Of a DNA stretch of 64,000 nucleotides, positions 1 to 64,000 are shown piece after piece. The stretch's first letter is position 1. Each line of letters begins with the position of its first letter. Source of the stretch: Leucoraja ocellata. Taxonomy: Eukaryota. The notes beneath the pieces are model-generated. The model made no database searches. It saw only the letters and a list, made by a program, of their open reading frames with translations, and was not told where the DNA came from. The stretch spans positions 6,510,001-6,574,000 of the forward strand of contig JAWMAR010000008.1 of assembly GCA_036785375.1 (NCBI GenBank), read 5' to 3'. The translations under genes and the position numbers were made by a program.

Positions 1-1099
1 CACATTTCCATTTCCTCATTGTTAGATCAAAATGTTCCACCTAATAGCTTTCAATAAATACTATCACAGTGTGAATGGGGCCATTAAGGAAAACAGCCCC
101 ACGCCACTTTCTCATGGACAATTATAGATGGGCATGAAATGGTATCTTTTCTTGCATTGTCCGCAAACCTTGTGGGATAATAAAAAGCTGCCACTGGGCT
201 GCGAACAAATCACACTGGGCTCTTGCAATGATTCTAGAGACATGTCCTTTGTACAGGAAATACAACCAAATTACTTATTCTGACCACTTTTAAAGAAAGT
301 CCACTGGTGTTGTGCCACATTTCCAAATTACACTGTCCTTCCTCCGGGAATGCATATCAAAGAGTATTCGCGTCAGTCAGACTGGACAATAAGATACTAG
401 GTGAAGGACAGCAGCATACCCTCCCTATCCATTACAAAAACGGAGTACACAACAAAAAGAATATTGGCACTCTTTTCATTTCTTCACTGACCTGTTAGAC
501 CTACAATAATTGCTAACCTGATTGCTGATTTGGGCTGAACACAGATCACAGAGAACTTGGGACTCTCTGGTCTCTGTCTTAACAATACAGCAAACCATTG
601 CTCACCATTCAACGTAGTTTTGAATAGAGGAAAAAGTAAAGCACTTGAAATGTTACAAAACTGTCATATCTTCCTGCAGGTTACTGATATGTGCCGGCAA
701 AGGGGGTATAAATAGTAAAACTAAAATTGTTGCAGGTACTGGAAATGCAAAGGCTAGCATAATACTTACCACTGGTGTGCAAAAACAAAAGGTAAAAATA
801 TACTTGTAATAAATAAAGGAACATAACAGCGTTGTGTCAATAGTGACAGAATCCTGGAATACAATTGGAAAACACTGATGCAGAAGTGTAGGACCATTCT
901 GGCCAAGGCTCGCGGTAACTGCATGTATTCTCCCGAAGCTGGAGAGAATGGAGAGGGTTTTGTGTGCTCAGAGTTTCAATGTTCATTCAGTCTTTGATTG
1001 GAGGATACATTCTCACAATCTCCGTGTCTCATTCTTCACTCAGCACCTATTTGGTATCTGTGTTTAAGAAAAATAAGATGTTTAGCTTTTGCCCAAACT

Positions 1100-1215
1100 T
1101 TGATCTGATGAAAGGTCATTACCATGAAACATTAACTCTGTTTCCCCGTCCACATATACCACCTGAGCCACTGAGTATTTCCAGATTTTTTTTGTGTATA
1201 TTTTGCATTTCCCTG
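1100..1215 (+). mobile_element. Old Penelope-derived short element (CTGATGA...GAAAC subfamily), degenerate
   Basis: ctgatgaaaggtca...tgaaacattaactctgtttc...ctgagtatttccag; similar copies near 32290-32370 and 53390-53470. Confidence 0.55.
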
Positions 1216-1409
1216 ATTACTAACTTTACATTATTTAAAAAAAATACTTAGGCTTACCCTGCTTTATCCCAAAACACATTGTCATCGTTTTCAGCGTGAA
1301 ATTATACCCTTGTAAGCTTTTGCTCCCTATTACATTTCTTATTTTGCCATCTATCTTCTCCTCAGGACTATGATTCCCTGTTGTGTTAACCACATCAATA
1401 ATATAATTA

Positions 1410-1770
1410 ATATAGTGTACAAAATCATGAGGGGAGATGATATTGTGAACGCACAGAGTCTCTTACCTAGCGATAGGAATCAAAAACTAAAGGTCATATG
1501 TTTTAGGTGAGAGAGGCAAAATGTTATACGAATGTGAGGGGCAGCTTTTCACTCAGAATATGTTGTGGGCATATGGAACAAGCTGACAGAGGAGGTCGTT
1601 GAGGCAGATATTATAACAGCATTTAAAAGATGCTTGGAACAGACACCTGTATAGGAAAGGTTTGGAGCAATATGGGCCAAATGCAAGACAAGCTTAAATG
1701 GGGCACCTTGGTGGGATTTGACAAGATGGGCTGAAGAGCTTGTTTCCATGCTGTCTTATTCAATGACTCT
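1410..1770 (+). mobile_element. CR1-clade LINE (HER1-like) 3' fragment
   Basis: Decayed RT C-terminus (YKIMRG...KTKGH.F.V) plus the 3' UTR gggctgaagagcttgtttccatgctgt shared by other copies. Confidence 0.8.
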
Positions 1771-2010
1771 CTTTGATTCTAATAGCTGAAGCCTCATCAT
1801 TGATCCCTGTAGGACACCAGAAATTACTTTCTTCCAGTTCGACTGTACACCTATTAATGTGCTGCCTGCGTTCAATTGTCTGACCAATCTTCTAAACGGG
1901 TCAGTGACTTGACTTCAATTCGATTGGCCTTAAACTTAAATTTCCTGTACGCAGAAACTTAGAGTATGTTCTGGAAAACAATTATGTTGTGAAAGGAAAA
2001 CCCATTTGAA

Positions 2011-2150
2011 GTACACAAAAAAACTGAAGAAGGGTTTCGGCCCGAAACGTTGCCTATTTCCTTCGCTCCATAGATGCTGTTGCACCCGCTGAGTTTCTCC
2101 AGTTTTTTTGTGTACCTTCGATTTTCCAGCTTTTGCAGTTCCTTCTTGAA
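2011..2150 (+). mobile_element. Penelope-derived short insert with hammerhead motif and target duplication
   Basis: TSD aaccc(a/g)tttgaagta at 1999-2013 and 2149-2163; 16-bp inverted segment 2011-2026 vs 2100-2115; core CTGAAGA-A-GGGTT tc GGCCC-GAAAC-GTT at 2024-2051. Confidence 0.8.
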
Positions 2151-2169
2151 CCCGTTTGAAGTAGGTAGT

Positions 2170-2400
2170 TTCTAATCAGCGCAGATTCCTCAAGTGCTCA
2201 GTCATTCTCTCCTTTATTATAGATTCCAATAAATTCCTTGCAACAGATGTTGGTCTATAGATATAGAATTTCCAGGTCTGCCCATTTTTATCTTCGGGGA
2301 ATAATGAAATTATATTTGCAATTTTTTCATTTCAAAGCAACAATTTTTGAGTTATTGAAGGAATCTGAAATGTTAAAAAATAGGGTAGCAGGAACCCATT
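2170..2400 (-). mobile_element. Old CR1 RT fragment
   Basis: Reverse strand reads YRPTSVARNLLESIIKERMTEHL, a CR1 ORF2 motif. Confidence 0.6.
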
Positions 2401-2644
2401 TTCTAGATATGTTTTCTCATAAAATCCATCCAGTTCTTTAATATCCCCCAGTGAAGAAAATCCTTAACACCGAGTTATACCAAAATGCAGTGATACTGCA
2501 ATATCCTCTGTAATTCCCTTGGCCGGTCAAAGGATTTACAGAGGATATTAAATACTAACCTTGCTAGTGGAGCTAACGTCCCAGGAAATACAACAGTGAA
2601 AACCTTCAGTTGCAGAGAATGTTTAAATCTTTAATGCCAATTTC

Positions 2645-3022
2645 ATGGAGTCACAAACCAATACAGCATGGTCTTTTGGCGACTGAGCTATAGGTCAGTC
2701 ATCAAACATCTATCTATACTATTCCTTTCTGCATCTGCAGTTTCTTGTGTCTCTAATCCAAAACTAATTCCATTTTTACTCTCCCCACTTCCCATCAACT
2801 CCCCCCAGATTCTACCACTCTTCTGCAGACTACGGCCAATATGTAGTGGTGAATTAAATTACAACTTGTATGTCTTTGGGATGTGGGAGGACACTGGACC
2901 ACCTGGAGGAAACCCACACAGTCACAGGGAGAATGTGCAAACTCCACAGAGACAGCAGCTGAGGTCAAGATCAAACCTAGGTCACCGGAGCTGAGGGACA
3001 GCAGTTCTACTAACTCTGCTAC
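2645..3022 (-). mobile_element. tRNA-derived V-SINE (HE1-like), older subfamily
   Basis: Reverse strand: tRNA-like head, central ggagtttgcacattctccctgtgactgtgtgggtttcctcc core, CR1-like tail. Confidence 0.75.
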
Positions 3023-3583
3023 ACACTTTTTCTGATCATGTTTCCCTGAGAGCATTAATTTTAATGAATCCCTTTCCTTAATTTTTTAGTGGGTTTCTTG
3101 GAATATAATATCCTCTTCCGGTACAAAGAAGAATGACAGAAAACAAATTGTTCAAATGACGTGCAATTCATTTGTTTTTCTAAAAACAATGTTTTTTAGT
3201 AAAAAGCAACGATCAATTTTGAATGTATCATCAAATCTATCTTTGTATTTATATTCCACTGCATAGTGCAGAGAAAAATAGGCATTTATGTTCTGGGGGA
3301 CCAACATGAATATTGGCAAGGTGCTAGGAAAGCCTGTATCCCGGGAATGGTTTAAAAGGGTGATGCTCTAGTTTCAGTCATGAATTCTAACCCATAAAAC
3401 ATTGGTAGTGAATAGAAAATAAGTGTTGCACAAACTGTTTGCAAACAGGTGTAAGGACTTGTAATAAACTTGCCTACCCCACCCGGCCCAATTACTGCTG
3501 GTGATTACTTTATGGCCCTGGTGAGTAGTTTATCATTACTATTCCAAATATCTCGGTTGGTATTGAAATTAAATTGCACACAC

Positions 3584-3692
3584 CTTCATCCCAGCCTTCA
3601 GAGACTCCTGCCAGCTCATAATGCTTTTTCCGTAGTCCACCCAGACGCTCCCTCTCTTTCTGTAGCTGACTTTCCAGTTCTAGAACATGAAC
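3584..3692 (-). CDS. HIP1: HIP1 exon (~30), 109 nt: VHVLELESQLQKERERLGGLRKKHYELAGVSEGWDE(G)
   Basis: ccttgaag|GTT...G|gtgtgt; within ORF 3510..3698; the 3' boundary could alternatively read through to the stop at 3510. Confidence 0.9.
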
Positions 3693-4497
3693 CTTCAAGG
3701 TAGGGATAAAAACATAAAGATATTACACATTTACACTTTTATTTCACCCTGTCATAGAGTCATACAGCGTGGAAGTAGGCTCTTCAACCCAAGTTCCCAC
3801 ACTGACCAACATGTCCTATCTACATTAGCCCCACCTGCCTGCATTTGGGCCTTATCCCTGTCCTATCCATGTACCTGTCAAAATGTTTCTAAAAGTTATG
3901 ATAGTACCTGCCTCAACTACCTCCTCCGGCAGCTCGTTCCACGCACCCACTAACCATTCTTTGTGTTCTTGCAGAAGAACCTGTCTCAAAGTGAACTTTC
4001 AGCGACTTTACAGTTTTATAGTACAGATTAAAAACACAAATGAAGAGCATGAGAGGCTCACCAATCCCATTTTTTTCATCAGATCGCTTGTTCAACCTCT
4101 CAAGGAAAAACTCATAGAGAACATTATTACCATTACAATGGTAATCAAGCAAAAACTCCTGAGCATGCATCAATCTTGTTCTCTCCACTGACAGCAAAAC
4201 AGCTTTTGACCTGACAGAGAACTAACTATTCATTCTTTGTCTGATTCTCATCATGGGGTACAGCTTCTGATAAGCTGCAAGCTGTGGCTTCCAACTATCT
4301 CATTTATTAAAGAACATATTAACTCTAATTGGAATGCCAGCTTAATGTTTATTCCCCTAAATTGTACCCCTGCTACATGAACGATGCACTTAATTCAAGG
4401 GAACTGGAAGATATAATCAGCCAAACGCTTTATCTTTTTCATCACCAAGAAACAATGGAAAAAAGCAGAGAGCCATGCAATGATAGTTTTACAATAC

Positions 4498-4559
4498 CTG
4501 CGAATCCATTTCCTGTCGCTTGATTTGTGTCAGTGTCATGCTGGAGAAATCCATTGTAT
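4498..4559 (-). CDS. HIP1: HIP1 exon (~29), 62 nt: TMDFSSMTLTQIKRQEMDSQ
   Basis: gttccag|AT...CAG|gtattg. Confidence 0.96.
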
Positions 4560-4832
4560 CTGGAACAAATCAATGAGAGTGGCAGAGCACGCATGAGGAA
4601 AAATAAAATCACCAACAGAATATACACAAGATGTGGTTCCTCATCTGCAATTTATCTTCTGCTACTAACAGAAGTATTTTTTTGCTGGATATAGTTCTGT
4701 GGGCAGTAGGCATGGTCCAATAATTTGCCCAAAAGCTCTTCCTTCCTATCAGCCTACACATAGAAACTGCACCACGTGGCCCAAATGCTACATCCAAACA
4801 AACGTGGAAAACCCAACAGCTGATCTGAGGGA

Positions 4833-4977
4833 AGATAGAGAAAAAAAGCTGGAGTAACTCAGCGCGACAGGCAGCATTTCTGGAGAGAAGGAATGGGTGA
4901 CGTTTCGGATCGAGACCCTTCCTCAGACTAGCATCTTCGGTTTAACTCAGCACCTGCAATTCCTTCCTGATCCTGAC
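4833..4977 (-). mobile_element. Penelope-derived short insert (inverted plus direct segment) with 17-bp TSD
   Basis: acagctgatctgaggga at 4816-4832 and 4978-4994; inserted into a Deu-domain SINE. Confidence 0.82.
4899..4926 (-). ncRNA. Minimal type I hammerhead ribozyme motif (intact core), sense to HIP1 pre-mRNA
   Basis: CTGAGGA-A-GGGTC tc GATCC-GAAAC-GTC; helix I only ~2 bp, activity unproven. Confidence 0.6.
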
Positions 4978-4979
4978 AC

Positions 4980-5180
4980 AGCTGATCTGAGGGAGTATTG
5001 CACTGGCAAGGAGCTGTCCTTCAGGGGAAACCTTTTCTGCTTTCTCACTCGGTGCAAAACCCACATTGCATAATTTTGAAGAACCGGGAAGCTCTTTCAG
5101 TGTTCTGGCTAATATGTAATCGTCAACCATGAACATTAAGAAATATCTGGCCACTAACTCATTACCATTTGGGAGCCCTT
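4980..5180 (+). mobile_element. Ancient Deu-domain SINE remnant (SacSINE1/AmnSINE1-related)
   Basis: ctgagggagtattgcactg...gaagaac.gggaagctct...gtgttctggctaatat...tatctggcca resembles the Deu domain as recalled. Confidence 0.55.
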
Positions 5181-5239
5181 AAATTACATTTCTCAGCTAG
5201 AATTTTTAAATTATGACAATGAATGTAGACTGTATCATG

Positions 5240-6406
5240 TTATTGAATTGAATTTAAATTAATAAAAATTTATTAGCCAAGTATGTATACGTACAGGGAA
5301 TTTGCCTTGGTGCTTTGCTCACAAAAGGATAAAAAAAAACATATACAGCAGACTATTAAAAATAAAACATTATAATTTAAACATGTGACGATAAAGTACA
5401 TACAAGTAAAGGAGTAAAAAGAGGCTACAGACTTTTGGCTGGTGAGTAGAGCTACTGCTCGTGGAAAAAAGCAGTTTTTATGTCTGCCTGTGGCAGCTTT
5501 GACAGTCCGGAGTCCCCTCCCAGAGGGAAGTACTTCAAAGAGTTTGTGGCCAGGGTGAGAGGGATCAGAAATGATCTTATCCGCTCGCTTCCTGGCCCTT
5601 GCAGTGTTCAGTTCGTCAATGGGGGAAAGGTTGCAGCCAACAGCTTTCTCGGCTGATCGAACGGTGCGCTGAAGCCTCCGGATGTCATGCTTGGTGGCTG
5701 AGCCAAACCAGACCATGATGGAGAAGATGAGGACAGACTCTATGATGGTAGTGTAAAACTGGACCATCATTGCCTGTGGCAGGTTGTATTTCCTCAGCTG
5801 CCAGGAAGTACATCCTCTCTTGGTACTTTTTGACTGTGGAGTCGATGGTGGCTTCCCATTTAAGATCCCTGGAGATTATGGTTCCGAGGAACTTAAATGA
5901 CTCCATAATTGTGACTGTAGTGTTGTTGATGATGAATGGGAGGCAGGGAAGTCTGCCGTTAATTCCACTGTCTTAAGAGCATTGAGCTCCAGGTTGGTGC
6001 GATGGCACCAGGACGCCAGATATGTCACTTTCTGTCTGTAGGCAGATATCCCCCAATCCTGGATCAGTCCAATAAGGGTTGTTTCATCCGCAAAATTAAA
6101 AACCTTGACAGAGGAATCTGTGGAGGTGCAGTCGTTGGTGTAGAGAGTAAAGGGGAGATTACGCAGCCTTGCGGTGCTCCTATGCCGAGGGTCAGCGGAT
6201 CAGAGATGTACTTTCCCAGCCTCACATGCTGCTTCCTGTGTGTCAGGAAGTTGGTGATCCACTGACAGTGGGGTTCAGGCACGGTCAGCTGGGAGCATTT
6301 GGAGTGTAGTAGCTCTGGCACAATGGTGTTGAATGCAGAGCTAAAATCCACAAACAGAATATTTGCATAGGTACCCCGGCGATCTAGGTGCTGGATGATG
6401 AAGTGC
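5240..6406 (-). mobile_element. Rex1/Babar-clade LINE, 5'-truncated, frameshifted RT
   Basis: ORFs 6064..6435 (ILFVDFSSAFNTIVP...GAPQGCVISPLL), 5685..5906 (FKFLGTIISRDLKW) and 5273..5770 (DPSHPGHKLF..LPSGR); short-repeat tail near 5240. Confidence 0.9.
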
Positions 6407-6689
6407 CCAAAGGGTTTGGGACATCTTGGGTTCATGAAAGGAATTAGATAATAAATTCAACCCTTTATAAAAAAGAATAATGCCATCAGATGCAGGAACA
6501 CTGAATGATTTTCCACACCTTGGCCCAGGGATTGGAGACCAACTGAAGTCCACTTACAGTCATTCAGTCCCAACTACAGATAGAACCTGGAACCTTATGC
6601 CTTTTAAAGCACATCACTTTAAAAAATCAAACGTGTTTGAAGCTATAAACCTTAAGTATCTGGTAATTTTTATGGTTAAATACTTATCC

Positions 6690-7278
6690 CCGGGAGCCGC
6701 CGAACAAACGGGGTGCCGATAACTGGAGCGACGACCGACAACCAGAACGCCCCCCTGGTTGGCCCGACTCACCCCACAGGCCTCTCACGGCACTGCGGAG
6801 AAGCCGGGCGGCGAGGCCTGCCTGGGTCAAAGGAGCCTCAGTGGCGATGGCAGACTCGGCGGCGGCAGCAGAAGACTCGGCTGCAGCTTGAGCCTCAACG
6901 GCAACAGGAGCCTCAGCGGTGATGAGGCCTCAGCGACACGGGAGCCTCGGCGGCAGTGGGAGCCTCGGTAGCGGTGGAACGTGTGAGGAGGGGGCGGGGA
7001 AGACAATGGGGACCCGGCGTGGGGGGACCACCTTGAGGGACGGTGGGAGAACAAAGGGGGACCCTGGTGTGGGGGGAGGGGCGCACTCTGGTTTAGAATC
7101 CTCTGCCCAGGGGATAAGCCTGCATTCATTTGTTTGTTCGTTCCGGTTCATTCCGGTGAAGGCGCTGTGCACATGGCAGCCAGCCAACAGTCGCTTGTCC
7201 TTTTCGGTTGTTTTTTCACTTTTAATTTCAAGTTTTTGTGTACCTTGTGTGTTGTGACTGTCGGCAATTACAATTTGG
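6690..7278 (+). mobile_element. GC-rich non-autonomous retroposon with internal ~18-bp tandem repeat and Rex1-like 3' end
   Basis: Degenerate ggagcctcggcggcagtg units at ~6830-6978; 3' end matches the tail of the Rex1 copy at ~11375-11425. Confidence 0.6.
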
Positions 7279-8856
7279 AAGAGCTGGTCATAACAAAACA
7301 CTTCTTCTAAGATTTTCAATCATCTTATTATTCTCCTGAAATGACCCAACTCCCATGACTGTTCGGTAACGGACATTCTGTGCACCCTACTCCATAAAGA
7401 ACAAAAAGCCAACGGCCAATTATTCTGTTTCTGGTGATATTAAGGAGGCTCTGTTCATCAACATATCTTTTTCCAATCATATCCATATCTTTTAACATCC
7501 CATCTAAACCACATTTCTGGGAGATAAGGCCGCTGTTTTATCTTAACGGAAATGTTTCCAACCAAATAAAATATTGTGTGAAAATTTACTTCTAAATTAC
7601 AGGTCAAGAATAGGAGGATGAATGCACAATCCTCTAACTCCAGACAAAGAGGAATGCTTTACAACGGTCACAAATGATAGCGCTTGCAAACTCGACAACA
7701 GCCTTTTCAGTATCGAAGTGAGGTAAAACGCTGATTGAAGATCTTTCAGGAATGGTAGATTTCCTCCTGATATTACGTGGGAAAGATTGTTGCCAACTAC
7801 AAAACCATCGCTCAACATGAGGAAAGGGAAGTTGCTACATTAAAGATAACCAAGTGTCACAGGGTGGTACTTCCACCAACTTCCACTTGGTGACCGTTTT
7901 GCTGCTACTATTTGAAATATTCAGTCATTCTGATGAATTATAAAAATTCATAAAATACTCCAAATGTTGCCAGAGATTGTTAATATGATGTAATTTGTGA
8001 CTTTTAACTATGTATTAAAATTTCCAGCTAAAAGTGTACAATTTGCCACAGACTCTGCTTTTCCAGGATGATTCCGTTAGCATGCATCCCAATCCGCATC
8101 AATGAAAAAGCAACACACTCAAGAAACAGAACATTCTGGAAAAGCTCAACAAGTCAAGAAGCTGCTGCGGAGATAGAAACACACAAATAATTCAGGTCAA
8201 GGACCCTTGGTCAGAATACTGGTGAAGAACAAGTCGTTCCTCTGTTCCCCAGATGAGATAACTTTCCAATGTCCAAATTTTAATTGCCATTACTACTCGG
8301 GAATGTCAGAGTGAAAGAACTTACGTAGTCGCTGATAGTAAAAACAAATCTTCCAGTCGTTATTTCCAGTCCTTTATTGAAGTAGTAATACAGATAACAA
8401 GTGAATATACCTGATCCTCTTAATTCTTATACAAGCTGTAACTTTTTGTTCTTACTGTGTTGTGTGATAAGAACTGTTGTCTCTTCAATCCCCCAGGCTA
8501 ATCTGATCTGACCACTCCCTGTGGCTTCACTAGCCTCCTCAGATGTAGACACACCCATCTACGTATCAAAATCCCTCCCCCAAGCATACAAAAATTATAC
8601 AGCTAGAAATATCCAAACAAAATACTAACAGTATCTAACTTAAGCATGAATGGCTCCTACAAGAGATTTGGAGGGCTAGTTGTATTTCTATCCCCACAGA
8701 TATTGCCAGATTTACTGAATATGTCCATGTTTCCAGTGTCTGCAGTATTTTGCTATTAGGTTGTATAGAATGGATATATCCACCTCCCGCAACACATCTC
8801 ACCATCCACCCCTTTATATTCTTTCAGGTTCATACATAATGTCAAAAGTGATCTAC

Positions 8857-8980
8857 CTTTCTCCTCAATCTGGGACTTTCCCGATTTGGTGGAAGCCACT
8901 ACTTTGGCTGTGGCTTCGTTAACACCCTTGGACGCTTCCCGCAGCCTTCCAAGGTTACAGTTGTCTTTATCTGCTTTTAC
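8857..8980 (-). CDS. HIP1: HIP1 exon (~28), 124 nt: VKADKDNCNLGRLREASKGVNEATAKVVASTKSGKSQIEEK(D)
   Basis: ttttgtag|GTA...G|gtagat. Confidence 0.96.
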
Positions 8981-9247
8981 CTACAAAAGAAGGCGGCACA
9001 AGTATAAGTTTCTCAAGAGCAAGAGGGCAATCAGGGAAAGAGTGGGTCCCTCTCAGGAACAAAGGGATAATCTATGTGTGGAGGCAGGTGCAGCGCGCAG
9101 GTCCAAAATGAATAGCTCTCATCTGTATTCAACAAGGGGAAAGATGCAAAAGTGAGAGTTCAAGGAGGGGTATTGCGATCAACTGGATCATGCCAATATA
9201 GCGGTATTGTATGTCTCGAACATGGGTGAATAAACATGATGACTTAC

Positions 9248-9353
9248 CTTGGAGGCAGCAACCAGTTGTGCTGTACTGGCTGCAATCTCATGAGAACACA
9301 CCATTAACTCTTCAAACTTCCCCTTTCCCTGGACAACCAAGTCTGCAGCATCC
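9248..9353 (-). CDS. HIP1: HIP1 exon (~27), 106 nt: DAADLVVQGKGKFEELMVCSHEIAASTAQLVAASK
   Basis: tattcag|G...AAG|gtaagt. Confidence 0.97.
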
Positions 9354-9454
9354 CTGAATAGACACATGGAAGAATGCTAGTTAGGCTCCAGACCATCCAT
9401 CAAATCTCAACACTGCTAAATAAACTAGAGTAAGAATATAATTTACTAACACAA

Positions 9455-10095
9455 GCTCTATACTGAGATTTACGAGAATGTTGCCAGGACTTGACAGTCT
9501 GAGCTATAGGGAGAGGTTGGGCAGGCTAGGACTATATTCCTTGGAGTGCAAGAGGCTGAGAGGTGATCTTATAGAGGTGTAAAGATCATGAAAGTAGATA
9601 GAGTGAATGCATAGAATTTCTTACCCAGAGTAGAAACATAGAAATTAGGTGCAGGAGTAGGCCATTCGGCCCTTCGAGCCTGCACCGCCATTCAATATGA
9701 TCATGGCTGATCATCCAACTCAGTATCCCGTACCTGCCTTCTCTCCATACCCTCTGATCCCCTTGGCCACAAGGGCCACACCTAACTCCCTCTTAAATAT
9801 AGTAGGGGAATCAAGAACTAGAGGACATTGGTTAAATGTGAGAGGGGAAAGATTTAACAGGAACCCGAGTGGCAACATTTTCCACATGGAGGGTTGTGGG
9901 TGCATGGAACAAGAGGAGGTAGTTGAGGCTAGTACTCCAACAATATTTAAAAGACATTTGGACAGGCTCATGGATTGAAAAGATTTAGAGGGATAATGGC
10001 CAAACGTGGGCAGCTGGGACTAGTGTAGTGTGGCATATTAGTTTGCATGGGCAAGTTGGGCCGAAGAGCTTGTTTGTGTGATATAGGACTATAAC
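9455..10095 (+). mobile_element. CR1 3' fragment interrupted by a younger antisense CR1 3' end (9634-9800)
   Basis: Host reads ttacccagagtag|...|agtaggggaatcaagaac; insert begins with the reversed tail aaacatagaaattaggtgcagg. Confidence 0.85.
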
Positions 10096-10774
10096 TCTAT
10101 ATTAGGTAGACATGCATCAATGAAATCTACACCAAGGACTTAATCAGTAAATACACGTTCCAAAGTTGAATCACATAAGCTATAAAAGACATTATTGCCC
10201 AATAAAACCTCTTCTCATGCATATAAACTCCAGACTTTGATGGCCTGTATTATACAGTCAACCGATGGGTCTACAGCTGACCTCTAGCTGCCCGCAAACA
10301 TCAAGTGTTCACTGTGAGGTGGATTTCCCCTTTCCTGACAGTTTGTTTCAGCTAGGTCTCGGGATCTGTGGCATACAGTGACCATGATGTCAAGGTTAGC
10401 TATGTATCCAGTCACATTAAAGAGTTATGAACCTTTGCATAATGGGAAAAAAACACAATTTCTAGATAATTAGACATAACCCAAAAGTTTCAAATGGAAG
10501 CTACAAACGGCTGACAGTGAAGGAGTATTGATTCCCTGACAGTAACTTCAGGATTTATCAATTAAACTGTACATGTGGAAATCCCAAAACTCCTGTCTGG
10601 TGCACAATACAATGATAAAGCATGATGACCGTTACACTGCCATTAAATTGGCATATTTCAGGCAATCACATACTCAATATCTTGATAATATTGATTAAAC
10701 GTGTAACAGACACTACTAACAGCTTCATTTTTTGTTCTGTGATATGACCTAATGCTTTGAAATCACAAGATGTT

Positions 10775-11452
10775 GAGTGGCGTGGGCTGAATCACCTGCA
10801 ACTCATTAGGAGGAGAGGGACACCCCTGTCCCCTGTCTCCATCAATGGTGTGGATGTGCACTTTACCAAGGAGTACAAATATCTTGGAGTGTACCTGAAC
10901 AGCAACCTGGACTGGCCCAGGAACGCTGAGTTGCTGTACCAGAGGGGACAGAGCCGGCTGTACTTTTTGAGAAGGCTCCGCTCCTTCAATGTCTGCAGTA
11001 AAATGCTGCATATGTTCTACCACTCGGTGGTAGCCAGTGCCATCTTCTTCGTTGCCGTGTCCTTGATCAGCAGGGCGAAGGATCAAGAAACTCATCAGGA
11101 AGGCTGGCTCTGTCTTGGGGGCAGAGTTGGATTCATGTAAGGTGGTCTTGGAGGGGACGATGCTCCTCAAACTGCAGAGCATCTTGGACAATACAGCTCA
11201 CTCCCTCTATGACACACTGGTCAACTTGAGGAGTACCTTCAGCAACAGACTGGTTCGATCAAGATGCAGTACACAACACCATGGGAGACCCTTCTTCCCT
11301 GTGACTATCAGACTAACTCCATTTCTCCTTCCCCCCACCCCAATCTTTACATATCCCCGACCCTTCCCACTCGTCACTTTAATTTCATGTATCTTGTGTT
11401 TTATGACTGTTGGCAGATCAATTTCCCTCCTGGGATAAATAAAGTTCTATCG
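10775..11452 (+). mobile_element. Rex1/Babar-clade LINE 3' fragment
   Basis: ORF 10757..11140 (EYKYLGVYLNSNLDW..N...L.QRGQSRLYFLRRLRSFNV); ends with aataaataaagttctatc. Confidence 0.9.
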
Positions 11453-11934
11453 TTTTGCATGTAAACTACTGATTCCATGCGCTTGCTTAGTTCACATCTC
11501 TTTATTTCCTTTTCCTTCTGACTATTCTACTTCTATTCTATTCCACTGACAGAGCTTCTGCGCCACAGCTTTATTCTTACAACTATTTACTCTAATTTTA
11601 ACTATAAAATGTTTTTCTTGCTGTGTCCTATTTTACTTGCATCTATGTTTGTTGTATATTTGTTGGCCCCTTAACTATTTGATCCTATCGCACGCTTCTA
11701 TAATTTTAAACACCTCCGTTAAATGATTGTATGATGTTCTACTTTAATGAAAATGTAGTGCGCGTTTTCTTCCTTCGTGGCACATAAGCATTGGCAGCAT
11801 CATAGTAAATCTGCTTTAAACTTTATTAACACAGCATTCAGTCATTCTGTCATATAATGATGAGCCCAAAATGGCTTGGTTAAGCTTTGTACTGATTAAC
11901 CACTGCATCACTGCAACCACTGCACTGATTAACC

Positions 11935-12405
11935 AAGGGTACAGAGAAGATTTAAGGAAGTTGCCAGCAGGGCTAGAGGGTCTGAGCTATAGGGAGAGAT
12001 TGAGCAGGCTGGGACTATTCCTTGGAGCGCAGAGGGATGAGGGGTGATCTTATTGAGGTGTATAAAATCATGAGAGGAATAGATCGGGTAGATGCACAGT
12101 CTCTTCCCCAGAGTAGGTGAATCGAGGACCAGAAGTCATAGGTTTAAGATGAAGGGGAATAGATTTAATAGGAATCTGAGAGATAACCTTTTCATACAAA
12201 GGGTGGTGAGTGTATGGAACAAGCTGTCAGAGGAGGTAGATGAAGCAGGAACTATCCTATGGATTTAAGAAACAGTTAGACGTACATGGATAGGACAGGT
12301 TGGAGGGATATGGATCAAACGCAGGCGGGGGGACTAGTGGAGCTGGGACATGTTGGTCAGTGTGGGTAAGTTGGGCTGAATGGGCCTGTTTCCACTATCT
12401 CATAG
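11935..12405 (+). mobile_element. CR1 (HER1-like) 3' fragment
   Basis: LEGLSYRERLSRLGLFLG...RGDLIEVYKIMRGIDRVD plus conserved 3' UTR. Confidence 0.88.
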
Positions 12406-12919
12406 AATCCCTTAGATTCTATATGAACCTAATATTTCATTACATTTGTTGTGGCCTTACTTACATGAGCTGCTTTGTTTAATCTATCATTCTCCTTTTC
12501 CACATCAACAAACATATTCAGTGCTCATTTTTATCTTGAAAATAAATGAATGAATGACACAGATATCAAATCTTTGCCCATCCATCACTGCAACATCCTT
12601 GGTCCTTTGAAAAAGTTATCAACCTTCCTCTTTTCTTACAAATGTGTGGAGCACACCGATAGCCCAATGTCTCTATCTTAATGAACATCCCCAGTTCCAG
12701 AAACTGCTGTCACTTGCAATCTTTTGAGAAACTGCCTGCAACTTTGATGCTATCTTTCCTCCTTTTAATATGGATTACATGTCAGCAGATACGATTTGGT
12801 CTTGCTATCATGTTCGGCACAGATATTGAGGGCTGAAGAGTCTTTTCTTATGCTGTACTGTACTGCTCTTTGCTTAATCTGAAAACAAGAACAGTATTTG
12901 TAGCAGTGTAACTGTTTCG

Positions 12920-13078
12920 GAAAGAACTGCAGGTGCTGGTTTAAATCGAAGGTCGAAAACAAAATGGTGGAGTAACTCAGCGGGACAGGCAGCATCTCTG
13001 GAGAGAAGGAATGGGTGATGTTTCTAGTAGAGACCCTTCTTCAGTACCGCTGAGCTATTCCAGCATTTTGTGTCTACC
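12920..13078 (-). mobile_element. Penelope-derived short insert with inverted segment and TSD
   Basis: gcag(t/g)gtaactgtt at 12903-12916 and 13079-13092; degenerate hammerhead; inverted piece at ~13047-13078. Confidence 0.8.
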
Positions 13079-13649
13079 GCAGGGTAACTGTTGTAGGATT
13101 CCTCTTTAAATTCTCAGTCTTTTCCAGTGAAAATTGTCACTTCATGGAACGTCTACACCAGAGGCAAAGACTAGGAGGAACTCAGCAAAGGTGCCAGATT
13201 TTTAAACTCATTAATCAATCAGACAAATTAAGACTAAGTTTACAATAATAGTTTGCGTATTACAGTAGATGTAGACACAGAAATCTGTTATGAGAATACT
13301 GATATTTCAAACTGTAGATTTAGAATTGTAGGGGAGCAAATAACTGTGACCTGACTTTTCCTGTCCAGCACCTAATCACGCTGTTCTCCATTCTCTTGTG
13401 GATATTTGGAATTGCACAATCTCCTAAATATCCACATTTCTTGCCTCCATGGACATCTGGCATTAGATTTGGACTGGAAGGCAGCAGAGGGAATGCTTAC
13501 TCAATGAAAAAAAGGTAGGTAAGATAAAGGAAAGTTAAATGGGGAAATAGAAAAGCTAGCTGTGTTGAAAGAAAATAAGTGATCTGATTTGGATGGGGTG
13601 AATCGTAAGGCAGAGAGCGTGTTACAAACTTCCAATCCTCCTGAAGTGC

Positions 13650-14970
13650 CCTTTCATAAAGAGTGATAACAAAACGCCCACCACTAATTATAGATCAGTC
13701 TGTTTAACCCCAATGATGGTGAAGTTCTTAGAGTCTGTAATCAGGGAAATAATTAAAAGGCACTTATAGAGGTCTTCATTATAAAGAAAGTCTGCACAGA
13801 TATATTAAAGAAAACTTGCATTTGACTAACCTGATTTAATTTTCTGATGAGGTAACAGAGATGGTCAATCAAGGTAATGCAGTAGATGTCATTTATTTAG
13901 ATTTTCAGAAAGCACTTGACGAAGTCCCACATAAAAAGCTGGTTAGTCAAACTGTGGCACATGGAGTAAAAGGGTCAGTGCCAGAGTGGATAAAGAACTG
14001 GCTTAATGATAGAAATCAGAGGGTGAAAAACAGTTGTTTTTCAGACTGGAATATGAAAGACAGTGATGTTCCCCATTTTTTTTGGATAAATTGTCAATGA
14101 TGAGGCATGAGCAGCAGGGCAAGATTTTGAAATGACACAAAAATGGGAGATGAGGTAGACAGTAAGGAGAATCGTGATATATTGCAGCAACACAGGCAGA
14201 ATGTGTAGACAATTTAGCGGGCGAAATTTAATGCAGAGATGTGTGAAATTATCCATTTTGGTAAAAAAGAATGAAGAACAACATTGTGGATGAAACGGCA
14301 TATTCTAATTTATATGGATGAGAGATATTTATGTTTGTGAAACTTTATAGCTAGTGGAACACATTGAGAATGTATTTGGTAAAGTCCATGGGATCTAAAG
14401 CTTCATAAACAGAGGCTTGGAGTGCAAAAGCAGTGTCATTATATTAAAGCTTTGTAACATTGGTTAGCCCACAAATAGAGTACCCCACGTGTAATTGTGG
14501 CCATCAAACATTAGGAAAGAGGTGAAAGTTTGAGAGAGGTTGAGGAAAACATTCACAACAATAGTTCCAGACATGAAGGATTTTAGCCACAATGTCTGAC
14601 CAGAGAAACTGGATTGTTGAACTCAGAGCAAAGGAGGTTGAAAAATGCTTTGACAAAAATGTAGAAGATTGGATTCATTAAAGAAATGTAGAGAATGACT
14701 AATCCCATTAGAGCACAGCTCAATAAGCGAAGACAGATTTACAGAGATTAGCATAAGGCATGGAATGATATGAAGAAATTAGCTTTTAAAAATGTAGAAA
14801 ATGGTTATGACCTAGAAACTGCTGCTCTATAAGGGTGATAAAGCCCATCAGGGTTCATAAAGGGAACTGAATAGAAAGTCAAGGGAAAATTATTTTCAGG
14901 TCAACAAGGAAAGATTGGAATAATGAAACTAACTAAATTGTACTATGTGGATCCGATGTGCCAAATGGAA
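13650..14970 (+). mobile_element. Old CR1 LINE ORF2 (RT), heavily decayed
   Basis: ORF 13861..14100 (VDVIYLDFQKALDEVPHKKL...WIKNWLNDRNQRV). Confidence 0.85.
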
Positions 14971-15182
14971 TTCTCCTATGCTTTAACAATCCCGTTTCTC
15001 GGAAAATAATTCATGTATTTTAGTGGAATATTCAAACCTACTGAGGTAGCCAAATGCTAAATACTTAAACTCACATTGGATCTGTGTTAACCAGATATGA
15101 TTGCAACTGTGATCCAGATTCAACAGCGCACCTGCACATGTGACAAAGTACATAGGTGACTGAGAAATGTAATAATACTTAC

Positions 15183-15283
15183 ACCAATACAGTGGCTCCC
15201 CAGCCTACAGCCTTTGATGCAGAGATGAGGCCTTCAGTCCATCGGGAGTTCTTGGCATAAAACTCCTTCTGGGACGCTGCCCC
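15183..15283 (-). CDS. HIP1: HIP1 exon (~26), 101 nt: GAASQKEFYAKNSRWTEGLISASKAVGWGATVL(V) (I/LWEQ block)
   Basis: ttaacag|GGG...GT|gtaagt. Confidence 0.97.
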
Positions 15284-16367
15284 CTGTTAACAAGAAGCAC
15301 AAATTTCTCATGGCATTTTCCCTCAACTTTCCCATCCTGTGCTGAAGGTTCAAACATCTTGCTAGATGTTCTGGACCAATTGTCACATCCAAATGCCCAT
15401 CCTCCATGCACCAGTGGCAAAAGGAAATGGAAATCCAGACTCATACAAATCACCTCAACATCAGTGCAGAGGAGGAATCTGTTTTGGGACCTTTGCCTGA
15501 ATCACAAATGATCAGAAGGGTGGCTTTCTGATAATTTGCTGAGGATAATATAGGATGACCTTGCAAAGAGGGCTAAATATATTCCCTGCAGTATTTTCTT
15601 GACCTTGTGCCATCACTTCATTGGACAAAATGGTAAAAGCGACTTGATGGAATTTTAGCTGGTTTATACATAAGTAGTCTTGCAAGTCTTTGCCACTGTT
15701 GCTATTACGTTGCCCCTGAAAATGTATTGATGACAAACCTATTTTAATAGAAGGGAGCACCATTATATACCGCCATTAACAGTAAAGTTCCTTCATACTT
15801 CACATGCGAGTAATCAGACAAAAATTGAAGACTAAGCACAAGACAATGATAATAGATGACTGAATGCTTGGATTAATGAAGGCTTTAAGATATTTAAATT
15901 GGGAAGAAATTGCAGAGCTCAAGGCTCAGGCATTGTAAGGAGCAGCACAGTGGGTGCAGTCAGCTGTGAGGCATGCACAAGAGGCTAGACATTACGTTCA
16001 GTTATGTTTTAATGTATATTATCAATAAGTTGTCTAGCAACCTAACAAGTGACATCTTATAATTGAAAAATTCTGTGCTTTCAACAAGAGGAGCAACGCA
16101 TTAGTGCCTCACAGTTCCAATGACTCATATCTACGTGGAGTTTGTGCATTCGCTTCATAACCTTGTGGATTTTTTCCCACATAATTGATCACTGTAATTT
16201 GCGCCTAGTGTGTGTGCGCGCGTGGTAATATCTGGGTTAATGAGAATGTGGGGAAAATAAAACGTGCTTGACATGAATGGGCGATTGATGGTTGCGTGGA
16301 TTCAGGAAGCCGAAGGGTTTGCTTTGGTGTCACATGACTCTATTAGCAAGTTTTACAAGGCTCTTAC

Positions 16368-16461
16368 CCTTCCACTCTCCACTATGTCTCTCTGTAGATC
16401 CTTCGATGACAGAACCAACACTTTGATAGCATGCATCAAGCCTGTGCAAGATTCAAGGATC
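16368..16461 (-). CDS. HIP1: HIP1 exon (~25), 94 nt: ILESCTGLMHAIKVLVLSSKDLQRDIVESGR
   Basis: cttgtag|G...AGG|gtaaga. Confidence 0.95.
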
Positions 16462-17051
16462 CTACAAGAAAGAATGAAGTTGACACAAACAAACTTGAGG
16501 ATGGAAATATGATTTAAAGTAGTCCATTATAATTCTGGTCAAAAGGAAGAAAAGAGCAGTGAACCAATCAATTTTATGTTTTGAACCAATGGCCATTACA
16601 CTAAGAGGAAATGGATCCATGCACAAAACAGCTGCAAAAGACTGACGGCTGGCTGGATCATACCACGGGAAGATTCAAAGCCTATAAGCTAATTAAATTA
16701 CTTCAAAAAAAGTTAAACGTAAAACAAAATAAACAAGTACTGCTATTCCCACCTCAGATCTAAAGGTGGTGTGAAAATGGTCCAATTTCACAGATTCATA
16801 CTGCCATCAGAGAATACTATTGAAGATCATGGCAGAGAGGTTCATTTGAGACATCCATAATCGGGTGGGCATTTAAGTTGCTGAACAGGGATAAGTTGCG
16901 ATTACACGGGAGATGGCTGACATTTCATCTCAGAGTCCCAAACAACTGCTTTTCCCATTGAAGAATGCAAGGCCCTTTGAGCCAGAAACTTGATATTGAA
17001 ACTGTACACAATGGTCAACAGTCCCAATTTGATGTAGGCTGATGCAATTAC

Positions 17052-17110
17052 CTCGCATTCACCTCCAGCTTTGCACCGGTGTCTCCTGCCCTTGACTTGT
17101 TCAGCATTTC
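17052..17110 (-). CDS. HIP1: HIP1 exon (~24), 59 nt: EMLNKSRAGDTGAKLEVNA(R)
   Basis: tatccag|GAA...AG|gtaatt. Confidence 0.95.
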
Positions 17111-17329
17111 CTGGATACAAGATTTAAATGGAAAATAAAACAGTTTTAATCATTGACAGCTTTGCAATCCAACAACTAAATGTCATCCTATTGAATTGGT
17201 CAGAATTTTAACGACAAAGAAATAGAATACTGTATCTTGTCAAACTACTCTTGCACTGCGACTTGGAAGAAAGTGCAGCTTCGCCAAATGTAACTGTTTG
17301 AAAGATACAGTGTTTCAGGTAAGATGTGT

Positions 17330-17580
17330 TTCAACTGTGTTGGGGGGGTCAAGAGGAAGACATGAGCAGTAGGGGGTATTTTACTTAAAATTGAAAAATT
17401 CAATGTTAATACCTTGGGATTGTGCTGATCTTCCAGTTTGCGTTGGCCTCACTCTAGCAATGGAGGAGGCCTAGGTCAGAAAGGTATTATGGGAATGGGA
17501 AGGGCAGTTAACGTGGTTAGCAACTGGCAGCTCCAGGAAGCCTTAGCGGATAGAGTGCAGTGTAATGACTGTCAAGTCTG
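17330..17580 (-). mobile_element. Penelope-like element, decayed GIY-YIG C-terminal fragment
   Basis: Similar to 30040-30240 (ggcctcactct...aatggaggaggcc.agg.cagaaa...gggaatgggaagg). Confidence 0.65.
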
Positions 17581-18239
17581 AGAAGGGCAAATAAGGCACA
17601 GAAGACCGACAAATGATAGAATACCCGCATTATACAGATGGAGAGTACATGCACAAACAGGCGAAGTTGGAAGATGGATATATCAAGTGGTTAAGGCAGC
17701 ATGAGAGATGTTTTATTTTAATGATCAAGGTATAGAAAAAAAAAGAAAAAAGGTCATGCTAAAACAGTGTAAGGCACCAGTTAGACTACCGTTGGAATAC
17801 TATAAACATTTCCATATTATACGATGGTGCTAGAGAAAGTACAGAGGAGATTCATGAGAACATTTCCACAGCTGGATAATTCAATCAATGAGGAAAGATT
17901 CACTGGGCTGGGTTTGTTTGCTTTGGAACAGAGGAGGACATGGAAAGATTTATAGGTATTATATAAAAGCACAGGTCCACTGGTTAAGCTGAACAGCAAT
18001 AATCCATTTCCCTTAGAAAGAGGTCAATAGAGGTAAAGATTAATATAAGCAATAAGATAATCAGGAAACTGAGGAATTTTATTTCACCTGAAGTGCGACA
18101 GAAGGCTGGAATTCACTGCCTGATAGGACAGTTGGGACAGAAATCCTCATCACTTTTAAAATATATCTGGATAAACACATTCAGGGAACTGGGTATCTGA
18201 GTGCATGATTCACAGTAGACTATATGCAGGTACATTCAT

Positions 18240-18860
18240 TAAGAAATCTCATGGAATGTCATCATAAGAGTTAATTTGCAAGTTGAATTGGTAGTAAGGA
18301 TAGCAAATGCAATGTTAGCATTTATTTTGAGAGCACTGGAAAATAAATAAACAGGGATGTAATGCCGAGGGTTTGCATTTGTAGTATTGTGAGCAGTTTT
18401 GGGACGAACCTGCAAACTCTACACAGTCAGCACCCGAGGTCAGGATCGAATCAGGGTCTCTGGCATTGTGAGGCAGCAGCTCTACCAGCTGTGCCACTGT
18501 GCCCTCCTTCGGCATGACTTGATTGATACAAGGTTCTGTTGTCTTGATATGGTGGAAATGGAAGGAATGTTTCCTCGTAGGACAATCTGAACTCAAGATT
18601 ACAGTTTAAAATTATGGAGTTGTCCCTTTGAGACAGAGCTGAGGCTAATTATTTCCACTGAATATTGTGAATCATTTGAACACTCTTCCGCAAAGTCCAG
18701 TGAAAGATGAATCTTTGAATATCTCTAAGGCGTTAGTAGATACATTCTTGTTAAGCAGGGGATGAAAGGTTTTCAAGGGTAGATATCACAATCATATCAT
18801 CCATGATCTTATTAAACGGTGGAAGGTGCTTGAGGAGTCAAGGGGGCTCCTCCTGCACAC
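18240..18860 (+). mobile_element. Old CR1 3' region with an antisense V-SINE 5' fragment inserted (~18400-18503)
   Basis: gcaaatgcaatgttagcatttatt CR1 motif; the insert is the reversed SINE head ggcacagtggcacagctggtagagctgctgcctcac. Confidence 0.7.
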
Positions 18861-19255
18861 AATTTATTGGTTTGTACATGTGATTGCCATTACCTACATA
18901 GGTACTGACAGAGCTGGGAAGGAGGGCTTAATCCAAATAGCTTATTTTGACAGGTCGAAGACTCAATGGACCAAATTCTTCCCTTTGCTGCTGCAAATTA
19001 CTGAGGTTCTAAGGTTATGCCCGCTGAGAGATGGCATCTCAATTTTCTAAACTCGAGGAAACATATCCTTTTTACACATTCTTTTCTCACAAACAGACGT
19101 ATATCCGAAAAATTGATCTTGCCTTTGGGCAAGTACACTCTTCATGTTCAACTATATCCTCTCCTCCAGAAATCCGCTCTCGGCGTAACCGAAAACCTTT
19201 GTACAATTTTTGTGTTCTAGTTAGTGAAATGGGCACAGATACTGAACCAAATCAC

Positions 19256-19366
19256 CTCTATCCTCGCAGTAGCTGCCTCTACAGCTGCTGATGTGGAACA
19301 CATCTCCTGCTCCACAAGGTCACCCAGTTCTTTTTGTTTGATGTCTCTTCCTTTGGGCCTCAGTTC
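19256..19366 (-). CDS. HIP1: HIP1 exon (~23), 111 nt: ELRPKGRDIKQKELGDLVEQEMCSTSAAVEAATARIE (upstream helix of THATCH)
   Basis: ttttag|GAA...GAG|gtgatt. Confidence 0.95.
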
Positions 19367-19692
19367 CTAAAATGAACGTATATACAACAGTCAGTCGCGT
19401 AACAAGGGAGAGAGAATTTATAGCAAACTCAGTCAATATGGAATTTCATAAGCTGCACAAATAGTGGTATTTGATAGAGATATGTTTTATCTTAAATGTT
19501 GGTGTTACACATTGACAAGACATCCCAGCCCCAAGTCTTGAACTGTGTTACTTCAGCTGATCGCAGGTGGAGAACCAGTGTGGGTAACTCAGGGTGGATT
19601 CAGCAACCTTCCCGCAGATTAGGTTGGCTCAATCTGCTCCCAGCTTCGTCCAAAGTTTTTCCAAACTTGCAGGAACAGACTCAGCTTCTTAC

Positions 19693-19829
19693 CTCTGCGA
19701 TGGCGTTTATCTGGTTCAGACTCTCTCTCACTTTTGTGCAATCTGCAATGCTCAGTGTTGTAGAGTCTTTCAAATTGGAGAAGTAGGAGAGCACGTCACT
19801 GCCACACCGCTTACACGCATCCAACAGGT
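19693..19829 (-). CDS. HIP1: HIP1 exon (~22), 137 nt: LLDACKRCGSDVLSYFSNLKDSTTLSIADCTKVRESLNQINAIAE
   Basis: ttttttag|AC...GAG|gtaaga; within ORF 19681..19911. Confidence 0.94.
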
Positions 19830-20052
19830 CTAAAAAATTGAAAACAGAACCAATGTAACGTCTGAGCAGAATGGTATGACCAAGATCATGAATGCAAAAC
19901 ACCGTGGCCAACTGGTTTATTCCAAGTTTTCTACTTATTTGCTCAGTTTAGACTAAATGCACAGTTCTTCTTTAAACTTCTAAGTTATGGAACAAAAAAT
20001 GATCAGCCTGACTCATAAAGACCAGCTGATCAGACGAATGAACTCCAGTTGT

Positions 20053-20265
20053 AGAACAAAAAACTACAGATGGTGATTTGCAAAAACAAAGTGCTGGAGA
20101 AACTTAGTGGGTCAGCCAGCATCTCTGCATGACATGGAGCGGCGACACTTCAGGTCGGAATCCTTCTTCAGACTTTCCTAGTCTGAAGAAAGGGCCCATT
20201 CCAAAACATCACCTATCCATGTTCTCCAGAGATGCTGCCTGACCCGCTGAGTTACTCCAGGGCTG
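20053..20265. repeat. Head-to-head inverted pair of Penelope-derived elements (~80-bp arms, 5-nt spacer)
   Basis: Arms ~20094-20174 and 20180-20260; centre ttcttcagact-ttcct-agtctgaagaa. Confidence 0.8.
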
Positions 20266-21836
20266 TATGTTTCTTAAAGCTCGGCTATGATTCCCTTGTG
20301 GCTAAACAGTCACCACCCTCGCCCAAGACTCAGATCTAAGATAAGGTGCTTGGGAGTGCAGCACCTATTTAACTACCCACAATATTGCACCAAAAATTCA
20401 GAACACCAGGAATAAACACAAGAAAGAAAAATCAAAGAAGATCCTCATTATACCTAAATCTTTTTTTTTTAAAGATGCCCTTTATTGACAATTTATCACT
20501 GCTTTTTTTTGAAGAAAGAGCAGAAAATTCCAAGATCTACTTGCACCTAAAACACCATTTAACAGTCAGACAATTCAAATCAACCTTGATTGAGGAGGAA
20601 ATGATTAGAGGAAAAATAAGGTTCAATCCCAAGTTCTGGTTGAACTTGAACTGAGCTCACATTGCTGCTATTCTGGGAATGATGTGCACTCGGGTTTGAA
20701 TCATTGATGACTGAAAGGGTGATTCTGCAAACATACTGCCATGTGGATAGAATATCAAAATCAATTTGGATGAAATATCTCTCCCAACCAATAACCCCAT
20801 CCCAAGTAAGACTATGTTCTGAAGGATGCAAAGTGCTGGAGCAACTCAGCAGATCAGGCAGCATCTCTGAAGAACATGGATAGGTGACGTTGCGAGTCGG
20901 GATGCTTCTTTGGACTCATGCTCAATACTTCAAGACTATGTTCTGGATCCCTCAAAGATTCATTAAACTACTTTAGTGAAATTATCTATGTGCAATTATT
21001 TACTTGCTGAAATTAAGAAATTATTTCCAAATTACCCATATTTTCTGGGGAAGCTCATGACAAGAAATTAGGAAATGTAGAAAAGATCGATACAGTGGGA
21101 AAACTGATTATGTCAGACAAATTCCACGTATTTACTGTGCAATCAAAATATCTGGATATTTCTTAATCACCACCATTCGTTCCAAATCACATGCAAGAAC
21201 CCACCATCTCTAGGCCAACAAATGAGACAATAGTGGCTCTTCGTTTGAAAAATTGCAAGGAAGTTGGCAAGAACAAAGTGTTCCACATTAAGCAACTCAC
21301 TCGCAGACAGTAGACGGACAGCATGACTCACTGTCTGTAGCCAGGCCTTCCTTGGGTTACGAATGCCCGATTAATGGGCATTCTTATGTACAAACTATCT
21401 CCCATATTATTAAATTCAAAACTCTGACATACATACCCAAGTTTCTTCCTATGAAGTTCAGAACTCGTTCTTTTCTCTCCTTCCATTTATAGTCATTGTT
21501 CTTTCTTATCATAGAATCACAGAGAGTCCGAAACATGCAACATGAAAAAGGACCTTCGGCCAAACTCCTCCCTGCTAGTCCATTTGCCCACATTTGGCCT
21601 AGATCCCCCTAAACATTTCCTATCCCTGAACCTGTCTTAATGTTTTATGTACCTGCCTCAACTACTTCCTCTGGCAGCTGGTTCCATATACATTCCATAT
21701 AACATTACCAACTGTCCGCAGACAATGGGTTAAGAACGTGACTGCCATCTGAAGCCAATGGGTTAAAAGCTTTGCTGACCGGCAGCAGACATTGGATTTA
21801 TAACACTACCATCTGCAGACAAAAGACTTTACTTAC

Positions 21837-21944
21837 TATCCGCCTGCTCCATTGGAACCATATGGGATGTGGCGCTACCTTGAACAATGGTGTCACTCAT
21901 CAAATGGGTAAAGAGGGTCACTGACTGCAGCAGAGGGCTAGCGT
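21837..21944 (-). CDS. HIP1: HIP1 exon (~21), 108 nt: ASPLLQSVTLFTHLMSDTIVQGSATSHMVPMEQAD(N)
   Basis: ttttcag|AC...A|gtaagt; within ORF 21829..22032. Confidence 0.94.
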
Positions 21945-23244
21945 CTGAAAAATAAATAAATATTTGAGAATTTAAAAACAGCGCAGTTGTGCAAAAAATT
22001 AGATACAACTTGCATGATGTACAATGAGCCACTGTTTTTATTATAAATTTACTCCCTCTTTATCATCCCCCCCCCCCCCCCCCCCCCCCCACTGAAAGTT
22101 TTGACGTTGCCGGCATGCACTTTGGTGCAAGTCACTCTGTGTCTGGAACTTCATTAGACATGAAAATCACATCCGTAAAAGAAGCACGTTCAAAAATAGA
22201 AACTTTACTGCCAGCTCGTTTCAATTTGCAACTCCTCAGGAGACAAAGCATTCCATATTCACACCCAGTAAGTCTTAAAACACTTTTTTTGATATGGCTC
22301 GATAAGTGGCAAGGAACATTAATGACATTTAAGTGCCACCAGGCGGCACAGAGTAAAAAATGCTGGCATTCAGAAGAAAATGGGTAATCTTGCACAAAAA
22401 TAACCCAGACGTTGTCATATTTATCAGGCGACTATGAAGACAAATTACTTTAGTAATTACTGGAGAGGGTTTGCAGTAAAACAATAATGAAATGTGACAG
22501 CATTTTCATGAGGCTTTGGTGCAATCAAACGTTGATTGTTGTGTGGTTTTGTTAACTCATTAAGGAAGGATATGTTTGCTGTACAATAATGCAACTAAGA
22601 GTTCATGGGATTCCCTGCAGTGATGAAACAGCAAGACTAGAAAACAAAAGTGACACTTGTGTTCTCTGGAATTTACGAGGACAAAAAATGTTATATTTGA
22701 TCACGTAGTTGTTGAGAGGCTGATACCTGCCAAGGGTCTAGAACTTTAGTCAGAGCCTGAGAGTAAGGGTCACTTATTTGGAGCCAATGGAAAGAAGTGT
22801 TCACTCAAAGATTTTGATCGTCGTAATTCTCCATCATTAAGTAGATTCAAGCCTGAGATTGATAGCTTTTTGAACCTTAAGGGAATGAAGGAATATGGCG
22901 ATAGTGTTGAAATGTGGATTTATGTTGGGACATCTTACAGTCTTGGTCGGTTGAGTAGCCAGTTCCCAATCCTATTTCTTATGGTAGTAAGAGGCTCTTG
23001 TGAAGTACTGAATGAATCCCAGATTAGCAGAGATACCATTTTTCTGATTAATGCTAAACCGAGGTCTTGTCTGCCCTTTAATGGATTCTGAAACAAAAGG
23101 TATTCAATCAATAAGTTTGAGTAGCTCCCCCCAATTGCACAGGGTTCATTCTTCCACCAACATCACCAAAACAGACAATCAGATCCCGATCTTTGTGTGT
23201 GTTTCTGACAGTGTCCAGTTTTCACACACAGTCCAGATTTTGAT

Positions 23245-23660
23245 CGGAGTCTCTTGCCCAGAGTAGGTGAATTGAGGACCAGAGGACATACGTTTAAGGT
23301 GAAGGGGAAAAGATTTAACAAGAATCTGAGAGGTAACTTTTTCACACAAAACGTGGTGGATGTATGGAACAAGCTGCCAAATGAGGTAGCTGAGGCAGGG
23401 TCTATCCTACCATTTAATATGCAGTTATACAGGTCCACGTATAGTAGACACAAAATGCTGGAGTAACTGAGCAGGACAGGCAGCATCTCTGGAAAGAGGG
23501 AATGGGAGACGTTTCGGGTCAAGACCCTTCTTCAGACTCCTATGTCCATGGATAGGACATGTTTGGAGGGATATGGACCAAATGCTGGCAGGTGAGACAA
23601 GTGTGCTGGGACATGTTGGCCCGTGTGGGCAAGTGGGCCGAAGGGCCTGTTTCCACACCA
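23245..23660 (+). mobile_element. CR1 3' fragment with a nested antisense Penelope-derived insert (~23445-23540)
   Basis: ORF 23254..23466 (TRGHTFKVKGKRF..NLRGNFFTQ.VV.VWN.LP); the insert interrupts the 3' UTR. Confidence 0.85.
23508..23535 (-). ncRNA. Minimal hammerhead ribozyme motif (intact core), sense to HIP1 pre-mRNA
   Basis: CTGAAGA-A-GGGTC tt GACCC-GAAAC-GTC. Confidence 0.6.
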
Positions 23661-24392
23661 GGCGCTGCGTCTGTGGCTCACCTGCAGTCTGTCTGTCTTT
23701 CTTCCTTCTTTGTCTTATAGTTAATGTTAGATGTATGTAATAGTCAATTTTTAGTTGTGTATTATGTTGGGGGTGGTGGGGGAAACTTGTCTTTAATCTC
23801 TTTCTTCAACGGAGATACAACTTTTTTCCGTGTCATATCACCGTTTGCGCTGCGGACTAACATCGAGGAGCTGGGCGGCCTCCAGCTGGGATCGACCTTG
23901 AGGGCTCCGGTTGCAGAGCTTGTGGTCTCGCGGTGCAGGCTGACTTTCGGAGTCTGTGGTGGCGCTGCGATTGAGGCTGCCACTCGACTTTCCGAGGCTT
24001 CGGAGGATCCTTGGTTGGAGAGTGACTTTTCGGGAGCTCCAGTCACAGCAGCTTCATCTGCCCCAAATCGCAAGGCTTGAATCAGCCCGTTCGCGGGACC
24101 TTTCATTACCCGGCGCGGCTCGGCCGCGGGATCTTCCATCTCCTGGCGGGGGCTTCAATATCGGGAGCCTCGATCGCCTCGACGCAGCAGTTTGACTGTC
24201 TGACCGCGGGAGATGAAGCAAGGAAGAAATAAGACTTTTTTACCTTCCATCACAGTGAGGAGGTGCCTGGAGGAGAGTCACTGTGATGTAATTGTGTGTT
24301 TTGTTTGCTTTTTATTGTTATGACTGTATGAGAACAACATTTTGTTCACATTTTTTGAATGACAAATGAGTTCAATTCAATTTGATTCAATA
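23659..24392 (+). mobile_element. GC/CpG-rich non-autonomous retroposon with (TTCAA)n tail, inserted in a CR1 3' end
   Basis: Splits the CR1 terminus gggcctgtttccacac|...|tatcactctatgactc; hairpin catcacagtga...tcactgtgatg at ~24248-24288; tail aatgacaaat..(ttcaa)n. Confidence 0.65.
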
Positions 24393-25455
24393 TCACTCTA
24401 TGACTCCAGAAACTGGGCAGTCCTGCATGATTCATGATCAGCTACATCTTGACTGAAAAATCGTCCTTCCTTCCTTTGGGTTGGATGTTAGATCACCTAT
24501 TAATTACACGCTTGCCATCAAGGACACCCATTACAGTCTGCATCTCAAGTCTAGAAGATGCAGAACTGCTTCTGTGCTGTTCTGCAATGTGTAGGAGCAT
24601 AAACAAACATAAGAGAAATACAATTCAGCCCATTAAATGTTATTTTCCTGATTTGTCTTTGTAGAAAAAATTCAAACCCCTTTTATGCTGAACCAATAAT
24701 GTCTATTAAGAAGTCGACATTAGAGTTCTCAGTTTAAACATTCATCGGCTACAATTACCCAATTCTAATAGCATGATTATTTGCAGCCAGGGAGGAATGA
24801 AGAGACTGTAGTTAATAGCCACGATAACTTTCAGTAATGCAAGCCATACACAGTCACATGGAAACGTAAGCAGTGCAAGTGTTGAACTGTTGTATAGATC
24901 TGTGGAACCTTAACCAGACAGCATCAGGTTACTAATCAATTCCTGAAGCGACGTTAGATGACAGTACATATGGAGTCACTGTGGCTTTGTATAAGCAGCA
25001 GCCCCAGCCTCCTTGTATATTCCTGCCTGTCGCTGCCCTCAAAGCTCCTCTTCCTGCAACCACACTGATGCCAAGAACAGGACCATTCTTGCACAGTGAG
25101 CTTTTGAGGATGTAATAATAGATATTCAAGAACGCAAACTAAATCTCTGGATGACTAAGAACACTGACACCAATGTAGATTTTCCACTGAAATTGTATGC
25201 AAATTTCTCTTAAATCAAATTTTTGGTCACAGTTTTAAAACAAATCCTTCCCAAAATTACTGAATGAAGTCAGGGCTGGGAACCTTAAATAATTTCTAGT
25301 GATTTTATTGAAACCTGCTCTGAAAATACGACTGATGTTCCCACCTGCATCAGCCAGGGGGAGTTGAATACAATTCTGAAATGGCTGGACAAAGTCACAC
25401 ACGCTACAAGCCAAATAGTTAATGCTTGTCACACTGGTAAATCCTCAGATCTCAC

Positions 25456-25542
25456 CTTTTTTGTCAGCCAGGTACTTTGTATGCCCATTCTGTAGTCTGC
25501 TGAGGGAATCCTGTGTAGCTTGAGCTCTTGTTATGAGATAAT
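25456..25542 (-). CDS. HIP1: HIP1 exon (~20), 87 nt: YLITRAQATQDSLSRLQNGHTKYLADKK(D)
   Basis: ttttacag|AT...G|gtgaga. Confidence 0.93.
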
Positions 25543-25989
25543 CTGTAAAACAAAATTAGAAGCATTTAGGATTGGTGCGAATATGTAATTTTCTCTCCCA
25601 GATTTGAGTAAAGCTTTTCAACAGGTGATCCCTGGTTCTAAATACTGCCATGAAATGAAATATCTTCACATCCACATCTTCTACATTTCATTCAAGGCCC
25701 ACTTACACTTCTAAATGCTTACAATAGAAGCCTAGCCTACACAATCATTCCTCATATAAAAATGTGGCCATTCCAGGCATTGATCCAGAAAAAGTTCTCT
25801 GTGCTGCTTCAAACACAATGTACTAACGCACAGTGAAATGATCTGCCCAAAATGTTCACATCTCTTCCCAGATTCTTAATATGTAAAAGTTATTTAGTTT
25901 TCAAGCCTTACGGTAAATCATCTTCAATATTACTTAACACTCTATTATTTGGTTCAAATTCAGGCCAGCCTCTGACTTTCAGTGTTTAC

Positions 25990-26137
25990 CTGCAGAACTG
26001 GTGCAGCCAAAATGAAGTGGGTCCTCCAACCTATTCAGTGCATCCTGAATGATTCCCTCCGCTTCCTCGACTGCAGAGCGCAGAAGAGCAAACTGTTCAT
26101 CGAGCAGCTGCTTCTCCAGAGCTTGCTCATGGCTCTC
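25990..26137 (-). CDS. HIP1: HIP1 exon (~19), 148 nt: ESHEQALEKQLLDEQFALLRSAVEEAEGIIQDALNRLEDPLHFGCTSSA(D)
   Basis: tctttag|GAG...G|gtaaac. Confidence 0.94.
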
Positions 26138-26782
26138 CTAAAGAAGGCAGGTACATAAACCTTGCATGATGACTAAAGCCCAGTTGCACCGCGCATCCAA
26201 ACACACACACAAAGCCCAGTTACATAGTGCATCCGAAAGACAAGGTTGGCACAGTTACCCAGCACAACCCGCCAGTTACACAGCATAGCCCTAACACACA
26301 GCCAGCCCAGTTACACAGCCCACCCCAAGCCCTGTTGCAGTGTAACCAATTGACACTCTGCCCAGCAGCATGAGCAGACTGTAGGGAGACACACAACGGA
26401 ACAACCATGCGGAAGCTCACACCAGTACACATACAAGCTTACACCTTACTAGCACATTATGTGCAGATAATATTATTCAAGTAGACATTAAAAGGAGTCT
26501 CCTCAACCTCACAATTGTGGTGGATGTTGAAAAATCACGTCCTTTATCTGTGTAGCTTGATTGTAATCATGTAGGTTCGTCTTTGATAGGATAGCACGCA
26601 AACAAAAGTTTTTCACTGTACCTTGGTACACGTGACAATAATAAACTAAACAAAAAAGAGTGCATTCTTGCCCAAAGCCACGACATTCATCTCAGTCTAT
26701 TTAATCAGCAGATGTGGTAAGATATTTAAATGCCAAATTCAACTTGACTCCTGAGTTTTGACCAGATAAACTTCCCTTGTAC

Positions 26783-26977
26783 CTTTTCATTCAGCTGATT
26801 TTGCAGCCCCTCGACCGTTCGATTCGTGCTGTCCTTCTCCGCAGTCAGGGCCTCCTTCGCCTGCTCCAGCTCGCCCCGCAGCAGAGTTAATGTGCTCTCC
26901 TTCTCATCCACAGCCTGACTTAGAGCCGTCTTCTCTGACGCCAGCGATTCAATGGTTGATGCCATCACAGTGCTCGT
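26783..26977 (-). CDS. HIP1: HIP1 exon (~18), 195 nt: TSTVMASTIESLASEKTALSQAVDEKESTLTLLRGELEQAKEALTAEKDSTNRTVEGLQNQLNEK
   Basis: ccatcag|ACG...AAG|gtacaa; overlaps ORF 26726..26968; coiled coil. Confidence 0.9.
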
Positions 26978-27579
26978 CTGATGGAGGGGAAGTCAGACAC
27001 ACAGGACACTAATTAATGAAGCATCTCAGATTTACTGAGGGAATTTCTTCTCTGTCTTAATATGATCAATTTCTGTCCGGTGAATGTTTTTTTTAGCATT
27101 TTCATGATATGAGCAGATAATTGCCAAAAATTATCATTTATCTGTTTTATAAAGTTTACTGATACTCAGAATTTAACTCAAGTTTACATAACGCTTGCTC
27201 TGGCCTCATGTTTTGCATTAAATCTTTAGTCCAGCATGAACCTTTGTTCTCCCTGCCTCATGCCCAGGAATCACTCTTCTTCCCAATCTGAAGGCAAGTT
27301 TTACTCCAAAACAGATTGTTGTAGCAACACGAAAGCTAGTTTCATTCTCGATTAAGCAAATATCGCCCTCATTGTGGAAACTGGTGATATCAACCTCAGC
27401 AGCAGGGTGTCCAGAATCAGTCCAGATCCACGAGGATCAGGGCAATTGTCTCGTGGTATGTGTTGTCACAACACAGAATGATTCATCACACACGTCCTCC
27501 TGCAATCTGAATACAGCACAGCACCATTGGTTGAAGATACACACAGGACGTGATTGTGCTGGAGATAGTAAGGATGAGA

Positions 27580-28020
27580 TTGCGCTGGAAAGTGTGCCGA
27601 GGACATTAACCGGGACGGTGTCTGTATTGGAGGACTTTAGTTACGAGGCGAGATTAGATAGTCTGGGATTGCAGTGAAGGAGGATGAAGAGCATAAGCAT
27701 CTAAGGTAATGAAAGACAGAGATAAGGTAGATAGTCAATTTTGTTTTTACCAATAGTAGAGATACCTAAAACAAGAGGGCATAGATTTAAGGTTAGAGGT
27801 AGAAGAATTAAAGGGGAATGAATGAGTTAGAGGATCTGAGGGTTAAATTTTCTTTGTACTGAAAATATATGATCACAACGTTTAAGAGATGTTTAGACTG
27901 ACACTTTAATGGGCAAGACACAGAAGGATACTGTCCTGGTGCAGGCAAACCATATTTGTGTGGATAGGGAGAAAAGTTGACTTAGATGTGGTGGGCTTAA
28001 GGGCCAATTTCCGTGCTTTA
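27580..28020 (+). mobile_element. Old CR1 3' fragment
   Basis: LE.V.R..T......FSYE.RLD.LGL and aaaacaagagggcatagatttaagg. Confidence 0.7.
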
Positions 28021-28666
28021 AAACTTTATGCAATAGAAGCAAAAAGCTGTTTCCTGTCCTGAGCATCACATTATACACATTCTTCAGATTGCAAAGACTA
28101 GGGAAATGAAGAGGGTTGCAGTCTGCACGTGACTTTGTACATCTCTTAAAGCCCTGTTGTACAATGGGAGCAGGTCTTTAGTCCAGTCACCCAGTTGACT
28201 CAGTACTGGGGGTTTAAAATTAAACAAATAAGAAGGACACTGGAACAGTCAGTGCTGCTATGTTGAAGCCCAACACCTGACCATGTATAGAGAGTGGGGA
28301 TTGGATTGATGCATTTAATTACATCAGGACATTCAACCAAGGAGAGCAACAAATTCTCACTGAATGTCCTCCCCTCAATCCATGGACACTTTAGATGCAG
28401 GGAATGTTGTGATCAGGAGCACCAAACCTCATTGTTTTATCCTCCTTCGAGCCAGGAAATTCAGATGACGTGCAACCTCAAGTATCTGCTCCAAGTAAGC
28501 TCTGGATCCAACTTTGAATCCTCTGGTTTACAATACTCATTTTCACAGAACCAGCACATAAATGTTATTGTCCAGTAAAATCGCACATGCAAGCCAAGCT
28601 AATGGAGCAGGGGTTCCAGACCCCACCCTCTAACTTGGAAAGAAAGTAATTCCCAAACAATCTCAC

Positions 28667-28768
28667 CTGTTTTGAGTCCTCGTGGGTGCTTTTCAAAGAT
28701 AGAACTTCTGCATTCCTGGATTGCAGCTTTTCCTGTAGAGTGTCTAATTTGTGAGTCTGCTCCTGTTC
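28667..28768 (-). CDS. HIP1: HIP1 exon (~17), 102 nt: EQEQTHKLDTLQEKLQSRNAEVLSLKSTHEDSKQ
   Basis: aacag|GAA...CAG|gtgaga; several in-frame tandem AGs make the exact acceptor slightly uncertain. Confidence 0.88.
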
Positions 28769-29829
28769 CTGTTGTTTCAGGAAAGATAAATTCATATTTT
28801 TTAAAGACAGAGACACCAAACTGCCTGTTATTTTATTTATTTTAATAGACTTCACAAAATCTTCATCACAAAGAAAATAAAATCAACAATTGAATTTCTC
28901 CCCACAATTGCCTTCGAATTAACCCTTTATCCACCAAATATGCTCAAGACTGGTGAACACTTACCAAACACTTGCTGCTCCATGGCCCCTTGAAATTTAC
29001 ATTTACAACAAGAACAAAGAGACCAAATACCGATTCTTGTGAATTCTGCTGGTAACAACTTTCCAATCACTTCCGACAACCACTACCTACTGTTTCCTGT
29101 ATCTGAGCCAGCTTTGCCACATTTGGGTCCCATTTTTTATTGATGCAGCGAGCTAATTGTATCCTGTCAAATATATTGCTAAAATCCATGATGGCTTCAT
29201 CAAAAAAAACCTGCTCTTATTAACCAGGGTGCCAAACATAAGATTCATTGCAAATAGGTCATTTTGAGTGAAATCTTGTTTGGCTTTAATTTACCTGCAC
29301 ATGACGGTGTCATTGAAAAGGCAAAATTGATGATCCACATCAATTTCCAGCAACGTTACTGAAAGTGTCAGTGTGTCTACCTGAAACAGGGGCAGGATTA
29401 GGTTTGACTGTAAAATTCTGTAGACAGGTAGCTGCTTACACATGGACAAATTGCATTAATATACCATCTTTGATATATTATAATCCCAAGAGGTATTGCA
29501 AGAACAATTGCAAACAAAAAAGTGATACTACAGTTCAGTTCAGTTTGACAATTTAGTTTCAGTTTAGTTAGTTTATTGTCACATGTACCGAGGTACAGTG
29601 AAAAGCAATAAATGATTAAAAAAAAAAATAAGGACTATCTTGAGGGATTGAGAGGAAGATAGATATTAGGAAGGCTGAGGTAGAGGACACTAAGATGGGG
29701 ACATGAAAGAGAGGAACGAAACATATTATTAATAAGCCCAAACAAATCATATAAGATTTGTGATTAGGCATGCACTGAAACAGACTGGAATTACTGCTCC
29801 AATTTTCAGCGTTCCAGAAAGGAATTAAA

Positions 29830-30380
29830 ATTAGATACAAATTGCTGGAGTAACTCAGGCAACATCTCTGGTGAGAAGGAATGGGTGACGTTTCAGGTCG
29901 AGACCCTTCTTCAGACTAATGTCAGGGGAGTTGGCAGGTCAGAGATAGAATTGTCGGAGGCGGTAAGACTGGTGGGAGAACTGGGGAGGGGGACGGGACA
30001 GAGAGAGTGAAATCAAGGGCTATTTGAAGTTCGAGAAGTCAATGTTCATCCTGCTGGGGTGTAAGCGAAATATGAGGTGCTGTTCCTCCAATTTGCGCTG
30101 GGCCTCACTCTGACAATGGAGGAGGCCCAGGACAGAAATGTCAGTGTGGGAATGGGAAGGGGAGTTAAAGTGCTAAGCAACCGGGAGATCAGGTAGGTTA
30201 AGTGGACTGAGCGGAGGTGTTCAGCTAAACGATCACCGAGCCTGTGCTTGGTCTCGCCGATGTACAGAGGAGTTGACACTTGGAACAGTGGATACAGTAG
30301 ATGAGGTTGGAGGAGGTGCAAGTGAAACTCTGCCTCACCTGGAAAGGCTGTCGGGGTCCTTGGATGGAGTCGAGGGGGAA
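29830..30380 (-). mobile_element. Penelope-like element 3' end: GIY-YIG endonuclease remnant plus terminal repeat with hammerhead
   Basis: ORF 30046..30321 contains LYIGETKHRLGDRLAEHLRSV and is directly followed by the same short repeat seen alone elsewhere; ends ~35 bp from the exon ~16 donor. Confidence 0.9.
29887..29914 (-). ncRNA. Minimal hammerhead ribozyme motif in the PLE terminal repeat, sense to HIP1 pre-mRNA
   Basis: CTGAAGA-A-GGGTC tc GACCT-GAAAC-GTC. Confidence 0.62.
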
Positions 30381-30415
30381 AGGAATTTCTGATTTATGGT
30401 AAATGCTGAACTCAC

Positions 30416-30532
30416 TTTCTGCTCCATGCTGTCTTTCAGCTGCTGCACTGTTTCCTCCAGCTCCTTCTTCATCTGTTCCATGTCTTCCTGCGTCTGACGA
30501 AACAAAGTCATTTGTTTCATGACCTCTGCGTT
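30416..30532 (-). CDS. HIP1: HIP1 exon (~16), 117 nt: NAEVMKQMTLFRQTQEDMEQMKKELEETVQQLKDSMEQK
   Basis: ttttacag|AAC...AAA|gtgagt; overlaps ORF 30335..30520. Confidence 0.93.
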
Positions 30533-31242
30533 CTGTAAAAATGACAGTAGTGGTTGTCAGTCAGGAGAATAGGTGGATGAGTAGTGTCAAGTTTCCATGA
30601 CACATAGAAGACATTGAAAGCACGACTCGGGCCATTGACTCTAACAAGCAGCTTCCGAAAACTTTCAGAGTTTCAGTAATTATCACTTATGTGAGGTGTT
30701 TAACGATCATAGTATATCTGCTACTACTTATTGAACCCCTCCCTTTCCCTCCATCTTGAGTTCCCTCTTTATAAAAACATGAATTATGCTAGAACATTTA
30801 CTGAACTATACAACAATTTAGCTTAACATCTATATTCCATTTATCTTTGCCAGTCATGGTTAAGAACAAATCTGAATGACAAAATGTTGCATTCTTTTTT
30901 TTTTTTAAAGCCACTTTAACCAATTCTGTTAAATATGTTGCCGCTGCTAAATCTAGAAATGATCTCTGCATCTCTGGAAACACCTCATTACAAAACTTAT
31001 CACGTTTGCAGATATTAATCCTGCTCTTCAATAATCTAGTGAGTCAAGGTACCAAACAATGGGAACTGAGCCAGGAGTTGATGAATTACAACTGTAACCC
31101 TTGGTCTTCCTTATTGCGCAAAATGTGGGGCTGCTGTTTTACATGCAAGCATCAATGCTGAGAGAAAACAATGTCGCACTTTCTGCTCTAGTTTTAGGTT
31201 TTCTACTACACTCCAGGGGCAACAAGCAGAAAGGTTGCTAAT

Positions 31243-31450
31243 TTTTAGTTAGTTTAGATTAGAGATACAGCGTTGAAACAGGCCCTTCGGCCAACCGAGT
31301 CTGTACTGACCAGCAATCCCCGCACACCAACACTACCCTACGCACACTAGGCACAATTTTATATTCATGCCAAGCCAATTAACCTACAAACCTGTACGTC
31401 TTTGGAGTGTGGGAGGAAACCGAAAATCTCGGAGAAAAATCCACGGTCCA
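31243..31450 (-). mobile_element. HE1-like V-SINE 3' half
   Basis: Reversed tail tttagtt...agagatacagcgttgaaacaggcccttcggcc; core cctacaaacctgtacgtctttggagtgtgggagg. Confidence 0.85.
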
Positions 31451-33299
31451 TGGATAAAGAAAAGTTGAGGGATATGTGTCAAACATCGGCAAATGGGACT
31501 AGCGTATATGGGCATTTTGGTTGGCATGGACGAATTGAGCCAATGGGCCTGGTATCATTTGGTATGGCTTTATGACTTAGCAGGTCAGGCAGCATCATCA
31601 GAAAGAGAAACTAGTCAATATTTCAGGTCAATGACAATTGTTGAATAGCAATAAAATCATGACCAATCCTGGATTTGATTTTCTGGGCTATAAAATTGAC
31701 CTCCAAATGAAGGTCCCAACCAGGTGTCATACTGATGGACTCATCTGAGATTTGTGTACATTAAACTATTGGGTGAGTCTTATATCCAAATGATGAATGC
31801 ATATTTCACAGTAAATGTAAACAGAAAACTGCATGCACCCTCACTCCAACTCTAATAAAACAATATACAAAATACTATTAGGTCAGGCAGAGCCTGTGGA
31901 GACAAAAGGACAACTGATGAAGGCAATCAACCTGAAACACTCTTTCCATTGAAAATCAGAGGCCAGAGTGCTCCTGTTTCTTCCAGAACAGCAGAACATG
32001 CTGAAGGGCAGACACAGGTATATCTGACTTCCTGCCCAGCCACTTGACTCACACACTGAGTACAAGCTTATTAAAAAATTGCAGAGACGGATGCACTTCA
32101 TACCTGGCTCCTCATCACTGCCTGCAGCCCAGTCACCGTTTGTGTTGTCTTGTCAAACCAACATGGCAATAACACAGGCAGTGCATTGAGAATTACATGG
32201 CCAATAAATGTTCACACAGGGGTTTGGAGTGACAGTGACCATGTGGTAGGCACCAGGGACCAGTGTGAACTGGTCCATTTACTGAATTCTGATGAAAAAT
32301 CATCAACCTGAAACAATAACTACTTCTATCTCGCATCAGATGTTGCTTGATCTGATGAGTATTTTAAGCATTCACCAACATTGAAACAAGGACAACGTGA
32401 GCACTTAATTATCAGAACTAATTGAGACATTTTCTGATGACTTGACATTTTTCTGCCATTTGATTTGACCTGTCACTTGGTCGACCCGCCATCCAGTGAG
32501 GAACAGCGAGGTAACAGCGTAGTTCCCCGTTCTACGCCGTCTCAGAATCTTATTTCTACAAAGTCAGCAGCTTCCTGCAAAGCAGACAGACAAATGGCAA
32601 GCACACAGATTGAATGCCATCTCAATGCTATATTTTTCCCATCACTTATCTCTAATGTTCGATCTTGCAGTTATGTTTGATTTTGTGAAAATCCTGTGAC
32701 ACTTATTTTTTAATCCCAAATTTATCACTTTTGTTATACCGGGGGTTTTGCCTGTCACAACTGAGAGTGGCAATTTTTCATTGAAAAGTGATGTGTAATG
32801 CATTAAAGACAAGTTACTGTCCTCTCTCACCCTGTAAAATCATTAAATTCCGTTTCTCAGCTACATCAGAATATCTTCAGCCATTTAAGCTCAGTTATTA
32901 ATTTCCTAATTAAATCATTTATTTAATGTTCTCATTCCAGTATCTGCTTGCCATAAGTTCCAACATTATTTAATTAACTGGCTTTGGTATTATTTAATCT
33001 ATTTAATTTTATGTACTCATGCAATTACTGAATCCCTAATATCCAATTGTACTTAATCTTCCAACAATAATAATTATTTCACTCAAAGGATTTATTCCTA
33101 CCTCACAGATCTATATGCGGAGTATTAGAATCCCCTGTAATTGCCATCCATCTAATTGCAATGAATTTTAACTTTACTGTACTTTTATCTCAGACAAATA
33201 TTTGCAGTGCAAACTCCTTTGCAGGTTGTCACTTGCAATATTTTTGCAGGTTTTCTACAATGAGAAGGTCTGAGAACGAAAGTAATCAAATGCTCAATT

Positions 33300-33840
33300 A
33301 TTTAGAGTCAATATTTAGAGCCCTGGTGAGACCACACCTGGAGTACGTGCAGGTTTGGTCTCATTACCTTTAATAAAAGATAAACTTGTCATAGAGGTAA
33401 TGCAATAAAACTTTACCTGGGATGGCAGGTTTGCCACATAAGGAGCTATTGTATAGACAAGACTTGTATTCACCAAAGCTTAGAAGAATGAGAGATCTCA
33501 TTGAAACAAAATTCTCACGGGATTTGACAGAATGAACAGAATATTCCCTTCGGCTGCGGAACCAAAAGACATTGATGCAGAATGAGGGATAAACCATTTA
33601 GTATTGAAATTAGAAATTCCTTCAGAAAAGGATAGAGAATCTTAGGAATTCGCTGGCCTGACAGGTTGTGACACTGACATTAATTTCATTCAAGACAGAT
33701 GGATAAATCTCTGAATATAAGGTGAATGTAAGAATAGTACGGGACAGCGGAGCCGAGGTAGAACAGCAGTGATATTGAAGAATGACAGACAGACAGAGCA
33801 GGCTCAAAGGGCCAGTGGTTACACTTGCTCCTAATTTTAA
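33300..33840 (+). mobile_element. Old CR1 3' fragment
   Basis: ALVRPHLEYVQVWS motif in ORF 33161..33373; agaagaatgagagatctcattgaaac. Confidence 0.7.
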
Positions 33841-35404
33841 TACTCTTTTATCATCTTGTCCTGCCACAAGGACTATAACCTTTCTTCCTTCTTCTCCTAC
33901 TAAATGGGGGTTTTCCATTCAACAACATTTATAATATTAATCATTTATCTGTGTTGGGAAAAGGGCGCTAAATAAAAAAAGTGAAATTGTGTTTTATGTG
34001 AAACATGTGTAATACTCAGCAAATACATAGCATCACTCTTCACAACGGAAAGATATATAGGCAGTGACAAGCGAAAGCTGCAACAGTGAAAGTAGCAAGC
34101 TAGAACAAACTCAAGGGTGCCAAAGGCCTTTTTCAGAATGGCTAAAGGACATTGCTATTAATTTTCTAGCATGCTGCCCACCCCATTCACAAGTGCTTAC
34201 TACTGATCAATTTCTGGCACGCTATTATACTCTGCCCCTTATATTCTACTGCTCTCTTAATTTACTTCAGTGTCTCTACCATTCTATTAGTTAATTGATC
34301 TGGTGATATAAAAATTGAAACCTCGTGGAGTTGCTGACCCATTCTGTAATTAATTTGGGAAAATAGTGTCCAATTACAAAGTTAATTCATTGTTTGTTGC
34401 AGCAATTTATTCTGTGGCTGATAAATTATTTATTGATTTGAACACAGCTACTTCACTTTTATTTATTGGCCCACTATTAGTTCCATGAATTAATCTGGTG
34501 TGTCCTTGGTTCCAAAATTCAATACAGTTGCATGATTTAATTAGACCGGTGTACTGTTTGCACTATAAATTTATAAAATTACTGCTGCCTCCCTAATAGT
34601 TTTATTTTAAGTTCAGTCTCAGAAAATGAGTGGAAGGTATCAATCAGGTCCGAATTATCCATGATGATGAAACGAGTTTTATCAACACTGTTGAAGCTGT
34701 ACTCATCCAAATTGATGGAGATTATACCATTACGTTCCTGGATTGTACCTCGAAGATACTGGAAAGATTCTCGGGAAGTCAGTGTACTCAATCAAGAATC
34801 CACTATGTTTATGTGATGAGCACTATTAAGTTTCTGTTCAATAATGTTTTTGAGGATTTAAGATCATAAATGATAGGAGTAGAATTAGGCCATTTGGCCC
34901 ATCAAGTCTACTCCACTATTCAATCATGGCCGATCTATCTCTACCTCCTAACCCCATTCTCCTGCCTTCTCCCCATAACCTCTGACACCCGTACTAATCA
35001 AATATGACAGTGAGTAATCTAACATTTGCAATGACGTCATCCAGCACATGTAAGCACACATTTTACACATAAATGTAGGAGCTCCAGTAACCAGTAAGTT
35101 CCTCTAATTCATAAATATGGCAAATGAATGCATGACAGAGCAGAAAGACATGCAACAAGTTAGAACCAGTCAGAAAAGGAGCATCGACAAAGCACAACGG
35201 ACAATTTCCACCTCCTCCACTAATGCCACATTTCAAAGTGCTGGCATTCTGCTATTCAGTCCATGCAAGAGTGGAAGCTTTTAGTTGGTCACTCAACCGA
35301 GGGTTGGTCTTGGCATCATGTTTGTCAGACATTGTGGGCCGAAGGGCCTTTCCTGTGGTGTAACGTACTATGTTCTTGTATAAGCAGGAAGTCCATATGG
35401 TCCA

Positions 35405-35803
35405 TATTGGAGGAAGAGCATATTTCGCTTGGGCACCCTACAACCCAATGGTATGACAATTGATTTCTCTAACTTCAAGTAACCATTGCATTTCCTCTCT
35501 CCCAATCCCTCCCCCTCCCAAGTCACACCAGCTTCTTGTTCTCACCTAGCAAACAACTAACAATGGCCTGTTTCCTTTATCATCGTGACTTTTTTTGCAT
35601 ATCTTTCATTCAATTGTTCTTTCTCTCTCTACATCGCCGTCTATATCTCTTGTTTCCTTTTCCCCTGACTCTAGTCTGAAGAACGGTCTCGACCCAAAAC
35701 ATCACCCATTCCCTCTCTCCAGAGATGCTGCTTGTCCTGCTGAGTTACTTCAGCATTTTGTGTCTATCTTCGGTTTAAACCAGCATCAGCAGTTCCTTTC
35801 CAC
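35405..35803 (+). mobile_element. Penelope-like element 3' end and terminal repeat (degenerate hammerhead ~35676-35703)
   Basis: LEEEHISLG.LQP.G...DFSNFK* end of ORF, followed by the short repeat. Confidence 0.8.
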
Positions 35804-36549
35804 ACAATTCCATAAGGTCGCCTGTTTCATGAAGGAGCCAGCAGAAATTTACATTGATCACTGGATCGTTGTCTCAATGAGAGCAGGCTGTGGTGCAGAA
35901 TATAATCATTTTGAAATCTGCTATGAAATTAATGTGCTGCTTGGAAGCAAAAGCGATAGAATAAGACAGGTCTGTTGACTCTGTTACAGCCCACATTAGC
36001 ATGAAGGATGCACAGATCATATTGCCTTGGAGGAAGTGCTTGAAATGCTCACTGATGTTCCAGAATTTTGAGCAATCTCATTGAAATCTTTACAATTCTT
36101 TGAGGCGCAGATGCTGTCAACTTGCTTCTCTTTTCGTAGATTATGCCTGACCTGCTGAGTGTTTCCAGCATTTTCTGCTTCTATTTCAGTGTTCCCAGGT
36201 CTGCAGTTATCTAGAACTTCTTCTTCTAATATATTCCCCCTGTTTGGGCAGCATAGAGTTAAGGATCCTAGTCTCTGGATGAACAGGTCTGCTACTTAAT
36301 ATACAATGTGACATTTCTTCAATCCTGGGCTGTGAAATTTTGGACACATGCATTAGTTGTGGATGTTACGTTGGTTCACAATTGAAATGTATGGATTTTG
36401 GACACTAAAGAAATTAAGGGATATGATGGGACCAATGTAGATGAGCCAATGCAGCCACTAGTCTGACTATGACTCTGACTTGAGGTATACATTTGTCCTC
36501 CACCCAGCTCCATTTTGAAAATTGTAACCCCTCCACCTTTTTCCAAGTT

Positions 36550-36806
36550 CGGAGACCCAGGTTCGATCCTGACGGACGGGTATTGCCTGTACGGTGTTTG
36601 TACATTCTCCCTGTGACCTGCGTGGGTTTTCTCCGGGATCTCCGGTTTCTTACCTTCCAAAGACCTACAGGTTGGGAGGCTAATTGGCATGATAAAAACT
36701 GTAAATTGTCCCTAGTGTGTGTAGTATAGTGTAGGTGTGCAGGGATGGTTGGCACGGACTCGGTCGGCCAATGGGCCTGTTTCCACGCTGCATCTCTAAA
36801 CTAAAC
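36550..36806 (+). mobile_element. HE1-like V-SINE
   Basis: B-box-like ggttcgatcct, V-SINE core, tail gggcctgtttccacgctgcatctctaaactaaa. Confidence 0.88.
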
Positions 36807-36943
36807 ATGATTTTCTAAACAGCATTATGGGTGTTCCCCAGCAGATGGCGCATGAATTGCAGAAATCAAGCAAAACGTTTTGCCTATTTAAATTTTATAG
36901 AAATGAAATCTTCAAGCAGTTATTCTGAATTATGAACCCAAAA

Positions 36944-38060
36944 TTCAAGAGAGTCAAGAGTCAAGAATGTTTTATTGTCATATGTCAAGGATGGGACAAT
37001 GACATTTTTACTTGCTGCAGCACAACAGAATATGTGAATATGTAAACATAGTACATAACAGGGGAAGAGGAAAAAAAAGAAAAAGTTCAATAAATAACAA
37101 ATATAATGCAATAATAATAAGTCTTTTGTAGTTTAGAGCTCAGAGCTTATTCGTTGTTGTGTTTAATAGCCTGATGGCTCTAGGGAAGCAGCTGTTCCTG
37201 AACCCGGACGTTACAGTTTTCAGGCCCCTGTACCTTCTTCCTGATGGCAATGGTGAGTTGAGTGTGTGGCCAGGATGGTGTGGGTCCTTTATGATTTTGG
37301 CTGCCTTTTTGAGGCAACAACTATGATAGATCCCTTCGACGGTGGGGAGGTCAAATGATGAACTGGTCACTGGTCACAACTTTTTGTAGTCTTTTCTGCT
37401 CCTGGACGTTCAAGTTGCTGAGCCAGGCCATGATGCAACCAGTCAGAATGCTCTCTACCGTCCACCTGTAGAAGTTTAGGAAAATCCTCTTCGACATGCC
37501 GATTCTCCGTAATCTTCTCAGGAAGTGCAGTCGCTGATGTGCTTTTTTTAATAATTGCATCGGTGTGCTGGGTCCAGGAAAGATCTTCGGAAATATGCAT
37601 GCCCAGGAATTTGAAGTTATTGACGCTCTCCACCATCGTCCCATTGATATAAACAGGGTTGTGGGTCCTCATCCTTCTCCTATCAAAGTCCTCAATCAGT
37701 TCCTTGGTCTTACTGATGTTGAGAGCCAGGTTGTTGTGCTGGCACCATTTGGTCAGTCGGTCGATCTCACTTCTATACTCTGACTTGTCCCCATCTGTCC
37801 AACCACAGTGGTGTCTTCGGTGAACTTGATGATGGAGTTTGCATTATGCCCGGCTACCCAGTTATGGGTATAGAGTGAGTAAAGCAGGGGGCTGAGCACG
37901 CAGCCTTGAGGTTACTGAAGATTAAGTGGTTCCTCCAATTCGAACAGACTGTGGTCTGTGGATGAGAAAGTCGAGGATCCAATTGTAGAGGGATGCGCAG
38001 AGGCCCAGTTCCGTGAGCTTGGTAACCAGCTCGGAAGGGATAATGGTATTAAATGCCGAG
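36944..38060 (-). mobile_element. Rex1/Babar-clade LINE fragment
   Basis: ORFs 37367..37672 (VNNFKFLGMHISEDLSWTQH), 37351..37644 (KAHQRLHFLRRLRR) and 37140..37370 (DPHHPGH...LPSGRRYR); (tcttgac)n tail. Confidence 0.9.
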
Positions 38061-40209
38061 TATTCACAAAACACTTCATCGGCCTAATATCCACCTCATC
38101 CAGATTAGCAGCCATTTCACGCCCATAGATCCCCAGTTTACTGCATCTCCGCCCCAGAGCTGGACATCAATCCCCAACCCAAATTCCAGCTTGTTCTGAC
38201 TGACTTACATCTAGATGTCCTAGCACAATTTTATTGTGATTTCAATAATCTAATCGTGCCTTTCATGTCATCGCAATTATATATTCACAAGGATTCTATA
38301 AAATTTCACTGATTTAAATTTGTTGCACAAATTAGATGAATAGTTATGTTTTATAATCTACAGACCAATCTCCAAAGTTGTATTATTGATAATTTATTAT
38401 ATTCTTTTTTATCGTGTTTATTTCTCTTCTTTCTGACTATCTATATTAAAAAAAAAATAAACAATTAGAAGCAGAGTTAATATATAATTGATAAATGAGG
38501 ATGCCTATTACTCTGATAGCTGGAATCCCATCTATTAACAATATGTAATTGATATACTAAATGTGTTTTGATTATGATATGTACATGCTTCTAATAAAAA
38601 TATTATTTTTAAAAAATGTGTTGCACTTGAATGCACTCGTGCCAACTCAAATGACTGTTTTAACAAGTATTAAAAACATACTGACACTAACGCTGGAGTA
38701 ACTCAACAGGTCAGCATGCCTGACCTGCTGAGTTATTCCAGCACTTTGTGCCATTTTTTATAAACCAGCATCTGCAGTTCCTTGTGTCTACAATGCAAAC
38801 TTAAAGCACAGGTTGGAGTGGTGATGGGGTCACAAGTTTCAGGTTCAGATGTGGATAATCCATCTAGGTATTACTGGCTCCAGTAACACTGCAACCCTGA
38901 GGTAAACATCTGCTTTCTGCAGGAGTCTAAGCATCTACTTCAGCCAAGATTTTCAGAATCTGCAATTTTGTAATTTATGTGACAAGATGTAGCTGCGTCA
39001 GACACAATGGTATGAAATATGTGATTGATGCAATAAAGATTTAATTACATTCCTGACATGTCTTGGAGATGGCGGATAGGATTTGATGTTCAGATGAATC
39101 GGGGGGGGGGGGGGGGGGGGAAGGGGGGGAAGGGGAGGGGGGGAAGGGGAGGGAGGGGGGGTGGAACTCATGTCTTGGTCTGATTGGACTGCTTCAGCTC
39201 TGAGGATATGTGAATGCATTTGAACATTGTTCAATCATCAGCAAACATCCCCACCTCTGAACTTGTGATGGAAGGAAGGTCAACAATGGATGAGTTAAAG
39301 ATAGTTGGATCTCGGCACGATGATGAGGAACTCCTGCAGTCATATCCTGCGCTTGGATAACTAACTGCAATCGCCTTTCCCTGTGTAAGGTCTGACTCCA
39401 ACTATTGCAGAATTTCCCCTAGATGCCCATTGACATTGCAACAGTTTCAGTCGGATTCTTAAGGCTATGCTCTGTCAAATGCTGCCTAAACAGCCTAAAG
39501 GGCAGTTACTCTCACCTGCCCACTGAAATTCCACTCTTTTGGGTTCATATTAAGACCAAGTATGAAATTAAATCCAGAGTCAACTGAACTTGACAAAACC
39601 AAAACTGGGCATCAGCAGGCAGGTTATAGGTGAGTAAGTACCACCAGATGGCATTGTCGATGACGTTTCATTACTACACAAATAATTCTGAGTAGATTGA
39701 TTGGGCGGTAATTAGTCTGATAGGGTTTGGCCTGCTCTTTGTGTACAGGACATACCTGTGTAATTTGCCGCAAGGTTCGTCAAGTCAAGTTTATTGTTAT
39801 ATGCATAAGTACAAGTTAGGTAAATACTAGTGTTGTATAATCTATGCACAATATAACAGACCACACAATATGTTAATACACCAATTAAAGATCCACAATG
39901 AAGTGGCCGGAAACATTAGCTGTGCTGAGCTAGGAGCTTAGCCTTCTCTGGCTTCCAAGAGATAAATTAAAGTGAACCTCCTAAACGTTGTTCAACTAAC
40001 TTGATGATAAATGTAAGTTCCACCTAGGATTCAGTTCATTGCAGATGTTTATCGAAGCTACTGCTTAGCTGCAAGGCAAAGCTGTGACAAATCAATCACA
40101 TGGAATGAGGAAGCCTTTCGCAGAGCCACAGACTTAAACATTAAGCGCCTTCTGTCCATCCTACCACTCAAGTCTCTCGTACAGCAAACCTTCCTTAATT
40201 TCTTTATTT

Positions 40210-40340
40210 GCAGGAAGGAACTGCAGATGCTGGTTTAAACCAGAGATAGACACAAAAGCTGGAGTACCTCAGCTGGCCAGGTAGCATCTTTGAAGAGAAG
40301 GAATGGGTGACTTTTTGGATCTGGACCCTTCTTCAGACTT
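40210..40340 (-). mobile_element. Penelope-derived short insert, degenerate hammerhead
   Basis: ggaactgcagatgctggtttaaac...gacccttcttcagact. Confidence 0.78.
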
Positions 40341-42099
40341 CCTTATCATGTATTCCTTATAATTTCCTTGTCCTGAGCAGCAAATATTACAATATTATCA
40401 TTCCAGGAAGGAAGATATAAACGTCTTGATCAGTATGGTTGGCTCATTCGTGACTTGTTGCACGATCCCGATGACCAACCTTATCAATATTAATCTACTG
40501 GAGAATTGATTGACGACATCAGCTTGCACCACCACTAACAGAGATGAGCTTAACAAGTTTTGGCTCCACCTCAGTTCTTGCATTTGAACAGCCAAAGTGG
40601 ATAGTTATAATAAGAAATCCAATGAAAGGGATCCCGATAGGAGATTTTAAAATATGACATGCAAATTAAAATGCAAAGAATTAAAACAAAACATAAAAGT
40701 CACCAAGCCCCATTCAGTTGCTTTTCCACTGGATTCAATCATTCTTTGATATTCATTTTGCTTTACCTCCCTTATCAGACTGGTAATTCACTCATCTTCC
40801 CTTTCCATGCTGATTCCAGGGAATGTCCTCCCCGGTCACTCTTTGATTAACCAGAGTGTTTCTGGCACTGCAGCCCCACTCTCTGGGATTATCTTCTCAT
40901 TATTTTCTCATCTACCGTAAAACCCTTTGAAGAATCTTTTCTTTCATCCAAGTCTTGTGTCGCCACGACTCTCTAGTTCCTTTTCCTTTTGTCTGCTCAC
41001 CGTTCAGCCGTGTTAAGTTACTCAGGTATATTATTCAGTGCCAGGATCTCCATTAAAAGCTGCTGGTGTTCGTTCCTAGCTTATCACAATAATGTTGCGG
41101 GATGTATAGCGGTTGAGCTAATCAGAAACTAAAGGAATGAGCAATAGTTTGTGAAACAGCTTCCGTTACTTCAGAGCTTCAGAAATAAGTCCATGTACTT
41201 TTCACAGTATCACTTGTTCATATATAGTATCATCTGCCATAATCTATTTCTTAAATCAGCTGTTCTTAGCATTTTGTTGTTAAAATTAAATCTTGCATTG
41301 GCCCTAAATTAATGGCCCAGATTGTGGTAAATGATTCCAAAAGGACCTGTCGGTAGGCTTCACACGCCTTGGTGTAAGACGAAAGTCTGATTCAAACTGG
41401 ACGTCTGGTGCAGGTGCATCTTACAGTCTCCTGTGTTGCTGTCGCTGAGCCCATGAGAGCACGGTCTGGGCACAGTATCTGGCCTTTAGCCTCACATCAG
41501 GGTGAGGATTGCCTCCGAATGGTAACCATTCCCGTTTGAAAAAGAATTCCTGTCTTGGCTTACCTCAATTCAATATTTTTTTAATTTGTTACAGTTTCTA
41601 CTACATTATAATATAGTTTTTATTGAAACATGTTTGAATGATTGTAATAGTCTATGACTATAAAAGGCATTTGAAAAATGCCTTTGATAACTTCCAAACC
41701 CAATATTTCTCATCAACGGTTGGCTCTCAGATTCAAAGGCCAGCTTGTCTAGCTCTCCACATCCGCAAACTAAAGGTCGGAGGATGGGAACAGCAGGTGT
41801 TGATCATAAAGGGGCTGGATCCGGGAAAACCTGACTCCATACATCTAATTTAGAGTTATAGTCACACAGCATGGAAACAGACCCTTTGGCCCAACTTGCC
41901 CACACTGACCAACATGTCCCACCTACACTTGTCCCACCTGCCTGCCTGCATTTGGCCCATATCCCTCTAAACCGTCCTATTAATGTACCTGTCTAAATGT
42001 TTCTTAAATGGTGCGATAGTACCTAATACCTACATTAACACAGTACATTAAATTAGTACATTTCCACACTCTTCATTCAAAGTGATCTCACCACCAGCC

Positions 42100-42540
42100 A
42101 AAGTGATCTCACCACCAGCAAATCCGTGGTACACTCATCTTTTCCCACCCAAACCACTCCCTCCCCAGGTACCTTCGCTGCAGATGTAACACTTGCCCCT
42201 ATGCTCCTTCGCATCCATCCAGGAACCCCAGTAGTCCTTCCAGGTACGATTGAGATTCACATGCACCTCCTCTAACCTCAGCTGCTGCATTCGGTGCCCA
42301 CAATGTGCGACCCATCAGCAAGACCAAGCATAGACTAGGCGACCATTTTGCTGAACACGTGCTCAGTCTGCCAAGGACTGCTGGGTCTCCTGATTTGTAA
42401 CCAATTTAAATCCCCCTTCCATTTCCATACTGGCCTTATCATCCTTGATCTCCTCTATTGTCAGAGTGAGTCCATACACAAACTGGGCTGCTTACAACCC
42501 AATGCTATGAGCATTGAATCCTTCATTTTTAGGTAACTAA
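42100..42540 (+). mobile_element. Old Penelope-like GIY-YIG fragment
   Basis: F.C..SNL..CI.C..C ... TKHRLGDHFAEH; preceded by a perfect 21-bp tandem duplication at 42078-42119. Confidence 0.75.
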
Positions 42541-43409
42541 TTTACAAATACTCCTCCTCTCTTTTTTTCCTCACTCTTCCCTGTATCCCACCTGGATGCA
42601 CACCCACTTCTTCAACTCCTGCCACATCTGTATCTGCATTTCCGTGTGTCCTCTAAAATAGTGCTTGTCTTTATGCCTTTAAAGAAATACAAATAGAACA
42701 GGCAGCCACTGTCTAATTTCTAACAAACATTTAAAAAGAAACAAATAAATTGGGGATGCAGCCATTGAAACTGCTGGGTAAATGTAATGTCTTCAGAAAC
42801 CTTGTGGTGCTCAATTCTCTCTTTTGTTAAAATCAAACATCTCTACCTAATCCAATACTTCTTCACGCACTTAAAATAGCAAAATATGTTTTACATCAAA
42901 GCAGGATTGGTTCCAATGGATGACGTCTGGCATGGTTTACTCAAAACATACAAAGGAACTCTAGAAACTAATTATCATTCAATATTGTACAGCTCCCACA
43001 GTGCAATAAAACACATTTGGTCAGTTACGGCATTGTACCACAAGAGCTGATATGCATGGTAAAGGGATACAGAATCTCTTCTAGCTATAGTACTGGCAAG
43101 GCAACAATAAATTCTTTGTTCAAACACAGTAGCTCCTGAGATGGATGGAGGAACTCAAGATCATTTGTTCAAACAAGGACGTTGCCAGTATAAGGCACAT
43201 GTATACACACTTGAAGATTTAATTGATGGAATGCATGCCAATGATTTACAGGTCAAAACAAGCAAGGAAAAACATCAAATCCACAATCAGAAGCTCAATG
43301 AAAGGCTTTGAAACCTCATATCAAATTGAATCAATTAATTCTGGCCAAGAGTATACCTTGCAATAGATTTGGGGCAGAGAGCTAATTTCAAATACAACAA
43401 TTGAGGAAG

Positions 43410-43765
43410 ATTTGCATTTAGTACATTTCTAAGCACTTTCCAACAGCACATGCCTGTAATGTGGGAAATATTATCAAGTAACCAATTTGCACATAATAAG
43501 CTCATACTGACAGGCTCAATGATCAGACCATTTGTTTTAGAAATGTAGATGTGAGGGGATAATATTAGCCAGGATTCTGGTCATAATTCCCCTGAACTTC
43601 TTGGAAAGTGTATAATGGGATCCTTTATGTCCATCCATAATGGTCAAAGGGACTCAGTTTAAATTCCTCGTCCGACAGCTGTCACCTTCAACACTCCCGC
43701 AATGCACTGTGATTCAAATCTCCAGAGTGTGAGTTGAACCCACAAACCTATGACTCGTGATCATA
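43410..43765 (-). mobile_element. Ancient Deu-domain SINE (SacSINE1/AmnSINE1-related), near full length but diverged
   Basis: Reverse strand: gagtca..ggtttgtgggttcaa head, taaaggatcccat...aagaagttcaggggaatt...cctggctaatatt core. Confidence 0.65.
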
Positions 43766-44427
43766 CTACTCGCAGCAGAATCACAGCTTACACTTATGCA
43801 AACCTAGATTGTTTCAAGTCATCACTGAAAGCTCCAAGGATTTATTACAAAATGAAATTAAACTTGACTGCACTACAATTAAATACACCATCATTGATCC
43901 TCATATTCTGAAGAAACAACTAAAGAGAAATATTGATCAGTCATTTACATCAGTTGGGGCTCATTGCTGCCACCCCACCCCCCTTCTCCACCACCTCACT
44001 CTGGTGACTCCAATCCGTTTTGCTAACAGGGAGAGTTATGTAACCTATGCACTATGCCATTTTAACTACTGAAGGTTACGGAATGCTTAAATGTCAGGTG
44101 CACCATTACTGGTAAACAGACAGGCAGGCCATAAAAAGTTATCAACACCTGTCTTACAGGAGGGCCATATCAGCAAACCAGACACTGCCTTGGTCTACTC
44201 ACTCGCCTCAAGTCCCACTCCAGAGACCTGTGTGGAAAACGTAGCTGAACAAACCTTGCAGTACTCAGTAACTGCCACAAAGCCAGAGGTTTAACACGAA
44301 ATTGAGGACCCAGCTAACCCTACAGATGGACATGAGGTTGCATTACAGCAGAAGAGCTCTCCCAATATCCACACCATTAATTACAATTTCATTTCGTACC
44401 ACCTGACTGACATGGTCTCTGCACTAC

Positions 44428-44805
44428 AAGGGGATCTTATTGAAACATATAAGATTATTAAGAGCTTGGACACGCTCGAGGCAGGAAACATGTTCCTGAT
44501 GTTGTGGGAGTCCAGAACCAGGGACCACTGTTTAAAAATAAGGGGTAAGCCATTTAGAATGAAAACGAGGAAACACTTTTTCTCACAGACAGTTGTGAGT
44601 CTGTGGAATTCTCTGCCTCAGAGGGGGTGGAGGCCGGTTCTCTGGATACTTTCAAGAGAGAGAGATAGATAAGGCTCTTAAAGATAGCGGAGTCAGGGGA
44701 TATGGGGAGAATGCAGGAGCGAGGTATTGATTGGGGATGATCAGCTATGATCACATTGAATGGCGGTTCTGGCTCGAATGGCCTACTCCTGCACCTATTG
44801 TCTAT
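44428..44805 (+). mobile_element. Young CR1 3' fragment
   Basis: ORF 44412..44672 (GDLIETYKII...SRTR.H.LKIRG.PFR...RKHFFSQ.VVSLWNSLP); tail cctactcctgcacctattgtcta. Confidence 0.9.
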
Positions 44806-45162
44806 TGCAACAACGACAGCACTCAAAAGGCATTTTGAGGAATCCAAATATTATAAATGATGCAAAATTAATTTAAGGCTAAATGTGCACTCAGAGAACC
44901 AATAGTTCTATAGAGCCCATAAACCTTAATTTCCAGGGGAAATAAAGCCAAATCAACACAGGAGTTGCAGCCATGATGCATCAAAGCAATCCAAAAGCCA
45001 TAGGGCAAATTACTCAAGGGAACAGGGCCGATAGGATAACTGTAGGAAGAAGGCTCAGGAGACATTGATAGTGTGTCTTTCACAATCTCAGGAGATCCCA
45101 AGAGGTTAAACACCAAGGAAGAATTTATTTATCTGGTCACTGTTGTAATACAGGAAACATAC

Positions 45163-45555
45163 CTTGGGCAGGCTAGGACTTTATTTTTTGAAGCACCGGA
45201 GGATGAGGGATGATGAGGTGTATAAGATCAGGATGGAATAGATACGGTAAATACACAGTCTTTTACCCAGGGAAGGGAATCAAGAACCAGGTGACATAGG
45301 TTTAATGCACGAGTCAAAGGAAACTGAGGGGCAACCTTTTCACACAGAAGATGGTGGGTATATGCAATGAGATGCCTGAAGAGGTAGCTAAGGCAGGTAC
45401 TATAATAATATTTAAAAGATATTTGGGTAGGTACAAGGATAGGAAAGGGTTAGAGGGATGTGGACCAAACGCGGGCAGGTGGAACTAGTGTAGTAGGGCA
45501 TCTTGGTCGACATGGGCAAGTTGGGCCGAGGGCCTCTTTACGTGCTGTATGACTG
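45163..45555 (+). mobile_element. CR1 3' fragment inserted in an antisense Deu-domain SINE remnant (~45070-45790)
   Basis: Same family as 11935-12405; flanks resemble 43410-43765. Confidence 0.78.
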
Positions 45556-46386
45556 TCTATGTGAACAACCATCATTTCATGCCCAGATAACCTGACTGTG
45601 GTTGAATAAACGAGGGATAAAGATTGCACCTATTCCCTCCTCTCCTACAAAAAAGGGATGTGAACTGTTTATGTCCAACTAAGAGTGCACATAAGGTGTT
45701 GTTTTAATATTTTATCCAAAACACAGCTGCTTGGAGAATGCAGCACTCCCACAGTACTACACTAAAGCGTTAACGTAGACATTTGGGGGTAAGTAGAGAG
45801 AAATTTGGCTTTTTGGGGAAATCCAGGAGAAAGGGAAAAGTCTAAAGGTTATTGCCAAATCTATCAGTGGCAACATTAACATTCCACACATGGAATTCTT
45901 CTACACGTAGCAAATAATGCTCGGGCTGGGATTGGACCAGGAACATAGGAGTAGAATTAGGCCATTCAGCCCATCAAGTCTACTCCGCCAGTCAATCACA
46001 GCTGATCTATTTTTCCCTCTCAACCCTATTGTCCTGCCTTCTCCCCATAACCTTTAACACTCTTCGAGATTGGGAGATTTTGTTGAGGGATGTGGGAAGA
46101 AGTTGGCTTTGTGGCTTTAGGTCACAGGTCAATCATGATCCTACTGAATGGCAAACCAGGCTCAAAGACTAAATGGCCTCATATTTTTCTGCAGTGAACT
46201 CTGAATTAATAACCTTCATATTCAGAGTGAAGAGTGCTACCAACTAAGCTTTGGATATCAATCAATGTATAATTTTACACACCTATAGCTATTTCAAAGT
46301 TGTAACAGTTTTCAACCGTCATATGTGTGCTAGGCACTCAATTTTGCCATGCTGTAAAATAAGGCTGGTGTTCTGGAGGGACTCAC

Positions 46387-46475
46387 CTTTCGGAGCAAAT
46401 CTGCATGGTTTTGAACCAGTTCAGTGTACTTCTCCTTCAACTTTGTATACCTTTGTTCATTAGCTTGAGCTTTTC
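46387..46475 (-). CDS. HIP1: HIP1 exon (~15), 89 nt: KAQANEQRYTKLKEKYTELVQNHADLLRK
   Basis: ctcccag|GA...AAG|gtgagt; the DLLRKN clathrin-light-chain motif spans the next junction. Confidence 0.96.
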
Positions 46476-47242
46476 CTGGGAGATGAAAAGAAACAAAAAA
46501 CTAAATCATCCCATCTCAAATTTGTCACTGAGGTTAGTATTTTTGAAGCATCAAATTGTTTAAATGTAGTCAACGAAGCATAGTTCTTCACTGGCTGTAG
46601 ACAAAAATCAAGTGGGCAGCAAGGTGTATGGTGCAACCCTGAACTGATCCATTGATCTGACACAGGTGGGTGCGACCAACCATAATTTGCCTTTGTAACA
46701 AAAACGAAACATCGGTCGCCACCAATCGCAATTACTATTTCAGGGCCCCACTGGAAAATGTGCTTGTGTGAACGTTAGGGAAGTTGGAGCACAATATAGT
46801 AGGGAGTTTCCCCACAGAGAAGCAGCCACTAGTTGCACTCTGATGGAAGAGTTACTGCTTTCTGAAGCGGATGTAAACATTTCTGAAAGGGATTCTGTAA
46901 TTCTTTGATAACGTGGAACGCTTTCTCCAAGTTTCAGATCCCAATTAAAAAATGAACTCTGAAGAGATGCGAAAGTGACCAAAGTGATCATCATTGAACC
47001 ACACACAGCATCTTAAAGTGTGAAGAGACACCCAGAAGGTGGGTTCAGAGATCAAATCTGATTATACATACTGGATGAAAACAGTGATCCCTGGTTGACT
47101 GGTTAAGACCATCACTAAATTCAATCAGATTGTATTTTTAACCGTTCATTACATCGACAGAGGCATGGCAGTCAGACAAAATCACCACCATGCATTTGCA
47201 GGAACTAATCTCATCAGGTTGGAATGCGAATTTGGAACTTAC

Positions 47243-47426
47243 GTTCGATTTCTGTGAGGCTCCTCTGGGCTTTCTCCGTGACATCCTGCTTCTTTTTCAC
47301 CTCCTCGAGTTCAGCCTTCACAAACTCATTCTCATCCAAAGCCTGCTGTTTCAGGTGTTGCTGCTCGGCAAGCTCAGCCTCCAACTCATTGATGCGTCCC
47401 CTCAGCTGTAAGATCAGGCGTTTGCT
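47243..47426 (-). CDS. HIP1: HIP1 exon (~14), 184 nt: SKRLILQLRGRINELEAELAEQQHLKQQALDENEFVKAELEEVKKKQDVTEKAQRSLTEIE(R)
   Basis: cttcag|AGC...C|gtaagt; within ORF 47214..47546; coiled coil. Confidence 0.95.
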
Positions 47427-48903
47427 CTGAAGTGAGAGGAGCATAGAGGGATTCAGGACCTCCGGTTTTAACATGTAGAAATCAAACATGCAAAACAAGG
47501 CAGACCCAAAGTAACAGCAGAGAAGCTGTAAGCTGTTGGTTGGCACACACCTGCAAAAAGTCCGAAGATAGGTTATTTTTAAAATTAACAGTGTGCCTTT
47601 GCTGAAATGAGTAACTAATAAATTTAGGTTGAAAAAAGCCTGTAGGTTATAGAAGAAGGGGGCAATAGAGAGACGAGGTAATACTGGAGATTGAGGAGAG
47701 CAAATTGGAATAGAAGAATTAGAATCTGGTAAATAGTAAGTTGGACTGTTTATGGAACACGTTCAAAAGATAAAATAAAGGGAAGAAGCTTCAGAGCGAG
47801 GGAACAAGTGAGCGAGACAGTAATGAGCAAGAGAATAGTATACAAATATATTCACACAAGTCAAAGACAAGATATAAAGGACGGTTCATTTTCATCACTT
47901 CCAGCCTTGTGCTAAAATTAGCTTTGCTTCTTATCACCATCAAACATACCTGATGCGCCTGGAACTACTAGCTAATAATCCCAAGCACAAATATTTCCAT
48001 ATTTGTAGCCAATATTCTCATTCACAACTGTGAAAAGTGGAATATTTGCTCCAAAGAGAGGCAGAGATCCAAGAGCTTCCCCTTCAATGTCTCAGAAAAA
48101 TCCTTGGAGTTACTTGGGACCAACAGATCATCAACAAGGTGTTGGTTAAAAGAACCAACATGGAATTGCAGGCTTCAGTGGCTGGGCTATCTGGAGTGTG
48201 GGAGTCAAGTTCATAAGCCAAAGGGCATGAACTAAGGCCTGCTCAGAACAACTGGCAGCAGACAGAAAGCCTAAAACTCAGACATGAAATTCAACCTTCT
48301 CACCGACATGGTTGAACCGCGCCCACAAAACTTAGTTCGGCGAAGCTGGGTCAAGATCACGGGAGCTATTTTGGAGAGTTACTAATGTATAGCTTGCATA
48401 ACCAATCTGAGCTTGATGGAACTCAACAACATACGTCAGGTTCAGGTAAAGGCCCATCAAAAACCACCAAAGTTACATGTCCTTGGGCAGGTCGAGCTCA
48501 TTATAACTTAGCATGCTAAAGTACAGTACTGTGGTACATGATAGGGCTGCCTACCCACAAACAGCATGAGAGTCTTTGTGGCACAGGAGCTTCTATTCCT
48601 TGACAAACAGATTCCCCTGTTAAGTTTGGTTACCCAACCCAAGCACCGCAACTATCCACGCAAGGTCAGGTATCGAAAAGATTCTCAAGCCCTTGGGCTT
48701 CAACTAACTGTGGCGAGGTCAGTTTCTGGTCAAGTTTTCTGGTCTGGTGTCAGGGGTTACAGGGGGAAGGCAGGGGAATGGGGTTAAGTGGGAAAGATAA
48801 ATCAGCCATGATTGAATGGTGGAGTAGACTTGATGGACTGAATGGTCTAATCCTGCTCCTATCACATGTGCTTTATCCCCGAGTGGACAGTACACAAGGG
48901 AGA

Positions 48904-49066
48904 TAGACACAAAATGTTGGAGTAACTCAACGGGACAGGCAGCATCACTGAAGTCCGACGAGGGGTCTCGACCCGAAACGTCACCCATTCCTTCTCTCCA
49001 GAGTTGCTGCCTGTCCCAATGAGTTACTCCAACATCTTCGGTGTAAACCAGCATCGACAGTTTCTT
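48904..49066 (+). mobile_element. Penelope-derived short insert with inverted 5' segment and perfect 15-bp TSD
   Basis: agtacacaagggaga at 48889-48903 and 49067-49081; hammerhead variant CCGACGA...GAAACGTC at 48955-48982. Confidence 0.85.
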
Positions 49067-50222
49067 AGTACACAAGGGAGACCAGGCCCAGACCCACTGC
49101 TTGACCATCAAACTGACCATCACTGCCCAACACCCCCTACTGACAGTATGATGTGTTTCCTTGTTGAACACATTTTGTTGGACAATTGTTGGACAAAATT
49201 GTTGGACAATTTTCAAACTGGCTTGATTTCAATGCTTAATAGGTCAGTTAAAATGGCAGACAGTCTCAAAACTAATCAAATGCTATTATTTCCACAAAAT
49301 TACTACCCTTTAGGCACAAATGCTCCGTCCAGATGATGACCACATACGAATAAACTAACCCTATAATTATACTGCTGGAAGCTTTCCACAGTCCAAGTCA
49401 CACAGTATGAAAACAGCATTGACCCGAATGACATAATTGCAGCGACAGGCAGTCAAATTATCTGATTATAGTAGTTTCCAGGAACCACAGTCCCTTTATT
49501 CATGGGTTCATTCAGGACTTGAAGGAAAATAATAGCTCCTGACATAGACTTAAGCCAGCTCCTAGTTCACATAAACTTGGAGCACCATGCAATGCTGCTT
49601 GCTTTAGATTGAGCTGGCAATGAGCGGCAGCAGATAGGATGATGGGAACAACATTCTGGCTGCATCAAGCATGGGACCTGTCGGGTAGACAGGAGCAGAG
49701 TTACTGCTGCCAAGATTGCTGGTTATCTATACTCTAGCCAAACAATTTCTTTCAGCCAGGTCCAAGGCAGAGTCGTCCATGGGGAGGCCAACACCCAAGC
49801 TCATCAGCACGTGCAGTACAGGGTTTTTCGCAGTGCAAAAGGTTCACTGTGCTGATAGAGCAGGTTTGAAATCAGGTGAGGCCTGTACACAAGACTCGAT
49901 CGGCAACTTAAAACTAACTTGTTTTCTCACATTCCATTTCTGAAAGGACAATAAATTTGTTTATTTTTCCACACACCTCCCGACCTGCTGAGTCTTTCTA
50001 GCATTTTGTTTTTATGGCAGGCAGGTTGAAAAAGGCCAAAGATTGCAAATGCACACTGGCCATGATCTTAGTGAATGTCATCTGTCACTATCACTGGAAT
50101 CAGTTTTTATGAGAACTTGTGGCATAATTCTAAGTTGGAACTGTTGATCAACAGGTAAATCATTTCGTTTACCCAAATGTATGGTGTAACTATTACACCA
50201 GCAGAGTAAAAAGGCAACTCAC

Positions 50223-50295
50223 CTCTGCTTTAAAACTCGCCAACTCATCCTTCAGAGCTGCAATCTCCTTGTAGAGTTGGTCAATCAACTTATCC
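50223..50295 (-). CDS. HIP1: HIP1 exon (~13), 73 nt: DKLIDQLYKEIAALKDELASFKAE
   Basis: tttccag|G...GAG|gtgagt. Confidence 0.93.
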
Positions 50296-50920
50296 CTGGA
50301 AATAAACAGATTTATGAGAGCGTGTACATAATGAGTACATTTTACTCCTAAAATCTACTATGAGTCAATTGGCAGGAGACAAGTATGGATGTTAGCAGCC
50401 AAGAGAACTAGAATTGCCACAGGATAAATCAAGCTTACTTTATGATTGGACCTTTCTCTTTCTGATACCACCAACTCACAATGGACACACAGCAACATTT
50501 CCCCACTGGAATCTTGCCATTCTTTACTTTTCTGCAGGAGTCACTGTCTGGCAGTGAGGTATTGCAAGCTGTTCTGAACTTTGCCCTCTGAACAAAGATT
50601 ACTTACGCTAATGGCAGCCATCTGCTCAATTTGGATCAACGAACATGTTGCAAACCTTGAATAGAATTTAAAGTTTATTCCCACCTGGAAAGTTTTGGAA
50701 TAGCTCCTTTTTTTTGTCTAAGCCTCATTAGTATGCATCAAAAAAATTAAATATCCAAGGGTCAACTCCAGAATGATTTCTGCCATTTGCCCGTGTATTT
50801 AAAACATGAAGACTCACTCTATGAAGCCCCACAATTACCAACTGGATATCAACTGGAGGTATTCATCACCAATTATCGAACACATTTATTCCAAAATTCA
50901 AGTTAGATCAATACCCTTAC

Positions 50921-51018
50921 CTTTCATCCTTCGACATTCCATTCTGATTATTAAAATTGAATGGGTCAGTGGGGCCAGTACTTCCAAAGAGGTCATCAAA
51001 TTTATTCTCAAATAAATT
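50921..51018 (-). CDS. HIP1: HIP1 exon (~12), 98 nt: NLFENKFDDLFGSTGPTDPFNFNNQNGMSKDE(R) (AP-2 FxDxF and DPF motifs)
   Basis: cttgcag|AAT...AG|gtaagg. Confidence 0.95.
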
Positions 51019-54000
51019 CTGCAAGGAAGAAGGTTAAAACTTGTTAAAGGCAACCACAGTTACTGATCCACTCGCACCAGTAAATCATGAAGACCAACCT
51101 AAGAGTAGAAGGCAGAAGTTACATGTCTGTTCAGAAATACACATGATGATCATTCACTGTAAGAAGAACACAAGAACGGAGGAACATCATTCTGTTGAAG
51201 CCTGCCCTCCCATTAAATATGATCTATGGCTGATCTAAGCAAAAGAAGAAAAGCAATAGGGACATTGGAACAAAGTCAGCCAAAGAAATTCCTAACAACT
51301 CCTGTCCAACAATTTTGATTTTCATGCTGTTATGGTCCAATTTCCCAAAAAATTCCTTCCTTTGAGGAAGTCACTTACCCCTGAATAGGTGACTTCATCC
51401 AGTTACTAAATCAACAACCATTCTCTTTTCATGCTGCACATCCATTATGAGCCAACGTGTTCTCAGTACTGCAGGAATTATAGCTGTACCTGATCATATC
51501 CATTCATTCATATACATCCATATCTTCTGAGAAAGATCATTAATGTAGCGGAAACCCTGGCTGCATTTGTTTTCTGCTCCATCCCAGTGGCACTTTGCCA
51601 ACCTAACATGTTTCCTAACATCGCACAATGGCCAAATGCAGCATGGAATTAAAAAACTCAAACAAGATTTATCACCTGCCCAAGAAAGGATCAATTTCAC
51701 AGTGGATCATACGCAAACAAATTGAGACTCAAACAAATGAAAAAGTTGCAGAGGTGATAGAAAACACCAACATTTTACCCACAGCAAATAAAAGATATAC
51801 AACCTACTTAAGGATGGACAGAAATGTATGAAAACAGATGGTGGAATCTATTAAGAATAAACAGCAACAGTGCTCATGCAAGATGATATTCATAGCACAT
51901 TTAGTGAGGTTCATCATCCCAAAGCCCTTTGTACAAATGTAACCAGGATATGGCACCCAGCCACAAAAGGACATAAGGAGAAGTGACTAAAAGCTCGATC
52001 TAATTTAATTGTAAAGAAACATCACAAAGGAAGAGAGAAGAGAGGTTCAGGTCAGAAATTCCATAACTTAGGTCCTGGGTAGCTGAAGGAACTACATAAA
52101 TAATGAAAGACGATCTGTTAGCAGAACAGCTGGTAGTGGAATGACTGTGACGGGAAGAGAAAGCCTGCAAAGTTAAAAGCCCGTACGCACAGAAAGTGAT
52201 AAAATCCAATCCACTGAAGCAAAACACAGATAAATGGTCACAAAGAAGAAGCTGGGACTGCAAGGTGGAAGTGGGCAGGACACTGGTGAAGGCAGATTTA
52301 TGAGCAAGTTAAACAGCAGAGCTGAGAGTCTGGAATCTCCTGTCATTATTATAATGCTGGCATTAAATCAAAACTGATACCAGAATTTAGGCCCTTTTAA
52401 GACCAATCTACCAACCACTGTGAAAGAACAGCAAATCATTCTTCAGAAAAGGCTGAATTTGCTCACCACTCTTGCTTCCTGAATAACAGAAGCAGATGGA
52501 GTTACTCTGATGAGACAATGGTGTAAATTTCTAGTCACGACTCAGCTCCTGAAACAGTTACACATGGAATACTAAAGATTCCGCGTTAGTTCTGATGAAA
52601 ATGCAGCGCCTCTATTGAATGCAGTTAATAATCCTTCAAATCTCTTCAGCAAAGCTGGGTATAAAGCCATTCAGAGTGAAATCAATTATCACCATGGTAA
52701 CAATTCCACTTCTGTCTCAGTGCCTCTTCTGTGCATTAATCCTTTCTACTGCACAGTGATAAAAAAAAATTCACATAGGAAAATAACTGATCATGTTCAC
52801 TTGCAAATTCTAGGTTTAATCACAGAAAATAACATACTCTATTATAGATGAGGCAATATCTGTCACGGCACTCTTCCCCCCCAATTTGGACACATTTTAT
52901 TCTCAACTGTTATCCAACAGTTCAGTAGTCCACATTTATTTTTAGTACAAACCGGGCAAACATTTTTACCATTACAAACTACATGCAGTTCCATTAGAAA
53001 TGAGACAAAACTCCAGTGTTTATTACATAAAGCTTGGCTTAGTTAGATAACTTCAGAATGATAAATAACTATTATTTATAATAATATATCTTTTATCTTT
53101 ATATATATAAAAAAAGATTTATTATCTATTATAACCACATTCTGGGTTTTCCCTAATATATATATATATATTAATTCTCAGAGTGACATTGATTGTTTTA
53201 CTTCGCTGATACTATGAAATGAATAACAGAGACAAAAATAATGTTGTAACCAGAGACAAAAAACTGAATTTCAAGCAATCTTTTCCAAGCTAACTGATCT
53301 GCTCATGCCATTCTACAATTCTCAGATTTAGTCTTCCATTTTTGGAATACCAGAGAATCAAAAATGGTCCCATTACACCCCAATTTTGATGAAGGGTCTT
53401 CAACCTAAAATACTCAGTTTATGTTTCCACGCCACTGCCTGATCTGCTGAGTATTACCAGTATTTTTATTTTTTATTTTGTAGCAGCTAAATCATAATTC
53501 AAATGCAGAAACTGTTCTATTTTAAAGCTGTGAAAAGTAGGGAATGAGGAAAAACCATTCCAAGTTGTTATTGGTCACACTAAAGATTACCATGCTATTG
53601 TGAACTGTATTGAGCATTTGACAAAATACCAGAATAATTTTATAGGTTTAACAAAAAAGATGCTTCTTGAAAAAACATATGAATGTTTTGGAAAGAATTA
53701 CGTAGAGAGACTCCGGGCTCTATTCTGCGAAAAGTAGAGTCTATTTATATGCCCTTTTAATGCAACAAAATTTCCCACAATATGGGACCAGGGCCGATGG
53801 CCAAAATTCTGATATGAGGCAGGCTTCAGAAGTATTTTATGGGAGGAAAGAGACTGAGTAGCAACCAGATATTGTTAGTTACATAAAGGAAGTGACAGAT
53901 CCTGACAGTTATCAAGAGTTTAATTTATGTTCCGATTGCAAATATGCAGCATTGAGCCATGCATCTTTCCCTTATTTAAAATGCAGAAAATGAAAAGCTG

Positions 54001-54634
54001 ATGATTTTGTGCTTGACAACGTAATTGACTTTAGATCAGGTTCAAAACCCATTTATATCCTGGAAGCTCAGAAATAGTCCAGCATTGTAGATTTTAAAAT
54101 ATTAATTCCTTTATTAGTTAAGCAACATAGAAAACTTTTTTGAACAGTTTACCCTCATTTTTCAAACTCTTTCCAGTTTTTGTGTTACATTCGTCCTCGT
54201 AGAATTGTACTTCAGCACATATTTATGTTTCTCTGGTAATAAATAATCAGATGACTTTATACTATTTAATGAAACAGAATGAGCTAATTGAACAGTTCAG
54301 CTAATTTACAGTGATGAATTAGAAAATAAATCTGATATTCTCCAATACCCGCAAAATCTTAAAACCACTGAAAATGTATTTGTCTATTTTCCTTCAGCAG
54401 ATCCTTTGATTCAACATATTCTACATCAAATGTTCATACCCAAATATCAAATAATGCTTTCTGGAGTTAGTGGTGGGAGGGAGAGCGAGTCAGGGTGGGA
54501 GGATTGGGAGGCGAAGGGTGGAAAATCGTCTTTAAAGGGAAATAAATTGCTCCTGACTATTCCATTTGACACCCGGATTCTATCCATGGCCATTCCGAGT
54601 ATTCTCCGGAAAAGATACTGAAATATTTGGAGAT

Positions 54635-54750
54635 TCAGAATGAAGAAGTGTCTCGACCCGAAACGTCACCTATTCCTTTCTCCAGAGATGCTGCGTGTCC
54701 CGCTGAGTTACGCCAGCTTTTTATGTCTATCTTTGGTTTAAACCAGCATT
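54635..54750 (+). mobile_element. Penelope-derived short insert
   Basis: tgaagaagtgtctcgacccgaaacgtcacc...ttaaaccagcat. Confidence 0.8.
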
Positions 54751-55347
54751 GTCTGGTACTGGTCAAATACAAATAACAAGGGTACAAGGATAATTATCCC
54801 CGTTTATGTCAGTTTACAACTTTGAAATAAATGGAAATTCTGAGGATGTCATCGCAGCTTCAAGATGCCCCAACAAGGAGAAACATAAATTCAAAATCTA
54901 TCACCCCTTATTGAACATACTGACAATAGTCTGAGAATAAAGCTCGACTCTTCCTGCTCAAGCCATGGGCGTAGCACAGGGGTACAAAATGAAAAGTAAA
55001 AATATCTAATTGGATATATGGGAGGAAAATATCTGGGAGGAAGAAAGAAGGAAAAGGATTGTTCTCTGCTCACAAACAAGATTTTTTGCAAACAGCCACT
55101 TTGGAGGTAAACAATCCATCAAAAGATTTAGCCAAGTGGAATCCATCCCACTACCTTCCTTTGATTTAATTGCCTTTTCGATATTCACTCTTACACTGAT
55201 GATGTATTGACATCCAGTGCATTTGCCAAACAGGGAATGAGACCAAGTGTATTGAAGCTGATACCGAGAAACACAGCAGCAGGTTTTATAAATCGGTTCC
55301 TGATCTCCTCGCTAAAATAAGTGCTCATTGAATATCTTGCGATGTAC

Positions 55348-55491
55348 CTGTTGGGATGATGGATCCATCTCAACCAATTCATCAGTTTCCACAACCGGCT
55401 CACTGTCAGGGGAGGTAGACTCGACAGGTATCACTACAACAGGGCTGACATGTTCAGACAGAGCTGAGGCCCGCAGGAAGTTTGGAGGATT
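55348..55491 (-). CDS. HIP1: HIP1 exon (~11), 144 nt: NPPNFLRASALSEHVSPVVVIPVESTSPDSEPVVETDELVEMDPSSQQ (clathrin box LVEMD)
   Basis: ttgcag|AAT...CAG|gtacat; within ORF 55312..55497. Confidence 0.95.
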
Positions 55492-55744
55492 CTGCAAGAT
55501 AAAGGAATAACCAATAGTCAGTTAAAGTATAATGCAAGTACACAGCAAATCATTCAACATATATTTGGGTTAATGCTTTGGGCGTGGACTGTTCAGCCTA
55601 CAGCTGAAATATCAACATTTCTTTGCTTATTTTTTTTTTGTTAGAAGTAAGTACAATAATGTGGTACCACAGTACCTAATACATATTGACTTCTTTGCTT
55701 ATAATAGTGTTTTTAGGAAGGAAATGAGTGGAACTTCAAGCAAA

Positions 55745-56250
55745 CTGTGGCACAGTGGCGCAGCGGTAAAATTGCTGCCTAACAGCGCCAGACACCCTGA
55801 TTCGATTATGACTACAGGTACTGTCTGTGCAGATTTTCTGTGCAGAATTCTCTGCCATAGAAGGCAGTGGAGGCCAATTCACTGGATGTTTTCAAGATTT
55901 AACTCTTAGGGCTAAGGGAATCAAGGGATATGGGGGAAAAAGCCAGAACGGGGTTCTGATTTTGGATTATCAGCCATGATCATATTGAATGGCGGTGCTG
56001 GCTCGAAGGGCCGAATGGCCTACTCCTGCACCTATTTTCTATATTTCTATGTTTGCACGTTCTCCCTGTGACCGCGTGGGTTTTCTCCGGTTGCTCCTGT
56101 TTCCTCCCACAGGTGTGCAGGTCTGTAGGTTAAGTGACTTCTGTAAATTGTCTCTTGTGTGTAGGTGAACGTTGATCAGCGTGGACTCTGTGAGCTGAAG
56201 GTCCTATTTCAACGCTCTACCTCTAAATTAAACTAAAATTAAATTAAACA
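55745..56250 (+). mobile_element. HE1-like V-SINE interrupted by a CR1 3' end (~55843-56050)
   Basis: Head ggcacagtggcgcagcggtaaaattgctgcc; resumes at gtttgcacgttctccctgtgaccgcg; (taaa)n-like tail. Confidence 0.85.
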
Positions 56251-56514
56251 AAGCATTTAAACATCTGATAATATCATTACACCAATTTGTAGGGTGATAT
56301 TATTTGGTACTTAAATGCATAATGTTTGAAAGAAATACAACTGCAAGGAATCTGAATGACTTCAAGGATAGTAGTACAAATTCATCATTTAAGTTGAGGC
56401 TTACGCCAAATATGCAAAATCTTCTCACTGTCTATTCAGAATTGTATCTGCAGCATTACAGTTTCAATTTTGTTTTGTTAACTACTGCCAAACAACCATC
56501 TTTATGTCCCCATC

Positions 56515-56646
56515 ATCAGTCTGAAGAAGCGTCTCGACCTGAAACGTCACCCATTCCTTCGCTCGATAGATGCTGGCTCACCCGCTGAGTTTCTCCAACT
56601 GTTTGTCTACCTTCGATTTTTCCAGCATCTGCAGTTCTTTTTTAAA
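56515..56646 (+). mobile_element. Penelope-derived short insert with hammerhead core (56521-56548) and TSD
   Basis: catctttatgt(t)ccccatc on both sides; CTGAAGA...GAAACGTC. Confidence 0.8.
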
Positions 56647-57490
56647 CATCTTTATGTTCCCCATCTTTTCTTAATTTTATCTGATGCACAGTCATCACTT
56701 TATATAAAAAACTAAACTTCAGCATTTTATTTTCCCTCTTACCCTCCCCCCCCCCCCCCCCCCCATCTCTTCCTTTGGTTTAATATTTCACTCCTCTTCT
56801 CCTTATCTGACAATCTTTCATCTCCTTTCGATCCCTAGCCTTTGTGTTATTCCACCACTCTGCTAATTCATCCCCCACACCTATAACCACATCACCTATA
56901 ACCACAAACCACAGGCTTTGTCCTACCCCCATCTCACTTTTAAAACTTACTACCCCCCCCCCCCCCTCGAAACTACTATCACTGAAGAAGTGTACCAAGT
57001 CAATGCATCGCTTATCCATTCCCACCACAGATGTTGTTGACATGCTGAGTTACTCCAGCACGTTGTGTTTTGCTGTTTGTTAGTCAAAGTATTTTCTGCC
57101 CAAGAACGATGGATGGCTCTTAAAATCCACAAAGATGTTTTCCAGGTTCTGGATTTTGGAAATTTCCAAATTGATTTCAATTTGATCACTGCCTGCAATT
57201 TTCCTGAAACGTTCATCTGAAATTCAGAGCTATATTGTAAATTCTGAAATCCTAAACTACAAAATAAAACATCAGCTTTGCTCACCTGGGCCCTGCCCTA
57301 AGGGTATTGCTTGCAGACTATTCACAATGTTTGACTCATGTTAAATGTAATAGCCACAGGGACTGTTGTTGTGGTTGCTCTACAGAAAATAATTTGCTTG
57401 CATTGCAACATGACCTCCGTAACCTGGTGCTTTGCCAATCTTATTTTCAAGGTACCTTGGGAATATAGCGTGCTTCCGCAGTCACACTAA

Positions 57491-58201
57491 AGGGCCTGTC
57501 CCACTGACGCGACTTTACAGCGACTGTCTTCGACCTTCAAGCTCGAGGGCACTCGCCTGGAAAACCTCGAGCTGGATCGACCGTGAGCGATGAAACCGCG
57601 AGCTGGATCTATCGATCGATCGACCACACGCACGTGCACACACGTCGCAAAGGCGGGGGCCAGGGAAAGCGGGGAAGCGCTATCTGAAATTCACGCCCGC
57701 AATGCACTGTGTACGGTAAGTCCTTTAGAGAGCACGGAGGGGGGGGGGGGGGGGGGGGGGAGATAAGGGGAGAGAGGGGGAGAGAAGGGGAGAGAAGGGG
57801 GGAAGAGTGGAAACACTTTTAAGAAGTCAGACATCGTTTAATAAAATTTAGCGGGTTTTCCTTGGTCCTGAAAACTCCAATGAGCCAATTAAAATGACCG
57901 GTCAGCGAAGGAGATTGCCTACGGCTGCCCTCGACTGCCTGTAACTACATCGCGAACCCACTCCACTGCACTACGAGTTCAAAAGAACCATGCCAACCAA
58001 GTTTTACTCGCGGAAAATTTTTGAACATGCTGAAAAAGTTTCCTCAACCAAACTCAGGCGGGAACTTCCCTCGAGCATGAAGGAGAGTTACAGTGACCTC
58101 ATAGGACCTCCTAGGACTACGTGTCGACCATGCTGCGAGTTTGAGTCGAGGGCGAACTGTTCTAAACCCGCAGATCAGGTTGCCGCAGTGGGATAGCCCC
58201 T
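57491..58201. mobile_element. Non-autonomous DNA transposon (PIF/Harbinger-like MITE)
   Basis: TIRs agggcctgtcccactg / cagtgggatagcccct (14/16 match); TAA on both flanks (57488-57490, 58202-58204); CpG-rich, no transposase. Confidence 0.8.
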
Positions 58202-58562
58202 TAACTTACCCCTCCTTATTTGAAGAAAACAAGTGCCTTCTAGTCGAATGGAATTTTTTGGAAATCAGTCAATACACTACAACCGTGGGAGTCTGCAGAC
58301 TGAAGTCTCATTCAGCAGTTACGAGAACTGGATAAGAACAAGAATAACTTAAAACAGTTGGAGAGAGGTTATGTGTGATTTCATATGAAATCAGCGTTTG
58401 GCCCAAGTACAACATGAGGGTCAATAATCACGTTCCAATTGAAAATTAGCACTTCAACACTTCCTGGAAATAAGTACTGCAAATTTTTTCGAGGTACCCA
58501 ACGTACCTAATTATAGGGTAGGAAGATCAGGAGAGGTAAAGGGTTGAAGGTAAAGGCACCAC

Positions 58563-58762
58563 NNNNNNNNNNNNNNNNNNNNNNNNNNNNNNNNNNNNNN
58601 NNNNNNNNNNNNNNNNNNNNNNNNNNNNNNNNNNNNNNNNNNNNNNNNNNNNNNNNNNNNNNNNNNNNNNNNNNNNNNNNNNNNNNNNNNNNNNNNNNNN
58701 NNNNNNNNNNNNNNNNNNNNNNNNNNNNNNNNNNNNNNNNNNNNNNNNNNNNNNNNNNNNNN
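58563..58762. other. Assembly gap (200 N)
   Basis: Run of exactly 200 n. Confidence 1.
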
Positions 58763-59957
58763 AACCCTATCTCAACATGGAACTGTTTGGCACTTTGCGC
58801 TACTATGGTTGCTCTACATATGTTGCATGTTGCACTGTCATCGTTTGGTTTACTTGGAATAACTGATAATTTATTGTGCGCTTGGTGTTGTACCTAATGT
58901 GCCTGTAAAGCTGCGGCAATGAAGAATTTCATATCTGGTACAAATAACTAATAAACACTCTCTGTCCGGATGTTGCAGGTGATGCCACATTGGCACTCTG
59001 CTCTTATTTATCTCCATCTTTGGATAATACAAGATGAGGAGGAGCACTAAATAACCTTTTCATTTTGTTTTCCCTTTAGAGGATTATCCTCTGAGCGATG
59101 AAACAGTAAGAATATTTGGAGTAGGACAGGATGGGGTGTATGGGACTTGTAACCATGAAAAAGCAGTACATTTTGATCTGGAGTTAAACTTGACAGGTAA
59201 ACTTTCTTCCTTAATTTGGTGATTCTCACAGCACGCCAACACCGTCTCAGTTACGCCTTGTCAACCTCTTCTAATGCTGTCCCTGACAGGTTCACTGGCC
59301 CCAAGGTGCACAAGACCATTTTCCAATTATGTGTTGATTGTACCAAGACTCATTGAATGCTTGTAAGAGCTCTCTTCCTCTGCTCTGCAACCTCTCCTGC
59401 CTCCACAGTAGCTGTAGCTTGTCCTTCTCAGAAACTGCTGCCAGGGACATGAAATTATGGTCCCAATGGAACTATCTGCAGCCTATTTGAGCGCATGCTG
59501 ATGTTTATAAATCACGTAGAAGCAGTTTCAAATGTCCTTTGGTCAACTTAATTATTTAATTTCAAGGAATCCATAAAGAATTGAGCACAAAACACATCAA
59601 ATGTTTAATACATCAAAAACATTTCTGGTTGCTTTACTGTCTGCAGATTCTTTTCAATGACAGACAAGATTCTGTAACAGTTTATAGCAATGAGGAGATG
59701 ATAACTTTATTAAAGTTTGGCAAATGTTCCCCGTTAACTTTATCACCTCTGCTTGAAGATTAAATACTGAAATGACATTCATTAAAACAATCTCTGAAAG
59801 GAAGGAGAGGAACCAGCAGATAATTCTTATTGAAAAAAAGATCGCTTTATCAGTTAGATAATAGACTTTTTGTATGTATGACTGCAGAAACAACATTTCA
59901 TTTGGACCTCAACGAGGTTCAAATGACAAATAAAATTGTATTGTATTGTATTGTATT

Positions 59958-60360
59958 GTAGACAATAGGTGCAGGAGTAGGCCATTCGGCCCTTCGAGCC
60001 AGCACCGCCATTTAATGTGATCATGCCTGATCATCCCCAATCAGTACCCTGTTCCTGCCTTCTCCCCATATCCCCTGACCCGCTATCTTTAAGAGACCTA
60101 TCTAGCTCTCTCTTGAAAGTATCCAGTGAAATGGCTTCCACCGCCCTCTGAGGCAGAGAATTCCACAGACTCACAACTCTCTGTGAGAAAAAGTGTTTCC
60201 TCGTCTCCGTTCTAAATGGCTTACCCCTTATTCTTACACTGTGGCCCCCTGGTTCTGGACTCCCCCAACATCGGGAACATGTTTCCTGCCTCTAGCATGT
60301 CCAAACCCTTAATAATCTTATATGTTTCAATAAGATCCCCCTCATCCTTCTAAACTCCAG
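59958..60360 (-). mobile_element. Young CR1 3' fragment, same subfamily as 44428-44805, opposite orientation
   Basis: Reverse complement aligns by eye along ~375 bp with the 44428 copy; abuts an (attgt)n tail of another element. Confidence 0.9.
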
Positions 60361-60441
60361 TAACAATTTCAATGCTTGTTTTCCACATAATATGCACAAC
60401 TGGTGTACCCTGTGTGATTTTAATCTTGAAAATCAGCTTAC

Positions 60442-60517
60442 CTCTGGAAGCTGTGGAATCTGGATCAGTCGCTTGAAATATTGTAAGTTGCTGGATATAT
60501 AAAATAATTCTTTAAGT
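60442..60517 (-). CDS. HIP1: HIP1 exon (~10), 76 nt: LKELFYISSNLQYFKRLIQIPQLPE
   Basis: ttcacag|A...GAG|gtaagc; phase fits the previous exon. Confidence 0.95.
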
Positions 60518-61189
60518 CTGTGAAGTAAAACAATGGTAAATTGTCAAGTGTATTCTAAATGGGCAAATTAAAAGTCACCATGCAACATCTGCTGTAACAT
60601 CCAGTGACTGGCAGGAAATCTAGTGATGGCGTAACTGGGCAGAAGATGGATAAATATAGATTTTTTTTCCTCCTGCTTGTATATCACATTGCTGACAAAC
60701 CCATCAAAATAATCAATGAATGCTGCTTACAATATTTCAAAAATCTTTTAAACATCAGCCCTGAGCACAATGAAGGGTTTGCGGTGAAGAAGGGGTTTAG
60801 AGACAGACACTCATTAAATTAAACCACATGAGAACTGACAGTCTATAATATGTTAGAGCACAGATCCTAGTTACTGGAAGATACATTTGCAGATAGCTAT
60901 TTTAGGAGTCAATAATGTTCTGGTAACTGATGACCAAAGACATTGCAAGGATGACCTATTGTCTATTGACATAAAAATACATTATATAAAAATGGTTTAA
61001 TATAAAATCCCACCAGTTACTTCACACTCATCCACCCCTCCATCCCTTCCCCACTTCACCAAATAAACATGTTCATAAAATGTCAGAATTAGGCCATTCG
61101 GCCCATCAAGTGTACTCTGTCATTCAATCATGGGTGATCTGTCTCAATCCCATTCTTCTGCCTTTCTCCATAACCTTTGACATCCTTAG

Positions 61190-61700
61190 AGAGTCAAAAA
61201 CTTCAAATTCCTGGGCGTGCATATTTCCGAAGATCTCTCCTGCACCCAGCACACTGGTGCAATTATAAATAAAGCACATCAACGCCTCTACTTCCTGAAA
61301 AGATTACGGAGATTCGGTATGTCAGAGAGGATTCTCTTGAGCTTCTACAGGTGAACAGTAGAGAGCATGTTGACGGGTTGCATCATGGCCTCGTTCAGCA
61401 ACTTGAACGTCCAGGAGCGGAAAAGACTGCAAAAAGTGGTGAACACTGCCCAGTCCATCACCACTCTGACCTCCCCACCATCGAAAGGATTTATCAGAGT
61501 CGCTGCCTCAGAAAGGCAGCCAGCATCATCAGAGACCCACACCATCCTGGCCACACACTCATTTCACCCCTGCCATTGGGAAGAAAGTATAGGAGCCTGA
61601 AAACTGTAACGTCCAGGTGCATTAACAGCTTCTTCCCTTCGGCCATGATGCTATTAATCACTACAACCACAAAAAGCTGAACTACAATAGACTATAATTA
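61190..61700 (+). mobile_element. Rex1/Babar-clade LINE fragment
   Basis: ORFs 61351..61680 and 61367..61600 (RKRLQKVVNTAQSI; DPHHPGH); same family as 36944-38060. Confidence 0.88.
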
Positions 61701-61769
61701 TTATTATTGTACCACTATTGTTTGTTTTTGAGTATGTGTATGTATGCATGTATTTATATACACACACAC

Positions 61770-62465
61770 ACATCAATGCCTTTATTCCTACTACCAAAGT
61801 GCATCTCTGCACACCTTGCTATGCTGTATTCCATCTGCCACTTCTTTGCCCTCTCTCCCAACCTGTTCACGTCTTTCTGCGGACTCCCTGCTACTTCTAC
61901 AATACCTGCCCTTCCACTTATCTTTGTACCAATGCGAACTTACCCACAAAGCCATCAATTCCATCGTCCAAATCATTGATATTCAACGTGAGGAGTAGCA
62001 GCCCCAACACCAACTCCTGCAGAACACCACTAGTCACTTGCAACCAACCAGTGAAAGACCATATTCCTACTCTTTACCTTCTGCCATTCAGCCAACCTTC
62101 TATCCATGTGAGGACCTAATACCATGGGCTTTCATCTTGTTTGGTAGCCTCATATGCGGCACCTTTTCAAAGGCCTTCTGAAAATCCAGGTAAACAGCAT
62201 CTATTGACTCTCTTTTGTCTATCCTGCTATTTATTTTCTCAAAGAATTCCAACAGATACATCAGGTAAGAACTCCCCTTAACAAAACCCAGGCTGACTTT
62301 GGCCTATTTTATCATGTGCTTCTAAGTACTCGGAAACCTCATGCTTAATAATGGACTCCAAAATCTTACCAAGCACTGATGTGAGGCCAACCGGCCTATA
62401 GCTTCCCCTCTTTTGCTTCAGTCCCTTCGTGAACAGTGGAGTAACATTTGCAATTTTCCAGTCAG
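61770..62465 (-). mobile_element. CR1 ORF2 (RT) fragment
   Basis: ORF 62278..62484 (DWKIANVTPLF.KG......YRPV.LTSV.GKILESIIK...EYLE). Confidence 0.88.
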
Positions 62466-62965
62466 GATACTGCTTGTCAATCACCCTGGGCCTTCAATAA
62501 TTTTACTGCATTAATTTTACAAGCATCCTAAACCTCATTGAATCCATTTCCCATTGATGTCGCCTGTAGCTATGTTAAAATCCATTTTTTGCAGCACATT
62601 TTTAACTCCTTATCTTAGCTTCCTTCCTGCATTTCAATAATGACTGCATTACAAAACTCTGTGTTGTGAAAGACACTACTTAATTTCACATCTTTATTTC
62701 ACTCTCTCAAATCCAACAGCTCATGTAAATGTCTTCTCTTGAGATATTTTGCAATAATGAAAGCATCATATGACTAAACATAAGTACCATTTGGCATTGT
62801 TGCAAAAATACATTACAGGAAGAAACTCTTTGTCAAACTGTATAGCCAGCAAAGCAAAAAGTTAGCAGTTTCAAAGATGTGCTTAATGGAGGAAACAGCA
62901 TTGGTTTCACAATGCTAATGACTGAGGTGGTGGGTCAACGGGATGCGATAAGCTTTACTACTTAC

Positions 62966-63023
62966 TTTTTAAACTGTTCATGAAACCGATCTCTATGACC
63001 TTGCAATGTGTCAGCTGGGAGAC
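62966..63023 (-). CDS. HIP1: HIP1 exon (~9), 58 nt: (C)LPADTLQGHRDRFHEQFK(K)
   Basis: cctgcag|GT...AA|gtaagt; peptide matches the end of the HIP1 ANTH region. Confidence 0.95.
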
Positions 63024-64000
63024 CTGCAGGAGAATGCAATTTTAAAACTGATATGTCAATAAAGCATTCTACACGGAAGGCAAAGACACGGCTAACTGGA
63101 TTAGTTATATAAAACAATATTTAATACTTCATACTTCTATAAATAGCTTTCCCTGTTTGGTAGTGTTTCAAACACTCAAGGGAAGGTTATTGAAGACAGT
63201 CGTTAAAAATCAGATTTCCAAAAATCGGGTGCACCATTTTCTAGCCATTTCCTAATATGACTTTATTTGCAAGCTTGAGAACCAAAATGAGTTTACTGGA
63301 GTCTCACGTTACATAATCAGGACAACTGAATATTTGCTTCCTCAAAACATGGTTGTTTAAGTCAAAGTCTAAATTTTATTCTCAATTTGTACTTGGGTCA
63401 TAATGTGGGTATGAGAATAAACAGAGAGTGATTTACCAGTCATTTCTCCACCATAAAATAGTGAAATAAGGTGGTATCACCTTATGTATTTACTTTCATT
63501 ATCAATAGGGGTCCTTTGGGAATTTTAAGTGGCGGTGACCAATTTTCTGCTTCAGACATTTCAGGTTGATCGATTCCTATTGGCATCCTCAGCTGGAATA
63601 TAATATTGTTCAACAACGATAAACATCCATATCCCGACAACACTCACCCCTAGATACTGTATTGTTAGCACACACAGCTCCATCTAATCAAATTACACCT
63701 CCCAAGGCATCAGATTTGATGACATCTCAAAGTTACCTAGATTCAGCTGGGTTGCATTCCTTTCAATAAAACAATAGCATGTATGCTCAGAAGCAGTCTT
63801 TAAAAACTTCAATAACTGCATTTGCTATAGTCATAAAACCACTGATCAAATCAGCTTCCTTAATTATTTTCATTGTGACTTGTCCATTCCACCCTCAGCA
63901 CCACCAGACTATCCATTTCATCAGATCTATACCATTGCGGAGTTATCTCGAGGGGCCGAATGACCTGATTCTGCTCCTATGACTAGTGAACTCCCCACAA

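Follow-up and report, generated by a model that had tools for sequence, protein, structure and literature searches.

Hammerhead-bearing repeats in skate HIP1 introns are end-stubs of a Neptune-type Penelope-like retrotransposon

Minimal hammerhead ribozymes (min-HHRs) occur in the pLTRs of Penelope-like elements (PLEs) and have been reported in the Xena, Poseidon and Neptune elements of fish (Cervera and de la Pena, 2014; PMC4209133). They share a CUGANGA core, an extra nucleotide before helix II, a G10.1-C11.1 pair and a palindromic 15.2-16.2 without a loop, and are mostly solo and dispersed, with some opposite-strand pairs. Circles have been proposed for PLE hammerheads (PMC4209133), and hammerhead cutting is described in part of PMC11167929 as unnecessary in vitro. 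Among the EN+ PLEs, the Neptune/Nematis type is defined by a CX2-5CxxC linker between RT and EN (PMC8557442); passages of PMC8557442 and PMC3846280 describe elements with RT, this linker plus a C-terminal GIY-YIG with CCHH, forming partial tandems with an inverted 5' copy, an optional 30-40 nt tail at one end, and target duplications. The skate family described here resembles the first group in its motif and the second in its parent element.

The window is a 64,000-nt stretch of Leucoraja ocellata DNA (GCA_036785375.1, contig JAWMAR010000008.1, positions 6,510,001-6,574,000, forward strand). An initial annotation had noted about a dozen inserts of ~100-170 bp with a common motif, and we confirmed the repeat, finding ~17 pieces (Table 1). 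In a larger sample we counted 438 copies in 1,301,916 bases (0.34 per kb), which extrapolates to ~1.1 million pieces; perfect 32-nt cores number 12,191 assembly-wide, against 0 in the control. The family may already be catalogued in Repbase/Dfam. A literature search that included few subscription papers returned no relevant paper on skate copies or strong-stop products.

Table 1. Repeat copies and host gene in the window, in window coordinates
Feature	Position	Strand	Remarks
Young-lineage (B) stub	2011..2150	+	Core intact, though helix I lacks its 5' strand; has a tail and a short inverted arm; antisense, 3' of last HIP1 coding exon; target duplication ~13 bp
HIP1 coding exons (aa 238-1037) and introns hosting copies	3585..63048	-	
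Stub, core 4899-4926	4831..4958	-	Sense, HIP1 intron; inverted tail piece on 5' side; 16-bp target duplication
Head-to-head stub pair	12912..13078	-	One arm tailed; core broken
Head-to-head pair	20050..20274	.	Cores of both arms broken
Old stub	20820..20920	-	Core broken
Stub, core 23508-23535	23444..23546	-	Helix I broken (U.U)
5'-truncated long copy, core 29887-29914	29823..30380	-	Frameshifted GIY-YIG end 30020-30380; pyrimidine-rich UTR
Lineage D copy	35453..35794	+	Endonuclease end, long UTR; core broken; antisense
Degenerate 3' piece	36116..36208	+	Without core
Very short head-to-head pair	38689..38783	.	Without core
Tailed stub	40209..40339	-	Core broken
Head-to-head pair	48896..49074	+	14-bp target duplication; core broken; main arm antisense
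Stub	54635..54748	+	Core broken; antisense
Lineage C stub with tail	56508..56648	+	Helix II broken; antisense
Old degenerate copy	56946..57103	+	Antisense

We ran the hammerhead descriptor search that the initial annotation had proposed, and it matched the window at exactly 4926(-), 23535(-), 29914(-) and 2024(+), with 42 matches in the 1.30 Mb sample against 0, 0, 0, 0 and 2 in shuffles. Every lineage consensus has the conserved core, an extra nucleotide at 9/10.1, G10.1-C11.1 and a palindromic helix III, which makes the motif the minimal hammerhead already published for PLEs; across lineages, conservation is higher in the core than in the flank. The proposed identity as a minimal type I hammerhead is supported, with one correction: helix II has 4 bp and a 4-nt loop rather than 5 bp, because with a fifth pair the loop would shrink to 2 nt. 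Helix I is indeed only 2 bp, but this does not mark the copies as dead by decay, since 2 bp is the consensus in every lineage, the intact young one included; helix I of D. virilis Penelope is given as 2 bp as well (in part of PMC4209133). An extended helix I was rejected, with pairs 3 and 4 absent (8% and 6%). Among the pairs of helices I and II we found one-sided U-A/U.G changes only (II.4, 165 vs 28 of 218; I.1, 144 vs 46 of 222) and no two-sided change, and an Rfam search returned no hammerhead family at E<=5. The predicted monomer fold hides the core and would be inactive, with a predicted helix I pairing probability of ~0 in all 11 folds and computed stabilities no greater than those of shuffles (z -1.8 to +1.2); modelled cofolds of two copies gave other pairings, not a double hammerhead. 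Selection on the ribozyme probably acts in master elements only; activity there would depend on a dimer and, probably, on the protein that the element encodes.

The repeats are ~95-135 nt end-stubs of a Neptune-type PLE. While first full-length searches yielded only truncated or segmentally duplicated copies, we identified a parent unit of 3,946 nt with RT, a CX4CxxC linker and GIY-YIG, its hammerhead lying ~165 nt upstream of the ATG, and a young lineage with intact 1,221-aa ORFs (counted from Met). The ORFs of two loci, L281 and L282, are 99.4% identical, and L282 is flanked by a ~12-bp target duplication. The ORF matches RVT_1 (E=1.9e-6) and GIY-YIG (E=0.013), both under the Pfam cut-off, and has 342 RT(+GIY-YIG) relatives with identity up to 53-57%. 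The single ORF with RT and C-terminal GIY-YIG, the pLTR in partial tandem, the inverted 5' copy and the tail at one end are those of EN+ PLEs; the Neptune-type label comes from the C-X4-C-X2-C linker between RT and EN, and membership of the Neptune clade is putative. The initial annotation had reached a Penelope-like origin from a GIY-YIG remnant next to one copy. The intact parent supports that reading, and the remnant (30020-30380, minus strand) does directly precede a repeat copy; it scores only E=0.09 for Pfam GIY-YIG, but has 119,572 first-look candidates in the genome.

Next, we mapped where the stubs begin and end. Their 5' ends concentrate at -7..+1 before CUGA (6.6%/nt, against 0.5%/nt at the cut site), with a hazard of 146/247 there against 11/341 at +25..+30. 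The latter is the background rate, and stubs from cut RNA were rejected as a source. The edge is ragged across ~8 nt and is the same with or without a tail (28/66 vs 46/88, p=0.58), indicating that it is set by position and not by cDNA length, which was likewise rejected. All four lineages carry an Inr-like motif (TCAGT) at the edge, and all have YAG at -4..-2 after a long pyrimidine tract; we found no clear cap-derived G there (G is 13 of 35 non-consensus bases before the -3 A). Copies have two classes of 3' end, and 22/70 have target duplications of at least 10 bp (4/140 in the control). Paired copies are head-to-head in 87 cases and tail-to-tail in 2; 64 of the 87 have one tail, 23 none and 0 two (11.8 expected). 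Assembled contigs from four runs presumed to be RNA have loose ends at -2 (459, 262, 128 and 57 contigs), which we did not use as evidence because the reference is mismatched at -3 and contigs cannot show RNA ends.

The stub edge is not shared by full-length copies. Our full-length set comprised 20 loci hand-picked among 150 listed, 18 of them for long open frames. Where a full-length copy retains its upstream hammerhead, 0/14 begin at the stub edge, to be compared with 12 short plus 8 long among the 23 young copies of the first pass (p=0.0002, or p=0.0015 with the hybrid locus L284 counted as short). This sharp start likely records the element's mode of copying.

We consider it probable that the repeats are 5'-truncated Neptune-type PLE stubs, neutral in HIP1 introns, that arose by run-off of uncut RNA. 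Priming by the element's enzyme would use two start sites, one lying ~90 nt and the other ~130 nt past the hammerhead, and cDNA synthesis would run off the 5' end of the uncut RNA, just before the ribozyme, to leave a stub. By analogy with the anole PAc enzyme, both target strands may be primed, one from each start site. Whether TCAGT marks a real RNA 5' end is close to evenly balanced, leaning slightly against. Since the stub edge is sharp yet unused by full-length copies, the data suggest two template pools: the 5' end of a linear RNA would give stubs, and the long partial-tandem copies would come from a second template that has no end, which may be a circle made by the hammerhead or tandem read-through RNA. 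Run-off on its own faces a difficulty here, as RNA from -5 spanning the 3' start site should give full-length copies that start at -5 (0/14), and so needs the extra assumption that the linear RNA ends before that site. A more specific version, which we regard as possible though less likely than not, takes the stubs as strong-stop-like cDNAs off capped linear mRNA whose 3' start site was removed by the 3' hammerhead cut, and the long and multi-unit copies as products of a 3,946-nt circle that the two terminal hammerheads would generate.

In inverted pairs, palindromes lie right at the junctions, and they could define the edge with no RNA end involved. The strongest alternative, which we hold to be a real though lesser possibility, is that the joining step sets the edge: early cDNA would be trimmed to, or anneal at, the palindromes found where the hammerhead domain has its front, while complexes getting past the early phase would no longer stop there. 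This would account for the 0/14 on the second pass and for the raggedness of the edge, and it fits the clustering of head-to-head junctions at -5/-5, with overlaps of 8 nt, and, inside helix II, at +10; passages of PMC3846280 already describe palindromes at the 5' ends of pLTRs and inverted junctions. On the other hand, partnerless single-arm copies pile up at the same place (81/169 end at -7..+1), and the predicted folds, as given above, are no more stable than shuffles.

We judge it improbable that the stubs propagate themselves as a SINE-like element that has an internal promoter and whose own transcripts are copied by the parent's enzyme. Unit-like ends, target duplications, the enormous copy number and the Inr-like edge in four lineages would fit, as would the internal Inr/DPE promoter described for D. 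virilis Penelope (in part of PMC2377424). However, long copies fall in all six sequence clusters (9/23, 9/25, 26/93, 3/21, 9/53 and 6/37), so that at K=6 no lineage evidently consists of stubs alone (raising K to 8 gives one old cluster, of 15, that lacks long copies), and carried-over flanks are absent among 118 upstream flanks.

Slightly less probable again is that the edge is a 3' splice site or branch point, with stubs derived from spliced RNA or a splicing intermediate. The pyrimidine tract and YAG of all lineages invite this reading, and the D. virilis Penelope intron terminates at the 5' end of helix I (PMC4209133). Yet the 118 flanks hold no common upstream exon, the one candidate spliced junction has 0 exact genomic matches, none of the 15 listed of 222 joints shows GT..AG, and the GT before the ATG is present in lineage C and absent in the young lineage.

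We then considered the copies in their host genes. The exons of HIP1 run from 63048 to 3585 on the minus strand, and the cores at 4899, 23508 and 29887 are sense in its introns, as the initial annotation had stated. Of these three, all called intact, 4899-4926 meets every criterion and is the only fully intact core of the window; in 23508 the first helix I pair is U.U, and 29887 carries G.U in place of G10.1-C11.1. Across 28 gene bodies, 137/289 core-covering copies are sense, and fully intact cores are not depleted in sense (9/136 vs 8/152 antisense, p=0.80); the sense share of helix-II-intact cores is 26/52 (CI 0.36-0.64), a test that excludes strong bias only. Exons on both sides bound gene orientation only in HIP1, in three blocks of ITPR/RyR type and in one myosin block, the remaining blocks being based on anchor exons +/-10-35 kb. 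Non-CpG divergence from the lineage consensus is 5.0% in the core and 12.0% in the 3' flank, while divergence between arms is 10.1% in the core and 13.3% in the flank (p=0.22; helix II 20%). Once inserted, the core decays like its flank and the copies are probably neutral in HIP1 introns; of the marks of a domesticated intronic hammerhead, neither sense bias nor conservation after insertion was found. That the intact sense cores form a dimeric ribozyme that cuts or regulates HIP1 pre-mRNA is scarcely credible: dimers and trimers of a min-HHR cleave weakly in vitro (PMC4209133) and, among intronic cores in the window, 3 of 7 sense ones pass the loose descriptor against 0 of 6 antisense ones (p ~0.19 by hand), but there is just one fully intact core, the three occupy different introns at distances of 6.4 and 18.6 kb, the predicted fold hides the core, the PAc hammerhead cleaves only with its protein (in part of PMC11167929), and orientation and decay are as above. 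The other branch of that proposal, toleration as inactive copies, fits the data.

As annotation the locus is unremarkable: ribozyme and retroelement are both of known kinds, and there is no sign of action on HIP1. What the PLE hammerhead does and how partial tandems originate are questions this family could help test, with its roughly one million junctions, a one-tail rule that holds strictly, a stub edge that is fixed yet ignored by full-length copies, and a young intact lineage. If the specific version with a 3,946-nt circle is true, the genome itself would give evidence of the circular intermediate long proposed for PLEs, and this in a vertebrate whose lineage still has intact copies.

Compared with the min-HHRs of PMC4209133, the skate motif has a helix II of 4 bp rather than the 6-8 bp and a helix I of 2 bp, as in D. 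virilis, rather than the 4-5 bp given in part of that paper, and its numbers are far higher than the ~4,000-9,000 of coelacanth and Xenopus. Unlike the EN+ PLEs cited above, skate insertions are mostly stubs with a fixed 5' edge, and their parent's ORF, at 1,221 aa, contains a long proline-rich spacer, where most full-length relatives in databases have ~890-930 aa. Non-LTR retrozymes are, like the stubs, non-coding and PLE-related with a type I hammerhead; as portrayed in parts of PMC7229834 and a preprint (10.64898/2026.07.22.740005), they form head-to-tail tandems with mostly canonical hammerheads and are depleted in Xenopus introns, whereas skate stubs are dense in introns and the window copies are solo or head-to-head, with no head-to-tail hammerhead tandem among them. 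The PAc Poseidon element of Anolis, from the sections of PMC11167929 cited here, probably resembles the skate element in that the tail is bounded by two internal start sites of the RT, both strands are extended and the template is uncut RNA; its ORF starts inside helix II, unlike the upstream skate hammerhead, and those sections describe no counterpart to the fixed 5' edge of the skate stubs.

The repeat is the 5'-truncated end piece (stub) of a Neptune-type Penelope-like element (PLE), and about 17 pieces of it lie in the window. Using a hammerhead descriptor that demands the core, a helix II of at least 4 bp, GAAA, a paired 15.2-16.2 and UH, we found four matches in the window and 42 in a sample of 28 gene bodies (1.30 Mb, or 1,301,916 bases, anchored on HIP1, ITPR/RyR-type, dynein and myosin exons), versus 0, 0, 0, 0 and 2 in five shuffles. 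The three cores that the initial annotation called intact all fit this loose descriptor, with only that at 4899 intact in every respect. Helix II, described there as 5 bp, measures 4 bp closed by a 4-nt loop, and the suspicion that helix I is only about 2 bp held: its first and second pairs form in 86% (n = 222) and 90% (n = 217) of copies respectively, with third and fourth positions paired in just 8% and 6%. Helix variation was one-sided (U-A to U.G), and no compensatory change was found among the copies compared.

Features of the window and of related loci
Feature	Position	Strand	Remark
HIP1 coding exons	63048 to 3585	minus	
HIP1 exon	47235-47426		100% identity with Amblyraja radiata HIP1, pointing to a skate-like genome
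HIP1 exon, aa 484-520	30422-30532		found by Pfam
Named cores	4899-4926; 23508-23535; 29887-29914		each in a different HIP1 intron
Fourth descriptor match	2024	+	
Acceptor-like pyrimidine tract + AG	4878-4898	-	just beyond cut
GIY-YIG remnant	30020-30380		endonuclease end, frameshifted
Much older relatives	31575-31640	-	core kept, helix II sequence different;
	31913-31950; 32288-32380	+	perhaps other PLE families
LINE-type fragments, presumed from protein motifs	44400-44672; 45228-45490; 48034-48242		other elements, HIP1 introns
Inverted second copy of HIP1 region (L002, L032)	G000:C8:4646696-4656372		same contig, 1.9 Mb off, ~98% identity
Tandem array, young lineage	G000:C300:1139677-1147808		perfect, 3,946-nt period (also L281, L282)
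ORF start joined straight to 3' UTR	gene block C368, 89365-89560; C35, 7814-7960		internal deletion, block coordinates; possible non-autonomous derivatives
Pair left of window	L070:380-578		sense arm ~+90 to ~+200

No HIP1 exon for aa 671-701 was found in the window. Many anchor genes were found twice, which, with the second HIP1 region, suggests uncollapsed haplotypes.

The proposed tie between repeat and GIY-YIG remnant was strengthened by longer copies, which also supply a reverse transcriptase and a C-X4-C-X2-C linker, a type given as a Neptune/Nematis signature in the accessible part of PMC8557442. The remnant has 119,572 first-look candidates in the genome. Walking upstream gave the full unit as endonuclease end, pyrimidine-rich UTR, hammerhead, tail, ~35 nt and ATG. 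Among the matches listed by an N-terminus search were many copies whose open frames span ~1,233 codons, as well as tandems that repeat every 3,946 nt. Two whole copies (L281 and L282) each encode 1,221 aa from Met and are 99.4% identical; L282 has a ~12-bp target duplication on either side, and its two repeats show a single difference over 512 nt. Given these intact frames and near-identical sequences, the family is young and probably still mobile. The core is common to four UTR lineages and six clusters (4-28% divergence); the young lineage has a long proline-rich spacer. Some copies are amplified dozens-fold within larger segmental or satellite repeats (L262-L280; L195, L208, L209).

In the 28 gene bodies nhmmer gave 456 matches, 438 without overlaps, a density of 0.34 per kb with both arms of pairs counted. 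Extrapolation to the 3.44 Gb assembly yields ~1.1 million, with pair arms counted separately and haplotypes apparently duplicated; one exact 32-nt core was counted 12,191 times, against 0 for a control.

Counting from C3 of the core (0), with the predicted cut between +27 and +28, stub 3' ends fall into groups near +90 and +130, matching the two start sites that bound the tail in PAc, the Poseidon element of Anolis (PMC11167929, in part). Opposite-strand neighbours were head-to-head in 87 cases and tail-to-tail in 2; among the former, 64 carried a single tail, 23 lacked tails and 0 had two (11.8 expected). Under this one-tail rule both target strands would be primed, one from each start site. 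In one pair (L070) the sense arm extends into the beginning of the ORF, which may point to a less frequently used start site farther downstream. Of the single-arm stubs, 22/70 were flanked by target duplications of 10 bp or more, as against 4/140 controls.

Of the 396 copies that extend to +80, 247 were at risk at -7..+1 and 146 had their 5' end there (6.6% per nt), versus 11/341 near the cut site and 52/393 at +31..+60; single-arm copies by themselves gave 81/169 at -7..+1. The edge is ragged and the same with or without a tail, and no common upstream exon was found in 118 stub flanks. Because 5' ends pile up before the core and not at the cut site, the stub template would have been uncut RNA.

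A block inherent in the sequence does not explain the edge: in a full-length set (20 of the 150 N-terminal matches listed), 14 kept the upstream hammerhead and all 14 run past it, ending anywhere from -41 to beyond -1,987. Of the other six, a hybrid stops near -13 and five loci stop downstream (+60, +80, +89, +163, +215). Young-lineage first-pass copies of at least 90% identity (n = 23) comprised 12 stubs, 8 long and 3 other copies; the 12 at the stub edge against 0/14 full-length copies give p = 0.0002, and ~4 independent older loci show the same contrast. That the stop belongs to an early joining phase only is a somewhat less likely alternative to the reading preferred here. We tentatively prefer, at nearly even chances, that stubs derive from RNA beginning at the edge, where an Inr-like TCAGT is located, and long copies from an endless template, either circle or tandem read-through, two sources between which DNA sequence does not discriminate. 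An internal Inr/DPE promoter is described for Penelope (PMC2377424, in part), and the portion of PMC4209133 available proposes a circle for PLEs.

The suggestion that the three HIP1 cores act as a dimeric ribozyme found no support, since they sit in separate introns, helix I pairing probability was near 0 in 11 predicted folds (3 of window copies and 8 of copies intact throughout) and orientation was unbiased: of 289/438 copies covering the core, 137 were sense and 152 antisense (p = 0.41). In most folds the core purine run paired with the pyrimidine run beyond the cut; the predictions agree with the inactivity of minimal-hammerhead (min-HHR) monomers (PMC4209133) and the protein-assisted hammerhead of PAc (PMC11167929), as far as the parts consulted describe them. 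Nor were intact sense-intron copies strongly depleted in the 28 gene bodies: among 288 scored, helix II was intact in 26/136 sense versus 26/152 antisense cores, and the whole core in 9/136 versus 8/152 (p = 0.80). These counts rule out a strong purge of cutting copies from sense introns but leave room for a weak one. The pyrimidine tract with AG (+30..+50 in all lineages) resembles a 3' splice acceptor, so that sense copies could act as cryptic acceptors; no resulting sense depletion was seen in the 28 gene bodies.

Non-CpG divergence from consensus was 33/655 in the core versus 436/3636 in the 3' flank (lineages A and B only, the 5' half being biased by alignment). Arm-versus-arm divergence within one insertion, a measure of post-insertion decay (65 of 87 pairs), was 23/227 versus 381/2870 (p = 0.22), with helix II at 32/157. 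Conservation against consensus but not between arms means that the masters, rather than their copies, were under selection.

The element belongs to the EN+ PLEs and appears from its sequence to carry the PLE min-HHR; comparison with the available parts of PMC7229834 and preprint 10.64898/2026.07.22.740005 ruled out a retrozyme. Inverted copies, one-ended tails, solo pLTRs (PLE terminal repeats) and target duplications are not new, being already published for PLEs (PMC3846280, in part). In the part of the literature covered, no paper describing the skate family or a fixed stub edge was found.
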